Positions 1-64,000 of a DNA stretch of 64,000 bases are shown piece after piece. Position numbers and translations under genes: made by a program. The DNA lies in contig CAJINV010000002.1 in assembly GCA_905178155.1 (NCBI GenBank), positions 4,645,709-4,709,708 of the forward strand. The letters are read 5' to 3'. Source of the DNA: Amoebophrya sp. A120 (Eukaryota > Protista > Dinoflagellata). Position 1 is the first letter of the stretch; each line of letters starts with the position of its first letter. The notes under the pieces were generated by a model. It did not search any database. It was not told the DNA's origin and saw nothing but the letters and a program-made list of their open reading frames with translations.

Positions 1-140
1 CGTGGTCCATCCGCCCCAGTGTTTTGCGCGCGTGGTCCATCCGCCCCAGTGTTTTGCGAGTGAGGTCCATCCGCCCCAGTGTTTTGCGAGTGAGGTCCGT
101 CCGCCCCAGCGTTTTGCGAGTGAGGTCCGTCCGCCCCAGT
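1..140. repeat. 30-bp tandem repeat (>=4.7 copies, runs off window start)
   Basis: Unit (c/t)g(t/a)ggtcc(a/g)tccgccccag(t/c)gttttgcg(c/a)g at 1, 31, 61, 91, 121. Reads TGADGPHSQN-type decapeptides on the minus strand. Confidence 0.95.
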
Positions 141-230
141 AAAGGGAGCACCGCGCTCAAGCTTTAGACTCTGCGATGAGCGACCCCGCGCTCTACCCCG
201 CGCGCCGTCGCCCCTCCTTCCCGTCCTCGC

Positions 231-1589
231 CTAGTTCTTCTCTTCCCCCCCCGCCCCTGCGACCGCACTATTTTCCCTAGAGATTCCTTCCCCCGAGCTA
301 GTATAATTCGTCACAGAAGTACTAGACCCTCCTCCCAGTCGCGCTCGGGTGGAAATCGCTTGCTGCTCGGACGAATCATGACTCGCATCCAGAATCGGTG
401 CTCCCGGAAAGGACGACGAGGATGCTGGTCCCCCCGGACGATAATGAGCCACGCTCGTAGTAGTGTTTTCGAACATCGGTCGACTCCCATCCGGGTACCG
501 TTCCAGCGACTCCGGATGCACGTGCTCCGCGTTGACCGCGTCTGCCGCTGCGGTCTCCGCGAGGGTACTCGGGTCGTTTTTCAGCAACGCGACTCTTCGC
601 CGCCGCAGATTTGCCGCGCGGGCGAGAATGGAACCGGTCTTCAACGCCAAAAAGCAGATCCGTCCGCACTCGCCGACGGTGAGAAGCACCGGGCCTTTGT
701 CCGGCCAGCAGGAGGAGTGCTGCATGCACTGGATCGTGTTCATCCGCCGGCCCACGTTCGTTTTCCAGAGGAGAATTCCGGACTTCGCATCCACCGCAAT
801 CACGTTCCTGTCCGAAATAATCGCCAGGACCGGGCGCTTGATGGTTTTCGACACATTTTTTGAGGTGGACTCCAACTGCTGTGAACAAGAAGTTGTAACA
901 CTAGATCCCGCGACGTTGCGACCAAGATGCTCGTCTTGACTTACACTGGTGGTGCCCACAAGGCTTTTGCTTCCACCACCACCATAGTTGCCACCCACCT
1001 CGGCGTGCTGCAGGTCCTGTTGTGCTGAAGTACAACTAGAATGCGCGCTGGTACCTCCTCCAGAGAAAAACTTCCGAAAGAGCCCACCGACAAGGGATGT
1101 GGTGGTCGTTGTCGTGGTTCCAGATCCACCAGGCTGAGAATCTTGTTTATCTGACGCAGCAGCTCCTGTAGCTTTTGTACTTTTACTTTTAGCCCCGCTG
1201 CTCTTCTCGTCTCCTCGTCCTGGTGCTGCATCTTTCCTTGCGCCTCCTGAGCTTGTTGTGCTTGCTCCACCAACTACACCAGCAGAAAAAACTGCGCCAA
1301 ACGTACCTCGCAGTCCACCTCCGATTTGGCCCCCGCCGCTTGTACTCCCGTAGAACGAGTACAAATTTTTCTGTTCCTCTTCGCGCTGGACAACGAACTG
1401 GAGCTTTCTCGGGAGAGAGTTGATGTCCTCAAACTCCACTTCCTCACCAGCAAGCGCGTTCAATGGCGGCCCGTTGGACCCGAAAACCGCCACGCCCTGC
1501 CATTCCGGGATGCGCGTGTCCGAGATTTTCTTTAGTGTGGGAAGGTTAGAAGATGTTGGACCAGTTGTAGAGGTGGAACCCAGCAACAT
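231..1589 (-). CDS. Hypothetical low-complexity protein with a short beta-propeller/PQQ-like segment; main exon only, upstream exons probably extend to ~2390
   Basis: 452-aa ORF, S/T/G-rich. The segment VLAIISDRNVIAVDAKSGILLWKT...LLTVGECGRICFLALKTG resembles propeller blades. Upstream splicing not resolved. Confidence 0.55.
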   Translation of the reverse strand: MLLGSTSTTGPTSSNLPTLKKISDTRIPEWQGVAVFGSNGPPLNALAGEEVEFEDINSLPRKLQFVVQREEEQKNLYSFYGSTSGGGQIGGGLRGTFGAVFSAGVVGGASTTSSGGARKDAAPGRGDEKSSGAKSKSTKATGAAASDKQDSQPGGSGTTTTTTTSLVGGLFRKFFSGGGTSAHSSCTSAQQDLQHAEVGGNYGGGGSKSLVGTTSVSQDEHLGRNVAGSSVTTSCSQQLESTSKNVSKTIKRPVLAIISDRNVIAVDAKSGILLWKTNVGRRMNTIQCMQHSSCWPDKGPVLLTVGECGRICFLALKTGSILARAANLRRRRVALLKNDPSTLAETAAADAVNAEHVHPESLERYPDGSRPMFENTTTSVAHYRPGGPASSSSFPGAPILDASHDSSEQQAISTRARLGGGSSTSVTNYTSSGEGISRENSAVAGAGGEEKN

Positions 1590-3000
1590 GACGTTGAGGT
1601 CGGCTTCTTCCTATTATTTTGTTCTTCGCCGATGAAAAACAAGAAGCGTTTCGTCCATGCTACAAGAACCTAGATGGAGTGCAGATGCAACGCTGTGAAT
1701 TCGCCCCGTGCCACCTGGTAGTCGTTGTCTCGCAGCAGAGCAGTCGTGCCAACAGACAGGTGCTGGAAGTAGAGAGCATTTTCTCGTCGTCTCGGAAAAG
1801 GAACAACGACAGGGCTGGCCTAGCACTCGCCAAGAGAACAAGACTGACAGCAATTTTTACAACATGAGTGAACTAGTATATGAGAGCGTAAAAGTTAAGA
1901 GACAAACTCAAACAACAAAAGCAAAATCATGATAACACCGATAAATCAAATACGATTTGACTTTCGCGAAGCGTATGTTTTCAGATCACATCGTCATAAT
2001 TTCGCGTGCGTGCAGAGGAGGAAAAAAAGATTGAGTGGATGCTGTTTGCAATCGAATGATTGGAAACAAGAAATTGAAGTTTGTTTGGATAAACAACTTC
2101 TCCCGCGTCAGTTTCGCACGCGAGAAATTCCGGTTCACCACACGAACGCTCACATCAAGACAATCGCCTCCCTCATTCAGAACCTTTCCAAAAAAAAACT
2201 CTTCAGCACCAGCTCCTGTGTGTTCCTGGTTTATGTGCAGTTTTCTCAGTTGCAAGGTCGTCCTGTCATCTGATGCTCATCTCAATCACATGTAGTCGCT
2301 CTTCATAAGGATGGATCGCTCGTAGGAGACCTTATCAAATCGCTTTTCAGGGGGAAAGGGGAACAACATCTTCCTACTCATTCTTGCCATTAATCCGATC
2401 TCGCAGATGAGCCGGTTAGCTCCTTGCTCTGCAGCTCTACCAACCAAGCTACTGATACAGTGGCGTCCAACGCCAGGTGGAGGTGGACCACTCGCACCAT
2501 ATCCTACATGATTCTTTCATTCTGACTGTCCTTGAAGCCTCACGAAAGTGAGGCAGAGCGAAACATTAAAGGAGATCCGCGAAGTTTTTTGCATTTTTTC
2601 GGCGTACGAATTATCTCAGAAATCTGATCATGATGCAGCTGATAGTTGAAATTCAAATTGCGTGTGACTTGTTTCTTAAATTGTTTCGTGTAGCACCAGC
2701 ATATTCGTTGTTATCGACATGGTAGTGAGCGAGTGGCTCTAGTGTGAATTTCAAGTTTAAGTGTGTTTCCTTTTTCAGCACGGTTGTACTTACTTGTTGA
2801 CCGACGTTCCTGTAGTTGTGAAAAACAAGAGGTAGATGTTGAGGTTTAGGTTTTTACAAAGGGAACAAAGGGTTACAGCTTACATTATTTCATCTGCGAT
2901 TTTTTTGTTCGGTTTCATCATACAGATAACGTAGAGGTTATAGCGAGCGATCCCACGCATTAACATTATCAATCAAGCACCTCTACAACACCACCCCTCC

Positions 3001-6000
3001 TCAAGCCGGTGAGTCCGCCCCGGCCGACGCACTTTCCCCCGCCGGACTGTCCCCGCCACCTCCGTCCACTGCGGCCTTTGCGGCCTGCGCGCCGTCTTCG
3101 TCGTCTTCCAGTCCTTCCAACGGGTCGTTGAGCACCTCGAAGACACAGTCGTAGGAGGATAGGAATTGTGACTTCTGCGTGAACTGGAAGTGGAGACTTT
3201 TCCTCGCCTGGTCGTCCATTTGGTTGTATCGGACGTCGAGATACTCGAACTTGAACTCAGGCTCCTCCCCCCGTTTTCGGTTCCAATCGTCCAGAAATTG
3301 CCGCACGCACTTGATCGCGATCTTGTTGCTGTTGCAGTTTAAATGCAACAGTCGGCAGATGTGGTTGTCGCCCGTGATGAAGTCGAAAACCGGGACAATG
3401 CGGTTGCTCCCCATCTCGTTCCGCGCGACATCCAGAATCTGTAAGTGCGGGCAGGCCCGGAGGATGTACGGCAACGACTCCCCTCCCCCTAACCGGTTGC
3501 TCGCGAGATAGAGCTCCTCGATCGAGTTTCCCTCGGGGATCACCCCGTCGCTGATCGACACGATGTCGTTGTCGTCCAACCACAAGACGCGGCAGGTCTC
3601 GGGCAGGTATTCCAAGATGATCTCCGCGCCTTCGTTCCCGATCCCGCACCCCCACAGGCACAGTTCCTGGAGAATTTTGCCCCCCTTGTTCATGAACCCC
3701 TGCTGAATGGCCACCGCGCCCTCCAGCCCCAACGGCTTCTTGCTCAGGTTCAAGACCTTCGGGGTGCGGAACTTCAAATTGTTGGTCACTTCCTTGAACG
3801 CAAGCGCTTGCGCCTCGGGCATTTTCCCGTGCACGGAAGACAAATCCCCGTGCGACCGGGCGGTGGAGGGGGGCGCGGTGGTTGGACTGGTGTCCCCGCC
3901 AACCGAGGACGCCTGCTTCTTCCCGTGTTTTCTTCGCGGTGCGTTCGCGGCGGCCTCCTGCTTCGCCTCCTCGTACAGCAGAGAGCGCGGGCACTCCACG
4001 AACCGGCAACTCAGTTCCTCGATTCCGACGTTTAAATTCGGATCCAACCGGTACCGCATAATCTCCGGCAGACCGGCCAACACCGCGAGAAACTGCCCCT
4101 GGAGGAGATATTGCTCCTCCCCGCAAAGGTACTCCAACTCGTTCCTCCTCGCGGGGTACAAAGTGTTCAGAGCTCCCAGGTCAATCTTCGTTTCAAACAC
4201 CACCCGGAGGTTGGCCTCTGGGTCTAAATCCGGCAAGGCGTCTTCGTTGTTTAAATTCAGAAACGCGGCCCCGGAGTCGGACTCTTCCTCGTCTGATCTT
4301 TTCTCTTGGTTTGTTGTTCCCTGCTCCGCTTTCTGTTCTGAATTCGGTGCCTGTTGCTGTTGGTCTACTGAGGTTTTGTCTTTACTGTCCCCACCCGCGG
4401 TTGGATCCTGCTTCGGAGTGCCTTTGCTCTTGGAAGCGGATGCATTTTGATTTTCATCTTCCTTTTTCGTTCCGCCGGGCGTTGTTTTATTATTCGCGCC
4501 CCCCTTGTCCGGCGTTTGTTGTTGACTCGCGGTGGTCCCTCCTGCTTTTGACCCCCGTTTCTTGAGTTCCGGCGTTCCTGGCTTCTTGTCCTCGTCTTTG
4601 GATTTCCGTGTTAAAGACTTTTCGTTCTTTTCCCCGAGTTCCTCTTGCAGCCCTCCTTGCAGGGCTAAAACGATTTTTGTTTTCACCAAGTGTTCCTCCG
4701 CGGATTTGATCTCCAAGTTATTCACCACCACCCTCTGGATCCGCTGGTACGCGGTTTTCCGGCAACCCTTGTGGTCCGATATGCAAGAAAAAAACTGTGT
4801 AAGTTTAACTTTCTTGGAGGAACAGCATCACAAGTTTGCTCTGCATGACAGAGAAAACCTGTCATGCGTAGCTAGTATGTGAAAACACGTACGAAAAGTG
4901 CCTCTGTTGCATGTCCAGCATGACAGTTGTGACTGTCTTGCATCGTCTGCAACACAAAGTTACACTTACACAGTTTTTTTCTTGGATATCCGACGTGAAG
5001 AAGTCGCTGTGGATGTTCGACGGGACAAAGGACAAAAACATGCGGACAAAGGGGACGTTGTTATCCTGTGCAAAAGCATCACACTCGTAGTAATTGCAAT
5101 CATGCATTACAAATCTCTGTCTTAAGGCAAATCAGCATTACAAATTTCATTTTTCATGCTGAGGAAATTCAAATTTGTAATGCATTTATACGAGTACGAT
5201 ACTTTTGCACAGGATAGTTTTGCTTCTTCTGCAAATTGTAGCAGACTTCGGAGGTCCAGATGTTGAGAAAGTACTTCCGGCCCCAGATGGGGTCCCGACA
5301 CTCCTTGTCAAATGCAAAAATGTCTGGGTCTGGAAGATTTGAACTTGTCATGGTAAATCTAAATGATGCAAAAATCTGTGTTGCGTGAGTGCCAAAAGCT
5401 GGCCGCTTTTGACCAAGTTGAGAGGGAGCTTCTCATGCAGGAAAGGCATGGTAGAGACCTCAAAGAATCTGTCATGCTGGGTCTCGCATTCCAGACCTCA
5501 TGGGTCATGGAAAACCTGCATCACAAATCTTGCATTCTTCCAGACCCAGACATTTTTACATTTGATACTCCTTGTAATCGGACAAATGCTGCACGGGTTT
5601 GTCCACCAGCTCCGACATCTGCAGCAGTATCGGCAAAATGTGCGGCCGCAGCATCTCCATGTTGTCCAAAAACGCTTGTCGTATCGCCTCCTCCTGGATT
5701 TTCCGTAGCCGCTCCTCCTCCGCTTTCCTCGTGGATAACACAGCGGATTTCTTCTCCCGCTTCAACTTTTCCACCTGGGTAACGTCCAAACCATCCAGCT
5801 CGTTCTCGCTCATGGCCGGGGTCGTGACCCGGTCCACGGAATCGAGGTCGTCTTCGTCCTCCTCCTCGTCCTCCTCTTCTTGGATAGAGGGGGTGGGCGG
5901 GGGGGAAACCCCCTTGATGTGGATGTAGGAGTCCTTTTGGGTTTCCGGCAGCATCTGGTCGAAGTACGGGTTTTTTTGCTTCAGCCGCTCCTCGGGGGGG

Positions 6001-9000
6001 ATCATCCGCACATAGCAGTTTCCGAACTCGTCCACCAGCTCCACCCAGCCAGATTTTGCCGAATACCCGTGCTTCGCCTTCATCTTCACGATCAACACGT
6101 AAGCGTACCGCCCTTCCACATGTTGAATGATGATTTCGTCGTCGTGGAGCAAATTTCCAATCTTCGGCAGGGTCGCCGCGCCCTCCCACTCCTCCGGATC
6201 GTCCAAATAATTGGAATCTTTGTTCACAAAGTGCTCTGGGTTGTTATTGACATCCCACCGGAATTCCTGAAACCGCTTCACCTGCTCCAGTTTCCCGGTC
6301 TTCCTGTTCCTTTGCTGTTCCGTGTGTCTCAAACAAGACTTTCGGGTCGGGAACAGCTTCATCACGACCGTGAGTCTCGCCCGGAAATCGTTGTTCAAAA
6401 TGATATTCACTTCCTCATCCGAGACGTGGGACCCAAACGGGCACACGCGATACACCACCGCGGAGGGGTCGAGGGAATGGTCCGGATTCGCGTTCTGCGG
6501 AATTTCTCTTCCGTCTTTCATCATCATCAGCTGCGAAAGAGAATCCATCGGCTGGTCGTACGGATTGGGAATCGGCTGTATTTTTGGCTTCTCCTCCGTA
6601 TACAAATGGGCGTTCGACGCTGAACTGCCGCCGGCTTGCTCTTGTGGGACCCCCGGTGGGATGATGTTTGGTGGGAGCTGCTGCTCCTGCGCTGAGTTAC
6701 TACTATTTGGATCAACACGACCAGGACCACGAGACGAGGGGTCGTGCTCAGTTGTGGTCGTCCCCATTTCCACATCGCCTGTATCGTTTTCTTCTTTCGG
6801 TATCGGATTGCCGTCCTCGTCGTACTGTACCTCCTCGTCGTCCACAAAGTCTCCCGGGTGGTCCAGCATTTCGTCAATAATGGACGCGCGGAACATGCCT
6901 TGACTGCTCACCGCTAGCGGCTGGAAAAATCCGACGAAGGGGCAGTAGCCGTGCTGTGGAACCCAGTTTTCGTGCCGATCGTCGTCATCCTCAAACTCGT
7001 CCCTCAAAGAGTACAGCGGCGGACACAACACCCGGCACACGTCGTCCTGATTTTGCCGGTTTTTTCCGTCGTTTGCATTTGTTCCTGGGGGTAGCAGGTC
7101 CGAATTCTGCACCCATTCCACTAACAGCACGCACCCCTTCGTGAATCGGGAGCACGTATGGGATTCTCAACCGTTACATATACATTCTCGCCTGTCACAT
7201 AAATCCGTGATGCAGTAACAGCAAAAGTGAAAGGGGAAACCTTGCGCGTCTTGCATTACAGATCTGGGACGGATTCCTGTGCCATCTAGCGCATCGATAA
7301 GTTGTCATGCGAAGAAGGCTTGATCGTGTGAAAGAAGAGTGATAGCATAGTGATTTTGCATGACAAATCAGGCGACAGTGGAGAATGCAACGTTTGAGAA
7401 TCCCATAGCACGCTTTCTCCGGCTCGAAGGTGCCGTCCTCGAACACCTCCACATCGTTGGTCACAATGTGCAGCTTCCAACCGCTATCCATTGCAAAAGT
7501 ATCTATTCATATCACTGCAGCTTTCTATATCTGGATCAGCACGACAAATTTCACGTTTTTCTTCTGGAAAATTTGTCTTGCAAAAAGTTCTTCCGCAAGT
7601 ACGATACTTTTGCAATGCATAAGCCCCCGACGCCAGCAATTGCTGCATCGTCGCCCGCGTGTCGGTCCAGAGATTTTTCCAATAGGGTTTTTTCCCCGTC
7701 GCCGGTGTCACATCGAACGTCAGCTTCCAATCGCACAACTGCCGCCCGTGGTCCAAAATTTGCATTAACTCGGGTAATGTTTGGAACACCTGGTGTCGGT
7801 CATCGATCCCGCCCAACTCGTGGTAGGGCAGCTCCTCGATCGGCAAGGCCTTCATTCGGAATTTCAGGGCCGCCTTCCGGATTTTGTTCAGATACCCCTT
7901 GGCGAGGGACGACATGACGTTCGCGTCTTCTATCCGGTCCTTAGGGTACTGCAAATCGTACGTGGTCGACACGACTTCCGGATCCGATTCCCAGTAATCC
8001 CTTTTCATGTGCGCGGTTTCAAATTCTTCCTGCCAAAACCTCGCGTTCTCCTCTTCCACCTGCTTGACCGCTATGGCGTTCTCAAATGTTCTTACATTTT
8101 CAACTGTTACATAATTTGCCATGCAAAACCCTCATCAGCATCTAGATTTATCAACCTGCTTCGCATGACAAATTTCCGAAGGGCTAGACAGCATCTAAGT
8201 CTGTAGTACCAAACCTGTATTGCAAGACGCGCAAGGTCACCCCTTTCACTTTCGCCATTCTTGCATTACGAATTCATGTAACAGTTGAGAATGTAACATT
8301 TGAGAACGCCATAGCCGCGTCCTCCGCGTTCTGGATCTTCGCCTCCTGGAGCTTGTCCGCCCCGGATTGCCCGCCGACGCCGCGTCTGCCCTCCACTTTG
8401 TCCGCCATGTCGTCGGACTTTAATTTTTCTTCCTCTTCATTCAACGCGGATAGTTTGGCCATCTCCTCCTGCCGCCGTTGCTCCCACTTGTCGATTATGC
8501 ATTGCAAAAGCATCGTACTAGTATAAATTGCATAACAAATTTTTTCATAAGGAAAAATGGAATTTGTCATGCTGATTCACCTAAAAAAGGATGTTTGTCA
8601 TGCCTGATAGCAATTACTACAAGTACGATACTTTCGCACAGGATATCGATGCGCTTTTGCCTCGATTCCTCCAGATCCTTCCTCGCCAACTCCTCCAATT
8701 TCTGCACCCCGATCTTCCGCTCCTCGCCCCGTCCGGACTTCTATGAATTGCAAAAGTATCGTACTCGTACAAATGCATGACAAATTTTTCCCTCAGAATG
8801 AAAGCTAAAATTTGTAATGCGGATTTAGCAATGCATGATTGCAATTAATACGAGTACGATACTTTTGCACACGATAGCTTCAGCATCTGCTCGATGTTGT
8901 ACAGTTCTCGATCCTTGTTCGTGATGTGCAAGTGCGACCGGTGCTTCCCCTTCTCGTAGGGGAGGGACAGGGTTTTCAGCGTTTTCACGTCCTGAATGAT

Positions 9001-12000
9001 GAATTCCTGGTAGTGATCGTCCGTGACGAGCTCCGCAACCTTCTGCAACTCGTTCGGGGCCAGGCGCATGCGGTCGCCCCACCGGAGGACAAACCCGTCT
9101 TGGACGGTGGGAATCTGCTTCTCGATTTGCGTGGAGGTCGAGTGGGAGGAAACGCTGTTTTGAAGATACATAAGAAGAGCATAATTTTTAGGCTTTTCGT
9201 CATCTACCTCTACGTCACGTCAAACCTCCATTCCTATACCGAGCATTGGGCCCCCGTGCAACATAACAATGACACGCTGCCTAGTACGACTAGCAGCGAC
9301 TTTCAGTTTCAATCCACCGTGCATGGCGAATTAGGGTAATACTTAATATCCGATCCGTATCTACGTGAGTTAAGCCCACGCCCGCAAAAACTACTATCAG
9401 TAGCTTAATCAAAACAAAAACCTGCTTCCTTGTTTTTCCGCCCCCTCCTTGACTATCCGGTCTTGCTGCATCTGCTCCCGGAACAAGGGTTTTCCGTCCG
9501 GCAGCATCAGCGTGACCCAGCCCTCCTCGATCGGCATGCCCGGCAGTTTCGGCACCGTCGTGACCCGGGCGCGAATCCCGGCGACCACGGAAAAAAGAAC
9601 GAGATCCCCACCCCGTAGAAACGCGACGTCTTCTGATTCGATGTCCTGCTCCTCCTGGATCGGCAGCAACACCCGCTCCGGGAAATCCGCGAGGAAAACG
9701 ACGCCCGAAATAGCCGTCCCGCGTTCGTCCAACACCAGATTCTTCACCAGAGGTCGCTTATCCAACGAATACACCTTCGTGTACCCCACCGTGCAGTTCG
9801 CGGGGTCGCAGAGATCCATCAACTCCTTCTATCGTAAGGAAAAATCCCCCCTCCCCATATCGAAACGGTTTCTTTTGAAAATTTGTGATGCTGATCTGTG
9901 CCCGCAAATCAGGTCTGTCTTGCAAGAGAGCCAAGCCAGGGCTTCCGCCGCTTTCTTACGCGGGGGATTTGTAACGCCGCTGCGCAAACAGGGCAGACGT
10001 CTGCCATGCTGAGCGCCCACCTCTAGCCAGCTTCTTCCGGGCTTTGTATCTGCCTGCACCTGCAGTTCTCTACTGCAAGACAAAGCTGATTTGTATACAC
10101 ACATCCCGCATCACAGATTGCCATTTTTATATGGGGAGGGGTGATTTTTCCTTTCGATACCTTCGACGCGTACACATTCTCCTTCGTGGGGATTTGCGGC
10201 AGCAAGATTTTCGCCACCCCGGTCTCCGGATTCAGTTCCGTCAGCACGATAATTCTGCCCTGCTTCACCAAGCGGGTTGGCGTTACGTTCTCGTCCATGA
10301 CCGCCCCCTCCGGTGGGAGGCGACCCTCCCGCCTGGCCCGCCTCTCCGCGATCTCCCGCTTGTTCATGCGCTCCCCCGGGAGTTTCAGCGAGTAGTCGTC
10401 TGTCTTTTTGTTCCGGATGGGTTTGTCAAACACCTTATGCATTGCAAAAGTATTGCACTAGTTGTAGTTGTAGTTGTAGAAATTGCAATACAAAAATTCA
10501 TCTCCAGCGATTAGTAATGCTGACTCACCAAAAAAGAAAATTTTATGAAGATGCTGTACAACTGCAAGTGTAGTACGAACGCGATAGTATCGAACTTTTG
10601 CAGGGGATACACCTCCAATTGCCAGGACTCGTCCTTTGCGACCCCCTCGCTGGCCTCGCCGACGATGCCCAAGTGCCAGGTCTGGGAAATCAGCAAGTCC
10701 TCCAAACCCCCGTCGTGCAACACCTCCCGCAGATCCCAGGTCGCCCGGACCGCACTCCCCGGGTTCAAGTAGTAGGTCCGGTTCCAAATCACGTCTCGCG
10801 CCTCCCGCCAACCGCCGGTGACGGTTTCCCGCTGGATAATCACCATGTTGTTCGCGTGCACGGCGGTCTCGTATTGAAAATCGCTCTTGTACACACGCTG
10901 CTTCGGATCCTGCTCGTACTCGGGGATGTTCTGCCGCTCCAACTCGGCTTCCTTCTGCATTTCCATGATCTGCTTCCGCGTAAAGCCGCTGTACTTCGTT
11001 TGCTTCGCGATCATCTCCGCTTGCGACAGGTTCCGGTCCGCGTTCGCCGCGTCTTGCGCTTTTTTCTCGGCCGCGAGTTTCATGTCGATCTCGGATTTCA
11101 ACGCGGTTCGCGCCATGTCTTTCTTTGATTGTTCCACTTCGGACAAAGGCAAAATCTTCGAAAACAGGGCTTCGCCCGTCTCGAACAGAACGAGAGAGAC
11201 CCACCCGCCGCGAAAGAAATTATCCGCCTCGATGTCAATCACCGATAACTTCGCGACGCGCGCGTCGCCGAGATCCAGTTCCTCATCGTAGTCCGGGTTG
11301 TCCACTTCGGTATAAACGTGCGCGATCTGCGCTCGGGACCCCACGATTTGGAGGAAGGACAGCTGCGTGTTGGGCTGGAGCCGGCCGAGAACGCGGCTGT
11401 GGTGGAAATCCCGGGATTCCGTGACCAGCACGCACCCGTCTTCCGTGATCCCCGGCACGTCCTTCAGCTCCGCAAGGTAACTGTACTTGTTCGCACCTCT
11501 TTTTGGCTTTGCAGGTTTCACTCTCGCTGCAGAGGAAGCAGCTCCTCCAGCACCAGCGCCGGCTGCACCTCCAAAGTGCTTTTCCTGAAACACCTTGTTC
11601 CGTGCCTTCGCCGTCATGGTCACCGATCCCTGGTCATCGTCCTCGAACTCGGACAAGGACACCCTCCTGGCCGTCCCCAACTGCATCCGTTCTTTCGGAC
11701 TTGTCGGTGAGTCAAATTGGTCGGGAAATGCGATGTCCGCCAAGTCCTCCGGCTTCGGCTCCCAGCCGACCACCCGGCCCCACCGGGAACGCAACGCGTT
11801 CTCGTGCAGATCCTCCGTCGGGACGTAGTTCAGCATGCGGCCCATCCGCCCGATCCGGATCGGCGGGTCGTTCAGCGGGAGGCGGTCGACCGTGTGTAAA
11901 GAGAGTGAGCTCACGGCAGGTTTATTGTTTTCCTCTTCCTCTCCCTCGTTATTGTTCCTCCCGCCGCCTTTGCTCGTCGACTTGAACCGGACCCCTGGTC

Positions 12001-15000
12001 CGAGCTCCATGATCTGGGTCGACATCAGCTGTCCGGTTTCGGGTTCGGCAACCTTTCCCGTTTTCCACGGGTGGCTGAACTTCCACGCTTCGAGCACGGA
12101 GTTCATCATTTCCAGTTCCCGGAGGGAATACGTCACATCCGTCGAGGTCTTGTTGTCCTTCTGCAGCCGCTTCAGCCGCCTTTTTTCCGCGTTCGGGTCA
12201 CCGAACCCAACTTCGCCGGGCAACGGGATCAACTTCGCCCTCTTCCGGTTCCGCTCCTTGTCCCAAAACTCGCTACTCGCGTTGGCCCAGTCCTTCCGGT
12301 CCGGCGACTCCATTTGGCTGGTTAAAAACAGCGACTCGGTGCCCGACCCCCGCTTCTGGTTCCACTGCCCCTGCAGCGCCGCCTGGTCGCCGGAATCGAC
12401 GGCCCTTTCGGTCAGGATTTCTTCCAGAGAAAGCCCCTGCTCCCCGACCTGCGCGACCGTAGCGAGGTGGTGCGCTTTATCCTGAGTAAAAACGTCCCCG
12501 CCCCATAGTCAAGTTGCGAACTCTGCAACACAAATCCAGGAGTTTTGGAAGCCATGCATGACAAGTTCGTCTGTGGAGTGTGGTGAGCGTGAGTGTTAGC
12601 AAAGACAGTCGCATGACAAACCCATCTTCTCATCCTGTTTACAGCATTGGCATTGCAAATGGCAAAACACGACTGGAAATGCATCTCATGTAGATGCGCA
12701 TTACAAATGTTCCTGTCATTGCAAATCCGCATGACAACTCTGGGGTGGGGACGTTTTTGCTCAGGATACGCTTGCTCCAACCGCCGGAAGTCCATCCGCC
12801 GCCGGTTCGGGGACAGCGGGTCCACCTTGTTCGGGGGGCCCCGCCAGATGTTCATCTGCGACTCCTCCGTCAGGCCGTGGTGGTTCGGGTCCACCGGATC
12901 GTGGTAAATGTCCCGACGGGCTTCCAGTTCGTGGTAGGACCGCCGGTCCGGGGACTTGTTCAGCATCGGAAGCACCAACCGCTCCTTCTCCTCGCGCTTC
13001 GCCTTGATCGCCATCTGCATCTTGTCGAACCTGGAGGAGTTTATTTTTCAATATTTCTTTGTTTGTTTCATCTTCGCTCCTAATTGCCAATATTACCCTG
13101 GCATGCTGGTCGACGTGTTCTGTCCGGAGACTCAACAGTGAGATCCACGCAGCGTTGGAAGGCGCAACTGCTCTAAGCGAGTCGCTGCTATCAGCAAGCA
13201 GGCCAAGCGAATTTTAGAATAGTAGCACAGATTCGTATTTCTGTAGAGAGAGCCGCAGCTAGCTATGCGTATGCCGCCAGCTAGCGAAAGCGAATTTCAA
13301 CATTTGAAGGAGCCTTAGACTTTGTAGAAGATGAAGATTGTGAGAAGGTTTAAAGATGCTCTGCTTCACAGGACGATGTCGAAGCAAGCACGTTGCGAAC
13401 CTTCTATTTCACTTTTCTCCTGCTTGGAACCTTGGAAGGCACGGGAAAGCAAGCCTCCCAAGGAAAGTAATGAGGAGGTAGGTACTATGAGCTGCTCGAT
13501 TATTTTTTTGGTACGAATATGAAGATCCGTTTCCATCTACGCGAGAGCGTAGTTCGTGTTGTGAAGGAACAAGTGGAACTATTTTATCAGCTTGATCTTG
13601 ATGAAAATTAGTTAACTTCCAAACATCAGAATTCAGAATCAGATGGTGATAAAAAAAACGCAAATAAAAATCTGCACCATGTCAGCTGATTTTTGATCCG
13701 CCACTCCTCTTCCAGCCGCTCCCGCTCAAACCGCGCTGCCTCGTCCTTCGCCCGCTGCGTATCATGTGCAAAAATATCGCACTCGACTGGAAAAGCTCGC
13801 AATTTTGCATCACGAATGCAAATCTGGTTTCCAAGCAATTTCAGCACTTTTACAAATTGAAATTCCACTTTTCAAGGAAGAAGCAGAAAAAGTTTCAGTT
13901 TGCAAACGCAATTACTACCAGTACGATAGTTTTGCAATGCATACTGCGCCCTTCGCGCCAACTTTTCTTCCCTTCTCTTCTTCTTCGCGGCCTTTTCTGC
14001 CGCACGCTGTTGCCTCTTTTCCTTTCGCCGCTGCTTTTTCATCTCCTCTTTCTGCCGCTCCTTCTCCTCCAACTCGAGCCGTTCCCGTATTCTTTGTAAA
14101 CACGTCATCACACCTTCATTGTCATGCATATGTAAATCTGCATGCCAAGATCATCTCTACTCGCGCGGCTCACCATGAGGAGAGCCATTTTCTCATCCTA
14201 ATAGGATGAAAGTGAAACTTGATTTGTAGTGCGGCTCCTGGACTCTAGCTACACACGAATGTAGTTGCCCTGCAAAATATCCAAGCGCCTGGGTTTGCGT
14301 TTCTTTGTCGTCGAAACAGAGTTCGCATCACTTAAAAACTATGGGGTGGTGACGTAGTACTAGTTTTCACTGCGGATATTCCTTTCCTTGTAGTCACTGT
14401 CATCCGAGTCCACATCGGATTCCGTGCCTTGAGCAGCTTTCGCGAGCTCTTCCTGCTCCTCCTCGAGAAGATCTTCTTCATCGAAATCTTCCTCTTCGTC
14501 CGTAGAACTGGCATCCGGATCGAACTCCGACAATTCCGAAGACTCGTTCGCCTTTTCTTCCTCGAGTTTTCGCAGCCTTTCCTGCTCGAGCCGCTCCGCT
14601 TCCTGCTGTTGCCGCAGCTGCTCGGCGGCTTCCTCCACCTCCTGCTGCGTGTAGACGCCGGAGAAGGGAATGATGGGGCCCGTGAAGGACTTTGGCTGTT
14701 CTTGTTTTTTGTTCGTATAATTTGCGTTTGTTGCTTTTTGTCTGTTTGCACGATGACAGTTTTTGTTTTTCATGGTATTTCAGAAAAATAGGCACATTTA
14801 CATGCTGGAAGAAGAGCAATTCCTCTACTGTCAATCTTCTTCGAGATGAAGCCGTCATCAAACACAGTAGGAGGACGAAGAAGTAGTACTCTTTTCCCAA
14901 ACTATACTCACTTACCGGCCCTGGCCTGCAGACGTGCTCGTTTTCCACGACCTTCAAGAATTCTCCATCGGGCATTTGCACCAGCGAGAGCTCCCTCAAA

Positions 15001-18000
15001 ATTGTGCGCAACCGCCGCACCGCGTGATGCGTGTCGAATTCCTCATCGGACTTGCCAATGACGAGGATCCCCAGAGACGCCAATTCTCCGAGTTCGTTGT
15101 CGGTCGCGTACACCGGATTGTCAAACGCATCTATGAAGCCCGGAAACGTGTCCCCCCGGCCGTAAAACCCCAACTGCTTGATCTCGGAATTCTTATGAAG
15201 ATCGCGCCCGGAGGGCGATATTGGTAACCAAATGCGTGCGCGAAAATCTAACCAGCGCGAAAGCCAAACCAGCCGCCACCATTTCTTTTAATTAGAATCC
15301 CACTTCTTCTTCTTGGGTCGCGGGCTCCACCACTTCCCCGCGGCCCTAAAGGGCCACGGACAACTACTGTCGCCCGCGGCGGCCCGCAGGCTCCTGCGAT
15401 AAGCATTGAAGGCGAAATCCGGTCTGCTATTTCGCAGCGGGGCATCCTTTCTAGCCCCCTGCGTGACAAACTGGCCTCCTGGCCAAGAAGGTATGTGGCC
15501 ATCCACCTTCGCGACGGGGCATCCTTTCTAGCCCCCTGCATGACAAACTGGCCTCCTGGCCAAGAAGGTATGCGGAAAGCCGAATCTCCGCGGTCCCTTC
15601 CGGGCCACCAAAATCGGGCAATTCAGACGCGGCGGAGGTGCAGGATTTGTGCCCACAAACCAGGGCAAATGGGGGCTTTGTGACATCCCTCCGCCCGCTT
15701 CTAGTGCGTTTTTTTTTTTCACAATCCCGAAACTATGGCGCGACCACGCGCCCGCCGGACCGCCCTTGGTGGCCAGTTTGTAAGCCTGCCGAGGGTTCTC
15801 GACTTTCGCCCATTTCGCCTTTTTTTTCAAGTTTCTAGGTGGCCGAAGGGCTCTGGACATTTTCACCGCCCGCAGCTGACTGGCAGTCTTGGAGCCTGGA
15901 GGGGGACTGCGGTTTTGCGCAATTTTTCACTTTTTTCTGGTTTTGAAGTGGCCCGGGCGATCTGCACATTTTCCCCGCCCCCACCTGGGTGGCAGTTTTG
16001 AAGCCTGCGGAGGGATTGCGCTTTTGCAAGATTTTTCTTCTTTTCCCATTTTCCAAGTGGCCCGGGTGATCTGGACAAAATCCGACGATTGCTTCCACCC
16101 ACGTTATGAAGCAACTTTTTGCCATTTTTTTCCAATTTTTTCCAGTTACGAAGCGGCCCAAGGCTTCCGGACAGGTCGCGGGCCTGCTTCTCCAACGCAG
16201 CTGCCCAGCGGGCGAAGCAAAAAGTACTCCGTCTTTTTTTCAGATACTAAGTGGGCCAAGCCGCAAAAGTGCTCTTTTTCCACCTTCTCCCGCTTGGTTT
16301 CTGCCGTTTTTGCGACATTTTTGACCTCCTGGCCATTTTCCCATCTGATCCACTTTTTTTCCCTTCTCCCGCTTCATTTCTGGCCATTTCCCTGACCTTC
16401 ACGCCTCCCGGCGGTTGCCCTATATGGTAACGGCAACTGCCTTCGCGCTGCGTTTGCTAAGCAATATCGCAAGCGCGCAGAGCGCGCGCGCCGGCTTCGT
16501 GGGCCGGCGCGCGCTCTGCGCGCGCGCGCGCACGCATTTGGTTACCAGATCAGCATCTTCTTGCTGTGTTCCCGCAGCGCCTTTTTTGTTCACCACCTTC
16601 GCGCCCCGCGTGATCGTGCTCGGACGGGGTAGAGCCGTGCGGAAGCGGTTCCCCTGGGAATTTTCCAGGGCTTCTCGTGGGATGCTGGTGTTCAGTTCGG
16701 TCGGTAGGACCAAAAACGACCCCTCGTCGTTAAAATGGTGCTCGATTTCGTGCAGCTTATCTCCGTAGGCTTCTTCAAACTGGTACACCAGGACAAACGG
16801 CTCGTCGGTCGGTCGTTTTGTCCCCTTCAAAAAACACCGCACCGCGGCGGCGCCGAGTTTCCGTCTCCGCGTGTGGTGATTCGTCATCTGCAGCTTCGCA
16901 TAATTCTTCTTGTCCCTATGCACTGCAAAAGTAACACATTGAGTTTGAGTCGTATCGCACTATGAATTGCGTTGAAATTTGATCAAGTAAGATGAAAGAT
17001 CGCTCACAACGTGCGATTTCCAATGCCTTCTACATACTACGACCACAGTGCGACTTTTGCAAAGGATAGTCTCTTTCGGCCCGCGACTGGTACCAACCCC
17101 CGCGCCGAACCAAATTTTCCGACCGGTTTTGCGTGCACACGTAGTACCGGGCTTCGGGCTCCAAGTAGGCGACAACCTGTATTTGACGTTATTGTAGCGA
17201 ACATCAGAACTGTAGCACGCAACAGAAAAAGCAGCAGGCCGCCGGCTACTACAACCAAAAGAGCGGGACCAGTATGCGGACATATTACAACAGGCAACCT
17301 GTTTATTGCTGGACCACAAATAGATGAAGGTAGTACGTTGTAGGGGTCATTCGGGTCGATTTTATCGCCAACGCGATTCATCATAGAATCGATCCGTCGC
17401 ATCGAGCTCTCCGGGTCGATTCCAGCGTCGTCCATCATCGCCTCTCTCCTGTCGTTCCGAACCCCAATTATCGGCCGCAAGTAGCTCAATTCCGAGCCTT
17501 CCCCAATTTTCGCGTACACGAATTTCCGCGGGTTCAAGGGATTGACGATCTGGGCGATTTGGATGCCCTTTTTGCTGTCGAACTGGGTCCGAATCACGAC
17601 CAGCACGGATCCCTTCTCCACGATATCAAAATGAAAAATCCCCCCTCCCCATATTGAAGCGGAAACTTCTGCTGCTGGATTTGTGTACACAAATCAGCCC
17701 TGTCTTGCAGCGAGGCACTACAGGCAAAGCCTCAGCCTGCGTAGGGGTGTTTTGTTGTAGGCGCTTGGCATAAGAGAGGCCGGCCATGTAGGTGAAGCAG
17801 CATTACAAATCGCCTCCATAAGGCGGCGGATTCTTTGCGTTTGCCTTCTTGCAAGACAGATGTGATTTGTGACCTCAAATCCGCAACACAAATTTTTGGA
17901 AACATACCTTTTCGATATGGGGAGGGGAGATTTTTCCTCTCAATACACGAACCCGCAGGACTTGCCCGCACACTTGCTGTTGTCATACAGGTCCGTATCC

Positions 18001-18827
18001 CGAGGAAAAAAACCACGTCCCCATCCATTTTTTGCATGACAAGCACAGGATTTCATGCCTGTTTTGCATGACAAGCACAGGACTTTATGCCTTTTTTGCA
18101 TGACAAAGTAGATGGGGATTATAGGTGTTTTTTCTGTTGATAATCCATCACCCAATTCTCCAAGTCGTACAGCCTTGGGTAGTCCTTGGGATCCAGGATG
18201 CACAGGGTCCATTCCAAATTCCGCAGCAGATCCTCCATTCCGCCCGAAGCCAGCACCTCATACACGTCGAAAGTGGCGTTTTTTGTGTAGGGGTTGTAGT
18301 AGTACACCCGGTTCCAGACCGGGTCCTCACTCGTGCGCCAGGCGCCCACGATGACCATGGCATCTTCGCGGAACTTCCGGGCTTTCTCATGCTGCAGCTT
18401 GTCCTCCTGCCGGACTGCGTGCACCTCCTGAATCTCCGGATCGTCATCGGGCTCGTACTTGGTTTCATCCGCGTCACGGAAAATGCCTTCTTGCTGCCGA
18501 CGCGGCATCTTCTATCTGTTGTATCTTCTCGATGCGGCTTTTGTTTTTCGACAACGCAGGAAAATACGTTTTATCAATCTCCGCTACGGTGTCACTTATG
18601 CCAGTTCATACGGTGTTTTTTGTTACCCGCTCCTCGCCTTCGACTTCGTCGTCGCCTGTTCCAACAAGTGCCCTGCTTTTAATATTTGCAGCGGACGTAG
18701 TACAACCCAGCACTCGTCCGCGCCAACTGTTGTCACCAGCTCCACCTCGACCTCTGCGTCCGCCTGACCACGGATCTGGCCATGAAAATAAAGATTGTCC
18801 TTCTGTGGCGGTACGCGTACGTCCACC
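3001..18827 (-). CDS. Very large multi-exon protein (~3,200 aa est.) with repeated WW-like and SH3b-like modules and C-terminal RNI-like leucine-rich repeats
   Basis: ORFs 3001-4731, 5556-7130, 7484-8122, 8845-9171, 9409-9822, 10023-10442, 10511-12313, 12412-13020 and further upstream join in frame after removing 15 TAT..ATA elements and putative GT-AG introns (9155-9421, 13031-13677, 14696-14915, ~17177-17337, ~18512-18626). LRR: LQELCLWGCGIGNEGA, IEELYLASNRL, LQILDVARNEM. The 5' end and the junctions at 15.2-16.5 kb and 18.0-18.1 kb are uncertain. Confidence 0.7.
4780..4988. mobile_element. TIR introner, family G-related
   Basis: TIR tatgcaagaaaaaaactgtgtaagt / acttacacagtttttttcttggata; direct repeat tccga on both sides; removal gives FFTS-DHKG in frame. 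Confidence 0.9.
5062..5216. mobile_element. TIR introner, family A
   Basis: TIR tatcctgtgcaaaag / cttttgcacaggata; flanks gttgt/gtttt; removal gives LQKKQN-VPF in frame. Confidence 0.9.
5306..5567. mobile_element. TIR introner, family B
   Basis: TIR tgtcaaatgcaaaaatgtctgggtctggaaga / tcttccagacccagacatttttacatttgata; repeat ctcct; removal gives DYKE-CRDPIWG. Confidence 0.92.
7157..7407. mobile_element. TIR introner, family C (inverted relative to 8072 and 44076 copies)
   Basis: TIR tatgggattctcaa / ttgagaatcccata; repeat gcacg; removal gives EKAC-SRFTKG. Confidence 0.9.
7485..7621. mobile_element. TIR introner, family A
   Basis: TIR tatccattgcaaaagtatc / gatacttttgcaatgcata; flanks diverged (accgc/agccc); removal with 5 bp gives LASG-(G/A)WKL in frame. 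Confidence 0.85.
8072..8313. mobile_element. TIR introner, family C
   Basis: TIR tatggcgttctcaaatgtt / aacatttgagaacgccata; flanks accgc/gccgc; closely similar along its length to 44076-44310. Confidence 0.92.
8496..8645. mobile_element. TIR introner, family A
   Basis: Ends tatgcattgcaaaagcatcgtact / agtacgatactttcgcacaggata; repeat tcgat; removal gives QKRI-DKWEQ. Confidence 0.92.
8742..8876. mobile_element. TIR introner, family A
   Basis: Ends tatgaattgcaaaagtatcgtactcgta / tacgagtacgatacttttgcacacgata; flanks acttc/gcttc; removal gives QMLK-SGR. Confidence 0.92.
9830..10159. mobile_element. TIR introner, family D
   Basis: TIR tatcgtaaggaaaaatcccccctccccatat / atatggggaggggtgatttttcctttcgata; repeat ccttc; removal gives YASK-ELMDL. 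Confidence 0.92.
10436..10609. mobile_element. TIR introner, family A (diverged)
   Basis: Ends tatgcattgcaaaagt / acttttgcaggggata; repeat cacct; removal gives WQLEV-FDKP. Confidence 0.9.
12478..12768. mobile_element. TIR introner, family E
   Basis: TIR tatcctgagtaaaaacgtccccgcccca / tggggtggggacgtttttgctcaggata; repeat cgctt; removal gives LEQA-HHLAT. Confidence 0.92.
13760..13943. mobile_element. TIR introner, family A
   Basis: Ends tatcatgtgcaaaaatatcg / cgatagttttgcaatgcata; repeat ctgcg; removal gives ARRAQ-RAKDE. Confidence 0.9.
14088..14378. mobile_element. Degenerate TIR introner, family E-like
   Basis: Ends tattctttgtaaacacgtcatcacacc / ggggtggtgacgt...cactgcggata; flanks tcccg/ttcct; removal with 5 bp keeps frame (KER-(E/K)RLE). 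Confidence 0.7.
15222..16547. mobile_element. 1.33-kb non-autonomous TIR element with different ends (TGGTAACC...) inside the giant gene
   Basis: Perfect 21-bp TIR tggtaaccaaatgcgtgcgcg / cgcgcacgcatttggttacca. Internal 58-bp direct repeat (15438-15495, 15515-15572) and ~125-bp degenerate tandem units (~15740-16100). No recognisable transposase. Confidence 0.85.
16917..17068. mobile_element. TIR introner, family A (diverged)
   Basis: Ends tatgcactgcaaaagt / acttttgcaaaggata; flanks gtccc/gtctc; removal gives RAERD-KKNY. Confidence 0.88.
17624..17945. mobile_element. TIR introner, family D
   Basis: TIR core aaaaatcccccctccccatat / atatggggaggggagattttt; TAT..ATA ends; repeat cacga; removal gives CGFV-EKGS. 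Confidence 0.92.
18018..18123. mobile_element. Short degenerate element/non-canonical intron made of ~31-bp tandem units
   Basis: tccccatc / gatgggga inverted ends; 2.5 copies of tttgcatgacaagcacagga...; interrupts the frame between QQKKH and RGFFPRD. No clean 5-bp repeat. Confidence 0.6.
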
Positions 18828-20347
18828 CTGTCAGCAGGTCGTTGCCCTACTTGCTTCAAAGTGCTGGCGGACTTGTGACCCTAGTGGTCGTTCGAAGTAC
18901 ACGCCCGCGCCATCAGGAGAATGATGAACAAGAGGTCGACCCCTGCTCAATGATGATGATGATGTCGGTCTAGGAAATTTGGTCCCACCGCCGTGGCACG
19001 ACCCCGACCCGCCGGATTTACATCTCGTCTCTGTCTTTCCGTAGCCGTACTGCATTCATCTTCTTGCAAGAACAAACGGTGCCACTTCCACCACGTACAA
19101 CAGGAGCACCGCTGCCTCGTGTCTAAAAAGAGGCCGCACGTCGGCAGGGCATCAGGAGCCTCCGGTCTTATTTTCCGGAAAAACTACTAGACAACGGGTC
19201 CATGATCTTGAAGGCAAGAAGAGCATGCGACTGGTACGGCCCTGCCTCGACGCAAGGAATCGCTTCTCAACGTATACGTAACATCCTCGTTTCTTGTTGA
19301 AATTATTCACAGTACGGAGAAGGAGGGTCTCCTCTCGAATTGATACTACGATTATCTTCGTGGGTATTGAAACCGCTCACTCAGAAGCCCTTGTAGACGA
19401 GTGGCATTCTGACTTTTACCTGCTTCTGCTGACACACGACGATTCCGTTTGCGGCTCCAACTGCATTACTACAGTCCACTAGATGACGAGCCATCCGGTT
19501 CCGGATTTCGCTACTCTACAACTATAGTTAGATACTAGTAATTTCGAGAGCATGCGAATACTACCTGACGTGGAAAAAAGGCTGTAACTCCTGAATGGCG
19601 CTGCACCTGGGAAAAGAAACTTATCACATCTTCAACCGGATCACGACCAGTCGTGGCGCAACAAGCCACGAAACAAGAAAAGAGTAGCATGAAGAAAAGC
19701 AGAATGCGGTCCATTCCGAAGCGCCGCACGGCCCCCTCTCGCTCTCCTCATTGCTCGTCATCGCTCAATCAAACGAGAAAAGCCTTTTGTTTCATCTTGC
19801 TTCCTTTTCGTCAACAACGAGCATGAATTATCACTACTACTAGCGTAAACACAAGCATATTTGCCATTTTTCTCTCTCCTTGCTTCGCTCTGAGCAGCAA
19901 CAGTGCGAGCATTTTTGCACTCATTCTTCTCCTCTCATCTTCTCCTGGAACTCGTGGTGCGACAGAAATTGAATCTCAACAATGAAAACGACTGCAATAG
20001 CTACAAACACAACGGCTCACTTCAATCAGGAACCACACCCACAGCACCTCCTCGGCGAGCCACAGCACGCACCCAAGCGACTTTTTTTCAAATTGGACCA
20101 CAATAGACTTGCACAAGTGCAAGCTTCATGCTCACATCCCCATATTATCTCATAGCAATTCAGCACTGTGACGTCGTGTTGCTTGTTCTTCTTCTACCTA
20201 GAGTGGAAGTACAACTGTAGATTCAGAGCCCCATAATTGGTACTGCCGAAGATTTTTCCGGAGAATTACTTCGCGAAGCGCTCTCTAAACCTAGTACCCA
20301 TCATCTAAGCTCCGAAGCAAACTGTCCATCCCAAATACGAAAAGTAT

Positions 20348-20987
20348 TTAAAACGGCACGAAGCGGGAGGCGGCGCCGCCCATACCCGGCTTTCCGTGGC
20401 GGATCGGCTTGTAGGTGATGGCGTACTCGGCCAGGTAGGTGCCGATCATCTCCGGCTTCACCTCGGCGTTGACGAACAACTTTCCGTTGTACACGCCGAC
20501 GACAGACCCGATCATCTCCGGAACGATGACCATGTTGCGCAAGTGGGTCTTCACCGCCTGCGGCTTCTCGCCGTACGGGGTCACCTTCTTGGCGGCACGC
20601 AGCTTCTTCAACAGGGTCGTCGGGGCACGGGAGATACCTGTTGGATGGTTGAGGTAGAGGTTATTTGTAGTGCAGGACGAGGATGCACAAAAAAATAGAA
20701 ATACCGCAATACGAGTACCATTGGGTATCGCATCACAAACCTTTTCATTTTCAGCGTAAATAAACGCGCTCATCCTAGATTGGTTTGTACGCGCGGAAAG
20801 AGCCACAACTAACATCAAAATCAATACCGCGAGAGAACTTTCGGCGCTGACGGGCGCACATGAGTTCCATGAGCTCGGTGTTGGAGAGGTCCAACAGCTT
20901 ATCCAATTCGACACCACGGTACTGGAACTTCTTGGCGCGCTTGGCCTTCTTCTGGGCCTCCGTCAAGTGAGAATCGTCACCCATCAT
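20348..20987 (-). CDS. RPS15: 40S ribosomal protein S15 (uS19); 2 exons, GT-AG intron 20638-20827
   Basis: [17 protein letters not shown]...[10 protein letters not shown]|ISR...[25 protein letters not shown]...[26 protein letters not shown]. Confidence 0.97.
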
Positions 20988-22404
20988 CTTGTGGTAAGGT
21001 TTTGTGTGGCTGAAAAGCTATACGGGGTGCTATGAGGATACCACAAACGGGTCCTTAAGATCGTTTCCCTGTGGTGCGAAGATTTGGGAGAAATGTGGAA
21101 ATTCTTATTCGGAATGAGAGGTGAACTTTGTGGTAAAGAAGATCTAATTTTGTGAAATAGGATCTTGTCTAGCGGATCCTATCTTGTTCAGGTTCTTGTT
21201 CGGACTTTGCTTTTAAAACCGCATTTTCTCAACAGAACTGTCGATCTCATGTGTTCACAGCGACAGCACAGCATTATTTGATCGATTTGGTAAATTGGAT
21301 CCTGGAAACTACTGGGGCAGACTCAAGAGTATGTTGGCTTCGCATGAAGCATCGGACCGACAGCTTGGTTTGGTGCTTTCTCTCAGTACGTTTCTGCGTG
21401 AAAGTGCGGACCTAGCGTGGAAATATTGAGCTCATCTTGTCGCTTTAGATCTTTTCTTTCTGCTCGGCTTCTGATTTTATTTCCAACGTCGATCTAAATT
21501 GCACCTGATTGCTAGTGTTATAGAGTTCGCTGACTGATTCACCACGGGGGGTTTCTGAAAAAGTATCCTAGATCCGTTTTTTCGTGAGGCCTTACACTTA
21601 CTTCATTTTCCACATGATCTGCAAGTACAACGCCAAGAAATTAGACCTGCTGCCGCACTGCCATATGATCTGCTACCGCGCTGACCAGGATCTGAATTTA
21701 CGCGTACCCGATAGAGGGAGACGGAGAATGCGAACACCTACGCAAGAACATGAGGCAGGGACGCTATTTTTCCGCGAGCAGATGGGCTCCGGATGTCCGA
21801 AAACAAAATGATCGTCTACGAGTTCGCTTGCATGGATGAAATGTCCGGACTTTCAACATTCGCACAAGTTTGTATCTGACGGCAAACCTGTGCTCGATTC
21901 GTCTCAGGTGGCTGCAAGTGGTTCAAAGGTCAAAAAATCCGGGTTACCCACCCACGCAATTTCTTCGAAGGAAGGCTGCTCTTGGAGGATGGATCCCTCC
22001 AATTCTTACATCGATCGCAATGGTGCTGGTGTAATTCTAATTCATCGTATCCTTTACCATTTTAATTTTTTGTGAATTTGAAAATTACTTGTCAAAGACT
22101 ACTAAAAACTAAATGTCGTATACAGAAGAGTGAAAAACAAGTGTAGTAGAACAAGTACTAGATCGACAGAATTCGTTGCATTTTTTTGATGAAACAAAGT
22201 TGAGTCTTTCGAAGGGTAAAGTTACTGCGCTGTTGAACTTGAAAAACACAACAACGGCTATAAACATACGCTTGTCAAAACCTAACGGCATTTCGTCAAA
22301 GGAGTAGTTCCTCTTAAACAAAGTAGGGGTCGTTTAGTACTCCCCCGGTAATGAAGGAGTATCACGACGACACTTTCTCCGCACGACGAGAACAAACTAC
22401 ACGT

Positions 22405-22920
22405 TTACCAGTAGCTTCCGCCGAAGTCACCACCGAATCCCTTGCCCTTTCCCTTTCCGCCCTTCTGGCGCGGCTGTCCGTTGCCATGTCCGGTGACATT
22501 GGCGGCGGAAGACTTCTGCTTGCGATCATCCCACACGGTGTCGAAGTTGACGGTCTCACCTAGGATTTGTATTGCACAAATCTATCAAAAGCAAAAAAGT
22601 TTATGTCATCACACGACACGCCTTTGAGATGAAAGTGTGCTATGCAAAACTCACACAACAAAAAAAGCATACCTTCGTTCAGGCTCTTGTAACCCTGAGC
22701 CTCAATGGCGGAAAAGTGCACGAAGACATCCTCGCCACCCTGGTCCGGAGTGATGAAGCCTGATTTATTTTGTATTATCTTTAAGTCATCTTGATATGCG
22801 AATTACTCCTGCAAGATAAATGGCATTCGCATTACAGATGCATACTCACCAGAAATTAAGACAAACTATACCGAAGCCCTTTTCGGAGTTGAAGAACTTG
22901 ACGGTTCCCTGCTGCGCCAT
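22405..22920 (-). CDS. Cold-shock domain protein with Gly-rich tail; exons 22872-22920, 22673-22759, 22405-22559 (absent from ORF track)
   Basis: Spliced translation [52 protein letters not shown]...[18 protein letters not shown]; RNP1/RNP2 motifs; two GT-AG introns. Confidence 0.95.
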
Positions 22921-23841
22921 TTTGTTGGGTGGTGTTTGTGAAAAGTCACAAGAGAGTTTTAGGATGAGCTTAAGATGAACTTAATCAAAGAGCGACACTG
23001 GGCAGGTTTTTTTTGACGGTACGTATTTGCTCAACAAGCAAGGTATTTCGGTTTCGCTTTAGGCTTAGTGCAGCGGTACCATAAATCTCATAAGGAATAG
23101 ATGAGAAGGATCTTCTTACTTCCGATGTGGGTCATTGCGAATGCCGACATCTTTGAGACAACCAGATCCCATCGTTCGTGCAATTTCATGTGAGGGGATC
23201 AGACAGAATTCCGGCAGATCTGCTTCGTGATTTAGATTTTGAGAGATCCACGACTACATGATACAAAAAATACGGAAGTTTGGATTATTTGAAGTTTGGA
23301 AAATTTGGATCACGGTGCTCTGCATCGACAGCTTCAGCTGCACGTAAGTGTATGCGCAGGTTCACAAAGTCATTAACACAGAAAAATTACGGAAAAACGG
23401 CTGCGCCCCTGGCTCCGCATTTCCAAATGCAGATTTCGTTGCTACATCGAAACGGAAACAGTTTGAAAGTCGATTTTTTCGCGCTCGAACCATCCTATAC
23501 CTATCATATCATGAAATCTTCAAAAAATAGTAAGTAGAGGCCGCTATCGCACCATTTAGAAACAGTTCATACATACGTAGTACCATCTTGAAACAATTCA
23601 TACAGATGTCGTGGCACCACCAACCAGTGAAGATCGCAGAAATGCGGCATCCATCAGATTTCACAAAGAAACGGACTGACACATCCTGTCGGATTGATCC
23701 ATCCGTCTCGATCATCGGGAGTCTTTTTTGAAGCCAGGACAAGCTCCATAGCCGTACCCTCGCAAGAGGTCAACCGCGGTCCTGGTACTGACACGCGCCT
23801 TTGAAGCGCTCGTCCGGTAGCTGCGCTGTCCCTCCGCTCCT

Positions 23842-26800
23842 TCACGCGTCGAACAGCAGTTTTCGCTGCAGGGCGACGTTTTGCACCTCGTATTTCTCGT
23901 GGATTCTCCACCCAAGTGCCCACACCGCGCCCCACACGAGAACCACCACACCACAGGCGTAGTAGGCAAAATCGAAACCGTAAGAATCAATCACGCGGCC
24001 CCAGAAGAGGGAGCCGATAGAGAAACCAAGCTGTTGGTAAAGTCCGTTACACACTGCTTGCATCGTGGTCTCGAGCCCTGATAGAGGTGTTGAGAGAAGT
24101 CATTTCTCATGCGGACTTGCGCTTCAATGTAGCACTTGTCAACATGTAGCTGCTGCATCTAGTAGGTAAAGTATTCGTTGTAAAGCTTATTTCTGTGGTG
24201 TCAGCTTTTACCCTACTTTTTGTTCAACACTGAGCGCGAGCACTTCAGACGGAGAACTTGTTGAAGGTTCTATAGTTTTTGTCATCACAATTTCAGAAAT
24301 AGACCAGTATCTTCTAGAACAATGAATTACTCAACGAGCGCAGTTCGCAAGGACTAAATTCTCTGTCATGCGTTAGCACCACGCGCAACAGTACATCCTT
24401 CTTGCTTGATCAGCTTTTACCCTACTTTTTGTTCAACACTGAGCGCGAGCGCTTCAGACGCAGAACTTGTTGAAGGTTCTATAGTTTCTGTCATCACAGT
24501 AGCAAGAATACAAAGAATAGACCGGTCGAATTTAGAAACATGACTCATGCACTTACTCCGTTCGCACGGCCAAAGACTCTGTCATACGAGGCGCACGATA
24601 TATCATTCTTGCTTACTGTCAGCTTTTACCCTACTTTTTGTTCAACACTGAGCGCGAGCGCTTCAGCAAAGAACTTTGGAAATGTTAGTTTGTGTCATCA
24701 TAGTGGACTTTCCCTTGCTTTTCATACTAATAAATAAAGTGGAAGTCAGTGTCAATGACTTGAGCAACCGCAAAACCAGTCTCAGCTCTCATAATCCTTT
24801 GTTGATTATCCTCGGAGTTCAGACCAGCAGACAGTCACCACCAGAAAGTGACTTGTACATGACCCAAAGCAGGCATGGGACGCAGACCCAAAATTCATTG
24901 AGAAAGCGTAGACCCACTCTGGGCGTTCCAAGCTTCCCTAGAAGAAACCATCTGCTGGTCTGAAAAACCTCACCAGACACACAATTTTTCATCACGCGGT
25001 TTCGACTTGCTCTGTTTCAGCGACCGATCAAGGTGAAGTAGATCGCTGCAGGACGAGGTTGAAAAGTAAATGTCCCAATTCTCAAACGCCAGAGTGAGGT
25101 GCATTTCATTAGCGCCACACCCCATTTAAAGCGGTTGTGTATTGGATCAGTATTTTTGGGAAACTATGGCAGAAAAGAGGCCCGCTCAGAAAGAGGCTCT
25201 CCCTCTGTGGCTAGAATCCCGAATGAGAACTGCGATTTTGTCTCAGAGCGTTGCGATCCGATCTCAAGCTGGAAGACTGAGGAATCACCATTGCATTGTA
25301 AGAAGTGGTGAAATTCAGGTAGAAGTACTGACGCGAAGGAGGTGCTAGCAAGTAGCGGCCACAGCGCCTACATCTCTAAATGAATCCTATCTTCAAGATC
25401 TTTGGGTTTGATTTCAATTTGGCCGACCAGGACCAGCGCGATAGGAATCTAAATTAAAAAATAACGATCTATGGCACTGCCAGTCTGCGGAGCAGCTGCA
25501 CCACGCACGCTTACACTAGGCAGTAAATCAAGACGAGAACAAATTTCCAAACACGCTTACCATGAGGATTTCGATGTTTTAGAAGTTCTATTCTTTTTCT
25601 TCTGACATGATGATCAAAAATAAAAAAGTACCTCGTGGCGCGTTGTTCTGGGCGTAGTGCACGCTGGCAGTCCACATGGCGGCGAAGGTTACTCCGTGCA
25701 AGGGCTCGACCAGCAGCACCGTCCACACCTGGTCGCGGGGCAGCATCACGTAGAGCAGGCACCGCAACGCGAAGACTAGATGACACAGATTCAACACCGT
25801 CCTCTCGGAGAGGATCTCCAAGGCCCGGTTAAAGTAGAAAAACACCGGTAGCTCGAACAAACACATCACCGCGATCGAAAGGCCCAGCAGCGACTTCTCC
25901 GCCGGCGGCTGGAAATCACGCTCCAGGTAGACGAAGAGAAAGGTCTCCACCATGGCCATGCAAGTGCCGTAAACAACCAGGTTCGCGAAGAACCACATGG
26001 CGCGAAACCTGACATAATTGTGTTTGTGTTGTGCTGACGCGCGAGATAAGAGCAGGACTGTGCTGCGGATGATCAAGGACATCTTCACACACGCCGTATT
26101 CTAAGATCATGCGCTTCATGTTCATACGCGCATGGAGTGTAAGTCTTGAAGATCATTTTCAATCATACAACCCCAAAACTCGCCTTAATACCGCAACAGC
26201 TTCTTCCTCCTCGCTTCAGCCGGCGTGAAAGTCGGGGACATGACCGCCAAGTCGCCCGGCGCCCCGCCGGGGAAATAAACCAGCAAGACCGTGATGGAGA
26301 TCAGTGTCCCGACCGTGTAGGAGACAAACATGTACCCAGTGCCGTAGTGGTCAACCATAAACCCCGTCAAGAACGCCATCGTGCCCCACCCCACCGCGCC
26401 CCACATGCGCTGCCCGCCGTAAGATTCGTCGTCTTCGGCACCTGGAAACAAAAATTGTTGCGCGCGGGCAGTGTTAAACGTCTCGAGGTGGAGGTGCGCA
26501 CAAGGAAAAAGACTGCGGCCCAGCTGTGGTCTTTCGCTTTGCCTTTGTCTTATACCTACATGCCGAAAATAAATTTCTCATCGTGACGAAGCTGCGAGAA
26601 ATGCTCATGTTGCAACTTGAAAATCTCTACCAGAATGCTGTTTCAACACCGACAGGCACAGCGCGTCCTGGATTCCCTGCGCGCCGGCCCGGCAGAATGC
26701 GGCGAGCCCCACGAACACGAAGACGCAGGTTAGATTCTCCTTGTACGCATTTAACCCGAGGTAGAAAACCACCGCGAGCCCGGAGGAAATGGACAAGACG

Positions 26801-27348
26801 AGCTTGTGTACTTTCGTGAAGTCGCAGATGGAAGCCCAGAAAATCTGCCCAACGAAGCACATCAGCGGATCCAGGCACATCAGGTACCCGATAAACTTCG
26901 GCCCAATCCCGAGGTCGGTGTAGAGCACCACCAGGAACCGCACCAGCGACGCTGCACACCCCAGCTGGAGAAAATACAGGAACTTGCAGGCCCATAGTGG
27001 AGTAAGCTGAGATGTGGGTTTATCTGCTTTACTGTACTGTGCGGCTTCGTGCATGTTTCTTCCGGCGACCCCGCGACCTGGCGCTCCTATCGAGGACTCG
27101 AAAGGTTCTTGTATTGTGCCTGCATTAGCAGTCGCTGTTGTTGTGGAAGAAGACGTTGCTGCTGTCAATGCTGGCGAAACGACGGTTTCGGGCGCTGCTG
27201 CGAACTGGACTTTTTCTGCACCCCGGCTTGAAGAGGAACTGGCTGTGGTTTTGCACGAGGTGGAACCGCTGCAGCAACCTCCACCCCCGCCACCCTTCGA
27301 GCTCACGCTCACGGTGACATGAGGCCCGTCGGTGCTACCTGCGCCCAT
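23842..27348 (-). CDS. Major facilitator superfamily transporter (MFSD6/MFS_1-like); about 4 exons
   Basis: Hydrophobic helices and motifs KFLYFL, IFWASICD, YGGQRMWGAVGWG, FELPVFFY, VEPLHGVTFAAMW spread over ORFs 26605-27348, 26185-26451, 25588-26088 and 23842-24063. Confidence 0.88.
24198..24291 (-). ncRNA. Box C/D snoRNA candidate, copy 1 (intronic in MFS gene)
   Basis: Minus strand: C box GTGATGA (24282-24288), D' CTGA, C'-like GTGTTGA, guide AGTAGGGTAAAA, D box CTGA (24201-24204). Confidence 0.75.
24401..24506 (-). ncRNA. Box C/D snoRNA candidate, copy 2
   Basis: C box GTGATGA (24491-24497), D box CTGA (24410-24413), identical guide, terminal stem CTTGCT/AGCAAG. Confidence 0.75.
24615..24704 (-). 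ncRNA. Box C/D snoRNA candidate, copy 3
   Basis: C box ATGATGA (24695-24701), D box CTGA (24619-24622), identical guide and D'/C' hairpin, while the 5' half has diverged. Confidence 0.75.
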
Positions 27349-28129
27349 AGCTGGTGTTATTTGGTCTTTGGTTCTAACTTCGTTTCTTCCGGAAAAATTA
27401 GGTGTAACCAGTGGACGGATTATTTCCGTAGGAATCCCTCGATTCCCTTGCCCTCAAAGCGCAATCAGAATCACTCTAGAGATGAACTTTTTCTCACAGT
27501 GAAGATGACGAGAGCCCTCGCCTCTTTCAAAACACGCTCGACCTTCTTACACGAATTTTGGTTTTACAACGTCGGGGGTTTGAGGACCGACAGTGACGCA
27601 TGAAAAGAAGCTGGTGCTTGTGCTTGCGGCGCAGCAGATGCAGTGGCATGAGGACATTGGTTGCTTTGCTTTGCTTTGTCTTCGAAATCGCACCACACGA
27701 CGCCGACGGCGCAAGCAGTTATTGAAACGCACTTCGCAATCAAAAATAGGTTCATGATGACACTCTTCGCGGCTGTCTCGCGTCCATAACCTTCACAAAA
27801 ATCGATGCTTCACTCCACCGCCGCCGCTATGTAGCACCTCCTACAGGCGACTTCGGTGCTATCATGACAACGGGCGACGGAGGACCAGAAGCAGCTGCCA
27901 GGGTTTCCTGTGATTCGTAAGCCTCTTTCGCGAGCACACCCTTCACGAAGCCAAGACAACAGAAATAGCCACAGAAAAGAGGACACCCGCAGAAGGCTAG
28001 CACCTGATCGAGTTTTTATTCTAATTTTGTCCCCGCGTCATCCACATCTACATGCTACAAACGCAACATACTACACATGGCAATTCAGCACTTCAGAATC
28101 CACTTGCCGCTCTTCGAAAAGATTTAGTA

Positions 28130-28543
28130 CTAGACAAATTCGAATTTCACAACTTCTCCTGTCGCCACATGATTAGATATAGATACCGGATGCACTGCCT
28201 CCTCTGCTTTCGTCTTCCTGGCCTCTGGTAGCCTCGTGACATCTAGTTTCGGCTCTCCACCCGCCTCCCCAGATGATCTTCCTCTTGAGCTTGAGGGGGA
28301 TAATGCGCCTATGATCGTGCCGCCAAGCGTCTGCAACTTTCCCACCCGCTCAAACACACCGGCTAGCGGCCCGGTATCCTTCACGGGAAGGTTCTTGATT
28401 TCCTCCGGGGACAGCTCCGGTTCTTCTTCCGCAAATTCATAGCTGAAAGCCCGACTAAAACTGACGCTTTTCTGCTTGGCTTTGGGTGTCGGAGCACCGG
28501 AGGCGGAAACGCCGGGAGTTTCAGCAGTAGCGATTCGACTCAT
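28130..28543 (-). CDS. Hypothetical protein (probably one exon of a spliced gene)
   Basis: Coding-like ORF MSRIATAETPG...SFSRAFSYEFAEEEPEL...; possible GT donor near 28185; no recognisable domain. Confidence 0.45.
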   Translation of the reverse strand: MSRIATAETPGVSASGAPTPKAKQKSVSFSRAFSYEFAEEEPELSPEEIKNLPVKDTGPLAGVFERVGKLQTLGGTIIGALSPSSSRGRSSGEAGGEPKLDVTRLPEARKTKAEEAVHPVSISNHVATGEVVKFEFV

Positions 28544-29619
28544 GATACACAGGCAATATGCGGATAAACAAGTAAGTTTCCGAAAATTTCCTTTGAAAAA
28601 ACGGCGCACCACGCACCACGGTTGAAAAAAACCTAGCCTGATGTATGCTCACAAAGCGAAGAGGACATCAAGTTGTATGAAGATGCGCCAACCACAAAGA
28701 ACTTTGAGAAGCGTCGCAGACCACTTCCCCGTTATCATGTTCGATATCATGTCATCACTGCACGAAGCGGTGTGTGGCGGGATGGAAAGTACGACGACGA
28801 CAACGACAAAAATCAACCATAAACGCCAAGCCGAGGGCGAGACGACCACTTCATCCCACGATGACGACATAATTATTTACCATTGCAATGCTTACTGCAT
28901 ATCCACGGCAGAGGCCGCTGTTTTTTTTTTAACTTACGTCCCACGACTCCATCGTCAAGAACGATCACAACAACTGTTGGTGCCAACGATCTATCCGCCC
29001 TGCTCCCTTGCGCAAACAACTATGGGACCACGATAAACCAGACGCGAACTTGTACAAGGACTCGGACCTGCCCACTGAATACTAGGTGGAGCCGGGTTGT
29101 AGTTTCCAGCTGCAAGAAGTGCCTGCGCCCGGAGCGTCAAGACATCACTCTGACCAGCCATAGGACCCGCGACGGACGCACAGTTCAATACGGCGTTGCG
29201 TTTTCGGTTTCTCAACTATTTTTTCACTACTTACCGCAACCACTTGTCAGAACAAGATTGTACATATGGCAGTCAGCCGTGAGTTCACAGATTCATCCAG
29301 TCATGAGAAACCCAACACCCTTGCTTTCCGATTCCACCGATCGACGATATGTACAAAAGACTATATGCACTTTTACTTTTTCCTCGCATGTACAGCAGCA
29401 CAGCTCTACATAGGAACTACTCCTGAAACAAACTTTCATTTTGATTTAGAACTGAGTGGAGAAAATTGAAACACAACTACTTGCATTTGTGCGCGCCTTG
29501 GGAAAACACTAACACTTATGGAACTACTGAGTGATTTTGAAACTCGATAAATTTGCGGCCTACGTAAACGTACATTCATTCCTCTATATTTTCACTCTCT
29601 TGTGGAATCATGAAAACCT

Positions 29620-32600
29620 TCAACTACACAAGCCTTCCTCATGCCACTTCGGATTCGGTTCCAGCTCACGAACTCGCAATCGCCTCGCAGCGCTTTTGCC
29701 AACACCCGATCGCGGCGTGGAAAAATTGCCCGTGAGCGGTTCTTTCGGTACTATCGTGCCGCGCAGGCCATGAAGATGAAACCGTGACGTCGTGTCGGCA
29801 CCGATCGATGAAACGCCGCTTCTACCGATGGTACCATCAACGAATGCGCCACGAGCGCCGAAGGCAGTGATCCAGTTCGGTTCATCACCTCCCGAAGGAG
29901 CGCCTGCAATAGTGCTGCAGTTTTGGTGAAGATAACTGAACGCAGCGGGACCTGGAGTTAGTGCGTGTGCGGGGGCGACACTGAATAAAGCACCACCAGC
30001 ACCACGACCGCGACCCTGCTGATGTATTTCGACATCGCTTCGCGGTAGTTCTTCTTGTAGTTCCTCTTTCCGGAAGTGGAACCGTTGTTCGGTAACGCGG
30101 ACCGTCGGGGACTGTAATTTGGTGAGTATGTGTTGGTCCTCCATGCTGTCCGTGTCGTGCAAATAAAGCGCACAGTTTTCGTTACTGGTGCAGCGCTGAG
30201 GTGGTTTTTCAACTGCCTGCTCATCAAACACGTCCTCTCGGTAGCTCCAGTGGAGATTAATCTCCTGCTTGTTGTCCTCTATCAATGAGTCCTCACGCCA
30301 AGACTTACCCGTGGACGCACGCAGCTGTCGCTGCGGGTGCTGAGACGGTGGAAGAGAATACACGAAATTGGGACGAGCAGATCTACTTTTCGGACTCGAC
30401 ATTGGGCGGTTGCTGGCCATGCTCATCTGCAGGCGGGCCGGGTAGTAGGAGCAGCTATTTGTTCTAGTGTGATGAAAGTGCTTTTCCTGAAAATTTTCGT
30501 TCAACAGGTTGTTCCCGTGGTAATGCTCCATGGGCAGCGCAGCGGCCGGGATCCCATCTACTTCCTCCGGAACAGCGGCCCCGCCGTTCGGGCCTTCAAA
30601 GAGGTAGTCGTAGTCCGCATCTTCAGACAACAGGTCCAGCAGGTCCGCGCTGATGTAATCCGGCAGCGGTTTCGGATAGAAATCGGTGTTGTGGACGACA
30701 TCGCGCTGTCCGCCCATACACATCATGATGTTGCTCCCACCCAGTGGGGAAAAAGTGTCAGGTCCTGAAGGAAAAATCGCGTCCTCATCATGAAAAACGC
30801 GGTTACCAATATTCGTGTTTTGAAACAAGGAGGGGGACCCTCGTCGTCCGAGGACCGAGAGACACTGCTGATCGTCTTTGTAAACAAATCCCCGTTGCTC
30901 TGCGAGTAACGGCGGATACGGCAGTTGCGCGCACTGATGCTGCTGGACACCACGGAGGAAAAGATGCTCGTCATCCCCCGAGCAGCCCAGCAACTTCTGC
31001 TCTGGAAGCGGGAGATTGAAAGAGTTCAAAATGCCATCATCGATGGTCACGTGGTGATCCCCCGGCGTCGCGGTGTCTGGGCGGAACACAGCTTTTGAAG
31101 ATGATGCAGGAACCGCTTTTACTTCGTGTTGTTGATGTCCATATCCTCGTTGTCCTCCTGCTGCTGCACCTGCATCGCCCAACATATCCTCCTCGTAGCA
31201 GCATTTCGTGGTGATCAGGGTTGAGGCTGCGCTGTGTGTCAGTTCGTCCTTCGCTGCGACGTTGGCGTTCGGCACTGCCGCGGGAGCAGCAGAGCGGGCG
31301 GAAATCATATGTCGGCTTGACGATGCTTGTGCGGATGTTGAGCCGTTCAACATATCACTTGCAGTTGCACGCATTGCTCCCCGCGACATAGCAGTATCTG
31401 GCTGAAGAAAGTCCCTGTTGTGTGGCGCAGCAGCTGGTGTGAGCGAAACAGAAGAAGGCACCCTTCGTCCTTCGCGCGGCGTTGCTGTTTCACTTCGATC
31501 ATGCTCACTTCGATTCCTGTGCTCGTGCTTAAATATTTGTGTTTGTTCCAACCGCCGCGGCTGGTGCACATACAACAACCGTTCTTTTGGCGAAATCCTG
31601 CTGGTGTCAGCTGGCCCTGACGGCTGAAAACTGCCGGTCCGGCGCAAAAACTCGGAACAAATCGCAGCTTGTTGATCTTCATCCCTGCTCTTCTTGATCT
31701 TGTCCTCCGATGAATCGTTGAAGCCTAGATGAACATCTTGACGACCATGTTTGTCGTGGTCTGTGAATTTCCTTCTGCCGTTTCTACTAGAAGATCCGAA
31801 CCTGCAGTTTGAACGTCTCCGGTCCGCCCGACGCCGCGAAGCGGGTGACGAGCTGCACTTTTTGTTTCGCCTTGTTCGCGATGTCGTATTATCGGCGTGC
31901 TCCTTGCCAGAAAACGAGACTGTGCTCCTCGATCGCGATGTCCTCGAAGACAACCCTCCCGAAGACTGCGATCGCCGACGCGATTTCGTACTGCCAGATA
32001 TATGTGCAGTGTTGCAGCTCCGTTGTTCCCTTTTTTTCCTACTTCTCCCTGTACTTTTTGTTCGTGAAGCCGCCCTTCTCGCACGAACACTTCTTGTTTC
32101 TTGTCCCTGCGGCCGTCCCGTTGGTTGCGCAAATGACCTCCGCAACACTCTTGTTGGTAGACTAGTGTCGGTCTCGTACACCATGTTGGGTATCCACAGA
32201 ATTTTTACCGCCACCGCCAAAAATAGCAAAAAAGCATCGCTTTTTTTGAAAAAAAAATCAAAAAATTTCAGGCGCTACGTAGCAAGATTTGTCTGACGTA
32301 ATCTAGTAGCTCGAGGTAGCTAGTGATGTCCAGTGGAAGCGCATTAGGTAAATGAGGATAAACTAGCTAGGCCCAAACAGCGATCCGGGTGAAGAAGGCG
32401 ACGCCCGAGGCCCACAGCACCTGTTCGCCGCTGTAGACCACCGCGTGGCGACATGGGAGGAAAGCGAAGGGCCTGGCTTTTATGGGTTCGGAGTTGGTCA
32501 TCTTCACTTGATGGTCTAGCACTAGCTCAGCTGGCACAAAGTTGTTGTTTGTCATCTTTTGCGACAGGACAAATCGCAAAAAATTTCAGAAAAAATCAAA

Positions 32601-35042
32601 AAATGTGGGAGAGTAATGCTTTTTTCTGGCGGTAAAAGTAATCACGGTGCTAGGGCCTCAAAATTTTTACCGCCGCGACGCTTTTTCTTTTAGAAAATGC
32701 TCGTTTTTGACTCAAAAATCTCAGCATAGCACCGGTGGAATCTTTACCGCCACTTTTTCATTGATTTTCCATTAAAATCGTGGCGGTAAAAGTTCTACCG
32801 ATGCTATGGTGGATTTGAAAAGTCAAAAAGTCGTCACTTTCTTTTAGAAATTGCCTCATGGCGGTAAAAATTTTGAGGCCATACCACCGTGATTATTTTC
32901 ACCGCCAGAAAAAAACATGACTTCGTGGAAAAAAGCAGACTTGAGAAAGTTCTGAGATCATTTCAGAAAAGTCTCAGCTTTCTTGAAAAAGTCGAAAACT
33001 GAGTGTGGCGGTAAAAATAACACGGCGCTACGGCCCCAGAAATTTTACCGCCATGCGGCATTTTCTCAAGCTCATGGCTGGCGTCTTCACCGCCAACCAG
33101 CTCCTGTCCACCGAGTTTGCGGCTTTTGACGAACCTCCTGACGAATGGGCCTAGCTAGTTAAATATCTTTTACTGCGCTCCACTAGGGCATCACTCTAGC
33201 TACTCTCATAGCATAGATACATGATTTACCACATGATCAGCATGGAATGAGTTGGGAATTTTTTTAAATTTTTGTTTTTTTTTTCCATGAAAAAGTGCTA
33301 CTTTTGGCGGTGGCGGTAAAAATTCTGTGGATATTGGGTGGCTGAAACACACTAGTGCCAGTGGTCATCTCGCCCAGTATGTCGTAGCCAATCCGAACGT
33401 CCGCCGGGTAATCGGAGGACTCGTTGTGGTTCAGGTTGCTGTCGTCCTTGTTTCCAGCAAAACCACAGTGATCGCCTGTTCCTGTTCGATCATTGCTGCT
33501 GAATTTCAAATCCAGCCCCGTAGTACGACCGAAAGTGCTGTGGCTAGTGTTCTTTCCGAAAGAATTTTTCGTGTTCGACGAGGCCAGACGAAACAAGTTG
33601 TCACCCTCGCTCTGCATCTGCGCCTCTTTGACGCACCGCTGCAGTCGCGCAACCCGGCGCTCCGCCCGCTTCCAGCAGATAGCTCGCTTCTTGATGCGGT
33701 GTGGTGGTTTCTGGCCGCGGCCTCCATACTTTTGATCATCGACGCTTCCTTCTTTCCTAAACCGCCGCCCGAAAGAGGGACCAGAAGAAGACGACCTGGA
33801 TCTTGAGGATGTTGAACCGGACGGAGCTTCGCTTTCGTCGACCTCTGATGCGGTTGCTCCACTATTCCCGGAGGTGTCGGAACACGCAAGAATCGACGAG
33901 AAACGCGAAGATCTTGCTGCGCATTGCAAAGGACGCCGTGTAGAAGTTGCGGGCCAGCTGCCAGAATTGACCCGCATTGCCTCGAAAGACGGGAAAGTGC
34001 TTGCTGCGCCACTTGGAGGACCAAACGGTTTTTGCTTCGTTCGACACGGAGGGCGCGGCGACAACAGCTGCCACTGATACTCGTTTTCCATCTGGTCATT
34101 GTTTCCCTTCAAAGTAGAGAAGCTGTTGGAAAAGAACAGAGGATCTTTTGCAGTCCCTCCCGGCAATTCTCTGCTGATGTTGTTCCGCTCCGCATCCTCG
34201 TCTTCCTTCAGTAGCGTCGGCAGATAAGCTACTTCTCGGTTGAACAAAGTCGAATTTTTCTGTTGCCGAAGCCGGTCCGTCTCTTCCGCCCATAAACGGC
34301 CGAAGCTCGTCGTGCCAGTCTTAAAGCTATTGCCCCCCCACGACGTCGTAGCTTTTCTCGTAGTTGAGACCGTTTTGTCACGGTTGCTTGGACTCTCTTG
34401 TAATTCCTCCTTACGTGTTTTCGTCCATACGCTGGTATTGGCGGTGTTGGTGTTCCTGCAGCCGGGGGCGTAGCCGAGGACGGAGCGAGGGCTTTTACCA
34501 GCACCTCTAGAGGACAGATACATCATCGGCGTCGGTGTGTGATTCGAAGTTTCATCACGCCACAGGTTCGGTGAGCCTCCTCCTAACCGAAGATGATCAG
34601 CTGCGCGCCCGGATGTGCTACTTCCCGCCGCCGCCGCGTAAAGATACGGACGTCGACTGCTCAAAGAGGGAGCCGCGCTCGGAGTTTTCACTTCTCCTGC
34701 CGGCGACGCAGATTTGGCTGCCCGTGTTGTAGTGGCCTGGTCAAGAACGTCGGGATGCTGTTTCGGTTTCATGCAGCTGTTCGACGGACTGGCTCTGGCA
34801 TTGAATTGGAATGGCCCGCTGTCGTACTGCAACGGTTCTTCGCCCTCAACATGTGCTGCCGCGCATGCTCCCCCGTTGATCGGTAGAGGACCAGACACCG
34901 AACAAGATTTAGCGTTCGGAGTTCCTTCGTCATACGACGACATTCCACCTAGGTGTGTACTTTGTTGTTCAACATCTTCATGCGATAGTACCTGTGCATG
35001 ATACTGATTCGGAAAAGGAGGTACAAGAAAAAGAGTGGGCAC
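29620..35042 (-). CDS. Large low-complexity S/R-rich hypothetical protein (~1,400 aa) split by a 1.14-kb foldback element
   Basis: ORFs 33264-35042 and 29620-32229 join in frame (VFQPPN-MVYETD) when 32191-33333 plus one ttggg is removed; true start unresolved. Confidence 0.7.
32191..33333. mobile_element. 1,143-bp foldback (near-palindromic) TIR introner
   Basis: TIR tatccacagaatttttaccgccaccgccaaaa / ttttggcggtggcggtaaaaattctgtggata; repeat ttggg; nested inner inverted repeats (ctagctaggccca/tgggcctagctag; many ttttaccgcc/ggcggtaaaa) centred near 32760. Confidence 0.93.
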
Positions 35043-35672
35043 TCACAACGAAAAGCGCAAACACAAAAATCCGGTGTACCTCCAAAAAAGTCCCTTTTCA
35101 TCTGCAGTGGCATAACCGAAACCGACGGGACGGTCTCCAACCCAGGTGGTGTGGCTGCCGCACCTTTTGTCATGTTGTGATCCTTCCCTCATTGATGCCC
35201 GGCCTCGGCATCGACGGCTGCGGGAACTACTTCAACTTGAAACGAGAAGATTCGGCACTTCATAGATAAAGATATATTCTGGTTTTTACAAGTAAAGCTT
35301 CTACAGGTCTGGCACGTTTCTTGAATGTTTCGAGTAAAGCCAACTTCTCGCTCTACCGCATCACACTAAAAAAAATGTTCGCTCAACATATCGATACTGC
35401 CGCTCCCAGTCGGTCTCACAAGAAAGCCTCAGATGGAAGGCTACGAAAAAAACACCTCGCGGAGAAGCAGGGTGAATAAAGGACCTGGAGGAAAAAAAAG
35501 CTAGACCGGCCAGGGGGGCAGAAGATCACTGACCACCGCAGTTGCTGTCAGGTCAGTTATCTTCGTCGCCAGTTCTCGTTCTGTATCAGGAAATTTTCTT
35601 TTTTCGACACCCAGCACAGAAAGCGCAGGAACAGGGTTGATATCGTGTCTCTTCGCATTCACTGTCGCACTC

Positions 35673-37325
35673 CTAATCTTCTTCCTTCATCAACCACTGC
35701 AAGCCCACGCCCTCGGGCACTTTCCCTTCGTAACTAGACATCACGCACTCACGCAGGCGTTTCCGTTGCGCGTCAAAATCCTTCGTGCCAAAAGCAGTGC
35801 CATACGTGTCTTCGGACAGTACGTCTACCGCTTTTTCGCTTTCTTCCTCTTCCTCGCCCCCACCCGATCCACCTGATGAAGTTGTCGTAGTCGTGCCCCC
35901 CGTGGAGGCTTCGAAAGTGATCGGCACGCCTGCCATTCTTCGCATGGACGGGTTTTGCAGCCCGAAATACGGGTCCTCGTGCGGGTTGTCCTTCCTGACC
36001 ACGCGATGCTTCTTTTTCGTCTTCGGTTCGACAAAAGCGAGGTACTTCTCGGGTTCGTATCCGTACTGCGCCATGTCTTTGTCTTCGAACTCCTGCACCA
36101 GCTTCTCGAACTCTTTCTCCACCGGCTCGCCGCCGAAACAGTACAGATACTTCGCTCGCTTGTACATCAGCCCCTCCCCCTCGTGGTCTTCCAGTGTCTT
36201 CGCGAGAAAGGCGAAGTCGCGCTGCTTTAGCTCGGCGTTGGTGGTGTCCACTGTGGTAGTGCCGACCTGATCCAATGTGTCGAGCACGTCCTGCAGCGTG
36301 AAGGGCCGATGGTCAATGCCCGTCCGAAGCACAATCAGTTCTCGGGTGGAGCTAGAGGTAGAATTTCGTCCCGGTTCTTCCATGTTGCTTCTTCTGCAGA
36401 AAAACGTGGCTGTACCCAGCGACGAGGAATTGTCGCCTGGCGGGGACGACGCGGCAGCTGTACTCGGACTTTTCTCCCCGACCGGAGCTGAAGATAAAGG
36501 CCGCGCGGGATTCATTGTTCTTCCCTTCCTGGCTTTTCTCAACGCGTGTTCCCACTTTGCCAACTGTGACATGAAGCCCGGATTCGGGCAAATGGCGTCC
36601 CGGCAGCGGTGCGCGTGACCCAGGGCGTCAGAGAGTGAGATTCTCAACCAAGGCAGGAGGTAACAGACGAAACTCGTCGTGGATCGAGAAATGCCGGCCT
36701 GACAGTGGATGTAGACAGCGCGTCCTCGTCCTCGTGATCTTCTACTTTTCGCATTGTCTTTGTCCTCGTCCTGCCTCGAGGAATCTTGATCTTCATGACG
36801 CTTGTTTTTCCGTGAAATAACAAGCTGCGGCGCTGTAGTTGTTGAAAAGACACTGGCTGCCTCGTCGCCCAGGTGCGAGAAAAATTTTCTTGATAAGGTT
36901 GAAATCTCTTGCTCGGGTGGACAATTTGAGCTTGAGGAACTTGTTGTAGCCAAACCTCCTCCAACTGCAACTGGGCAGCTGCCCCGATCATCTGTTGCGT
37001 CAACAACTATTTCCCCCGCAATTGCGACTGGTCGTAATGGCTCCTCGTGTTCTCTTTTTTCACGACTCCAATTACAGCTCCGAGAAGTGTGCAAGAACGC
37101 GTTGATGAGCGGGAAGTACTCCAGCAAACCGGTCTCTTCGACATCCTGTACGTTGATGTGCAAAACTTTCAGGTCACACTGCTCCACAAGGAAATCCTTC
37201 GGCCGCGTTTCGCACACGGACAAAACGAACCCGACGTTGTTTTTCGTGAAAAAGTCCGCGTTTTTGATGGCGTCGGACCCGCCGAGCCACACGTCGTCCA
37301 GCACTCGGGACGGAGCGCCACCCAT
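35673..37325 (-). CDS. Atypical dual-specificity protein phosphatase
   Basis: Catalytic motif VYIHCQAGISRS (HCX5R), N-terminal SRVLDDVWLG, D-loop INVQD, ICPNPGFMSQL; MG start suggests myristoylation; long insert within the domain. Confidence 0.9.
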   Translation of the reverse strand: MGGAPSRVLDDVWLGGSDAIKNADFFTKNNVGFVLSVCETRPKDFLVEQCDLKVLHINVQDVEETGLLEYFPLINAFLHTSRSCNWSREKREHEEPLRPVAIAGEIVVDATDDRGSCPVAVGGGLATTSSSSSNCPPEQEISTLSRKFFSHLGDEAASVFSTTTAPQLVISRKNKRHEDQDSSRQDEDKDNAKSRRSRGRGRAVYIHCQAGISRSTTSFVCYLLPWLRISLSDALGHAHRCRDAICPNPGFMSQLAKWEHALRKARKGRTMNPARPLSSAPVGEKSPSTAAASSPPGDNSSSLGTATFFCRRSNMEEPGRNSTSSSTRELIVLRTGIDHRPFTLQDVLDTLDQVGTTTVDTTNAELKQRDFAFLAKTLEDHEGEGLMYKRAKYLYCFGGEPVEKEFEKLVQEFEDKDMAQYGYEPEKYLAFVEPKTKKKHRVVRKDNPHEDPYFGLQNPSMRRMAGVPITFEASTGGTTTTTSSGGSGGGEEEEESEKAVDVLSEDTYGTAFGTKDFDAQRKRLRECVMSSYEGKVPEGVGLQWLMKEED

Positions 37326-38063
37326 AATTCCAGTTTCTCTTTCTCTGCTGCAGAGCTACAATAAACTAGATGAAACGAAGATAATACTTTACTGGTTCTA
37401 CTTCATCGGCGCGCTTCTTTACAAAAGTGTTACACTATTCCTGCTTGTGTGTAAGATCAACATGTAAAATGCTGCAACTATTGTCGTTCTTACACCAGTA
37501 CCAAGCCGCGGAATGGAAATCCCCGAGGGGTTTAGAATCATCGTGATGCTGATCGACGTTGGATCTTTCACCACTTTGTTTGAACCGCCAGAAAAAAGCC
37601 GAGCCTCGTAGTCTTCAGGTTGTACTGCACGCAACTACAGTCGTTCCCTTTCTCTGCGTGGGCGTGCTGCATCGCCAGTCTAAACTTAAACTTAAAGAAT
37701 AGCCAAGTTCGAACACCGTACGGAATGAATGAAACCAAGAAGCCCGACGTTGTGTCCTCGCAGGGTTCTCGTCCTCGCCGACAGCTAGCTTTCCAGCGGA
37801 ACGAAGACTGCATAATTCTTGTGAAGAAGAAGAAGAAGAACAGCTGTCTGATGCTACCACGTTCTTGCACTTCCAGGTTCTTTATTCCTCGAAAGGAGCA
37901 AACCTTGTCTTCAAATAGACAAGTCACAACAGTTAACGCTGTTGCAACAGCAAGGTGTGATAGATACTCATCACAATCACCTCGGGGTGGTGCTCGGAAA
38001 CTATCCTTCTAGGTCCGTTGCGAATGCGACCGGGTCCTGTTTGCTTTAATACCCTGTAGTTTT

Positions 38064-40010
38064 TTACGCGTACTTGAAGTCCGGGTAGAAGATGTAGGGC
38101 CGGCGCTTCGTGCTCAATGCGGGTCCTTCGACGCTGGTGTATCCACTGTTGAACTTGTGTTGGTCCCACTTGCACTTTTGAAACTCGTCGTACCACTTCA
38201 CACACCGCTTACTGGCGTCCACTTTATGGAACCGTCAGGATCGAAATCGACAAAGTTGAAATGATTTGTCATGCATACCCGACTGCGCCACATCAAAAAC
38301 CTTTGCACCGTCGCCGCAAGCAGCTTCGGACGCAGGAGATCTAGCCTGACATGCAAATGAAATGACATGTAAGGAGATTGTCATGCAAATGAAATGATTT
38401 GTCATGCACAAAATGGATGCCAGTTGAACTTGGAACCCAGTTTCCAAGTGGCGCATGACAAATTTTGGTGGTGCCTAAATCCAGTTTGTGATGCTGTTTA
38501 GGCGAAGAAGATTGGTCGTTCTCTCATGCTGCTGCTTTAGCAGCTCGAGCAATAACCCCAAACAGGCTTATAATCGGCGTCACTTGCCTGCTCTGCAACA
38601 CACGTATTCCGCGTTATGCATTTTATCCATTACAAGTTATTTCAACTTTGTCAAATTGGATCCTGACACTCCCATACACTGGCTGTTTTTCGTACTGGTA
38701 CGTCTGCAAGCATCGGTATTCCTCAATCAGCAGGTACTTACCTGAATTTGTATATGCATTTCCGCATCATGCGCATGCCAAATTTTCTTATACTTATTGC
38801 GCTTGCCCTCTGTTGTTCAAGAAATGTAGCTGAAACAACTCTTAGTACACGCGTCCTTCGGGTCATCCGCGAGCACCTTGTCGGAAAACTCGTTCACTGA
38901 CAATCGAATGTCATCGGCGGATTTTGCCGCATTCATGGAGCTCGGCTGGTACAGCCCGTACCGGTATGCGATCTTCTTTTGCCATTCGGACTGGAACTTC
39001 CCAGCGGTCGGCGGGGCCAGCGACATCTCGTCACCAAGCATGTTCTCGTAACTCAGGTTGATACCTGTTGATGACATTATTGTCAGGAATTTTTCGAATT
39101 GCAAGAATTGTAGTAACAGTAAGCGTGCAAAGCCCGTAGCAAACCTGATGAAATTTGAATTTCTCACAAGTGAACAACATGATGACCATCGTATCATGAC
39201 GCTCAAGATGTTTTAGCTACACTCTCCTGAGGCATCAAATTAGATACGATCCTCCGAGGGCGGCATGGCATGGAACCCACGACTGTCCGAAGGGTAGGGC
39301 GCAATCGGCGTCGAATGGTTCTTCGTATCGAAGAGCTGTTTTGCTTTTTGTGACACATAAAACAACATGGTTCTTGCAGCAGTGAGCTTACAAACATGAC
39401 TCTAGGAAGAAAGACACATGGTCGATTTGAATTTGTGCGACCACGAACCTGAATCTCCTCGTCGTCACGTACATCTAAAAACGTGATCGAGTTCTTGTGC
39501 TTTGTCGGCTCTGAAAAATTACTTTGCATGCAGGTTTGGAAACAAAAACCACACCTTACCTCCCCGTGTTGCCTCTGCCCGGCCATCTGCGAGTCCGGCA
39601 CTTTCTCGTACCCCCACCTGTGCGCCCCCATGTGGTGCGCATTGTCGTACTTTGGGTTCAGCGGCACGCCCTTGCCCAGCTCGGTGAAAGCGCCTGTGAT
39701 TTGAAACAAATCCGACGAGCTAGTGGCTCCGGTACCGGCTTCCTATGCATTGCAAAAGTATTGTATCGCACTCGTATAAATTGCATTACAAATTTTGGCA
39801 AGAAGGAAAGTTAAATTTGTAATGTTGTTTTGCCTTGGGAAGAACATTTGTCATGCATATTTGCAATTAGTACGAGTACGATACTTTTGCACAGGATACT
39901 TCCTCACAGTTGACCACTGAAGATGTCGCTCGGGGTTGGAAGAAGGATCCAGAAGTCGGTCCGTTGTTCGTCCTCCTGCTGCGTGTGAAAAACGACGCAG
40001 AGGAGAACAT
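38064..40010 (-). CDS. Twin-CX9C mitochondrial protein, tentatively a myzozoan complex IV accessory subunit (ApiCox-like); about 7 exons
   Basis: Reconstruction MFSSASFFTRSRR...NCEE-AGT...DDPKDA CKYLLIEEYRC LQTYQYEKQPV-DASKR CVKWYDEFQKC KWDQ...RRPYIFYPDFKYA* needs two introners and four GT-AG introns removed. The ApiCox assignment is from memory and unverified. Confidence 0.75.
38225..38676. mobile_element. TIR introner, family F
   Basis: TIR tatggaaccgtcaggatcgaaatcgacaaagttgaaat / atttcaactttgtcaaattggatcctgacactcccata; flanks cactt/cactg; removal rejoins the two CX9C motifs. Confidence 0.92.
39744..39898. mobile_element. TIR introner, family A
   Basis: Ends tatgcattgcaaaagta / tacttttgcacaggata; repeat cttcc; removal gives NCEE-AGT. 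Confidence 0.92.
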
Positions 40011-40880
40011 CTTGAAGGAGGGTCGTGGTAAAATGACAAGAGCCAAAAAAACCTCCACTCTGATTTGGACGACAGATTGTTTCGTCACGTGTAACGGAAA
40101 CGGAGACAGACCCGCATGACAACTCGCCAATTACGGATACCAAAACGTCAAACCAGGTGCGCCGGCGTCCATGACAGTGGAGTTATACATCACTCATCTG
40201 CAAAAAAAGAAACATCACTCACGTATCTTCGGCACCGGAGAGATACTTCTTCTACTTGTCCGCAGATCTCACTGGCCATCTGACTATCATCCTGGTCGTG
40301 GCCAAAGAAGATCCTTTTTGTTTTTCGGAACAATTAAGCAAAGCTCAGGAGGAACACTGCGGCGAAACAAAATCGAATGCGGATAGTCATGCATCGAGGC
40401 GCTGTCGACTCTACTCAGATGAAGCTTACCGAAGGGACGCGAACTGTGAGATGCGTATGTGTTTGCATTCAATCATAAGAGAAGGTAGGGCGAGGGGTCA
40501 TGATCATCTTCATCAATAAACAATATTATTAGTTCTCCGACTGAACAAAAAAACGTGGCGGGGCGATGAAGCTGGCAATATGAAAGAAGGCTGTTGTAGA
40601 AGTAGAGCGAGATACAAGGATGACAGTCGGTGTGACCTCTATATTAAGTTATATATAATGATAATTTACCACACTGTTGTAAATACGACAACAGTGAAGA
40701 CGAAAATGATAAAGAGGTAGAAAGTGAAAAACAGAGCGCCAATAAGGGCTTCCGTGGCAAGGCTTCTCCCGACCGTGGAAATTTCCGATGAGTCCACAGC
40801 AAGCACTACTTTTCGATCCCAGTTTAGCCAGTGACGTTGTGGTCCCCTCGCATGTCAAAAACACTCGAGAAGATTTTTCG

Positions 40881-41918
40881 TCAAAACTTGTACTGGTCCC
40901 AGCGCGCCACCACGTCCTTGTACCAGCCGGGCACCCAATCCGCATCCTCACAGCTCCGCTGGTAGAACAGGATCCAGAACCGAATTTTCCCGAAGTCGAT
41001 GCCAGGAATGATCTCTGCGTTTGGGATTTTCTTCCCGGATGCCGGGTCTGTGCGTCCGGTCGGGTTGTTTTGGAGCAATTCCAGAAATTTCTCCAGAATC
41101 TTCTCGTACAGAACCAAGGTTTTGTACTTCTGCCGCACGAACAGTTCCTTGCAGGCGTCTTTCGCCACGGCGGTCCGCTCGTTCCGCGCCTCGAACTGCC
41201 CCCAGCGATCGCTGGGTACCACCCACCAAATATAGTGGCCTTTCTTGCGGCCGAGCCTCTCTAATTCTTGCAAAACCGTGCGAAACTCCGTCTGCTGCTT
41301 TACCAGCAAGTTATCCAGAAGCCACTGCTTGTCGTGCGTCTCGCCGTTCACGGTGATCGTGCCCGGAATGGACGCGAAACTGTAGTACCCGACCGTCTGC
41401 CCCGCGAGCTGTCGTGGCGGAGTAGGTGGCTGGGAAGCTACTACCTCCGGGCTCAACGCGACAAACTTTTTTTGCCGCTCTCGCGATGCCTTCGGGCCCC
41501 GCAGCCGCGCGTCATCTTGGACTTCGACCGCCGTCTGCGGCTCCTCCGAGGAAAACGCTATGTAGTGCGCAGGGAGGTTTGCCAGAATCCGGGCGTCGCG
41601 ACCTCCGGCACTGTTGCCCCCCTGGTTGGGGATGTTACTATTCCCATTGTTGCCCCCGCCGTTCGCGCTGCCAGGACTTTTTGCCGCGGTCACGGAAAAA
41701 TAGATCGCGAGAAAGATGACCAGCGAGAAGCCCATGACGGTGAGAACTACCCACAAAACCGGATTCTTGGCCCAGCAGGAGACCGAAGTCTCAGCTTGTT
41801 CTTGCGATTTGTTGAAGTCACCGGTGTGGTCAGCGCCAAATCCGGCATGTTCTTCACTACTAGCCGCGACAAGATGTTCTCTACTTGGGTCACGCCGCGA
41901 GCGAAAAGATTTTGCCAT
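40881..41918 (-). CDS. Intronless single-pass membrane protein with a DUF1810-like C-terminal region
   Basis: 345-aa ORF; TM VLWVVLTVMGFSLVIFLAIYFSV; VLQELERLGRKKGHYIWWVVP resembles the DUF1810 EL..G.K..HW.W..FP motif. Confidence 0.7.
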   Translation of the reverse strand: MAKSFRSRRDPSREHLVAASSEEHAGFGADHTGDFNKSQEQAETSVSCWAKNPVLWVVLTVMGFSLVIFLAIYFSVTAAKSPGSANGGGNNGNSNIPNQGGNSAGGRDARILANLPAHYIAFSSEEPQTAVEVQDDARLRGPKASRERQKKFVALSPEVVASQPPTPPRQLAGQTVGYYSFASIPGTITVNGETHDKQWLLDNLLVKQQTEFRTVLQELERLGRKKGHYIWWVVPSDRWGQFEARNERTAVAKDACKELFVRQKYKTLVLYEKILEKFLELLQNNPTGRTDPASGKKIPNAEIIPGIDFGKIRFWILFYQRSCEDADWVPGWYKDVVARWDQYKF

Positions 41919-43229
41919 CTTTAAATTTTCGGGAGTTCCTAAATCACTTGTTGAGCCAAAGAGAGTAACTCGTCTTTATGTTGTCAACGTTCCGAAATGG
42001 TTCTTAAATGGTCACTGTCCACGTTCTTCACCCCACGTGGAAAATATAAAAAAGTAAAATTTAAAAAGTAAGTAATTGCGAACAGATAAGAGCTCAAAAC
42101 CTCATAAGTACTTTTTTAGATCAAAATTCTCAAGATCAAAATGCCTTTGAAAAGAGGGGACGTAAGTACAAGCAATTGTGAAGAAGGTTGCGGTGTTGAA
42201 AAAGAAACTGTGCTTGCTACAACTCCTGTGCGACATACTTATTCATTTCAACCGACGAATTTATTTTTGTTGTGAAATGCCGGCTGTGATAGGGCAAGAA
42301 CAAAAAAACACTTTCATGTTCAACGTTTCCTGACCGAGCAGTTCCATATTTGGACGAACCAATGTGTGTCTGTCGATCAAAAATACGACCCGAGACGATA
42401 ATAATTTCGGTACCTGCCAGAAGCTGCACTCACGGAACTGCAGACTGGCACGAACCCACCGATGTTTCCCAATTACCGTGTGGGTATCACGCGAGAAGAG
42501 GAAGACCACCGATATGTCTCATTTCATCTATTCCGAAAAAGGCCTCCTCTTGTTCATCAACCGACGGATTTCTCTTCGCCGACCGAGAACCATCAATGAT
42601 GACGAAAGCTAGGTTCTTACTCAGTACTGTAGGTGTTGATGTGCGGGGAAGCGCTACTACCTGGACGAGACCCAAATTCCAGAATAGGCTTTGAGTGAAT
42701 TGAAGCAAAGAAGTACCTGCGCAATATCACAAGGTTGTCCTTCCACTCCAGAGCAGGGATGACGAGAATATGAATGTCAATATACATGATGAGACAAACT
42801 GTTTTACCGAGAAAACCACAGCATGATGTATAATTCAGGTGGTCGTGGTTCCGGTTCGATATGGAAGCGCACAAAACGAAACCTTTTCTCAAGTAGTTGA
42901 AGTGAATGTGAACATCTGGATTCATCTGCGATTGGCCATAGCCACTGTTTGCACCGCAAGGCGTGCCACCATTGGAGCATCACCTTGGCGTATTTTTCAT
43001 GTGTGTCCACCTCGCCAAAGCTGTATTCTCAGTTTCGAATTACGGCACTACAGGCAAGGGCAGCGCAGCGGCAGCGTTCATATAATTACAGCTTTCAAAA
43101 AATCTAAATCTAGATCTACTACTTTTCGCTTTCGGTATAAAATTTATCTTGAATGAGCATGATTGAGCAAGCAAACATAAACAATGGCAGAGTGTATATC
43201 ATCCATCATATGATCCAATCTTCGTCACT

Positions 43230-46200
43230 CTACGCCATTTCCACGTCTTCCACCTTCATGTCGCCACTCGACCCCGCACCTTCGGTCACCAAGGGGATTT
43301 TTATCGCGGCGAGATACTTCACATCCACCGCCTCGTCGTCCCCGTCGACGTAGGTCGGGTTGGTTTCGCAGCTCGGCGTTTCTTCGGAGGGAATCAGCCA
43401 GAACTTCGCGTTGTCCAGCTGCGTATGCGTGATCGTCGCCCCCAATTTGGCGTCAATTTTGCCGTCCTTGACCGCCTGCTCCGCTTTGGTCGCCATCACG
43501 CGCAGCACTTTCTCCAGCGGCGTGTCGTTGTTGATCTGCAGTTCGGCGTTCACGGGCTCCGGAAGCTTCCCGGTGGCTTTGCAGTTCTATGAACTGCAAA
43601 AGCATCGCACTCGTATAAATGCATTACAAATTTCCTCAGCATGAGAGATAAAATTTGTAATGCGGATTTACCTTAAGATAAAGATTTGCAATGCATGATT
43701 GCAATAATATACGAGTACGATACTTTTGCACAGGATAAGTTCCTCCACTCGTTCATGTACTTCATTTTCAAATTCTGCGGAATGGTGGTGGATTTCATGA
43801 TGTTGGACATCGCAGTTTGCTGGTCCAGCGTCAGGTCGGGAATCAGCTTCGGGTCGAGCGCGATGGCGAAGGGATAGACTTGGGTGGACACGGGGATCTT
43901 CTCCTTGCCGTCGTCACCACCTAAGAATTTGTGTTACGAATACGATTGAGGAGGTATAGGTAACCTCCCAAAGAATAAGAAACAGCGATTCTGTCGTGGC
44001 GCAAGAATTAAAGTACGTAGAGCACCACATTTACACAGTACCTTTCTTGTGTCCGATGATGAAGGCCCAATTGGTTATGGCGTTCTCAAACGTTACATTC
44101 TCAACTGTTACATAATTTGTCATGCAAAACTCTCATCAGCATCTACACCATCAAGCTGCTTCGCATGACAAGTTTTCGAAGGGCTAGACAGTATCTAAAC
44201 CTGTGCCAGACCTGTATTGCAAGAGGCGCAATCTTCCCCCTTTCACTCTTGCTGTTTTAGCATCACAAATTCATGCAACAGCTGAGAATGTAACATTTGA
44301 GAACGCCATATTGGTCATGACCAAGTTGTGGTCGTCCTCGAGCCAGGACATAAAATCCTTCATTTTCATCGCGCCCCCCGTCGGTACCGTCAGTTTGTCC
44401 CAAACGGAGTGTGGGTTCGTATGGAACGGTCAGGATCGAAATCGACAAAGTTGAATAGATGATTTGCCATGCATAAAATGGATGCCAGTGTTAACCCAGT
44501 TTCCCAGTGGCGCATGACAATAAATCTGGGTAGAGCCGAAATCTAGTTTGTCATGCCGTTTGGGTAAGGAAGACGCCTTTTGTCGTGCTACTTTAGCAGC
44601 TCCATGTCGATGTCTACCCCTCAACAGGCTTACAACCTGCCTCACTTGCCTACTCTGCAAGACAGGCACTCTGTGGGTTGCATCTTATGCATGACAAATC
44701 ATAATCATTTCAACTTTGTCGATTTCGATCCTGACACATCCATAGTTCGGGTAGGCCGCGTACTTTTCCTTGATGAAAAACTCCTCCTTGATATCCTCTG
44801 CAAAAACATCCCCACCCCCGAGTTCTTGTCATGCAGATCTGCAAGCACAAGAGCATTTGTAATGCGCATCCCCATGATAGGCATATGCGATCGCGTTTTG
44901 GAACTTGTAAAGCTGTAAACAGGATAAGCAGATAGATTTGTAATGCGACTTCCCTTGCTAACCTGCACTACAATACAGTCTGCTATTTGTCATGCGTGGC
45001 TCCCAAAACTTCAAGGTTTGTGTTGCAAAACCCACATCTTGACTCTGGGGTGCGGACGTTTTTCCTTAGGATACTTGATCTTCCCCGCCTCGTCGAACGC
45101 GTCTTTCGGCAAAGACGTCGGATCCGGTTTCTCCACGGATTCCCCCGACTTCAACTTCTTCGGCTCGTCCGCCTCAAAGCTCGTGTACGTGTTGGTCGCT
45201 AGCCCGACTAATCGCTGCCTTAGCGCGGTGACGGGCTTCTTCAACAACACCTTAAAGAGCTCCAAAATCACCAAGCCCGTGACCGCCGCGGTCGTGGTTG
45301 CGATCGCGGGGATGATGCGGCCCGCGATTAGTTTCACTTTCTGGAAATCCGAGTTGGTGATCGAGTAGTTGTCGGCCCGGAGGTTGGCGGCCTGCGTGAT
45401 GAACGAAATGTGAAAGTTGAAGTCATCATCCTTCTCAAAATCCGCCTCCTCCAGGGCATCCGCGATTTTTGATTTACTTTTTGTTGTTCCCAAAGCCTTG
45501 CACTTCTGCTTCAACTCCGCGACGACTCGGGCGAGGACTGCCTTCCCCGAAGAACTTGCGCCCTCCTTGTCTTCCGTTTCGGACAGTTTTGCGGTGTTTT
45601 GCTGGTCGGCCAAATTCGGGTCGTCATCCACCTTCACCCCACCGGACATGTATTCCGGGATTTTTAGAGGTGACGATGCTGCTCCACTTCCGCCGCCTAG
45701 CACCTCTCGTTTCAGCCAGTCCTTGGTCCTTTGCTCCTTGACCCAACTGTCGTCCCCGTCGATTTTCACTGGATTTGCACCGATCGTCACGGCGATGAGG
45801 TTGGTGGCCGCGATCATGAACTCGCAGTGCGTTTTGTTCTCCACGTCGAAGGCAGCAATTTTCGGAAACCTCTTGTGCCCGGTCCAAAAGGGGCCCTTGT
45901 CCGCCTTCGTCTCGGGGTCAATCATCCGGTGGCTCTCCGGGAACGCGGTCACGAGGTCCTTAATCTTATGCATTGCAAAACTATCGTACTAGTTTAAATC
46001 ACATCACAAGTTTTTTCAAAAAGAAAATGGAATTTGTCATGCTGATTCACAACCTAAAAAGGGATACTTGTCATGCATGATAGCAATTATGTACGAGTAC
46101 GATACTTTTGCACGAGATAAATCTTGTCCCGGAACAGCAAGTGGAACAGGTCGAAGGCGACCTGCCCGGCGGCCTTCAGAGAGGGGGATTCGATCGCAGT

Positions 46201-49200
46201 GACGAAGGACAGGAGAATCCTCGCTTCAAAGAGCGACTGCGCGACGTCTGTGGTGGCCTCGAGATTCGCCTCCTCCACGAAGCTGTCGACGTCCTCGATG
46301 CACTTTGCGAGCTGTTTCATATCAAAGGGAAAAATCCCCCCTCCCCATATCGAAATGGAAATCTGCCATGCGGGATACGTGTACACAAATCGGCCTTGTC
46401 TTGCAGTAAAGGAGTACAGGCGGATACCAAACCGGAGCAGGGGCGTTTTGGTGTAGCCGTCTAGCAAGGCCGGTATATCCTCCGTAGGCCGTATAGCATT
46501 ACAAATTCCCTGCAGGACCAGGACGCGCCAAGGTTTTTGGATTTGCCTTCTTGCAATACAGCGACGGTTTGTGGTCTCAAAACAGCATCACAAATTTTCA
46601 GAAGTATCCCGGTCTGCGTCTGGTATGGGGAGGGGGGATTTTTCCTCGCAATACTTCACGGTCTTTACCAACACCATCTCGAACAAGTCGCGCGCCCACT
46701 CGATGCAATGGTCGGGCAGGTGAGGAAAGTTGCGCAGCGTGCACATGGGAATGCCGCCGCCCTGGGCACTGTTCATGTAGATCAGTTGGGTCGTTAACAT
46801 TTTACTTTTAGGGCGTACTTTAATAGAGATGTAAATCAGGGAAAATGTTGGTAGAAGACAAGAATAAATGCTGGCAACAGTAGAGTGAGAGGACACGACA
46901 AACACATCAAGACAAAACACAAACAGACAACTCGGCGAAAAAAGATATACGCCTGCCCGCCGTCCCTGTAGGTTTTCGTGATGAACGGCACCACGGGATC
47001 CACGTTTCCGCTCGGTCCCATGGTACCGGATTCCAAAAGCGGTTTTTCGTACTTGCAGCACTGGTCGTCCACGTAAAGTCTGGCCTCCATGTTGTCCAGG
47101 GCGTTGACGACCAGGTCCAAATCCATCCAAAACTTGTCGTCAAACTCTTCCTCGGTGGATTTGCCAACGAACATCTCCAGGGACCGGATGTTCAATTCGT
47201 TTTTGCCTCCCGCTTTCTTCTGCCACCTTGACATCTTCTTCGCCATCTCGCCGGCCGCGACCGACTTTGGCTGCCCCACGTTGTGCTCGCGGAATAGAAA
47301 CTGCCGCGCCAAGTTCGACAACTCGATTCGATCCGCGTCCGTCACGGTCAACTTTCCTTTTGGTTGATGTTCTTGTTTTCCAACTTCACTACTGGAAGTC
47401 GTTGGACTACTATCCGGAGGACAGCAAATCCCATTCAACGCGAAGTTCTTCAGCAACTCACACCCAAGCGCCCCGCAGCCGACCATGAAGAGCTTGAGAT
47501 TCTGCAGTTTGGCGATAAACTGCTTTCCGTACAGCGCTTCCAGGTCGCCGTACCTGGATTCGTCGATCTCGCTTTGGGATTTGGGCAAGTCGGTCGGCTT
47601 CTTCTCGCTGTCCGGAAGCGCTTCCCGGGCGTGGAAATGCAGGAAGCCCGGGATGGGGGTAAACTTGCCCGTGATCTGTGTAGTGGTTTTTTCTCTTTTA
47701 TAGTCTCCATGATTATTATTCTGCATCTGCGTCGATTTCTTTGCTCCAGGTACCTCGTCTACCGAAACAAGATAGAGCCAAGAAGCTTGCGAGGACCGCT
47801 TCTAGTTGCTTCGTAGTTTTGCAAGGCATCCAATTATTTCTGAAATAATCATACCTTCACTGCCTCCTGTCCCAGCACCCCGCCGAGAAATGCGGACAAG
47901 GGCTGCAGTTCGATGTTGGATTGCCGTACGTACTCGTACACGAGGTCCTCGTTGACTTCTATGTCCAAGTCCAGCTTCTTCCCCTCGCCGGACAGCAGCT
48001 GCTTCGCCTTTTCCACGATTTTTTCCTTCGGCATTTCGGGTAGGAGATACTTCTCTTCCGGCTTTGAGTACAGAACGGTGGCCATGCCGATATCCTGTGC
48101 AAAAGTATCGTACTCGTACTAATCGATGTCATGCATTACAAATCCCTTTCTTTGGGCTTGGGGGAATCCGCATTACAAATTCCATTTCTAATGCTGAGGG
48201 AATTTGTGATGCTACTTATACTAGTACGATACTTTTGCAGTGCATAGCCGAGGTGGACCTGCAACTCCGAGCCGAAGTCCAGCATGTCCGTGCCCGTCAT
48301 GTCCATGAAGGGAATGCCCGGGTTTGCCAGTTTCGCGGAAAATGGATGCGAGGGAACGTGTTCGTTTACCTGGATTTACCGATTTTTAAATGTATAGGGC
48401 GAAGGAACCTATGTACGTAGCAGGGGTGCGCGTCATGTTGCAATATGATTGAACGTCGGGATGCACAAGCGTTCATGTGCCGCTGCGAACAAGAACAAGA
48501 AGTCATTTCTGCTGCATAATTATACAGCGAAGAAATTTATTTTCCCTGATAGTTATTTCAACAACGCATAATCATACCTTCTTTTCCGTCAATGTTCCTC
48601 CTTTCACATACTCCCCCTCGTATTCCATCGTACTCCCGACCAACCGCAATGAGTTCGACGGGTCCCCTATCCTGAGTAAAAACGTACCCACACCAGAGTC
48701 AGGATGGGGAATCTGCTAGACAAATCAGCCAGCTTTGGTTGTTTGGCATGACAGGTTTGTCCGCGTAGTGTAGTGCTGTTTGAGCTAGTTTAGCAGCATT
48801 ACAGATCTAGTATCTCGTGCTGATTGGAGCATGACAAATTTCAAAACCGCACTAGAAAATCTCTCATGGGGCTCCGCATGAGAAACATTTTAAGCATGCA
48901 GAGTTGCATGACAACTATGGTGTGGGTACGTTTTTACTCAGGATATCCCCGGATTTTTGCGTCGTTTTCCAGCAGTTGATATCAAATGCAAAAATGTCTG
49001 GGTCTGGAAGAATGCAACTTGTAATGCGTATCTCAGAACACAGAAAAGTCTCTCATGCATACGTACCGAAAGCTGCCCACTTTCTGTCAGCAAAATAGGA
49101 GACTTCTCATGCGGATTCGGCATTGCGGAAGCTTCTCGAAACCTGTGATGCTAAAATTTCCATGAGAGACCTTCTGTGTCATGCAAAAACAGCATGACTC

Positions 49201-50031
49201 TTCCAGACCCAGACATTTTTACATTTGATAGTTGACGAGCTTTTCTACTCGCCCGTTCGGGAGTTTCAGTTCCTCCGTGTGCTTCTCTATCCCCTTCAAC
49301 CCGACAATGTCCCCGGAGGAAAGCTCGATGTAGCTGTTTTCCGGGAAGGTTTCCGGCTTCTGCCCCTCAGGCACGGAAAACCGGACCAGGGGGTCTTGGT
49401 CCGCTTTCTCGATGGACTCAATGATCCGCACCAGGGGGTTTTCGCCGTTTTTGTCGTTTACCAAGTGGTCGTCGCCGTGGTCCGCAAAAATGGTGGCGAA
49501 CACGCCATTCGACCGGGCGTAGAGGAAGGAAATCTTGTTCTTGCGGCAGAATTCGTTGTAACTTTTCAATTCTTCAAAACGGAAGCTGCTGTCGGTGATG
49601 ATCATCACGGAGAATTTGTTCTCCAAAACTGCCTTTTCGGACAAAGTTGTTACATCTGGCAGTCCCCCGGCGATCTTGCACAACGGGTTCAGCTCCTGTA
49701 ATCTCGGTGGAATTACGTCGTGCTTCTTCTTTCCGATGTCTTCCTGCTGGAGAAAAAAATTCACGCCCAAGTCCTTCGGCTTCACGATACTATCGTCGAA
49801 AATCGTCAGACCGCCGCATCCTTGTAAAACCAAATTCTTGCAGGTCTCGATCCCGACCCCGTTTCCGCCGCCGACAACGAGAATCTTCAACTTTGTCATT
49901 TTCAGCGTCGTTTCCGCACCGAAGGCCGCGTTCTGCCGGGAAAACTTATCCAGGAACTTCTGCTCGTTCTCATCCTGCGCGGGAACTGCCGCGGCGGCGG
50001 TAGTTGTAGAAGTACCGTTGGGGGCCGTCAT
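43230..50031 (-). CDS. UBA1: Ubiquitin-activating enzyme E1; nine TIR introners plus about four canonical introns
   Basis: DKFSRQ, GKFTPI, FMVGCGALGCELLKNFAL, DADRIELSNLARQFLFR, NALDNMEARLYVD, LLESGTMG, catalytic IPMCTLRNFP, DFEKDDDFNFHI, KLIAGRIIPAIATTTA. Confidence 0.95.
43588..43737. mobile_element. TIR introner, family A (in UBA1)
   Basis: Ends tatgaactgcaaaag / cttttgcacaggata; repeat agttc; removal gives EWRN-CKATG. Confidence 0.92.
44076..44310. mobile_element. TIR introner, family C (in UBA1)
   Basis: TIR tatggcgttctcaaacgttacattctca / tgagaatgtaacatttgagaacgccata; repeat ttggt. Confidence 0.92.
44420..44744. mobile_element. TIR introner, family F (in UBA1)
   Basis: TIR core gtcaggatcgaaatcgacaaagttgaa / ttcaactttgtcgatttcgatcctgac; TAT..ATA ends; repeat gttcg; removal gives AYPN-PHSVWDKL. 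Confidence 0.93.
44792..45073. mobile_element. TIR introner, family E (in UBA1)
   Basis: Ends tatcctctgcaaaaacatccccacccc / ggggtgcggacgtttttccttaggata; repeat cttga; removal gives GKIK-EEFF. Confidence 0.9.
45967..46119. mobile_element. TIR introner, family A (in UBA1)
   Basis: Ends tatgcattgcaaaactatcgtact / agtacgatacttttgcacgagata; repeat aatct; removal gives FRDKI-KDLV. Confidence 0.92.
46320..46653. mobile_element. TIR introner, family D (in UBA1)
   Basis: TIR core ggaaaaatcccccctccccata / tatggggaggggggatttttcc; flanks tttca/cttca; removal gives KTVK-QLAK. Confidence 0.92.
48091..48246. mobile_element. TIR introner, family A (in UBA1)
   Basis: Ends tatcctgtgcaaaagtatcgtact / agtacgatacttttgcagtgcata; repeat gccga. 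Confidence 0.92.
48668..48945. mobile_element. TIR introner, family E (in UBA1)
   Basis: TIR tatcctgagtaaaaacgtacccacacca / tggtgtgggtacgtttttactcaggata; repeat tcccc. Confidence 0.93.
48980..49230. mobile_element. TIR introner, family B (in UBA1)
   Basis: TIR tatcaaatgcaaaaatgtctgggtctggaaga / tcttccagacccagacatttttacatttgata; repeat gttga. Confidence 0.93.
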
Positions 50032-50626
50032 GGTGTGTTACTGTTTATATTCGCTTTACTTGTGTAGTGTTTTTCGAAGTAATTTTTTCACTTGGGCCGA
50101 GGGTATGGTAATAGCGGTAAAATCACTGGAGATTTTTTCTTCTTGGCGGTTAGGGTTACTACTTTTAGTGACTACGACGCTCTACTTTTGTCGTGGGAAA
50201 GACAGAATGTTGGCGAGGGGTTTATGATTAGACCGGTTCCCAATTTCAATACTTACTTAGCCAAAACATTTGTGTTCTGTGGTAGAATCGCTGCAGAAAA
50301 AAATCAAATAATTCTTTATCCGTACTGAATCTACATTATATTAGGACGCGTCTGCGCTACAAACTTTGCGTTCCTCTTTTTTTCCGCCGTAGAAGTTCAA
50401 GTTGACGTCTTTTTTACAATAATTTGACCAACCAAGAGTCTGAGACGAGGTGGCATCAAGAGTACAAACGTGCTTCTTTTCAAGAATCAATGATCTAGAT
50501 CTTCGTGCGTATACTTAATGTTTTTTGAGATTCAGATATTTGTGACACACACAGCACAAGAAGAAAAGTTTTGCATGGGACCTCGCGCTTTGTGTTTTTC
50601 CAGCCTTTTTGCATCGTAGCCACGAA

Positions 50627-50699
50627 GGCTATACGATTGCCATTGCAAAAATGGACCACGATGATCGTGGTCCATTTTTGCAATGGCAATCGTATAGCC
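50627..50699. repeat. Perfect palindrome, 36-bp arms with 1-nt spacer
   Basis: ggctatacgattgccattgcaaaaatggaccacgat g atcgtggtccatttttgcaatggcaatcgtatagcc. Confidence 0.95.
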
Positions 50700-50898
50700 A
50701 GACACGCAACTACATGAAGCAACAAGTGGTCAAGCTTTAACAACACTGTCAAATGTGTAGATGTTCTTCTTTGGTGGACCAAACCCAAACTCTGATCTTT
50801 GCACTGAGCTGTACGACTCTAATATACGAAAAAAATTTTCATCATCAAAGCGAAGTCAAAGAAAACGAAGATGATCCTTTCTTTGTGCACCGAAGCAG

Positions 50899-51917
50899 GC
50901 AGGCATGATCAGAGAAGTCCACGAGAAGACATCTAGACTTTTACTGAAAAAGTTGTTTCTTGGTACGATGAACTGTTGTTTTTTTAGACTTTTACTGATA
51001 TGTTAGTTATTCTCATATGTCAAAAGTACTATCTTAATCTAGTACATGAAAAACAACAACTGTACCACGAGAGACAACTGAACAAAGTGCGCGCCGACGT
51101 GCTGGCGCGCAAGCAAGCACAACATTGCGCGGGGCACCAAAGCTGGGGGCCCCCTTTGGGCGCAGGGGAAACAAACAGCGGGCACCCCCGCAGGCCTAAC
51201 AGCGTGCGAAGGGAAGCGCCCGCCCCCGGCGCGGGCCCATGCTCTTACACAGCCACACACTCACAGCCACCAAGGTAGGCGGCGCCAGCCTGTGCTGGTG
51301 GGTGCTGTTACGGGAGTGGAGTGAGGGGGGGGCGGAGGGTAGCCACATCACTCAGGGGGCACCGCGCAACGCAGCCAAGCAACGCCGCGCGCCCTGCACA
51401 GGCCGGTGCGTGGGGCCTTAGGGGGTGCCCACTTGCAGCAGCCGCGGCGGGCTGCGGGACGAGTTCGGCGGCGCCGTCGCGGGCGGTGGCCCCAGTCGGA
51501 GGCGCGGGCGCCTCCTGGTGCGGGGGCCTGGCGGCCAAACTAACAGAGGCAACCCCCAAGAACGAAGAAGGCACACTAAAAGCCGACAGGGCAGAAGCAA
51601 AAACTAGGGCTCTCCGCCGTAGGCTAGGCGACCTAGCGTCACTGTCCTAGCCTAGGCGAGTCCGCCGCAGCGTTTTGGCCTAGCATGTCAAAAACTAGCT
51701 TCGCAAACTCGCGCAAGGCCCGGACTAGGGTAGTGCATGAGGAAAAAATGAGGAAAAACAAAGCAAAACGACTTGCCCCACGCCAGGCCGCGCCAAACGT
51801 CCAGGGCACTGCGACCCATCCTAGCCCGGTGCATTGGACCAGCCTCGGTCTAGAGCGCCGTCATGCTAGGATTCCGCAGGCATGATCAGAGCAGTCCACG
51901 AGAAGACATCTAGACTT
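50899..51917. repeat. 42-bp direct repeat pair bracketing ~935 bp of mostly GC-rich sequence
   Basis: gcaggcatgatcagag(a/c)agtccacgagaagacatctagactt at 50899-50940 and 51876-51917. Confidence 0.85.
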
Positions 51918-52922
51918 CCGCAACGAGGACCCGCTGAGGGGGGGCTACAGCTACGCCGTGGTGCACGACAACGGACAGCTTCTTAGTCAGCTTCTGTTGA
52001 ACTGGCGGAATTCTCGAGGAGCGGTACAGGGCGGGAACTTCCTCAGATGTAGTTGCTGTGCTTATCATATCCTGTGTAAATGGTGCGTGCATTGAACAAT
52101 GCATTCCTGAAATATTTGTTTCATATTCACAAATAAATAGTATATCACACACGACACACTTCATCCGTTCTCATGAGCAGCGCGCTCTTCTGTCACTAAC
52201 CTAGAAGTATTTCGGTCTTACACGTTGACCTGCTCTATCTCGGTAAAACAGCTTACCTCGTCGACGGAGCGGCGCAACACCAAAAATCACGAAATGGAAA
52301 TTTTTCAATCTTTCAGTTTCTTGTGCGAGTATTAACATTCATTTTCATATTTATAGTGTTGTCAGCTGTAGGTACAGTTTTCAGTTTCCAGCTTCCCTTA
52401 CGGTTACCCCCGATGAAGATGAACGGGTTCAAAAAGCATTACTTGCGGCCAATCACTGCCGCGATCCGGATCCGGCTTGGTTGTGTATAAATATTTATAT
52501 GAAGCAGCACATTCGAGCAGCGTCTGGATCCCTTCCTTTTCACGCACGGCGACAGCCGATTATTTAGCGTTTGAGGGCCAAGACCCTTACTGCTTTGCCC
52601 GTAACTGCTCGGCCTGAAGCTTCACAAACTCGGCTGGCGGTACCCAATCGCAGTCAAACTCCTCCGGAGGTATCCGAGTGCACAACTCCCCCACCTCGTC
52701 CCCCTCATTTGAACAAGGGCACGAACAGCAATACAGGAAAGCCACCAAAAATGTAGCCTCGTCCGCATGAAAAATTTCTCTGGGGTATTTATAACGATTG
52801 GTGTGGTCATGCGAACAATGCAGCTTCAAGGCGGCAAGAACGGCAACGTGTGTTGTGGATTTCGAAGCTTTGACGTTCTTTTGCATCACATTCACAAATC
52901 ACAAAGCTAATGAAAAGGAGTA

Positions 52923-55900
52923 CTAGCAGTAGTTGTGCAATCTGATAGGAGGAGCTGGCAATGCAGGAGGAGACGCCGGGGATGCAGGAGGAGACACAAC
53001 CGGGGACGTCGAAGATGTAGCTCCTGCTTTCTTATCACCTTGTGTCTCTACGCCTTCGGCTTTTTCCGCCGTGGTTCCCTGTGCGAACTTTTCCGCGTCA
53101 AAGTGCGCACACGCCTGCTCTCCGAGAAACTCCCGAGGCTGCTTGAAGGGTCCGGGCGTGCCGCTGTCGCCCACCGGGGCCGCCAGGTCCAGGACCGGGT
53201 CCCGGAAGAACTCCATGCGGTGGGCGTCCAGTGCCTCGGTGAGCGGCACGCCCATGCCCCAGAATTCGTCCGCGCGGGACAGAAACCATATCAAATGCAA
53301 AAATGTCTGGGTCTGGAAGATTAAAACTTGTCATGCTAAATCCGAATAATGCAAAAATCTGTGTTGCATGAGTGCCAAAAGCTGTCAACTTTCGACCAAG
53401 TTGGGAGGAAGTTTCTCGCGCGGGATAGGCATGGCAGAGACCTCACAGACTCTGTCATGCTAGGTCCTGCATTCCAGACCTCATGGGTCATGCAAAATAT
53501 GCATGCCAAACCTGGCAACGTTCCAGACTCAGATGACATTTTTGCATTTGATAAACCAAGCCCAGGCGCGACCGGAAACAGCAAACACCGTGCGGCGGAC
53601 GCGCGTCTTCTTGCTCAGAAGCTGGAGAGAAGGATCTTCCGAAGATTCATCACTCGCGCTCGGCCCTTCTTGTGGCGATGGGTTCTTCTTGCTTCTTTTT
53701 GCCGCTCGGGTGCTGCTATCACTTCGCGCACAACTCCCGTCGTCCCGCTTGTTCCCCTTTATTTCTCCAGAAGTACTGGAGGTAGAAGTAGTCCTTGAGT
53801 TAGATGCTTCGGTGGCCTGTTCTCCCAATTCCGGTGCAGATTGTGACCTCCTTGTAAAAAAGAAAGAAGACGATGAGGACGACGGGGTTGCAGCGGTGCT
53901 CGACGCTGGCGCTGCTCCGGGCGGAGCGGTGCTTTTCCTTTCCTGCTTCCGGAGGAGCCGTTTTGTCTCATACGCCGACTTCATTTTCGTTTGGCGGATC
54001 CAAAACACTTTTTCCAGCACGGGCACAACCATTTTTGCGTCCGTGAAACTCAAAAACGCCAGCCGCGGCACGGGGTCCTGGTTGTAGAAGACATTCATAG
54101 TGTTATCAACTGTAAAAATGTCTGGGTCTGGAAGATTGCAACTTGTCATGCTAAATCCGCAGCATGCAAAAATCTGTGTTGCATGATTACCAAAAGTCGT
54201 CCAGTTTTTACCAAGTCTGGAAGTAGTTTCTCATGCAGGATAGGCATTAGAAAGGTCTCGCAGAATCTGCCATGCTAGGTCCTGCATTCCAGACCTCATG
54301 GGTCATGGAAAAGCAGCATGACAAATCGCGTATTCTTCCAGACCAAGACATTTTTGCATTTGATAAGTGTTGGCCATCAACAATTTCTCGGTGTCATCGT
54401 ACTTATCTTGGCCTCCCAAAAATGTAACCGGCGTGCCCGACGGAACTTTTCCGGTGAGCAAATATTCCTGGGCGGGGACCGCCCGATTGCCCTCGGATGA
54501 GTAGATCGGCGGCGCGGAAAACACGATGGTGCGGAACTCTTTGTAGTTCCGAGATGGAAGATCATGCGCTTGTTGCCGCGCACCACGAAGAGATGAAGTA
54601 GATGCAGCACCCGCTCCGGAAGTAGTAGATTGTTCGTACTTTCCGCGGATCAGAAATTTCATCAGCGCCGAGTCGTACCGCAGGCGGTGCAGCACCAGCG
54701 CTTGCGCGCCGCCCAAGCTGTGTCCGGAGACGAGGATGGTTTTGAAGTTTTGCCGCAAGCGTTGCTCCAAGTAAGTTTCAAACTGCTTCCCGAGCTGCCG
54801 GTTTTTGTCGAAAACGTTCCGTGCCAGTTCTTGGAGGTTGTTTGGGTAGAAATGCTGCAGGTTTGCCGGGATGTCCTCGCGATTCGTTTTGATCTGCAAC
54901 TTGGCGGCGAAAATCGACGCGTGGTAGGTTTTTTGTTGGTCATCGAGAAGTTGTGTTTTTTCCTCGTTGTCACCGCAGTGTTCTACTTGCAGTTCTTTCT
55001 GACACTCCTCCCGCAACTTCAGTTCCAGTTCTGCCAATGCCAGGACCACGCGGTCGAAGAACCCCTTGTGCAGTTTCAAGTAGCTCGCCCCGGCGGAGGT
55101 GAAAGATCCGACCACAGTCTTCCAATAGTTTTGCTGCCCCGTCTCGGGATTTTGGGCTTCGGAAAACGAGGTCGTCGCGTCGCTGTACCAGTGGTAGACC
55201 GGACTGTAGTCGTCTCCCGCCGCGTCCACGTTGGTCGCCCAGTCGTCCAGGTAGGCGGTTTTTCCGTCCATCAGCCGGGTCCCGGTGCCGCGAAAGGTCA
55301 GGTTCAAGGTACCCCCGTCCGTGTCGTGCGAGAGGTAGCAGAACCACTGGGGCAGCATCTTTTGGTTGATGTTTTCGTTCTCCGAACCGTCCTCGGACAC
55401 ACCGGCGAGCGCGGGGAGAAAAGGAAGGGTCTTGGGGGCCAGATGGCTGGAAATTTCGTTGGACACATACGCCAAAACTTCCCTGCGCACCGCATCGTTG
55501 TTCAGAACTACATGGTTCACCTGATGTGAATTTTCATTTGTGAACAAGCTGTCTTTTAGTTCTTTTCCGTTTGCATATGCATACGTAAGTACATATTGAT
55601 ATTTATATGTTTTCCTCTTGTACATAGCGTTGCAAAAAAAACAAAATTCCCTTCCTGCTATCGATTCTAGTTTCACTAGTTGAGTTGTACCTCGTCCGGG
55701 TCGACGTAGTCATTTCCCAGATTTCCCAGCTGCCTTCTGAGTCTTTCAGGCGCATTCCGAGCTAGCTTTCGGAGCCACCGCCCAACTTTGAAGTTGTTTT
55801 CTACCAGTTTTTTGAGCACAAGCTGCGAAAGCTTCTCCAGCATGGCCTCCAAGCTTGTGACGTAGCGGTGCTGGGAAATCTTCTTTTCGCCGAAGAGGAT

Positions 55901-56839
55901 CAAATTTTTTTCGGGAAAAACAGTGGATTTGGATCTGTCATCCGTCCACGCGGAGCCAAAAAACCACCAACCATCCTGCTGCAGATTCTCAAACTCCTTT
56001 TCCAACTTAGCTTTTGACTCCCGGATTTCTTTTGACGTCTTGGTTCCGTCCGCGAGCGACTCAGTCCTGGAAGCCGCAAGTCGGGATAAAAAACCTGAGC
56101 CACGAGCACGACTTTTCCCTTCCAGCAAGATATCCTCCATGACTGTCCCACGGAAAAAGTGTTACAGTTCCACATTTGTTTGTCAATTCAGCAACACAAA
56201 TTTTCTCTGCATGAGAGGGGAAACGTGCAATGCGGAAGCATTTCTGGCATGACAGAGGTTGTCTGTCATGCTGAGCTTGCAAAGCAATGTGTAACTGTAA
56301 CACGTTTTTCTCGTGATAACAACGTACTCGTGCTCGTACGACAATCGGGAATTCTTCCAGGCCTGCCGAAACTCCCGGCGCTTCTTCAGCGAACTGTGAA
56401 TCGGCTGGTGGAGGACGTGTGCGACCGTGACTTCCTCAGCCCGCCGTTCCGCGTCAGCCGCGGCTACCAGTTCCGGGTTCGTTTGTGCATCTGGCTCCGA
56501 ACGACCTGCAGGTGGTGGAGGAGAAGCTAGAACTCCTGCAGCGGCTCCGGCTGCTGCGTCCGCGTCACTCAATAAAGCAGGGCGGCTTGTTTCTAGACCT
56601 GGAGGTTGCCGCGCAGCAGCAGCTGCTGGGCTCTTTGGAGTTGTTGCTGCTCTACTTGGTGCAGCTGCTCCTGCAGAGGTTGTCGTCGCAGTTGTACTAC
56701 TAGTAACCGCCGGCAAAGCCTGACATGATGTTTCAGGATCCGTGTAGGGGCGAAAGAAATGCTCCTCTCCCTGGTTCCACCCAGTAGCCTGGGTCCAAGC
56801 GGTGTTTACCTCGCGACAGAAATCGCAAACGCCAGACAT
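52923..56839 (-). CDS. Class-3 (fungal-type) lipase-domain protein; three introners and one canonical intron (~55521-55690)
   Basis: LTFRGT, DDWATN, LHKGF, nucleophile ILVSGHSLGGAQA, FSAPP, and after introner removal NVFYNQDPVPRL; 3' end approximate. Confidence 0.85.
53289..53553. mobile_element. TIR introner, family B (in lipase)
   Basis: Ends tatcaaatgcaaaaatgtc / gacatttttgcatttgata; repeat aacca; removal gives WAWF-LSRA. Confidence 0.92.
54104..54365. mobile_element. TIR introner, family B (in lipase)
   Basis: Ends tatcaactgtaaaaatgtctgggtctggaaga / tcttccagaccaagacatttttgcatttgata; repeat agtgt; removal gives MANT-MNVFYNQD. Confidence 0.92.
56144..56318. mobile_element. TIR introner, family G (in lipase; inverted relative to 59699 copy)
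   Basis: Ends tgtcccacggaaaaagtgttacagtt / aactgtaacacgtttttctcgtgata; flanks atgac/acaac; removal keeps frame (EYV..EDILL). Confidence 0.85.
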
Positions 56840-57246
56840 TTATGCATTTTTGCCAACACATGTCTTCATCTCGGTCTGGTCCTCGTATAAAAATTCAGGC
56901 TGAAATGTTTCATGCTTATTCTCGTCACATGGCAGATATCGTCCTCAGTCATGGCTCCTGGTGCTCTAGAATCTGTGATAAATTTTTCCAAAGGGCGTCG
57001 CGGCTTGCGCTTGCATCTCTCTTGCGAAGATCGCACGACTTTTTGTTTTGATCGCCTTCGTTTATAATATGCAATCACACACAGAGCACGGGGGACGAAG
57101 TACGAGTAAGTTGTCAGCACTCTTGCCATTTTAGTACAGTCTGTATGTCTTTGTGATTGTGTATGATCACAAGATGATTTACATTTGGTTGCTCCGGGCG
57201 AATGATCTTCACTAGCATCACAAGCGTTACCGTGTGGTTAACATTT

Positions 57247-57906
57247 CTATGCATAACAAGACCAGTAGTTAGACACGAATACAGTATCAACTATGCGTAT
57301 CACTGGGTCGCGGTAGGCTGAGGAACCGGTGTAGAGTAGTCCCGCCGCACCAGGAAGAGCCTGCCGCAACGCGGTTAGGTAGCCCTTGCCGTCCTTAATA
57401 TCCTCATTCTGCGGCTTGAAGCCGATCATCAGGCGATACACACTACTATCGAACCACGCTGCCGGCCATTTTGGGGCGGTGGCCTGTCTGGTGACCACAT
57501 TCACCAGCGCCCCGCTGTTTCCTAGCTGTTTTTGAAAGTTGTCCAAGATGGGCGCCGGCGTGGGGCACAGTTCCTTTTTTTGTTGTGATACTGTCACTGC
57601 ACTAGAGGACGATGCTCCTAGACCTAGGGTACTTCTAGGTGGACCGCTTGTGCTTGGAGCTCCTGAAAGAAGTATTTCTACCCCACCATCGCCTGTCGTG
57701 GTCCCTGCTTCCGCAGATGGGGCTCCACCCCCTCCTGCACGGTCAGCGTCTGGAACGACCTGCGGCTCACCCGGTTCCTGCTCGCCCGCTCCTCCTCCAA
57801 ACGACCAGAAGCCGGACTTCTTGGCTTCCGCAACACCGCACAGCACGTGGATCACGAGACAGCCCGCGGCCCGCCTTAGCAGATTTTTTCTTTCCGGTAA
57901 TCTCAT
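57247..57906 (-). CDS. Hypothetical secreted protein (may continue in further exons)
   Basis: 219-aa ORF with signal-peptide-like N-terminus (RRAAGCLVIHVLCGVAEA); no recognisable domain. Confidence 0.55.
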   Translation of the reverse strand: MRLPERKNLLRRAAGCLVIHVLCGVAEAKKSGFWSFGGGAGEQEPGEPQVVPDADRAGGGGAPSAEAGTTTGDGGVEILLSGAPSTSGPPRSTLGLGASSSSAVTVSQQKKELCPTPAPILDNFQKQLGNSGALVNVVTRQATAPKWPAAWFDSSVYRLMIGFKPQNEDIKDGKGYLTALRQALPGAAGLLYTGSSAYRDPVIRIVDTVFVSNYWSCYA

Positions 57907-59026
57907 GGTTAGAAATGAAACTTGGGAGTGTTAAGAAATGCTTTGTTTTTGCTTTTGGGGGAGGTATGTTAAAATCAAAGTTTATTCCCATTCAGAAGGA
58001 AAAAAAGTTGCCAAAAATAAACCAGACAGCGTGACACACATCACAACAAGTTTGGTGATAGTTGATGATCAATCTTCGGGCTCAAAAGTTGAAGGTAACA
58101 CTTACGCGCATTCTCAAAAACGTCTAAAAATCTCACAAAATTAAACGTCTCATGGGGGCTTTGGGTTTCTTTATTATTATTATACTCCATCAACAGGGTG
58201 TAATTGTAATATTACATCATACAGTGAAAAATATGAAATGCTGCGAGTAAGATTAGAGCCTGGACGGAGGAATGGCCACAGAAACAAGTATCTATAATCC
58301 GTATAATTGATCTTCGTAGTTGGTGAAGTACTACGTTATCTCGTGATGATCAAGGGACAAAAAGCCACTTGTTCCCGTACTGGGACACACTTCAGACTTC
58401 ACCACGTCCGCGCGAGCAGTTATGAATACTATATTTAGATCGACAACGCACAGGATCCTTATCCTTTCTTAAAAGATCTCCTGCAAGAACTGTGCACGAT
58501 GAAACGCGGGGGAACCAAGTTCGAGCTGGAAGATCGTCGGCTTTGTGAAAACTTCGCTCCGGCGCAGCATCGCATCACGTCAAAACCGATGGCGTTGGTC
58601 CTCTTGAGTAAACACACGACATGAGGACTTTCGCCTTAATTAGAGTGATTTCAGGTGCACGTGCACGTGATCTCCACCTTCCTCCACGATTTCGGTTTCG
58701 GTGCTAGACGGTCTAGTACAAGCACGTGCACCCCATCAATTCGAGTCTTTATGTTAAACAAATCAAGTAACAGCAAAATAGAATCGGCGTCCTCCACTCG
58801 TCTCTGCAATAGGTCGAGCTTGTTGACGACCAGCTTCATTCGTGCTCATTGCGGAGAGTTTTCATCGAACTACGGAGTCGATCCCTGATAGAAGGACTCT
58901 GCATTGCTGTGGCGGATCTACGTCCTCACAGATGATGAGAAACTACAATGGAAAGAATAAGAAATGCAGCAAAATTGCTGTAGTTCATCTTCCGCGTTAG
59001 CTTCCACTTCAACCCTTCGTCTTTGT

Positions 59027-60502
59027 TTATGAGAGGATCGTCGACGGATCGGGTTCCAGAAAGTAGGTGAGCGGTTGCTTGCCCGAGGGGTCGCTGGAGG
59101 TGAGCACCGAGAGCCGAATCTCCATCTCCGCACCTTGCTCATGGTGGTCAGGATCGCCCGCCGGAGACAGCACGTTTTGGTTGTGAAACAGCAAGGTCCT
59201 CCCGTCTCGGTCCGTCCCCAGGTCCCACTGCTCCGGAGCGGCCGCGTCGAGCTCCCCGGGTGCGTACTTGCAAACCGTCCGCCGCACGTAAAATCGGACC
59301 TTTCCGGTCCGCCGGCAACGGTATGGCACCCCTTCGAAGTATCCCGTGTAAAAACGTTCGCACACCATATTTGTCATGCAAATCTGCATGCTTAAAATGT
59401 TTCTCATGCGGAGCCCCATGAGAAGCATTTTCTAATGGTGTTTTGAAATCTGTCATGCTCCAATCAGCATGAGAGACTCGATCTGTAATGCTGCTGAACT
59501 AGCTCAAACAGCACTACGCTACGCGTCCAAATTTGTCATGCGAAACAGCCAAAGCTTGTGGATTTGTCTAGCCGATTCCCCATCTTGACTATGGGGTGGG
59601 TACGTTTTTACATAGGATACGAAGTCCGTACCCTTCACTGGGTCCGAAACGAACTCCACCAGCCCGTTCGGCTGCTCCACTGGCAGGTCGGGGGTCGCTA
59701 TCATGTGAGAGAAAAGAAAAAGTCACAGTTACTGTTACACATTGCTTTGCAACCTCAACATGACAGACAAGAACCTCTGTCATGCCAGAAATGCTTCCGA
59801 CCTTCATGTCATAAGTAAGTGTTTTCCCTTATGGTCTGCGCATTGCAAGTTATTTTCTCTCCCATTCAGAGAAAATTTGTGTTGCTGAATTGACAACAAA
59901 TGTGTAACTGTAAACACTTTTATTTTCGTGGGATAGTCGCTGAACAGAGCTCTTTGATCGACTTGCCTGTAGCGTCTCCCTCAATTTTGTACAGCTTCTT
60001 CCACTTCTCCTGGTACGCCAGCACCTTGCCGCGTTCCACCGCCGAGAGGACGCATCCGTACTTGTGCATCCAGGCGGTGGACTTCATGAGGTCCCCCAGG
60101 AATTGTGCCTGCGCCTGCTCCACTGACATCGACCACTGCCCGCTCTCCTATGGAAGCGTCAGGTTTGAAATCGTCAAAGTTGAAATAATTTCAATTTGTA
60201 ATGCATAAAATGCGATACAAAAAGTGACTCTATTGCAGAGGACCCACGGGAGGCAGATTTTAGTCCTGGTAAGGGTCAAAAGTTGGACTGCCAACTAGCA
60301 TGACAGAAGGCAGCTCCTTTGCCCTAAACCGCATGACAGACTCGCTTCCGTGACCGGGAAAATTTGTCATGCACCGACTACAAACTGTAAGTCTAACTGG
60401 TATCCGTTTTATGCATGACAAAGTATTTCAACTTTGACGATTTCAAACCTGACACATCCATATCTCCTCCGCATTGTGGATGCTTTTCCCCCCCTTGCCC
60501 AT
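59027..60502 (-). CDS. Hypothetical protein split by three introners; 3' end may lie in a further exon near 58650-58840
   Basis: In-frame reconstruction MGKGGKSIHNAEE-SGQWSMSVEQAQ...ELCSA-TPDLP...KGTDF-EGVPYRCRRTGKVRFY. Confidence 0.7.
59340..59619. mobile_element. TIR introner, family E (inverted relative to 48668 copy)
   Basis: Ends tatcccgtgtaaaaacgttcgcacaccata / tatggggtgggtacgtttttacataggata; repeat cgaag. Confidence 0.92.
59699..59935. mobile_element. TIR introner, family G
   Basis: Ends tatcatgtgagag...gttacacatt / aatgtgtaactgtaaac...cgtgggata; repeat gtcgc. Confidence 0.9.
60149..60462. mobile_element. TIR introner, family F
   Basis: TIR core gtcaggtttgaaatcgtcaaagttgaaata / tatttcaactttgacgatttcaaacctgac; TAT..ATA ends; repeat tctcc. 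Confidence 0.93.
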
Positions 60503-61629
60503 ACTTCCTGGGGCCCCGTCTTTGCCGTCCTTGCTAGACATATTTTTTTTTTCTTGCCAATTGTGTCTGCTCGTGGAACAAGATCAAGATGATATTGCCT
60601 TCACAAAACAAAACTTCGTTGGTCCATTGACATCACGAAAAACCGCAAGATAAAACAAAGTCAAAGAAAGTCTATCAACTCCTCGTCCTCGCTTCAACAC
60701 GATGATACCTATGGATAAAGTGAAAAGTATTTTTTTTCTACTTGAAACCCCCTTGTTGGTCCAAAAACTCAATGGTTGCGGCATCAACAAAAAAATGTGA
60801 ACACCGTTTTTTTTCCCCGCAAGAATAGTTCGCGAATCTTCCGGCAAACGGGCCAACAACTTTTTTCTTTTGATTTTAGTTCTGGAGCACCCTTTTTTCG
60901 GGTGCAATATTTTATGTAATGTTTCTATACGCGCCGCATGAAGTTGTAGATCTAGATCCTCTTGTATACCTATCAAGAAGACTCATCAGAGTAGTGCTCT
61001 GATGCTAGAATTTGATCCATCGAAAAGTCCTAGACCAGCAGCAGGCGGGAAGTGCAGCCGCCAGATTCAGCTATGGCTCCAAGACTTTTTTATCTTTTTC
61101 GGCACACTTCTACATTTTTGATAAGGTTTTTTCCTTACCTTCCTGTCTTGTGCTTGTTGCTTTTCTTCCAGACGAGCAGTGGAAGAATAGTAACGTAGCA
61201 AGTTTTGTTCAGTCATTAATACAGCTCACAATTTTACAACTACCTCCTGGTGTATTAATTTAGTACTTTTGCAGCTCCTCGATAGAAGCATAAGCTCTAT
61301 CCTATATCTTCCTTCCCCTAATCCAACCCGTATCTTTCGCGTTTTTCCGCTGCTCTTCTTTTTTTCACATGATATTCAAGTCCAACGAGATAGTGCATAC
61401 GGCAGCTCCTAGTAGGACCTTTTGCAGGTAGTTTATTCCGAACTTGTTACAATTTACTAGGTTTCCGCCTCGAGATAGATTCAACATCGTTCGCTTCGTG
61501 TTCGTCTTGGTCTTCGTAATCGTATAATTGATAACTAAACAAGATCATAGTGCTGAGTGAGGTTCTTAGTGTAGTGAGTCACACCCTTGGCAACATCACC
61601 CTGCTACTAACTGCGAGCATCCAGCTTAA

Positions 61630-63811
61630 TTATGGAGGTACTAGTTCTTCCGGCTTCCAGCACAGTTTCGCGACTGGCTTCTCGTCGTGCAGGGTCGTGA
61701 GGTCAACCTCGAAAGGCACGGACGTCTTCCACTTTTCGTTGCTTGGTTTCTAGTATGCATTGCTAAAGTATCGTAGTCATACTAAAACTAATCGTCAACA
61801 TCGCAAGAAGCATGCACAACTTTATAAATTCTTTTTCTCGAGGTTGTAAACCCGCAGTACAAATTTCGTTTCTCATGCTGAGCTAGCAAATGCGACGTCA
61901 TGCAGTTTTTGAATGTACTAGTGGGCACGATACTTTTGCACTGGATAGCCAGTCCTTCGAGAAATCAAGGGCCTTCCAGGCCCCGGTTGGCTTCGTGGGG
62001 TCGGCCGGTGTATTCGGGTCGTACAGTCCCAAGTTGGAATATAAGAGTGCACAACTCCCCCTCGCGACCTAATGCAAAATCCCAAATCCAGTTGGTGCCT
62101 TGTGGCTCTGTTTGCTACTTCAGCTTATTTTACTTTTTGTTTATTATTTTACAAACTCGTCCAGAAGCCGTGCAAGTTTGGAGTTCTAGACTCGGCGCCT
62201 GAACTTGTCATGCACAGTGTCCTCCACGTGCACGTGTGTTGGGCTTGTGATAGACATCCTATACAAGTGAGGGGGACCAAGGAAACGAGTTTTGCACTCT
62301 CATATGTTGAACATGGTAGTGGAGTGCGTCACCATGAACACGATCTTTCCCTCAAGTTGGGTCATGTCGAAGGCCCCCTGTTGCTGCGTAAAATGCTCCC
62401 CGGCGAGCGCCTTGCGGAGCATGCGCCAGCTGCGCTTTTGCAGCTCCAAGAACTTCACGCCAACTTTTTTGTTGTCGTTGTCGTCACTGGGCCAGGTTTT
62501 TGCGTTATCGCACGAAAAAGCTGCCGCAGTCTCAACTTGTAGTAATGCAGCGGACACTCGTCTTTCCTGAGCCACTGAATATTTTTTGTCATCATGCTCA
62601 GCGTGCGAGAAAGCCACAGGGGCCTCTCCGTTCACATGTCTGTCTTTATGTTTCTCTCGCTGGTTGAAGCCTCACAGGAGCGATTTGGTGTGTTATGATA
62701 TGATGATTTGCGCTGATGCTGCGTCTGCAAGGCTAGGCTAAGGCTTGAGACTGAGACAGTTTTATTCTTTCATATTTGTCTTCGGCCCCGTAGAACCAGC
62801 TGTGCTGCGAATCATCCGCGTTTTGCAGGAAGAAGATGTTGTCACTCGGGTATGCAATACAAATCATCGGCCATACACGTAGGCTCTTGTTGTAGTACAA
62901 AACGGCGCAATGCTAAGTTTGTAATGTTCATCTTCATGCCGAAATAAAAAAATGACGCTTATATATGAAAATCAAAATTTTTCATGCCGAACTGCATGTT
63001 GGTTGCAAAAGAATTCTTTCATGCTCAGCTACTAGCATTAGCCATCGCTTGTACTACTGCCGTGTACAGCGGTTATTTTTTCGTTTCCTGTGAATACGAA
63101 AGGATTCCCGTCTATGTCTTTCCACGAGGACGTCAACGGCCACTTGTCCGTTTCTGTGCCGTACTCGGATTTGGGAAGCTTGGTCGGATCCCAGCCCGGC
63201 GTGCCCGTCTCGCGAATTTCCGGAGTGAGGATGATCTTCTCTCGTCCAGCGTAGTCGGCTTCCGTGCCGTACTTGCCCGAGCTCACGAGCCCCTGGATGA
63301 AAAAGCTGGCCGTTTCCATGGCCCGGCGCATCGGGGAGACGAGGAACACGATATCCTTGCGGTCGTTGTCACTCAGTAGCTCCGGGTACACTTCGGCGAA
63401 TTTCGCTCCACCGTCTTTAGCCTCCGTTTGCCCGTCCCGTCCCTCGCCCTTCTTCGTGAGCGGGGGATCGGTTTGGTCGCCCCACTTTGGCAACTTCGCG
63501 TTGGCCGTCGACTCCGCGTGCCGCATGACAAACAGCTTCTTCGGGCCGACGGAGGTAGGAAGAACCTTCATCGGCGTCGGCGGCTTGATGGTGCTGCCCT
63601 TTGCTCCTGCTCCTCCCCCCTCGCCACAGACGCCCACGCACCAAAAACTGTGTGCAGCGACGAAACGATCCGCTGGAGAGAACGCGGTGAAGGTCAGCAC
63701 CAGGTGCGCGGCCAACATCTTCAAGCCGCGACGAGTAGAAGAGGGCGAGCAACGAGAAACTCCAGAGGTCGAAGAGGATGAAAGCGACAACATTTTGCTG
63801 GACGTGGTCAA
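61630..63811 (-). CDS. Histidine phosphatase (phosphoglycerate-mutase superfamily), probably secreted; multi-exon
   Basis: LFVMRHAES, DPPLT..G, LVSPMRRAMETA, PEIRE, and downstream IVFMVTHS; hydrophobic leader; splicing between ~62640 and ~63070 not resolved. Confidence 0.82.
61754..61947. mobile_element. TIR introner, family A (diverged)
   Basis: Ends tatgcattgctaaagtatcgt / acgatacttttgcactggata; flanks tctag/gccag; removal gives SKDW-(Q/K)PSNEKW. Confidence 0.85.
62040..62304. mobile_element. TIR introner, singleton family H
   Basis: TIR tataagagtgcacaactc / gagttttgcactctcata; flanks diverged; removal with 5 bp keeps frame (TMFN..LGLYDP). Confidence 0.8.
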
Positions 63812-64000
63812 CGATTACGATAGTGTAGTTGCACTCAGATTGTTGATGTTGAAAAAAAAACAAATGCGCGGAAAAAAAGATGGTTGTACCAAAACTTGTT
63901 CTATTGCGACTGATCCAACAACAAAGTATTGTACCAGTTTCTTTCAGTAGAACTTTGAATGAAGAAGCTACTTCCCGGAGTAAAGTCTCGTGAAGAGAAG

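Follow-up and report, generated by a model that had tools for sequence, protein, structure and literature searches.

TAT-ended hairpin introners with 5-bp flanking repeats in coding genes of Amoebophrya sp. A120, and their probable removal from RNA

Introduction

About 65% of the introns of Amoebophrya sp. A120 have been reported to be non-canonical. The introners of this strain are RNA-supported non-canonical introns without an internal transposase (PMC7789003; PMC12130899); according to Farhat et al. 2021 (PMC7789003), their arms read TAT, seven loose bases and at least three A, and they are bordered by direct repeats of 3-5 nt; the Fig. S19 legend puts the length at 5 bp. One family is listed by Gozashti et al. 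2025 (PMC12130899) with '5-bp TSD, TA/TA termini', and an A120 family with integrase-like frames has been classed near Ginger. Farhat et al. detected no transposase in A120, and for that reason rejected general mobilisation by a transposase (PMC7789003).

The elements described here lie in a 64-kb window of A120 (the whole stretch of DNA analysed), and the phenomenon that they represent is already published: they are introners of the same strain, sharing with the published ones the TAT arms, border repeats, families and non-canonical removal from RNA, with no difference in kind. The original prediction had drawn this link, and the ends and repeats fit. Two details differ, in that the repeat in the window resolves to exactly 5 bp and the arms exceed the 8-20 nt given.

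Other described systems match in part. Ginger2/TDD transposons (Bao et al. 2010, PMC2836005) likewise have terminal inverted repeats, but their termini are TGTNR, whereas 72 of 74 window ends are TAT; most Ginger duplications are 4 bp and those of TDD-4 and TDD-5 are 5 bp, so the window duplication fits TDD only. Pfam gave no integrase match in the long elements tested; non-autonomous copies would have none. Nonconventional introns of euglenids (Nomura et al. 2025, PMC12501133; PMC11282704), an unrelated lineage, resemble the window elements in lacking GT-AG, in a stem joining the ends, in border repeats, in probable MITE origin and in unequal end spacers; they are excised as circles, and their signature (N3CDG / CH'GN5-6|R) is absent from the window elements. 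Introners of Micromonas and Aureococcus (PMC11282704) are also MITE-like and leave one duplication copy after splicing, but they carry or co-opt GT/GC and AG, which 35 of the 37 window elements cannot do. The same 35 lack the GT/GC-AG or AT-AC ends of U2 and U12 introns. Ciliate internal eliminated sequences are transposon-derived and are precisely removed from DNA at TA repeats; they share with the window elements this origin and precise removal from coding sequence, but the window repeat is an arbitrary 5-mer and DNA contigs keep the elements.

Results

Element census, ends and flanking repeat

Combining an unbiased inverted-repeat scan with an end-anchored scan, we found 37 hairpin-ended elements from 4780 to 62304, of 135-452 bp apart from a single one of 1143 bp. 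The original prediction of 35 insertions in seven genes was right as to kind and low as to number, the genes amounting to about eight models. On the plus strand 35 elements start with TAT and two with TGT (5306, 56144), and all 37 end with ATA, exactly as had been described; counted over both ends, TGT occurs in 2 of 74. Arm positions 11, 12 and 13 are A in 54, 60 and 68 of the 74 ends. The flanking 5-bp direct repeat, predicted to be mismatched in a minority, is perfect in 25 elements and matches at four of five positions in six, three in five and two in one; its mean identity is 0.90 at length 5, vs. 0.20-0.34 at lengths 2-4 and 6-10. An automatic count based on ends, perfect repeat and arm pairing gave 24 elements, against a mean of 0.12 and a maximum of 3 in 100 local shuffles. 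In a second DNA assembly the perfect 5-bp repeat flanked 253 of 392 elements that had been found without using it. Within the two fully resolved genes, TAT/ATA deviated at 1 of 102 positions and the repeats mismatched at 6 of 85 (P = 0.048). Folding of 36 elements predicted a terminal stem in 35 (median z -7.0), and an Rfam search of the window gave zero matches.

Ordinary splicing at hidden or edited GT/GC-AG sites near the ends would have its best cases in 9830 and 10436, the two elements where sliding the junction across the repeat yields GT-AG; chance alone expects 3.7 such elements. The claim that no slide gives GT-AG or GC-AG thus held for the other 35, including the six slides at 4780, reproduced exactly, and failed for these two; AT-AC ends occur in none of the 37. 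None of the nine elements in the UBA1-like gene permits a slide, their net lengths being fixed by a contig, and editing has been reported at only 2-4% of boundaries. We consider this explanation close to refuted and give it very little credence.

Host genes

All features listed here are on the minus strand. The first host gene (3001..9170), for a protein containing leucine-rich repeats (LRR), has eight elements and zero canonical introns, and becomes a single open frame of 1545 codons once the elements are deleted; its product is 63% identical to the transcript-derived protein P0036. Perfect repeats flank 4780..4988 (family C), 5306..5567 (family B, TGT end), 7157..7407 (family D) and 8496..8645 (family A), the first two collinear with P0036; four of five positions match at 5062..5216 and 8742..8876 (both family A) and at 8072..8313 (family D, opposite in orientation to 7157), and three at 7485..7621 (family A).

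Eleven further elements precede the UBA1-like gene. Repeats are perfect at 9830..10159 and 17624..17945 (family F), 10436..10609, 13760..13943 and 39744..39898 (family A), 12478..12768 (family E) and the long element 32191..33333 (1143 bp, 38-bp arms, an internal repeat of its own, no Pfam match). They match at four of five positions at 16917..17068 (family A) and 38225..38676 (family G), and at three at 14088..14378 (family E, weak arms) and 17996..18142 (a singleton with three 32-bp motif units). Removal of 16917 at element+4 was considered and rejected, since an adjacent GT-AG intron near 17177-17336 explains the frame. No A120 gene models were found for the first three genes.

The UBA1-like ubiquitin-activating enzyme gene (43230..50031; Pfam ThiF, UBA_E1_SCCH) contains nine elements and four GT-AG introns, and its first exon is 100% identical to the A120 protein P0001. 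Contig offsets (below) cover all nine: 43588..43737 and 45967..46119 (family A) with 48091..48246 of the same family in opposite orientation, 44792..45073 (family E) with 48668..48945 opposite to it, 44076..44310 (family D), 44420..44744 (family G), 46320..46653 (family F) and 48980..49230 (family B, 34 bases from the neighbouring element). The repeat is perfect in each except 46320, where it matches at four of five positions and the difference is silent.

Four elements lie in a lipase-like gene: 52671..52947 (singleton), 53289..53553 and 54104..54365 (family B), all with perfect repeats, and 56144..56318 (family C, TGT end, repeat 3/5). The last five are 59340..59619 (family E), 59699..59935 (family C) and 60149..60462 (family G), with perfect repeats, 61754..61947 (family A, repeat 3/5) and 62040..62304 (singleton, degenerate repeat 2/5, register uncertain).

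Probable removal from RNA

Deleting each element plus one repeat copy from the UBA1-like gene gives P0001 at 1300 of 1300 residues, so that the predicted restoration of the frame is confirmed here letter for letter. In record 1 of the RNA-type contig set X3 the same model fits 8 of 8 offsets, with a net removed length of element+5 for the nine elements in three blocks; these offsets measure block sums rather than single junctions, X3 is one contig set whose RNA type is a guess about the run, and P0001 is a gene model. X3 also lacks the four UBA1 GT-AG introns and has zero depth in the intergenic bin 50261-50911. Eight of the nine UBA1 junctions fall without a gap within four columns in an alignment of nine proteins. 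For the other 28 elements, removal is based on frame, ortholog or piece ends. Junctions lie in coding frames in 36 of 37 cases, against 68.5% frame cover, a partly circular count; a two-strand frame test was set aside, as antisense frames confound it. Raw-read runs X7 and X8 covered no junction (12 reads; one unrelated transcript at about 60861-61607).

The original prediction had left removal from RNA and, as in ciliates, from DNA side by side. Precise elimination from somatic or stage-specific DNA would suit the symmetric ends and transposon-type footprint, but among the matches listed the DNA-type contigs X5, a kind of data that drops rare forms, carry four elements (45967, 52671, 61754, 62040) unbroken at flank depth, members of these families also sit in coding frames in a second DNA assembly, and the element-free X3 contig is free of GT-AG introns as well. 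With X3 lacking the elements and X5 keeping them, the question is largely settled for RNA, and elimination from DNA appears highly improbable.

Reverse transcriptase is known to jump across hairpins between short direct repeats, producing cDNA artefacts. If the skipped junctions had arisen in this way the elements would stay in the mRNA; stable hairpins between direct repeats are the very setting of the artefact, and all the RNA data are cDNA-based. Yet the nine UBA1 elements interrupt a conserved gene collinear with its orthologs and have stops in all three frames, and therefore must be removed, and 56144, with its 3/5 repeat, appears joined as cleanly as elements with perfect repeats. We regard the artefact as a most unlikely source of the junctions; it could still bias their positions.

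Which repeat copy stays

Three mismatched repeats suggest that the upstream copy stays in the mRNA: at 56144 the end of an X3 piece (56138) fits its retention, at 61754 retaining the downstream copy would introduce a stop, and at 5062 the ortholog P0036 shows the upstream-copy residue. In a larger test, on 66 repeat mismatches, there was no signal at any position for either copy, and a variable cut is accordingly still compatible with the data. These 66 include zero stops, and 33 are synonymous; were one copy free, a synonymous share of 34-45% would be expected, which the observed share equals or exceeds.

Families, orientation and internal motif

Predicted family sizes (A 12, E 5, B 4, and three each for C, D, F and G) were recovered, with membership by terminal sequence only for 10436, 14088 and 16917; there are four singletons in the window rather than two. 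All seven multi-copy families occur there in both orientations, and family A is split 28 vs. 22 in the second-assembly set, where 27 of 38 queries match copies in loci L001-L141, none of which overlaps the window. Removal is independent of orientation for families A and E within the UBA1-like gene.

The elements share an internal motif, TGTNWTGC, which gives 108 hits spread over 33 of the 37; outside them the 16-17 hits are at chance level. The second assembly has 703 hits in 204 of 208 elements, at same-strand spacings of 31, 32 and 33 bp (87, 30 and 24 times) and without strand bias (373 vs. 330), and the core drifts by 3.4% vs. 13% in the rest of the element interior. Judged from sequence, pairs of this motif are likely to be a putative transposase site. 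As a branch site the motif is unsupported, given the lack of strand bias and drift like that of neutral repeat sites. Arm positions 9-14 drift by 1.6%, which we do not count as evidence, as the search pattern itself favoured low drift there. The occurrence in both orientations, the motif spaced at 31-33 bp and the hint as to the kept copy are absent from those parts of the published A120 introner descriptions considered here.

Probable transposon origin

Inverted termini, a fixed-length duplication and no coding capacity are the features of non-autonomous TIR transposons (MITE-like), and the window elements show all three; the inverted termini, TAT ends and 5-bp duplication support the transposon-type footprint originally proposed. 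A Pfam search of 14 + 10 frames from long elements found no transposase, and 64 kb + 557 kb of sequence yielded no autonomous partner sharing these ends; the 32191 arm had zero exact matches in metagenome contigs and the family A arm zero in viral contigs. The further proposal of one machinery for all families gains from the shared ends, the 5-bp stagger and the motif in 33 of 37 elements; it is weakened by the 1143-bp element, which lacks the motif, by the missing transposase, and in that nothing ties the inserting enzyme to removal from RNA.

Discussion

We favour, with moderate confidence, the reading that these A120 introners were placed by a cut-and-paste transposase or integrase acting in trans and are removed from pre-mRNA by a stem-guided, modified major spliceosome. 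Insertion is its firmest part: very probably a DDE enzyme acts at the TAT ends, its cuts staggered by 5 bases, and its binding sites would be the bipartite arm (TAT, loose spacer, G-N-AAAA) together with motif pairs 31-33 bp, or about three helical turns, apart. Removal at a net length of element+5 would be indifferent to orientation. As to chemistry, we lean, less firmly, to a major spliceosome without U1, its register being set by the terminal stem and not by GT and AG; the A120 snRNA inventory as reported has U2, U5 and U6 present and U1 undetected. The N-TAT start resembles A120 GTAT/GTAC donors except in the first base (of nine canonical donors examined, four are GTAT, three GTAC, one GTGA and one a GTAC read one base off). 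The 3' cut may lie 4-5 bases past the stem, in which case the upstream repeat copy would stay in the mRNA.

Several signals that splicing might have left are missing or ambiguous. No branch site was identified in the elements, and the putative first base of the intron shows no preference for G (11 of 37 in the window, 59 of 208 in the second assembly). G-U and A-C stem mismatches show no sense-strand bias (31 vs. 20, P = 0.16; 102 vs. 95, P = 0.67), so the data give no support for selection on an RNA stem. Better folding of the sense than of the antisense strand (24 of 36, P = 0.016) is not taken as evidence, given this null wobble test and since mutation linked to transcription would push in the same direction. 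Nor do we count the N-T starts at all nine 'predominant' A120 sites (Farhat Table S4, PMC7789003) or the NT/AN excess of Gozashti fam1 (PMC12130899): cutting one base ahead of TAT would explain both, but aligner preference fits equally well (CT..AC is over-represented).

The same origin and RNA-level removal could be combined with a non-spliceosomal endonuclease and ligase reading the stem and a 3' overhang, as suspected in euglenids. The first and last dinucleotides are not conserved, orientation is irrelevant and U1 is undetected, all as this would have it, and euglenid introns show a paired core, unequal spacers and circular products; against it, though none of these points is decisive, the euglenid signature is missing (G stands at position 6 in 8 of 74 ends), the major spliceosome is reported to be nearly complete and splices GT-AG introns in these very genes, and N-TAT resembles local donors. 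We judge such an enzyme pair possible but unlikely, and retain the stem-guided spliceosome as the preferred reading. In its boldest form, all A120 TAT introners would come from one integrase-type lineage, with a DNA binding code for insertion (TAT end, G-N-AAAA core and TGTNWTGC pairs at a distance of three helical turns) and an RNA hairpin read by structure-measuring splicing that makes no sequence demand at the cuts, the upstream copy always being kept; this we advance only tentatively, as a doubtful extension.

The window sharpens a published system into rules, namely a cut at element+5, indifference to orientation and a near-invariant TAT. Its 12 mismatched-repeat elements could pin the cut site from few reads, and the shared motif could serve as a probe in the search for the missing transposase. 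If structure-measuring splicing is true, every copy, whichever way round and wherever in coding sequence it inserts, would be a clean intron on landing; splicing set by stem geometry alone would account for the tolerance of tens of thousands of coding-sequence insertions, and an alveolate would then have a splicing rule that needs neither GT nor AG, in parallel with euglenids and tunicates.

Exact removal of the elements from RNA

The hairpin-ended inserts (introners, named here by start position) are removed exactly, and at the RNA level. It had been noted that deleting an element together with one copy of its flanking repeat (element+5) restores the frame at the junctions then translated, and this was borne out in the UBA1-like ubiquitin-activating enzyme gene (UBA1; 43230..50031, minus strand), where subtracting nine elements, each with one repeat copy, and four GT-AG introns yields the A120 gene-model protein P0001 letter for letter; the first exon alone is identical to P0001 at all 265 aligned residues, and the ortholog from A25 is 57% identical. 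All nine of these elements contain stops in every frame, and eight of the nine junctions are gap-free within four columns in an alignment of nine proteins. Record 1 of the contig run X3, aligned piecewise on UBA1, agreed with the model at 8 of 8 listed offsets, which test three blocks of 3, 2 and 4 elements rather than single junctions. That X3 is of RNA type is a guess; GT-AG introns are absent from it and its depth is zero in one intergenic bin. That the skipped junctions are a cDNA artefact seems to us very improbable.

The original prediction allowed for removal from either RNA or DNA. The X3 offsets favor RNA, while contigs of the DNA-type run X5 (depth 20–30 over intergenic DNA) span 45967, 52671, 61754 and 62040 unbroken, leaving removal at the DNA level a very small chance. 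The LRR-containing protein gene (3001..9170, minus strand) becomes a single frame of 1545 codons once its eight elements are removed, and its transcript-derived relative P0036 is collinear with it at three of the eight junctions, the ones that P0036 covers; a further protein, P0037, aligns over 9830 and 10436 without a change of frame. For the remaining elements the evidence is weaker, namely, that removing element+5 links open frames upstream and downstream.

Element anatomy and a second data set

These elements are those of a system already known from A120, and the TAT...ATA hairpin elements first described are real and were described correctly: an automatic count gave 24 in the window vs. 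0.12 in shuffles (n = 100). A scan without any assumption on ends found 73 inverted-repeat pairs, most of the strong short ones running from TAT to ATA, and an end-anchored scan with inspection of the 64-kb window brought the element total to 37, rather than the 35 counted earlier. The ends held as predicted (on the plus strand, TAT starts in 35 and TGT in 2 of 37, ATA ends in all 37), as did the 5-bp direct repeat (mean identity 0.90 at length 5 vs. 0.20–0.34 at other lengths from 2 to 10), which is perfect in 25 of 37 and mismatched at 5062, 7485, 8072, 8742, 14088, 16917, 17996, 38225, 46320, 56144, 61754 and 62040. The pooled end consensus (TAT followed by C/G, four loose positions, G, a further loose position and AAAA) equals the A120 motif of Farhat et al. 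2021 (PMC7789003). Arm pairing is 0.95–1.0 at positions 1–3, 0.43–0.73 at 4–7 and 0.81–1.0 at 9–17.

A 21-base family A pattern recovered at least 141 loci (557 kb) from metagenome contigs, with 80 of 80 loci among the matches listed coming from one assembly. Detection without use of the repeat gave 392 distinct elements, whose repeats were perfect in 253, 4/5 in 76, 3/5 in 16 and 2/5 or less in 47; the last were discarded as probably mis-registered. Of the 345 that were kept, 208 could be assigned a coding frame with confidence over the element+5 junction. Arm pairing followed nearly the same profile as in the window. These copies are old, with a median best-hit identity of 86% (at least 95% in 4 of 343, at least 99% in none).

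Other features of the window

Two inserts that misfit the element definition were excluded from all counts. The first (15222–16547) is a second kind of non-canonical insert, 1326 bp and GC-rich, with 21-bp perfect arms that start TGG rather than TAT and an internal tandem copy; it breaks the coding frame, which would be restored by taking out 1336 bases net or some other length equivalent in frame, and showed neither a clear 5-bp repeat nor a Pfam match. The second (about 56840–57290), in a lipase-like gene, has short TATGCAT arms and low X3 depth; the frame there is not clearly recovered by removing element+5, and the insert is perhaps degenerate or compound. Direct repeats, each about 40 bases long (50905–50940 and 51880–51915), border a GC-rich kilobase of raised X5 depth, perhaps another mobile element. 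An abundant polyadenylated transcript in the raw-read run X8, 99% like the window and with a template-switch adapter at its end, lies at 60861–61607 and has no frame above about 130 codons on the transcript strand. Short tandem arrays lie outside elements at 1–140 (units of about 30 bp) and 24190–24700 (about 200 bp). No elements occur in 20350–27400 and 35676–37350, which hold MFS transporter and phosphatase genes and genes that we take to be ribosomal-protein-like and cold-shock-like; this agrees with reports that translation genes have few of them. A perfect 73-bp intergenic palindrome (50627–50699), its arms resembling the family A terminus and lacking a 5-bp repeat, may be an element that has collapsed, or it may belong to one of the 'palindromic' families tabulated by Gozashti et al. 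2025 (PMC12130899).

An internal motif and the probable mode of insertion

The motif TGTNWTGC, mostly preceded directly by an A-rich run and then TT, has 108 matches in 33 of the 37 elements (9.6 kb) and 16–17 in the other 54 kb of the window, where shuffles give 13.7. Pairs lie 30–36 bp apart in 28 instances vs. 9.0 ± 2.7 (5000 permutations), and six families and one singleton in the window have same-strand pairs at 31–33 bp. The second set gave 703 matches in 204 of 208 elements (373 vs. 330 by strand) vs. 14 in the flanks (31.6 kb), with spacings of 31, 32 and 33 bp in 87, 30 and 24 instances. Neither the motif, its 31–33-bp spacing nor the two-way orientation of the element families is mentioned in the accessible text of the introner literature; Figs 3, 4 and S19–S25 of Farhat et al. 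may show more. Across five families (two others had too few copies), the motif core has drifted by 3.4% (88/2562) vs. 13% (1868/14422) for the remaining interior; compared with a repeat mismatch rate of 6.3%, the core drift is about what post-insertion decay would produce, and the motif therefore looks selected for mobility, not splicing. Transposase binding to subterminal MITE motifs is on record (PMC1636448).

The footprint suggests that a DDE enzyme would insert the element with a 5-base stagger. Gozashti et al. (PMC12130899) describe a family in A120, about 810 bp long, whose frames are integrase-like and which is listed with '5-bp TSD, TA/TA termini'. Two long second-set elements with perfect 5-bp repeats, one with family D arms (L022:6184–6998, 815 bp) and one from a window-like family (L006:505–1608, 1104 bp), are candidate deletion products of an autonomous element, and their frames gave no convincing Pfam match. 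TGTNWTGC is absent from the 1143-bp window element at 32191–33333, which has near-perfect 38-bp arms and an internal repeat motif of its own (11 copies vs. 2 elsewhere); by length alone, it matches a value given for family fam103 in the Gozashti table.

Splice signals and position of the cut

Junctions had been described as lacking GT-AG and GC-AG pairs where examined, and 35 of 37 elements do lack them wherever the junction is moved across the repeat; 9830 and 10436 permit one slide each. These two cases compare with 3.7 expected by chance, which argues against hidden canonical splice sites, in our view a most doubtful explanation. The host genes are all on the minus strand, yet each of the 7 multi-copy families has members facing either way, including A and E inside the RNA-supported UBA1. 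This makes a one-way splice signal within the element unlikely and calls for a signal that is symmetric or structural. In predicted folds the two ends are joined in 35 of 36 elements (median z −7.0; one long element was left unfolded). Such end-joining folds follow from the inverted repeats on DNA grounds alone, and a wobble test showed no sense-strand bias in window elements or the second set.

Perfect repeats mask the position of the cut, and three mismatched ones point to retention of the upstream copy. For element 56144, the last base of the X3 piece is 56138, and ambiguous letters go to the right-hand piece (as checked on the GT-AG intron 55521–55690), so repeat positions 3–4 derive from the upstream copy; at 61754 the downstream copy, if kept, would create a stop; and at 5062 P0036 shares the residue of the upstream copy. 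These cases point to 5′ cleavage at TAT or a single base earlier and 3′ cleavage 4–5 bases beyond ATA, under which N-TAT would resemble the local GTAT/GTAC donors of canonical introns. Against this, 66 second-set mismatches show no copy preference at any position, and the cut may slide rather than be fixed, as drawn according to the Fig. 3 legend of Farhat et al. (PMC7789003). Synonymous mismatches number 33 of the 66, at or above the 34–45% expected with one copy free (P = 0.005–0.24, depending on assumption).

We think it probable that a modified major spliceosome removes the elements from RNA; a nuclease-ligase route is a distinctly less likely means of removal, though one of some weight. 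Among A120 snRNAs, U2, U4, U5 and U6 have been found and U1 was undetected (PMC7789003). The anatomy added here for the A120 elements makes the question of their removal easier to test.

Follow-up and report, generated by a model that had tools for sequence, protein, structure and literature searches.

The introners of Amoebophrya sp. A120, short non-coding insertions bounded by inverted repeats, lie in either orientation within genes and are probably removed from pre-mRNA by the spliceosome acting on a symmetric signal read at their ends only. The ends-only symmetric signal itself, TAT...ATA closing a long stem, is very probable; granted such a signal, a spliceosomal step is the favoured continuation. 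Excision likely takes one copy of the 5-nt target-site duplication (TSD) along with the element.

We counted 37 elements with TAT...ATA ends in a 64-kb window of A120 (the whole stretch of DNA analyzed), every one of them within minus-strand open reading frames that open once the element and 5 nt are taken out; minus-strand coding is independently backed by Pfam matches and by the annotated proteins P0001 (UBA1) and P0123. These repeats are the published TAT...ATA introner elements of A120 (Farhat 2021, PMC7789003): two window exons match A120 proteins at 100% identity, which places the elements in A120 genes, and the features described in that paper recur here. Its terminal inverted repeat (TIR) of 8–20 nt, starting with TAT and continuing through variable bases and an A run, corresponds to TAT at 72/74 ends and A at each of positions 11–14 in 27–35 of the 37 elements, the run being shifted or absent in families C and F; its direct repeat of 3–5 nt across the exon/intron boundary corresponds to a 5-nt repeat, exact in 25/37 and carrying 1–3 mismatches in 12/37; and 29/37 elements fall into 7 repeat families in this window alone. 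With TIRs, a fixed-length TSD, and no coding capacity (even the 1143-nt element has no stop-free run above 80 codons), the elements are MITE-like, and Rfam gave no match in the window at the gathering score. The set combines 32 of the 39 rows of a first candidate list, whose 7 weak or duplicate rows were left out as a group and not one by one, 2 of the 21 rows of a second list, and 3 elements whose limits were set manually (14088, 56144, and 59699); end positions are less secure for 14088, 17996, and 62040. Elements are named below by their first position.

Host genes:
3001..9186, minus strand: leucine-rich repeat (LRR) gene; 1534 open codons after 8 elements are taken out; families A and C in both orientations
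43230..50031, minus strand: UBA1 (ubiquitin-activating enzyme E1), 1300 aa; interrupted by 9 elements and by 4 GT-AG introns
59027..60541, minus strand: gene of unassigned function (P0123), 222 aa; interrupted by 3 elements (families F, G, E)

Elements:
5062..5216: family A, orientation 1; one mismatch between TSD copies; no gap in homologue P0121 at the junction
7485..7621: family A, orientation 1; two mismatches between TSD copies
48091..48246: family A, orientation 1; within UBA1
61754..61947: family A-like, weak link, orientation 1 by core; downstream TSD copy would give an in-frame stop
8496..8645: family A, orientation 2
8742..8876: family A, orientation 2
39744..39898: family A, orientation 2
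43588..43737: family A, orientation 2; within UBA1
45967..46119: family A, orientation 2; within UBA1
5306..5567: family B, same orientation as the other B copies; transcript end ACA
48980..49230: family B; within UBA1
53289..53553: family B; lipase-3-like gene
54104..54365: family B; lipase-3-like gene
7157..7407: family C, inverted relative to 8072 and 44076; no gap in the homologue at the junction
8072..8313: family C, opposite to 7157, both in one gene
44076..44310: family C; within UBA1
9830..10159: family D, inverted relative to 17624 and 46320; GT-AG permitted, as in one other element
17624..17945: family D
46320..46653: family D; within UBA1; TSD copies differ at one base
12478..12768: family E, orientation 1
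48668..48945: family E, orientation 1; within UBA1
44792..45073: family E, orientation 2; within UBA1
59340..59619: family E, orientation 2; core 89% identical to inverted 48668
38225..38676: family F, orientation 1
44420..44744: family F, orientation 1; within UBA1
60149..60462: family F, orientation 2
4780..4988: family G, weak link, orientation 1
56144..56318: family G, orientation 1; transcript end ACA; TSD copies differ at two bases; hand-delimited
59699..59935: family G, orientation 2; hand-delimited
10436..10609: TAT...ATA, family A-type ends, core unlinked
13760..13943: TAT...ATA, family A-type ends, core unlinked
16917..17068: TAT...ATA, family A-type ends, core unlinked
14088..14378: single decayed TAT...ATA; ends set by hand
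17996..18142: single TAT...ATA; three 32-nt interior repeats
32191..33333: single TAT...ATA, 1143 nt; perfect 24-bp stem; without the interior GCAT motif, with its own repeat GGCGGTAAA
52671..52947: single TAT...ATA; lipase-3-like gene
62040..62304: single TAT...ATA; TSD copies differ at three bases

Six of the seven families are present in both orientations, family B being the sole exception (4:0). The nine linked copies of family A split 4:5, and among all 29 linked copies the majority and minority orientations number 19:10; an even mixture predicts a minority of 8.8, and an 80:20 bias is rejected (p = 0.009). No family graph contained an edge inconsistent with the orientation assignments. 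An earlier note on this DNA had proposed that one element family is tolerated both ways round inside minus-strand genes, a view borne out by six of seven families and by the minus-strand setting of all 37 elements, and had named inversions in families C, D, E, F, and G, overlooking A and B. The named inversions are real. In local alignments of element cores, trimmed by 25 nt per end, same-orientation and inverted scores were 23 versus 106 (7157/8072) and 26 versus 129 (7157/44076) for C; 43 versus 128 (9830/17624) and 26 versus 107 (9830/46320) for D; 35 versus 331 (48668/59340, with global core identities of 55% versus 89%) for E; 35 versus 136 (60149/44420) and 42 versus 113 (60149/38225) for F; and 25 versus 110 (56144/59699) for G, the shuffled null having a median of 16 and a maximum of 26 (n = 1000). 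The objection raised in the same note, that apparent inversions might be internal palindromy, is ruled out, since cores score only 16–66 against their own reverse complements; families D and F are partly self-complementary (36–66), yet remain below their inverted scores.

The length removed can be read from the host proteins. Taking out the element plus one 5-nt TSD copy yields the annotated UBA1 (P0001) at 9/9 element junctions and reproduces P0123 over 222/222 aa (3/3 junctions), which removal of the element plus 2 or 8 nt does not; these 12 junctions are consistent with transcript-guided annotation, A120 gene models having been built from transcript alignments (PMC7789003). Independently of annotation, A25 and other orthologues align without gaps across all 9 UBA1 junctions, as does homologue P0121 across 5 LRR-gene junctions; a search for the annotated A120 protein of the LRR gene, which has four mismatched duplications, gave two distant matches only. 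The published top pairs had at first pointed to removal of the element plus 2 nt (NT...AN), which would leave an additional codon; P0001, P0123, and the gap-free orthologues contradict it. Taking out the 1143-nt element opens a frame of 1413 codons. UBA1 carries families A and E in both orientations, each of its nine element copies would break the frame or add stops if kept, and the annotated protein lacks all nine, which supports the symmetric excision signal proposed earlier. The TSD copies differ in 12/37 elements with the reading frame nonetheless kept, and at 7485 (GCT/GGT) and 61754 (TGG/TAG) the in-frame codons of the two copies are not synonymous. Such mismatches may date from insertion rather than reflect age.

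What the elements share is concentrated at their ends. TAT occurs at the 5′ end of 37/37 and ATA at the 3′ end of 35/37, and only 2 of 222 end sites are changed, whereas 19 mismatches separate the TSD copies (Fisher p = 0.005, a conservative count); selection of elements by their TAT...ATA ends inflates this conservation, a bias partly offset by UBA1 and P0123, which need no other non-canonical intron. The inner stem (positions 9–14) is predicted to be paired on both strands in 32/36, and because 1–4 mismatches often separate the outermost three pairs from it, it is sequence and not pairing that is kept at these bases. Predicted folding energies range from −0.19 to −0.48 kcal/mol per nt for elements versus −0.10 to −0.25 for canonical introns of the window. 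G-U versus A-C oppositions (31:20, p = 0.16) gave no strand signature of selection on an RNA-level stem, and the greater stability of the sense strand in 22/36 elements (p = 0.067) is not significant as a strand test.

Canonical splice pairs occur at the chance rate only, and the target supplies no signal. Across any of six registers, GT-AG is possible in 2/37 elements, GT/GC/GA-AG in 5/37, and neither GT nor AG in 13/37, compared with 4%, 12%, and 32%, respectively, for random coding targets. Simulation with random targets and aligner sliding largely reproduced the published A120 splice-site tables; the published T at +2 is unusable for fixing the register because sliding alone yields it, and we dropped the dinucleotide tables as support for an N|TAT register. 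A conserved A at TSD position 3 was considered as a co-opted acceptor and rejected, being present at 6/9 UBA1 sites but 13/34 overall, with G equally frequent. The four GT-AG introns of UBA1 begin GTAT, GTAT, GTAT, and GTAC and are the only independent donors, as the gene finder favours A at donor +3 and fused some neighbouring models; composition counts also took in 8 further gene-finder introns. At element 61754 the exon must retain 3 nt or more of the upstream TSD copy, since the downstream copy would give an in-frame stop, and the exon that follows scores as coding; this constraint comes from one hypothetical 107-aa gene that has no homologue.

A second shared feature is an interior motif, GCAT(G/T/C)A(C/G)A, common to all 7 families and nearly missing from canonical introns. 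The elements contain 94 copies, 48 of them sense and 46 antisense, compared with a mean of 1.7 in shuffles (maximum 5; 200 shuffles), and the rest of the window contains 14. It lies on both strands in 16/37 elements and on the antisense strand alone in 7; its strict form is absent from 5, and 12/37 lack it on the sense strand. The last sense copy lies 40 to 174 nt from the element 3′ end, and this variability, together with the strand absences, rules the motif out as a branch signal. After 373 tests, no 4-, 5-, or 6-mer showed a preference for the 3′ region of the sense strand (best p = 0.04), and no branch-point candidate was found in the elements, whose 3′ regions are T-rich, whereas canonical 3′ regions in the window are A-rich. 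The earlier note had offered two routes to symmetry, recognition of the TIR stem or the presence of every needed motif on both strands. TIR recognition is favoured, and the second option applies to the ends alone because the shared interior motif is two-stranded in just 16/37.

We propose that a transposase would insert the elements either way round and that, as either end supplies the same first transcript bases and both ends pair, flipping would leave the removal signal unchanged. Distance from the ends, and not base pairing between the duplications, would set the cut. Catalysis probably falls to the host U2-type spliceosome with its G requirements relaxed, N|UAU acting as a mimic of host G|UAU donors and the 3′ cut falling about 4 nt past ATA. 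Grounds for the donor mimic are the GTAT donors of UBA1, the register at 61754, the published top pairs of A25, nine of nine of which start with TT where the repeat starts with TTA, and the spliceosome parts retained in A120, namely U2, U4, U5, U6, and 83/89 spliceosomal proteins, U1 being the snRNA reported as not found (PMC7789003). As for mobility, Farhat 2021 reports no transposase in A120, and Gozashti 2025 describes A120 TIR elements with integrase-like ORFs.

The same symmetric ends could instead guide a non-spliceosomal, structure-guided nuclease/ligase that cuts out the hairpin, a mechanism also proposed for the nonconventional introns of euglenids, which leave as circles by machinery that is not known (PMC11282704). 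We regard this route as unlikely, but it draws on the chance-level G at either site, the lack of a visible branch motif, the predicted stability of elements far beyond that of window canonical introns, and the undetected U1; it is opposed by the coincidence of the invariant TAT with positions +2 to +4 of host donors, by the sequence kept at the outermost pairs, often offset from the stem, and by the presence of the remaining spliceosome and of GT-AG introns in the same genes. A protein bound to element dsDNA, at the ends or at the GCAT repeats, and marking the element during transcription would be inherently orientation-blind. The enrichment of the motif in all 7 families, with like-oriented copies 28–35 nt apart (about three helical turns) in 14/38 gaps, fits such a protein; spacings within a family are, however, not independent, the strict motif is absent from 5/37 elements, including the 1143-nt element with its 9 copies of GGCGGTAAA (none elsewhere in the window), and subterminal repeats are more simply transposase-binding sites. 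We consider this account improbable.

Still less credence attaches to ordinary strand-specific interior signals, a branch point and an enhancer, carried on both strands: the motif is balanced between strands in sum, but among individual elements it can be one-sided, with sense/antisense counts within UBA1 of 0/5 in 48668 and 4/0 in 44792, and its strand absences, scatter relative to the 3′ end, and near-absence from canonical introns all count against such signals. Equally doubtful is an explanation that does away with RNA splicing, through DNA excision, reverse-transcriptase skipping in cDNA, or ribosome bypass between the duplications. Hairpins with short direct repeats are substrates of reverse-transcription artefacts (PMC8240250), and the 5-nt repeat always contains one whole in-frame codon; no artefact, however, can yield UBA1 protein from a gene with nine frame-breaking inserts, 12/37 elements have unequal TSD copies, the non-synonymous codons at 7485 and 61754 speak against ribosome hopping, and the assembly contains all elements.

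Returning to symmetric ends, a removal route with no need for a given orientation or target base, in which TAT...ATA and the stem direct a fixed-distance cut with no G at either site, so that every insertion is cleanly spliced, has close to an even chance of being correct in full. The published site diversity would then be mostly an alignment artefact over one rule, and the catalyst either a spliceosome lacking U1 or a distinct machine that excises hairpins.

The elements are already published with a hairpin model, and the present work, on one window and 37 elements, refines a known system and adds detail not found in the literature searched. Farhat 2021 (PMC7789003) describes the same organism and elements, the TAT inverted repeat with its A run, direct repeats of 3–5 nt, a hairpin proposed to join the exon ends, and variable splice dinucleotides. 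In the text of that paper, with figures S19–S25 represented by their legends, "orientation" refers to genes and not to elements, and the text mentions no fixed element-plus-5 removal length, interior motif, or caveat about aligner effects on the dinucleotide table. Introns made in either orientation are also reported for introners of Polarella glacialis and Aureococcus anophagefferens (Roy et al., 10.1101/2020.10.14.339549), which makes the A120 pattern a smaller surprise than the earlier note implied. Their GT/GC/GA...AG sites are canonical or near-canonical, supplied by the element or by a constrained TSD, whereas such pairs are available to 5/37 A120 elements, with 12% expected by chance; their classes show orientation bias, whereas none was seen in the A120 window, where targets are unconstrained. 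The symmetric fungal introns described in PMC8469720 act as introns on the coding strand only. A method permitting opposite-orientation matches was used in PMC9860276, where we saw no Amoebophrya result, and the parts of PMC12621601 consulted hold no A120 orientation data.

Euglenid nonconventional introns (PMC12501133, PMC11282704) resemble the A120 elements in their non-canonical junctions, TSD-like repeats, and cut spaced from a paired terminal motif, and paired ends that join the junctions are predicted by folding of the A120 elements as well. The euglenid signature N3CDG...CHG N5-6|R differs from the A120 end logos, which by eye show TAT/ATA, and euglenid introns leave as circles. The MITE-derived non-canonical introns of Fritillaria borealis (PMC11282704) are likewise transposon-derived with TIR and TSD and are removed by an altered spliceosome; AG-AC and AG-AT dominate there with a preferred exonic sequence before the insert, whereas no target preference was found in A120.

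How Amoebophrya removes non-canonical introns with no detectable U1 snRNA is an open question in Farhat 2021 (PMC7789003). Removal that is blind to both orientation and target would confine the signal to about 15–25 nt per end and, because no insertion site or direction would be barred, would explain how copies in coding sequence could run into the tens of thousands. Natural tests are at hand in opposite, near-identical copies such as 48668 and 59340 (89%) and in the elements with mismatched duplications.

Self-comparison of the window revealed dispersed repeats of 135–450 nt that start with TAT, end with ATA and have a lower G+C content than their flanks. A scan for TAT...ATA ends with a flanking 5-nt repeat (target site duplication, TSD) returned 39 rows, of which 32 were kept and 7, weak or duplicate, were left out; a relaxed end scan added 2 of its 21 rows and 3 more elements were delimited by hand, giving a final set of 37, named by start coordinate, 29 of which were grouped into seven families (A to G). 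Exon 45077–45958 shows 100% identity to a 1300-aa UBA1 labelled Amoebophrya sp. A120 (P0001), as does exon 59030–59338 to an A120 protein of 222 aa (P0123). The elements are the published introner elements of A120, described as having inverted repeats that open with TAT and close with an A run, direct repeats of 3–5 nt and 29,850 copies, in a genome with genes in co-oriented blocks and no detected U1 snRNA (Farhat et al. 2021, PMC7789003).

The earlier note placed the host genes on the minus strand, and all 37 elements indeed lie in open reading frames (ORFs) that open there once element plus 5 nt is taken out. Minus-strand neighbors with Pfam matches include ribosomal S19/S15, an MFS transporter, a dual-specificity phosphatase, lipase 3, and a histidine phosphatase (neighbor-gene coordinates, listed together: 20348–20987, 22405–22920, 25588–27360, 35673–37328, 54306–55709, and 63041–63727). 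By likeness, 22405–22920 may be a cold-shock protein and 38064–39030 a cytochrome c oxidase 6B subunit.

The same note held that members of one family lie inverted relative to each other within these genes, and alignment bore this out: the pairs it named scored 106–331 when inverted versus 23–43 in register, after 25 nt had been cut off at either end to keep the terminal repeats from driving the scores, and with a maximum of 26 in 1000 shuffles. Internal palindromy was rejected as the cause, self-reverse-complement scores being 16–66. No contradictory orientation edge was found in any of the seven families.

Orientation counts of family members in the window
Family A, 4:5
Family B, 4:0
Family C, 1:2
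Family D, 1:2
Family E, 2:2
Family F, 2:1
Family G, 2:1

The minority orientations total 10, against 8.8 expected at 50:50 (P(≥10) = 0.33), and among the 29 family-linked elements an 80:20 bias is rejected (p = 0.009). UBA1 alone carries both family A (48091 versus 43588 and 45967) and family E (48668 versus 44792) in the two orientations.

Mapping P0001 on the window yielded 13 introns, 4 of them GT-AG and 9 elements, each of the latter leaving as the element plus exactly 5 nt. When 18 of the 120 listed matches were aligned, none of these nine junctions coincided with a gap; against the A25 orthologue of UBA1, two of them have a gap 4–8 residues away. All 222 residues of P0123, whose gene carries the E, G, and F copies that the note had called inverted, were recovered upon removal of element plus 5 nt, and removal with 2 or 8 nt instead did not reproduce the protein. 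P0121, a homologue of the 1534-codon LRR gene, is gap-free at five junctions, including that of the inverted C copy 7157. Since the A120 annotation derives from transcript alignments, agreement with its proteins constitutes RNA evidence at one remove.

The excision signal is not located in the target. A GT-AG pair is possible at 2 of the 37 elements (4% of random coding targets), GT/GC/GA-AG at 5 (12%), and neither GT nor AG is available at 13 (32%); in 12 of the 37 the duplication copies are unequal, with the frame still intact. The signal very probably sits in the element ends. TAT opens all 37 elements and ATA closes 35, the other two ending in ACA; the sole deviations, at 5306 and 56144 (plus-strand TGT, transcript ACA), are both acceptor-side. 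The 222 end sites hold 2 changes, whereas the two duplication copies mismatch 19 times (p = 0.005, conservative), which suggests that the end triplets are maintained after insertion, a suggestion weakened by the elements having been picked by the same triplets.

All families share an interior motif, GCAT(G/T/C)A(C/G)A, with 94 copies in elements (mean of shuffles, 1.7) and 14 elsewhere in the window. Its strand totals are even (48 sense, 46 antisense): 16 elements have it on both strands, 9 on the sense strand only, 7 on the antisense strand only, and 5 lack it. A longer form, GCAT(G/T/C)A(C/G)AAAT, is common to otherwise unrelated families (e.g., 48668–48945 and 44792–45073) at about 10 per kb in elements and 0.1 per kb in exons, and same-orientation copies of the interior motif are frequently spaced 28–35 nt apart. 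As a strand-specific excision signal the motif was rejected, being on both strands in just 16/37 elements and lying at varying distances from the 3' end; interior signals on two strands are a minor rival reading, and no short word is enriched in the sense-strand 3' region. The motif moves with the element and more likely serves as a transposition signal.

Removal from the pre-mRNA is very probably defined by the element ends and blind to orientation. The ends would act in either orientation, and the agent would probably be the cell's own spliceosome, less strict in its need for G. The main rival, which we consider rather unlikely, is non-spliceosomal hairpin excision by analogy with that discussed for euglenids. 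Between element arms, positions 4–8 are frequently mismatched, in 32 of 36 elements pairing of positions 9–14 is predicted for both strands, and neither measure of RNA-strand selection on the stem is significant (G-U 31 versus A-C 20, p = 0.16; folding energy, p = 0.067). DNA-bound marking of the elements is a minor alternative, as are DNA excision, reverse-transcriptase skipping, and ribosome hopping; against hopping, in-frame duplication codons differ nonsynonymously at 7485 and 61754.

The same mRNA results from any of six registers within the duplication. The top nine A120 pairs in Table S4 all have T at +2 (PMC7789003), at face value favoring the N/TAT register, with the last TSD base, directly before the element TAT, as the first intron base. 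Simulation of random targets with sliding toward GT-AG (BLAT-like scoring rule) gave 5' ends of GT 26–31%, GC 5–6%, GA 5–8%, and AT 13–15% and 3' ends of AG 28–33% and AC 15–24%. The published values, for the six families with at least 170 members among 21 of the 58 A120 rows, are GT 26–30%, GC 3–6%, GA 4–7%, and AT 14–20%, with AG 24–34% and AC 16–19% (PMC12130899 supplement). The simulated top 12 includes 8 of the 9 published top pairs, with GA-AG and GG-AG predicted too often; a fixed N/TAT register by itself did not match the published 3' counts. Random 5-nt duplications and aligner sliding largely reproduce the published A120 dinucleotide diversity, so that the tables say little about the true cut; nor is selection for GT or AG at targets visible in them across the genome. 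The remaining support for N/TAT is modest: the UBA1 host donors (GTAT, GTAT, GTAT, and GTAC); element 61754, in a hypothetical gene, whose downstream copy makes a stop unless at least 3 upstream bases are exonic; and strain A25, whose repeat starts with TTA and whose nine top pairs all begin with TT while their 3' ends are free (PMC7789003). The GT-AG introns (e.g., 48577–48370, 47854–47676, 20827–20638, and 22871–22760) have A-rich 3' ends without a pyrimidine tract (135 A/324 nt in the last 30 nt, n = 12).

Introner classes of Polarella create introns in either orientation, as here, and so do Aureococcus introners as cited in the same work (bioRxiv 10.1101/2020.10.14.339549). Both, however, are described as using canonical sites and as biased in orientation, whereas in the window canonical pairs occur at chance and 50:50 fits. 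In the article text and supplements searched, neither a statement on Amoebophrya element orientation nor the interior motif was found. The inversion observation is real and the system already known; the orientation detail is unreported in those sources and testable.

One larger element stands out in the window:
32191–33333, 1143 nt from TAT to ATA, closed by a perfect terminal stem of 24 bp; inside are an 88-nt inverted repeat and a repeated motif of its own, GGCGGTAAA

It contains no long ORF; the A120 fam103 listing includes a TIR element of the same length, 1143 bp (PMC12130899 supplement). An intergenic, perfect 73-nt palindrome (50627–50699), which has TAT...ATA ends, contains a GCAAAA run and lacks a flanking 5-nt repeat, may be a foldback remnant or an assembly artefact. 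Three repeats of about 100 nt, spaced 209 nt apart (24199–24719) in a low-GC stretch with two interior-motif copies, may be elements, decayed or nested, that lie within an intron. GC-rich intergenic stretches at 15431–16560 and 51080–51930 contain short repeats and long runs of T or A, along with a GC palindrome (16473–16523); the stretch at 51080–51930 lies between two copies of a 42-nt repeat (50899 and 51876), and the window starts with a tandem array of 30-nt units (4–153).
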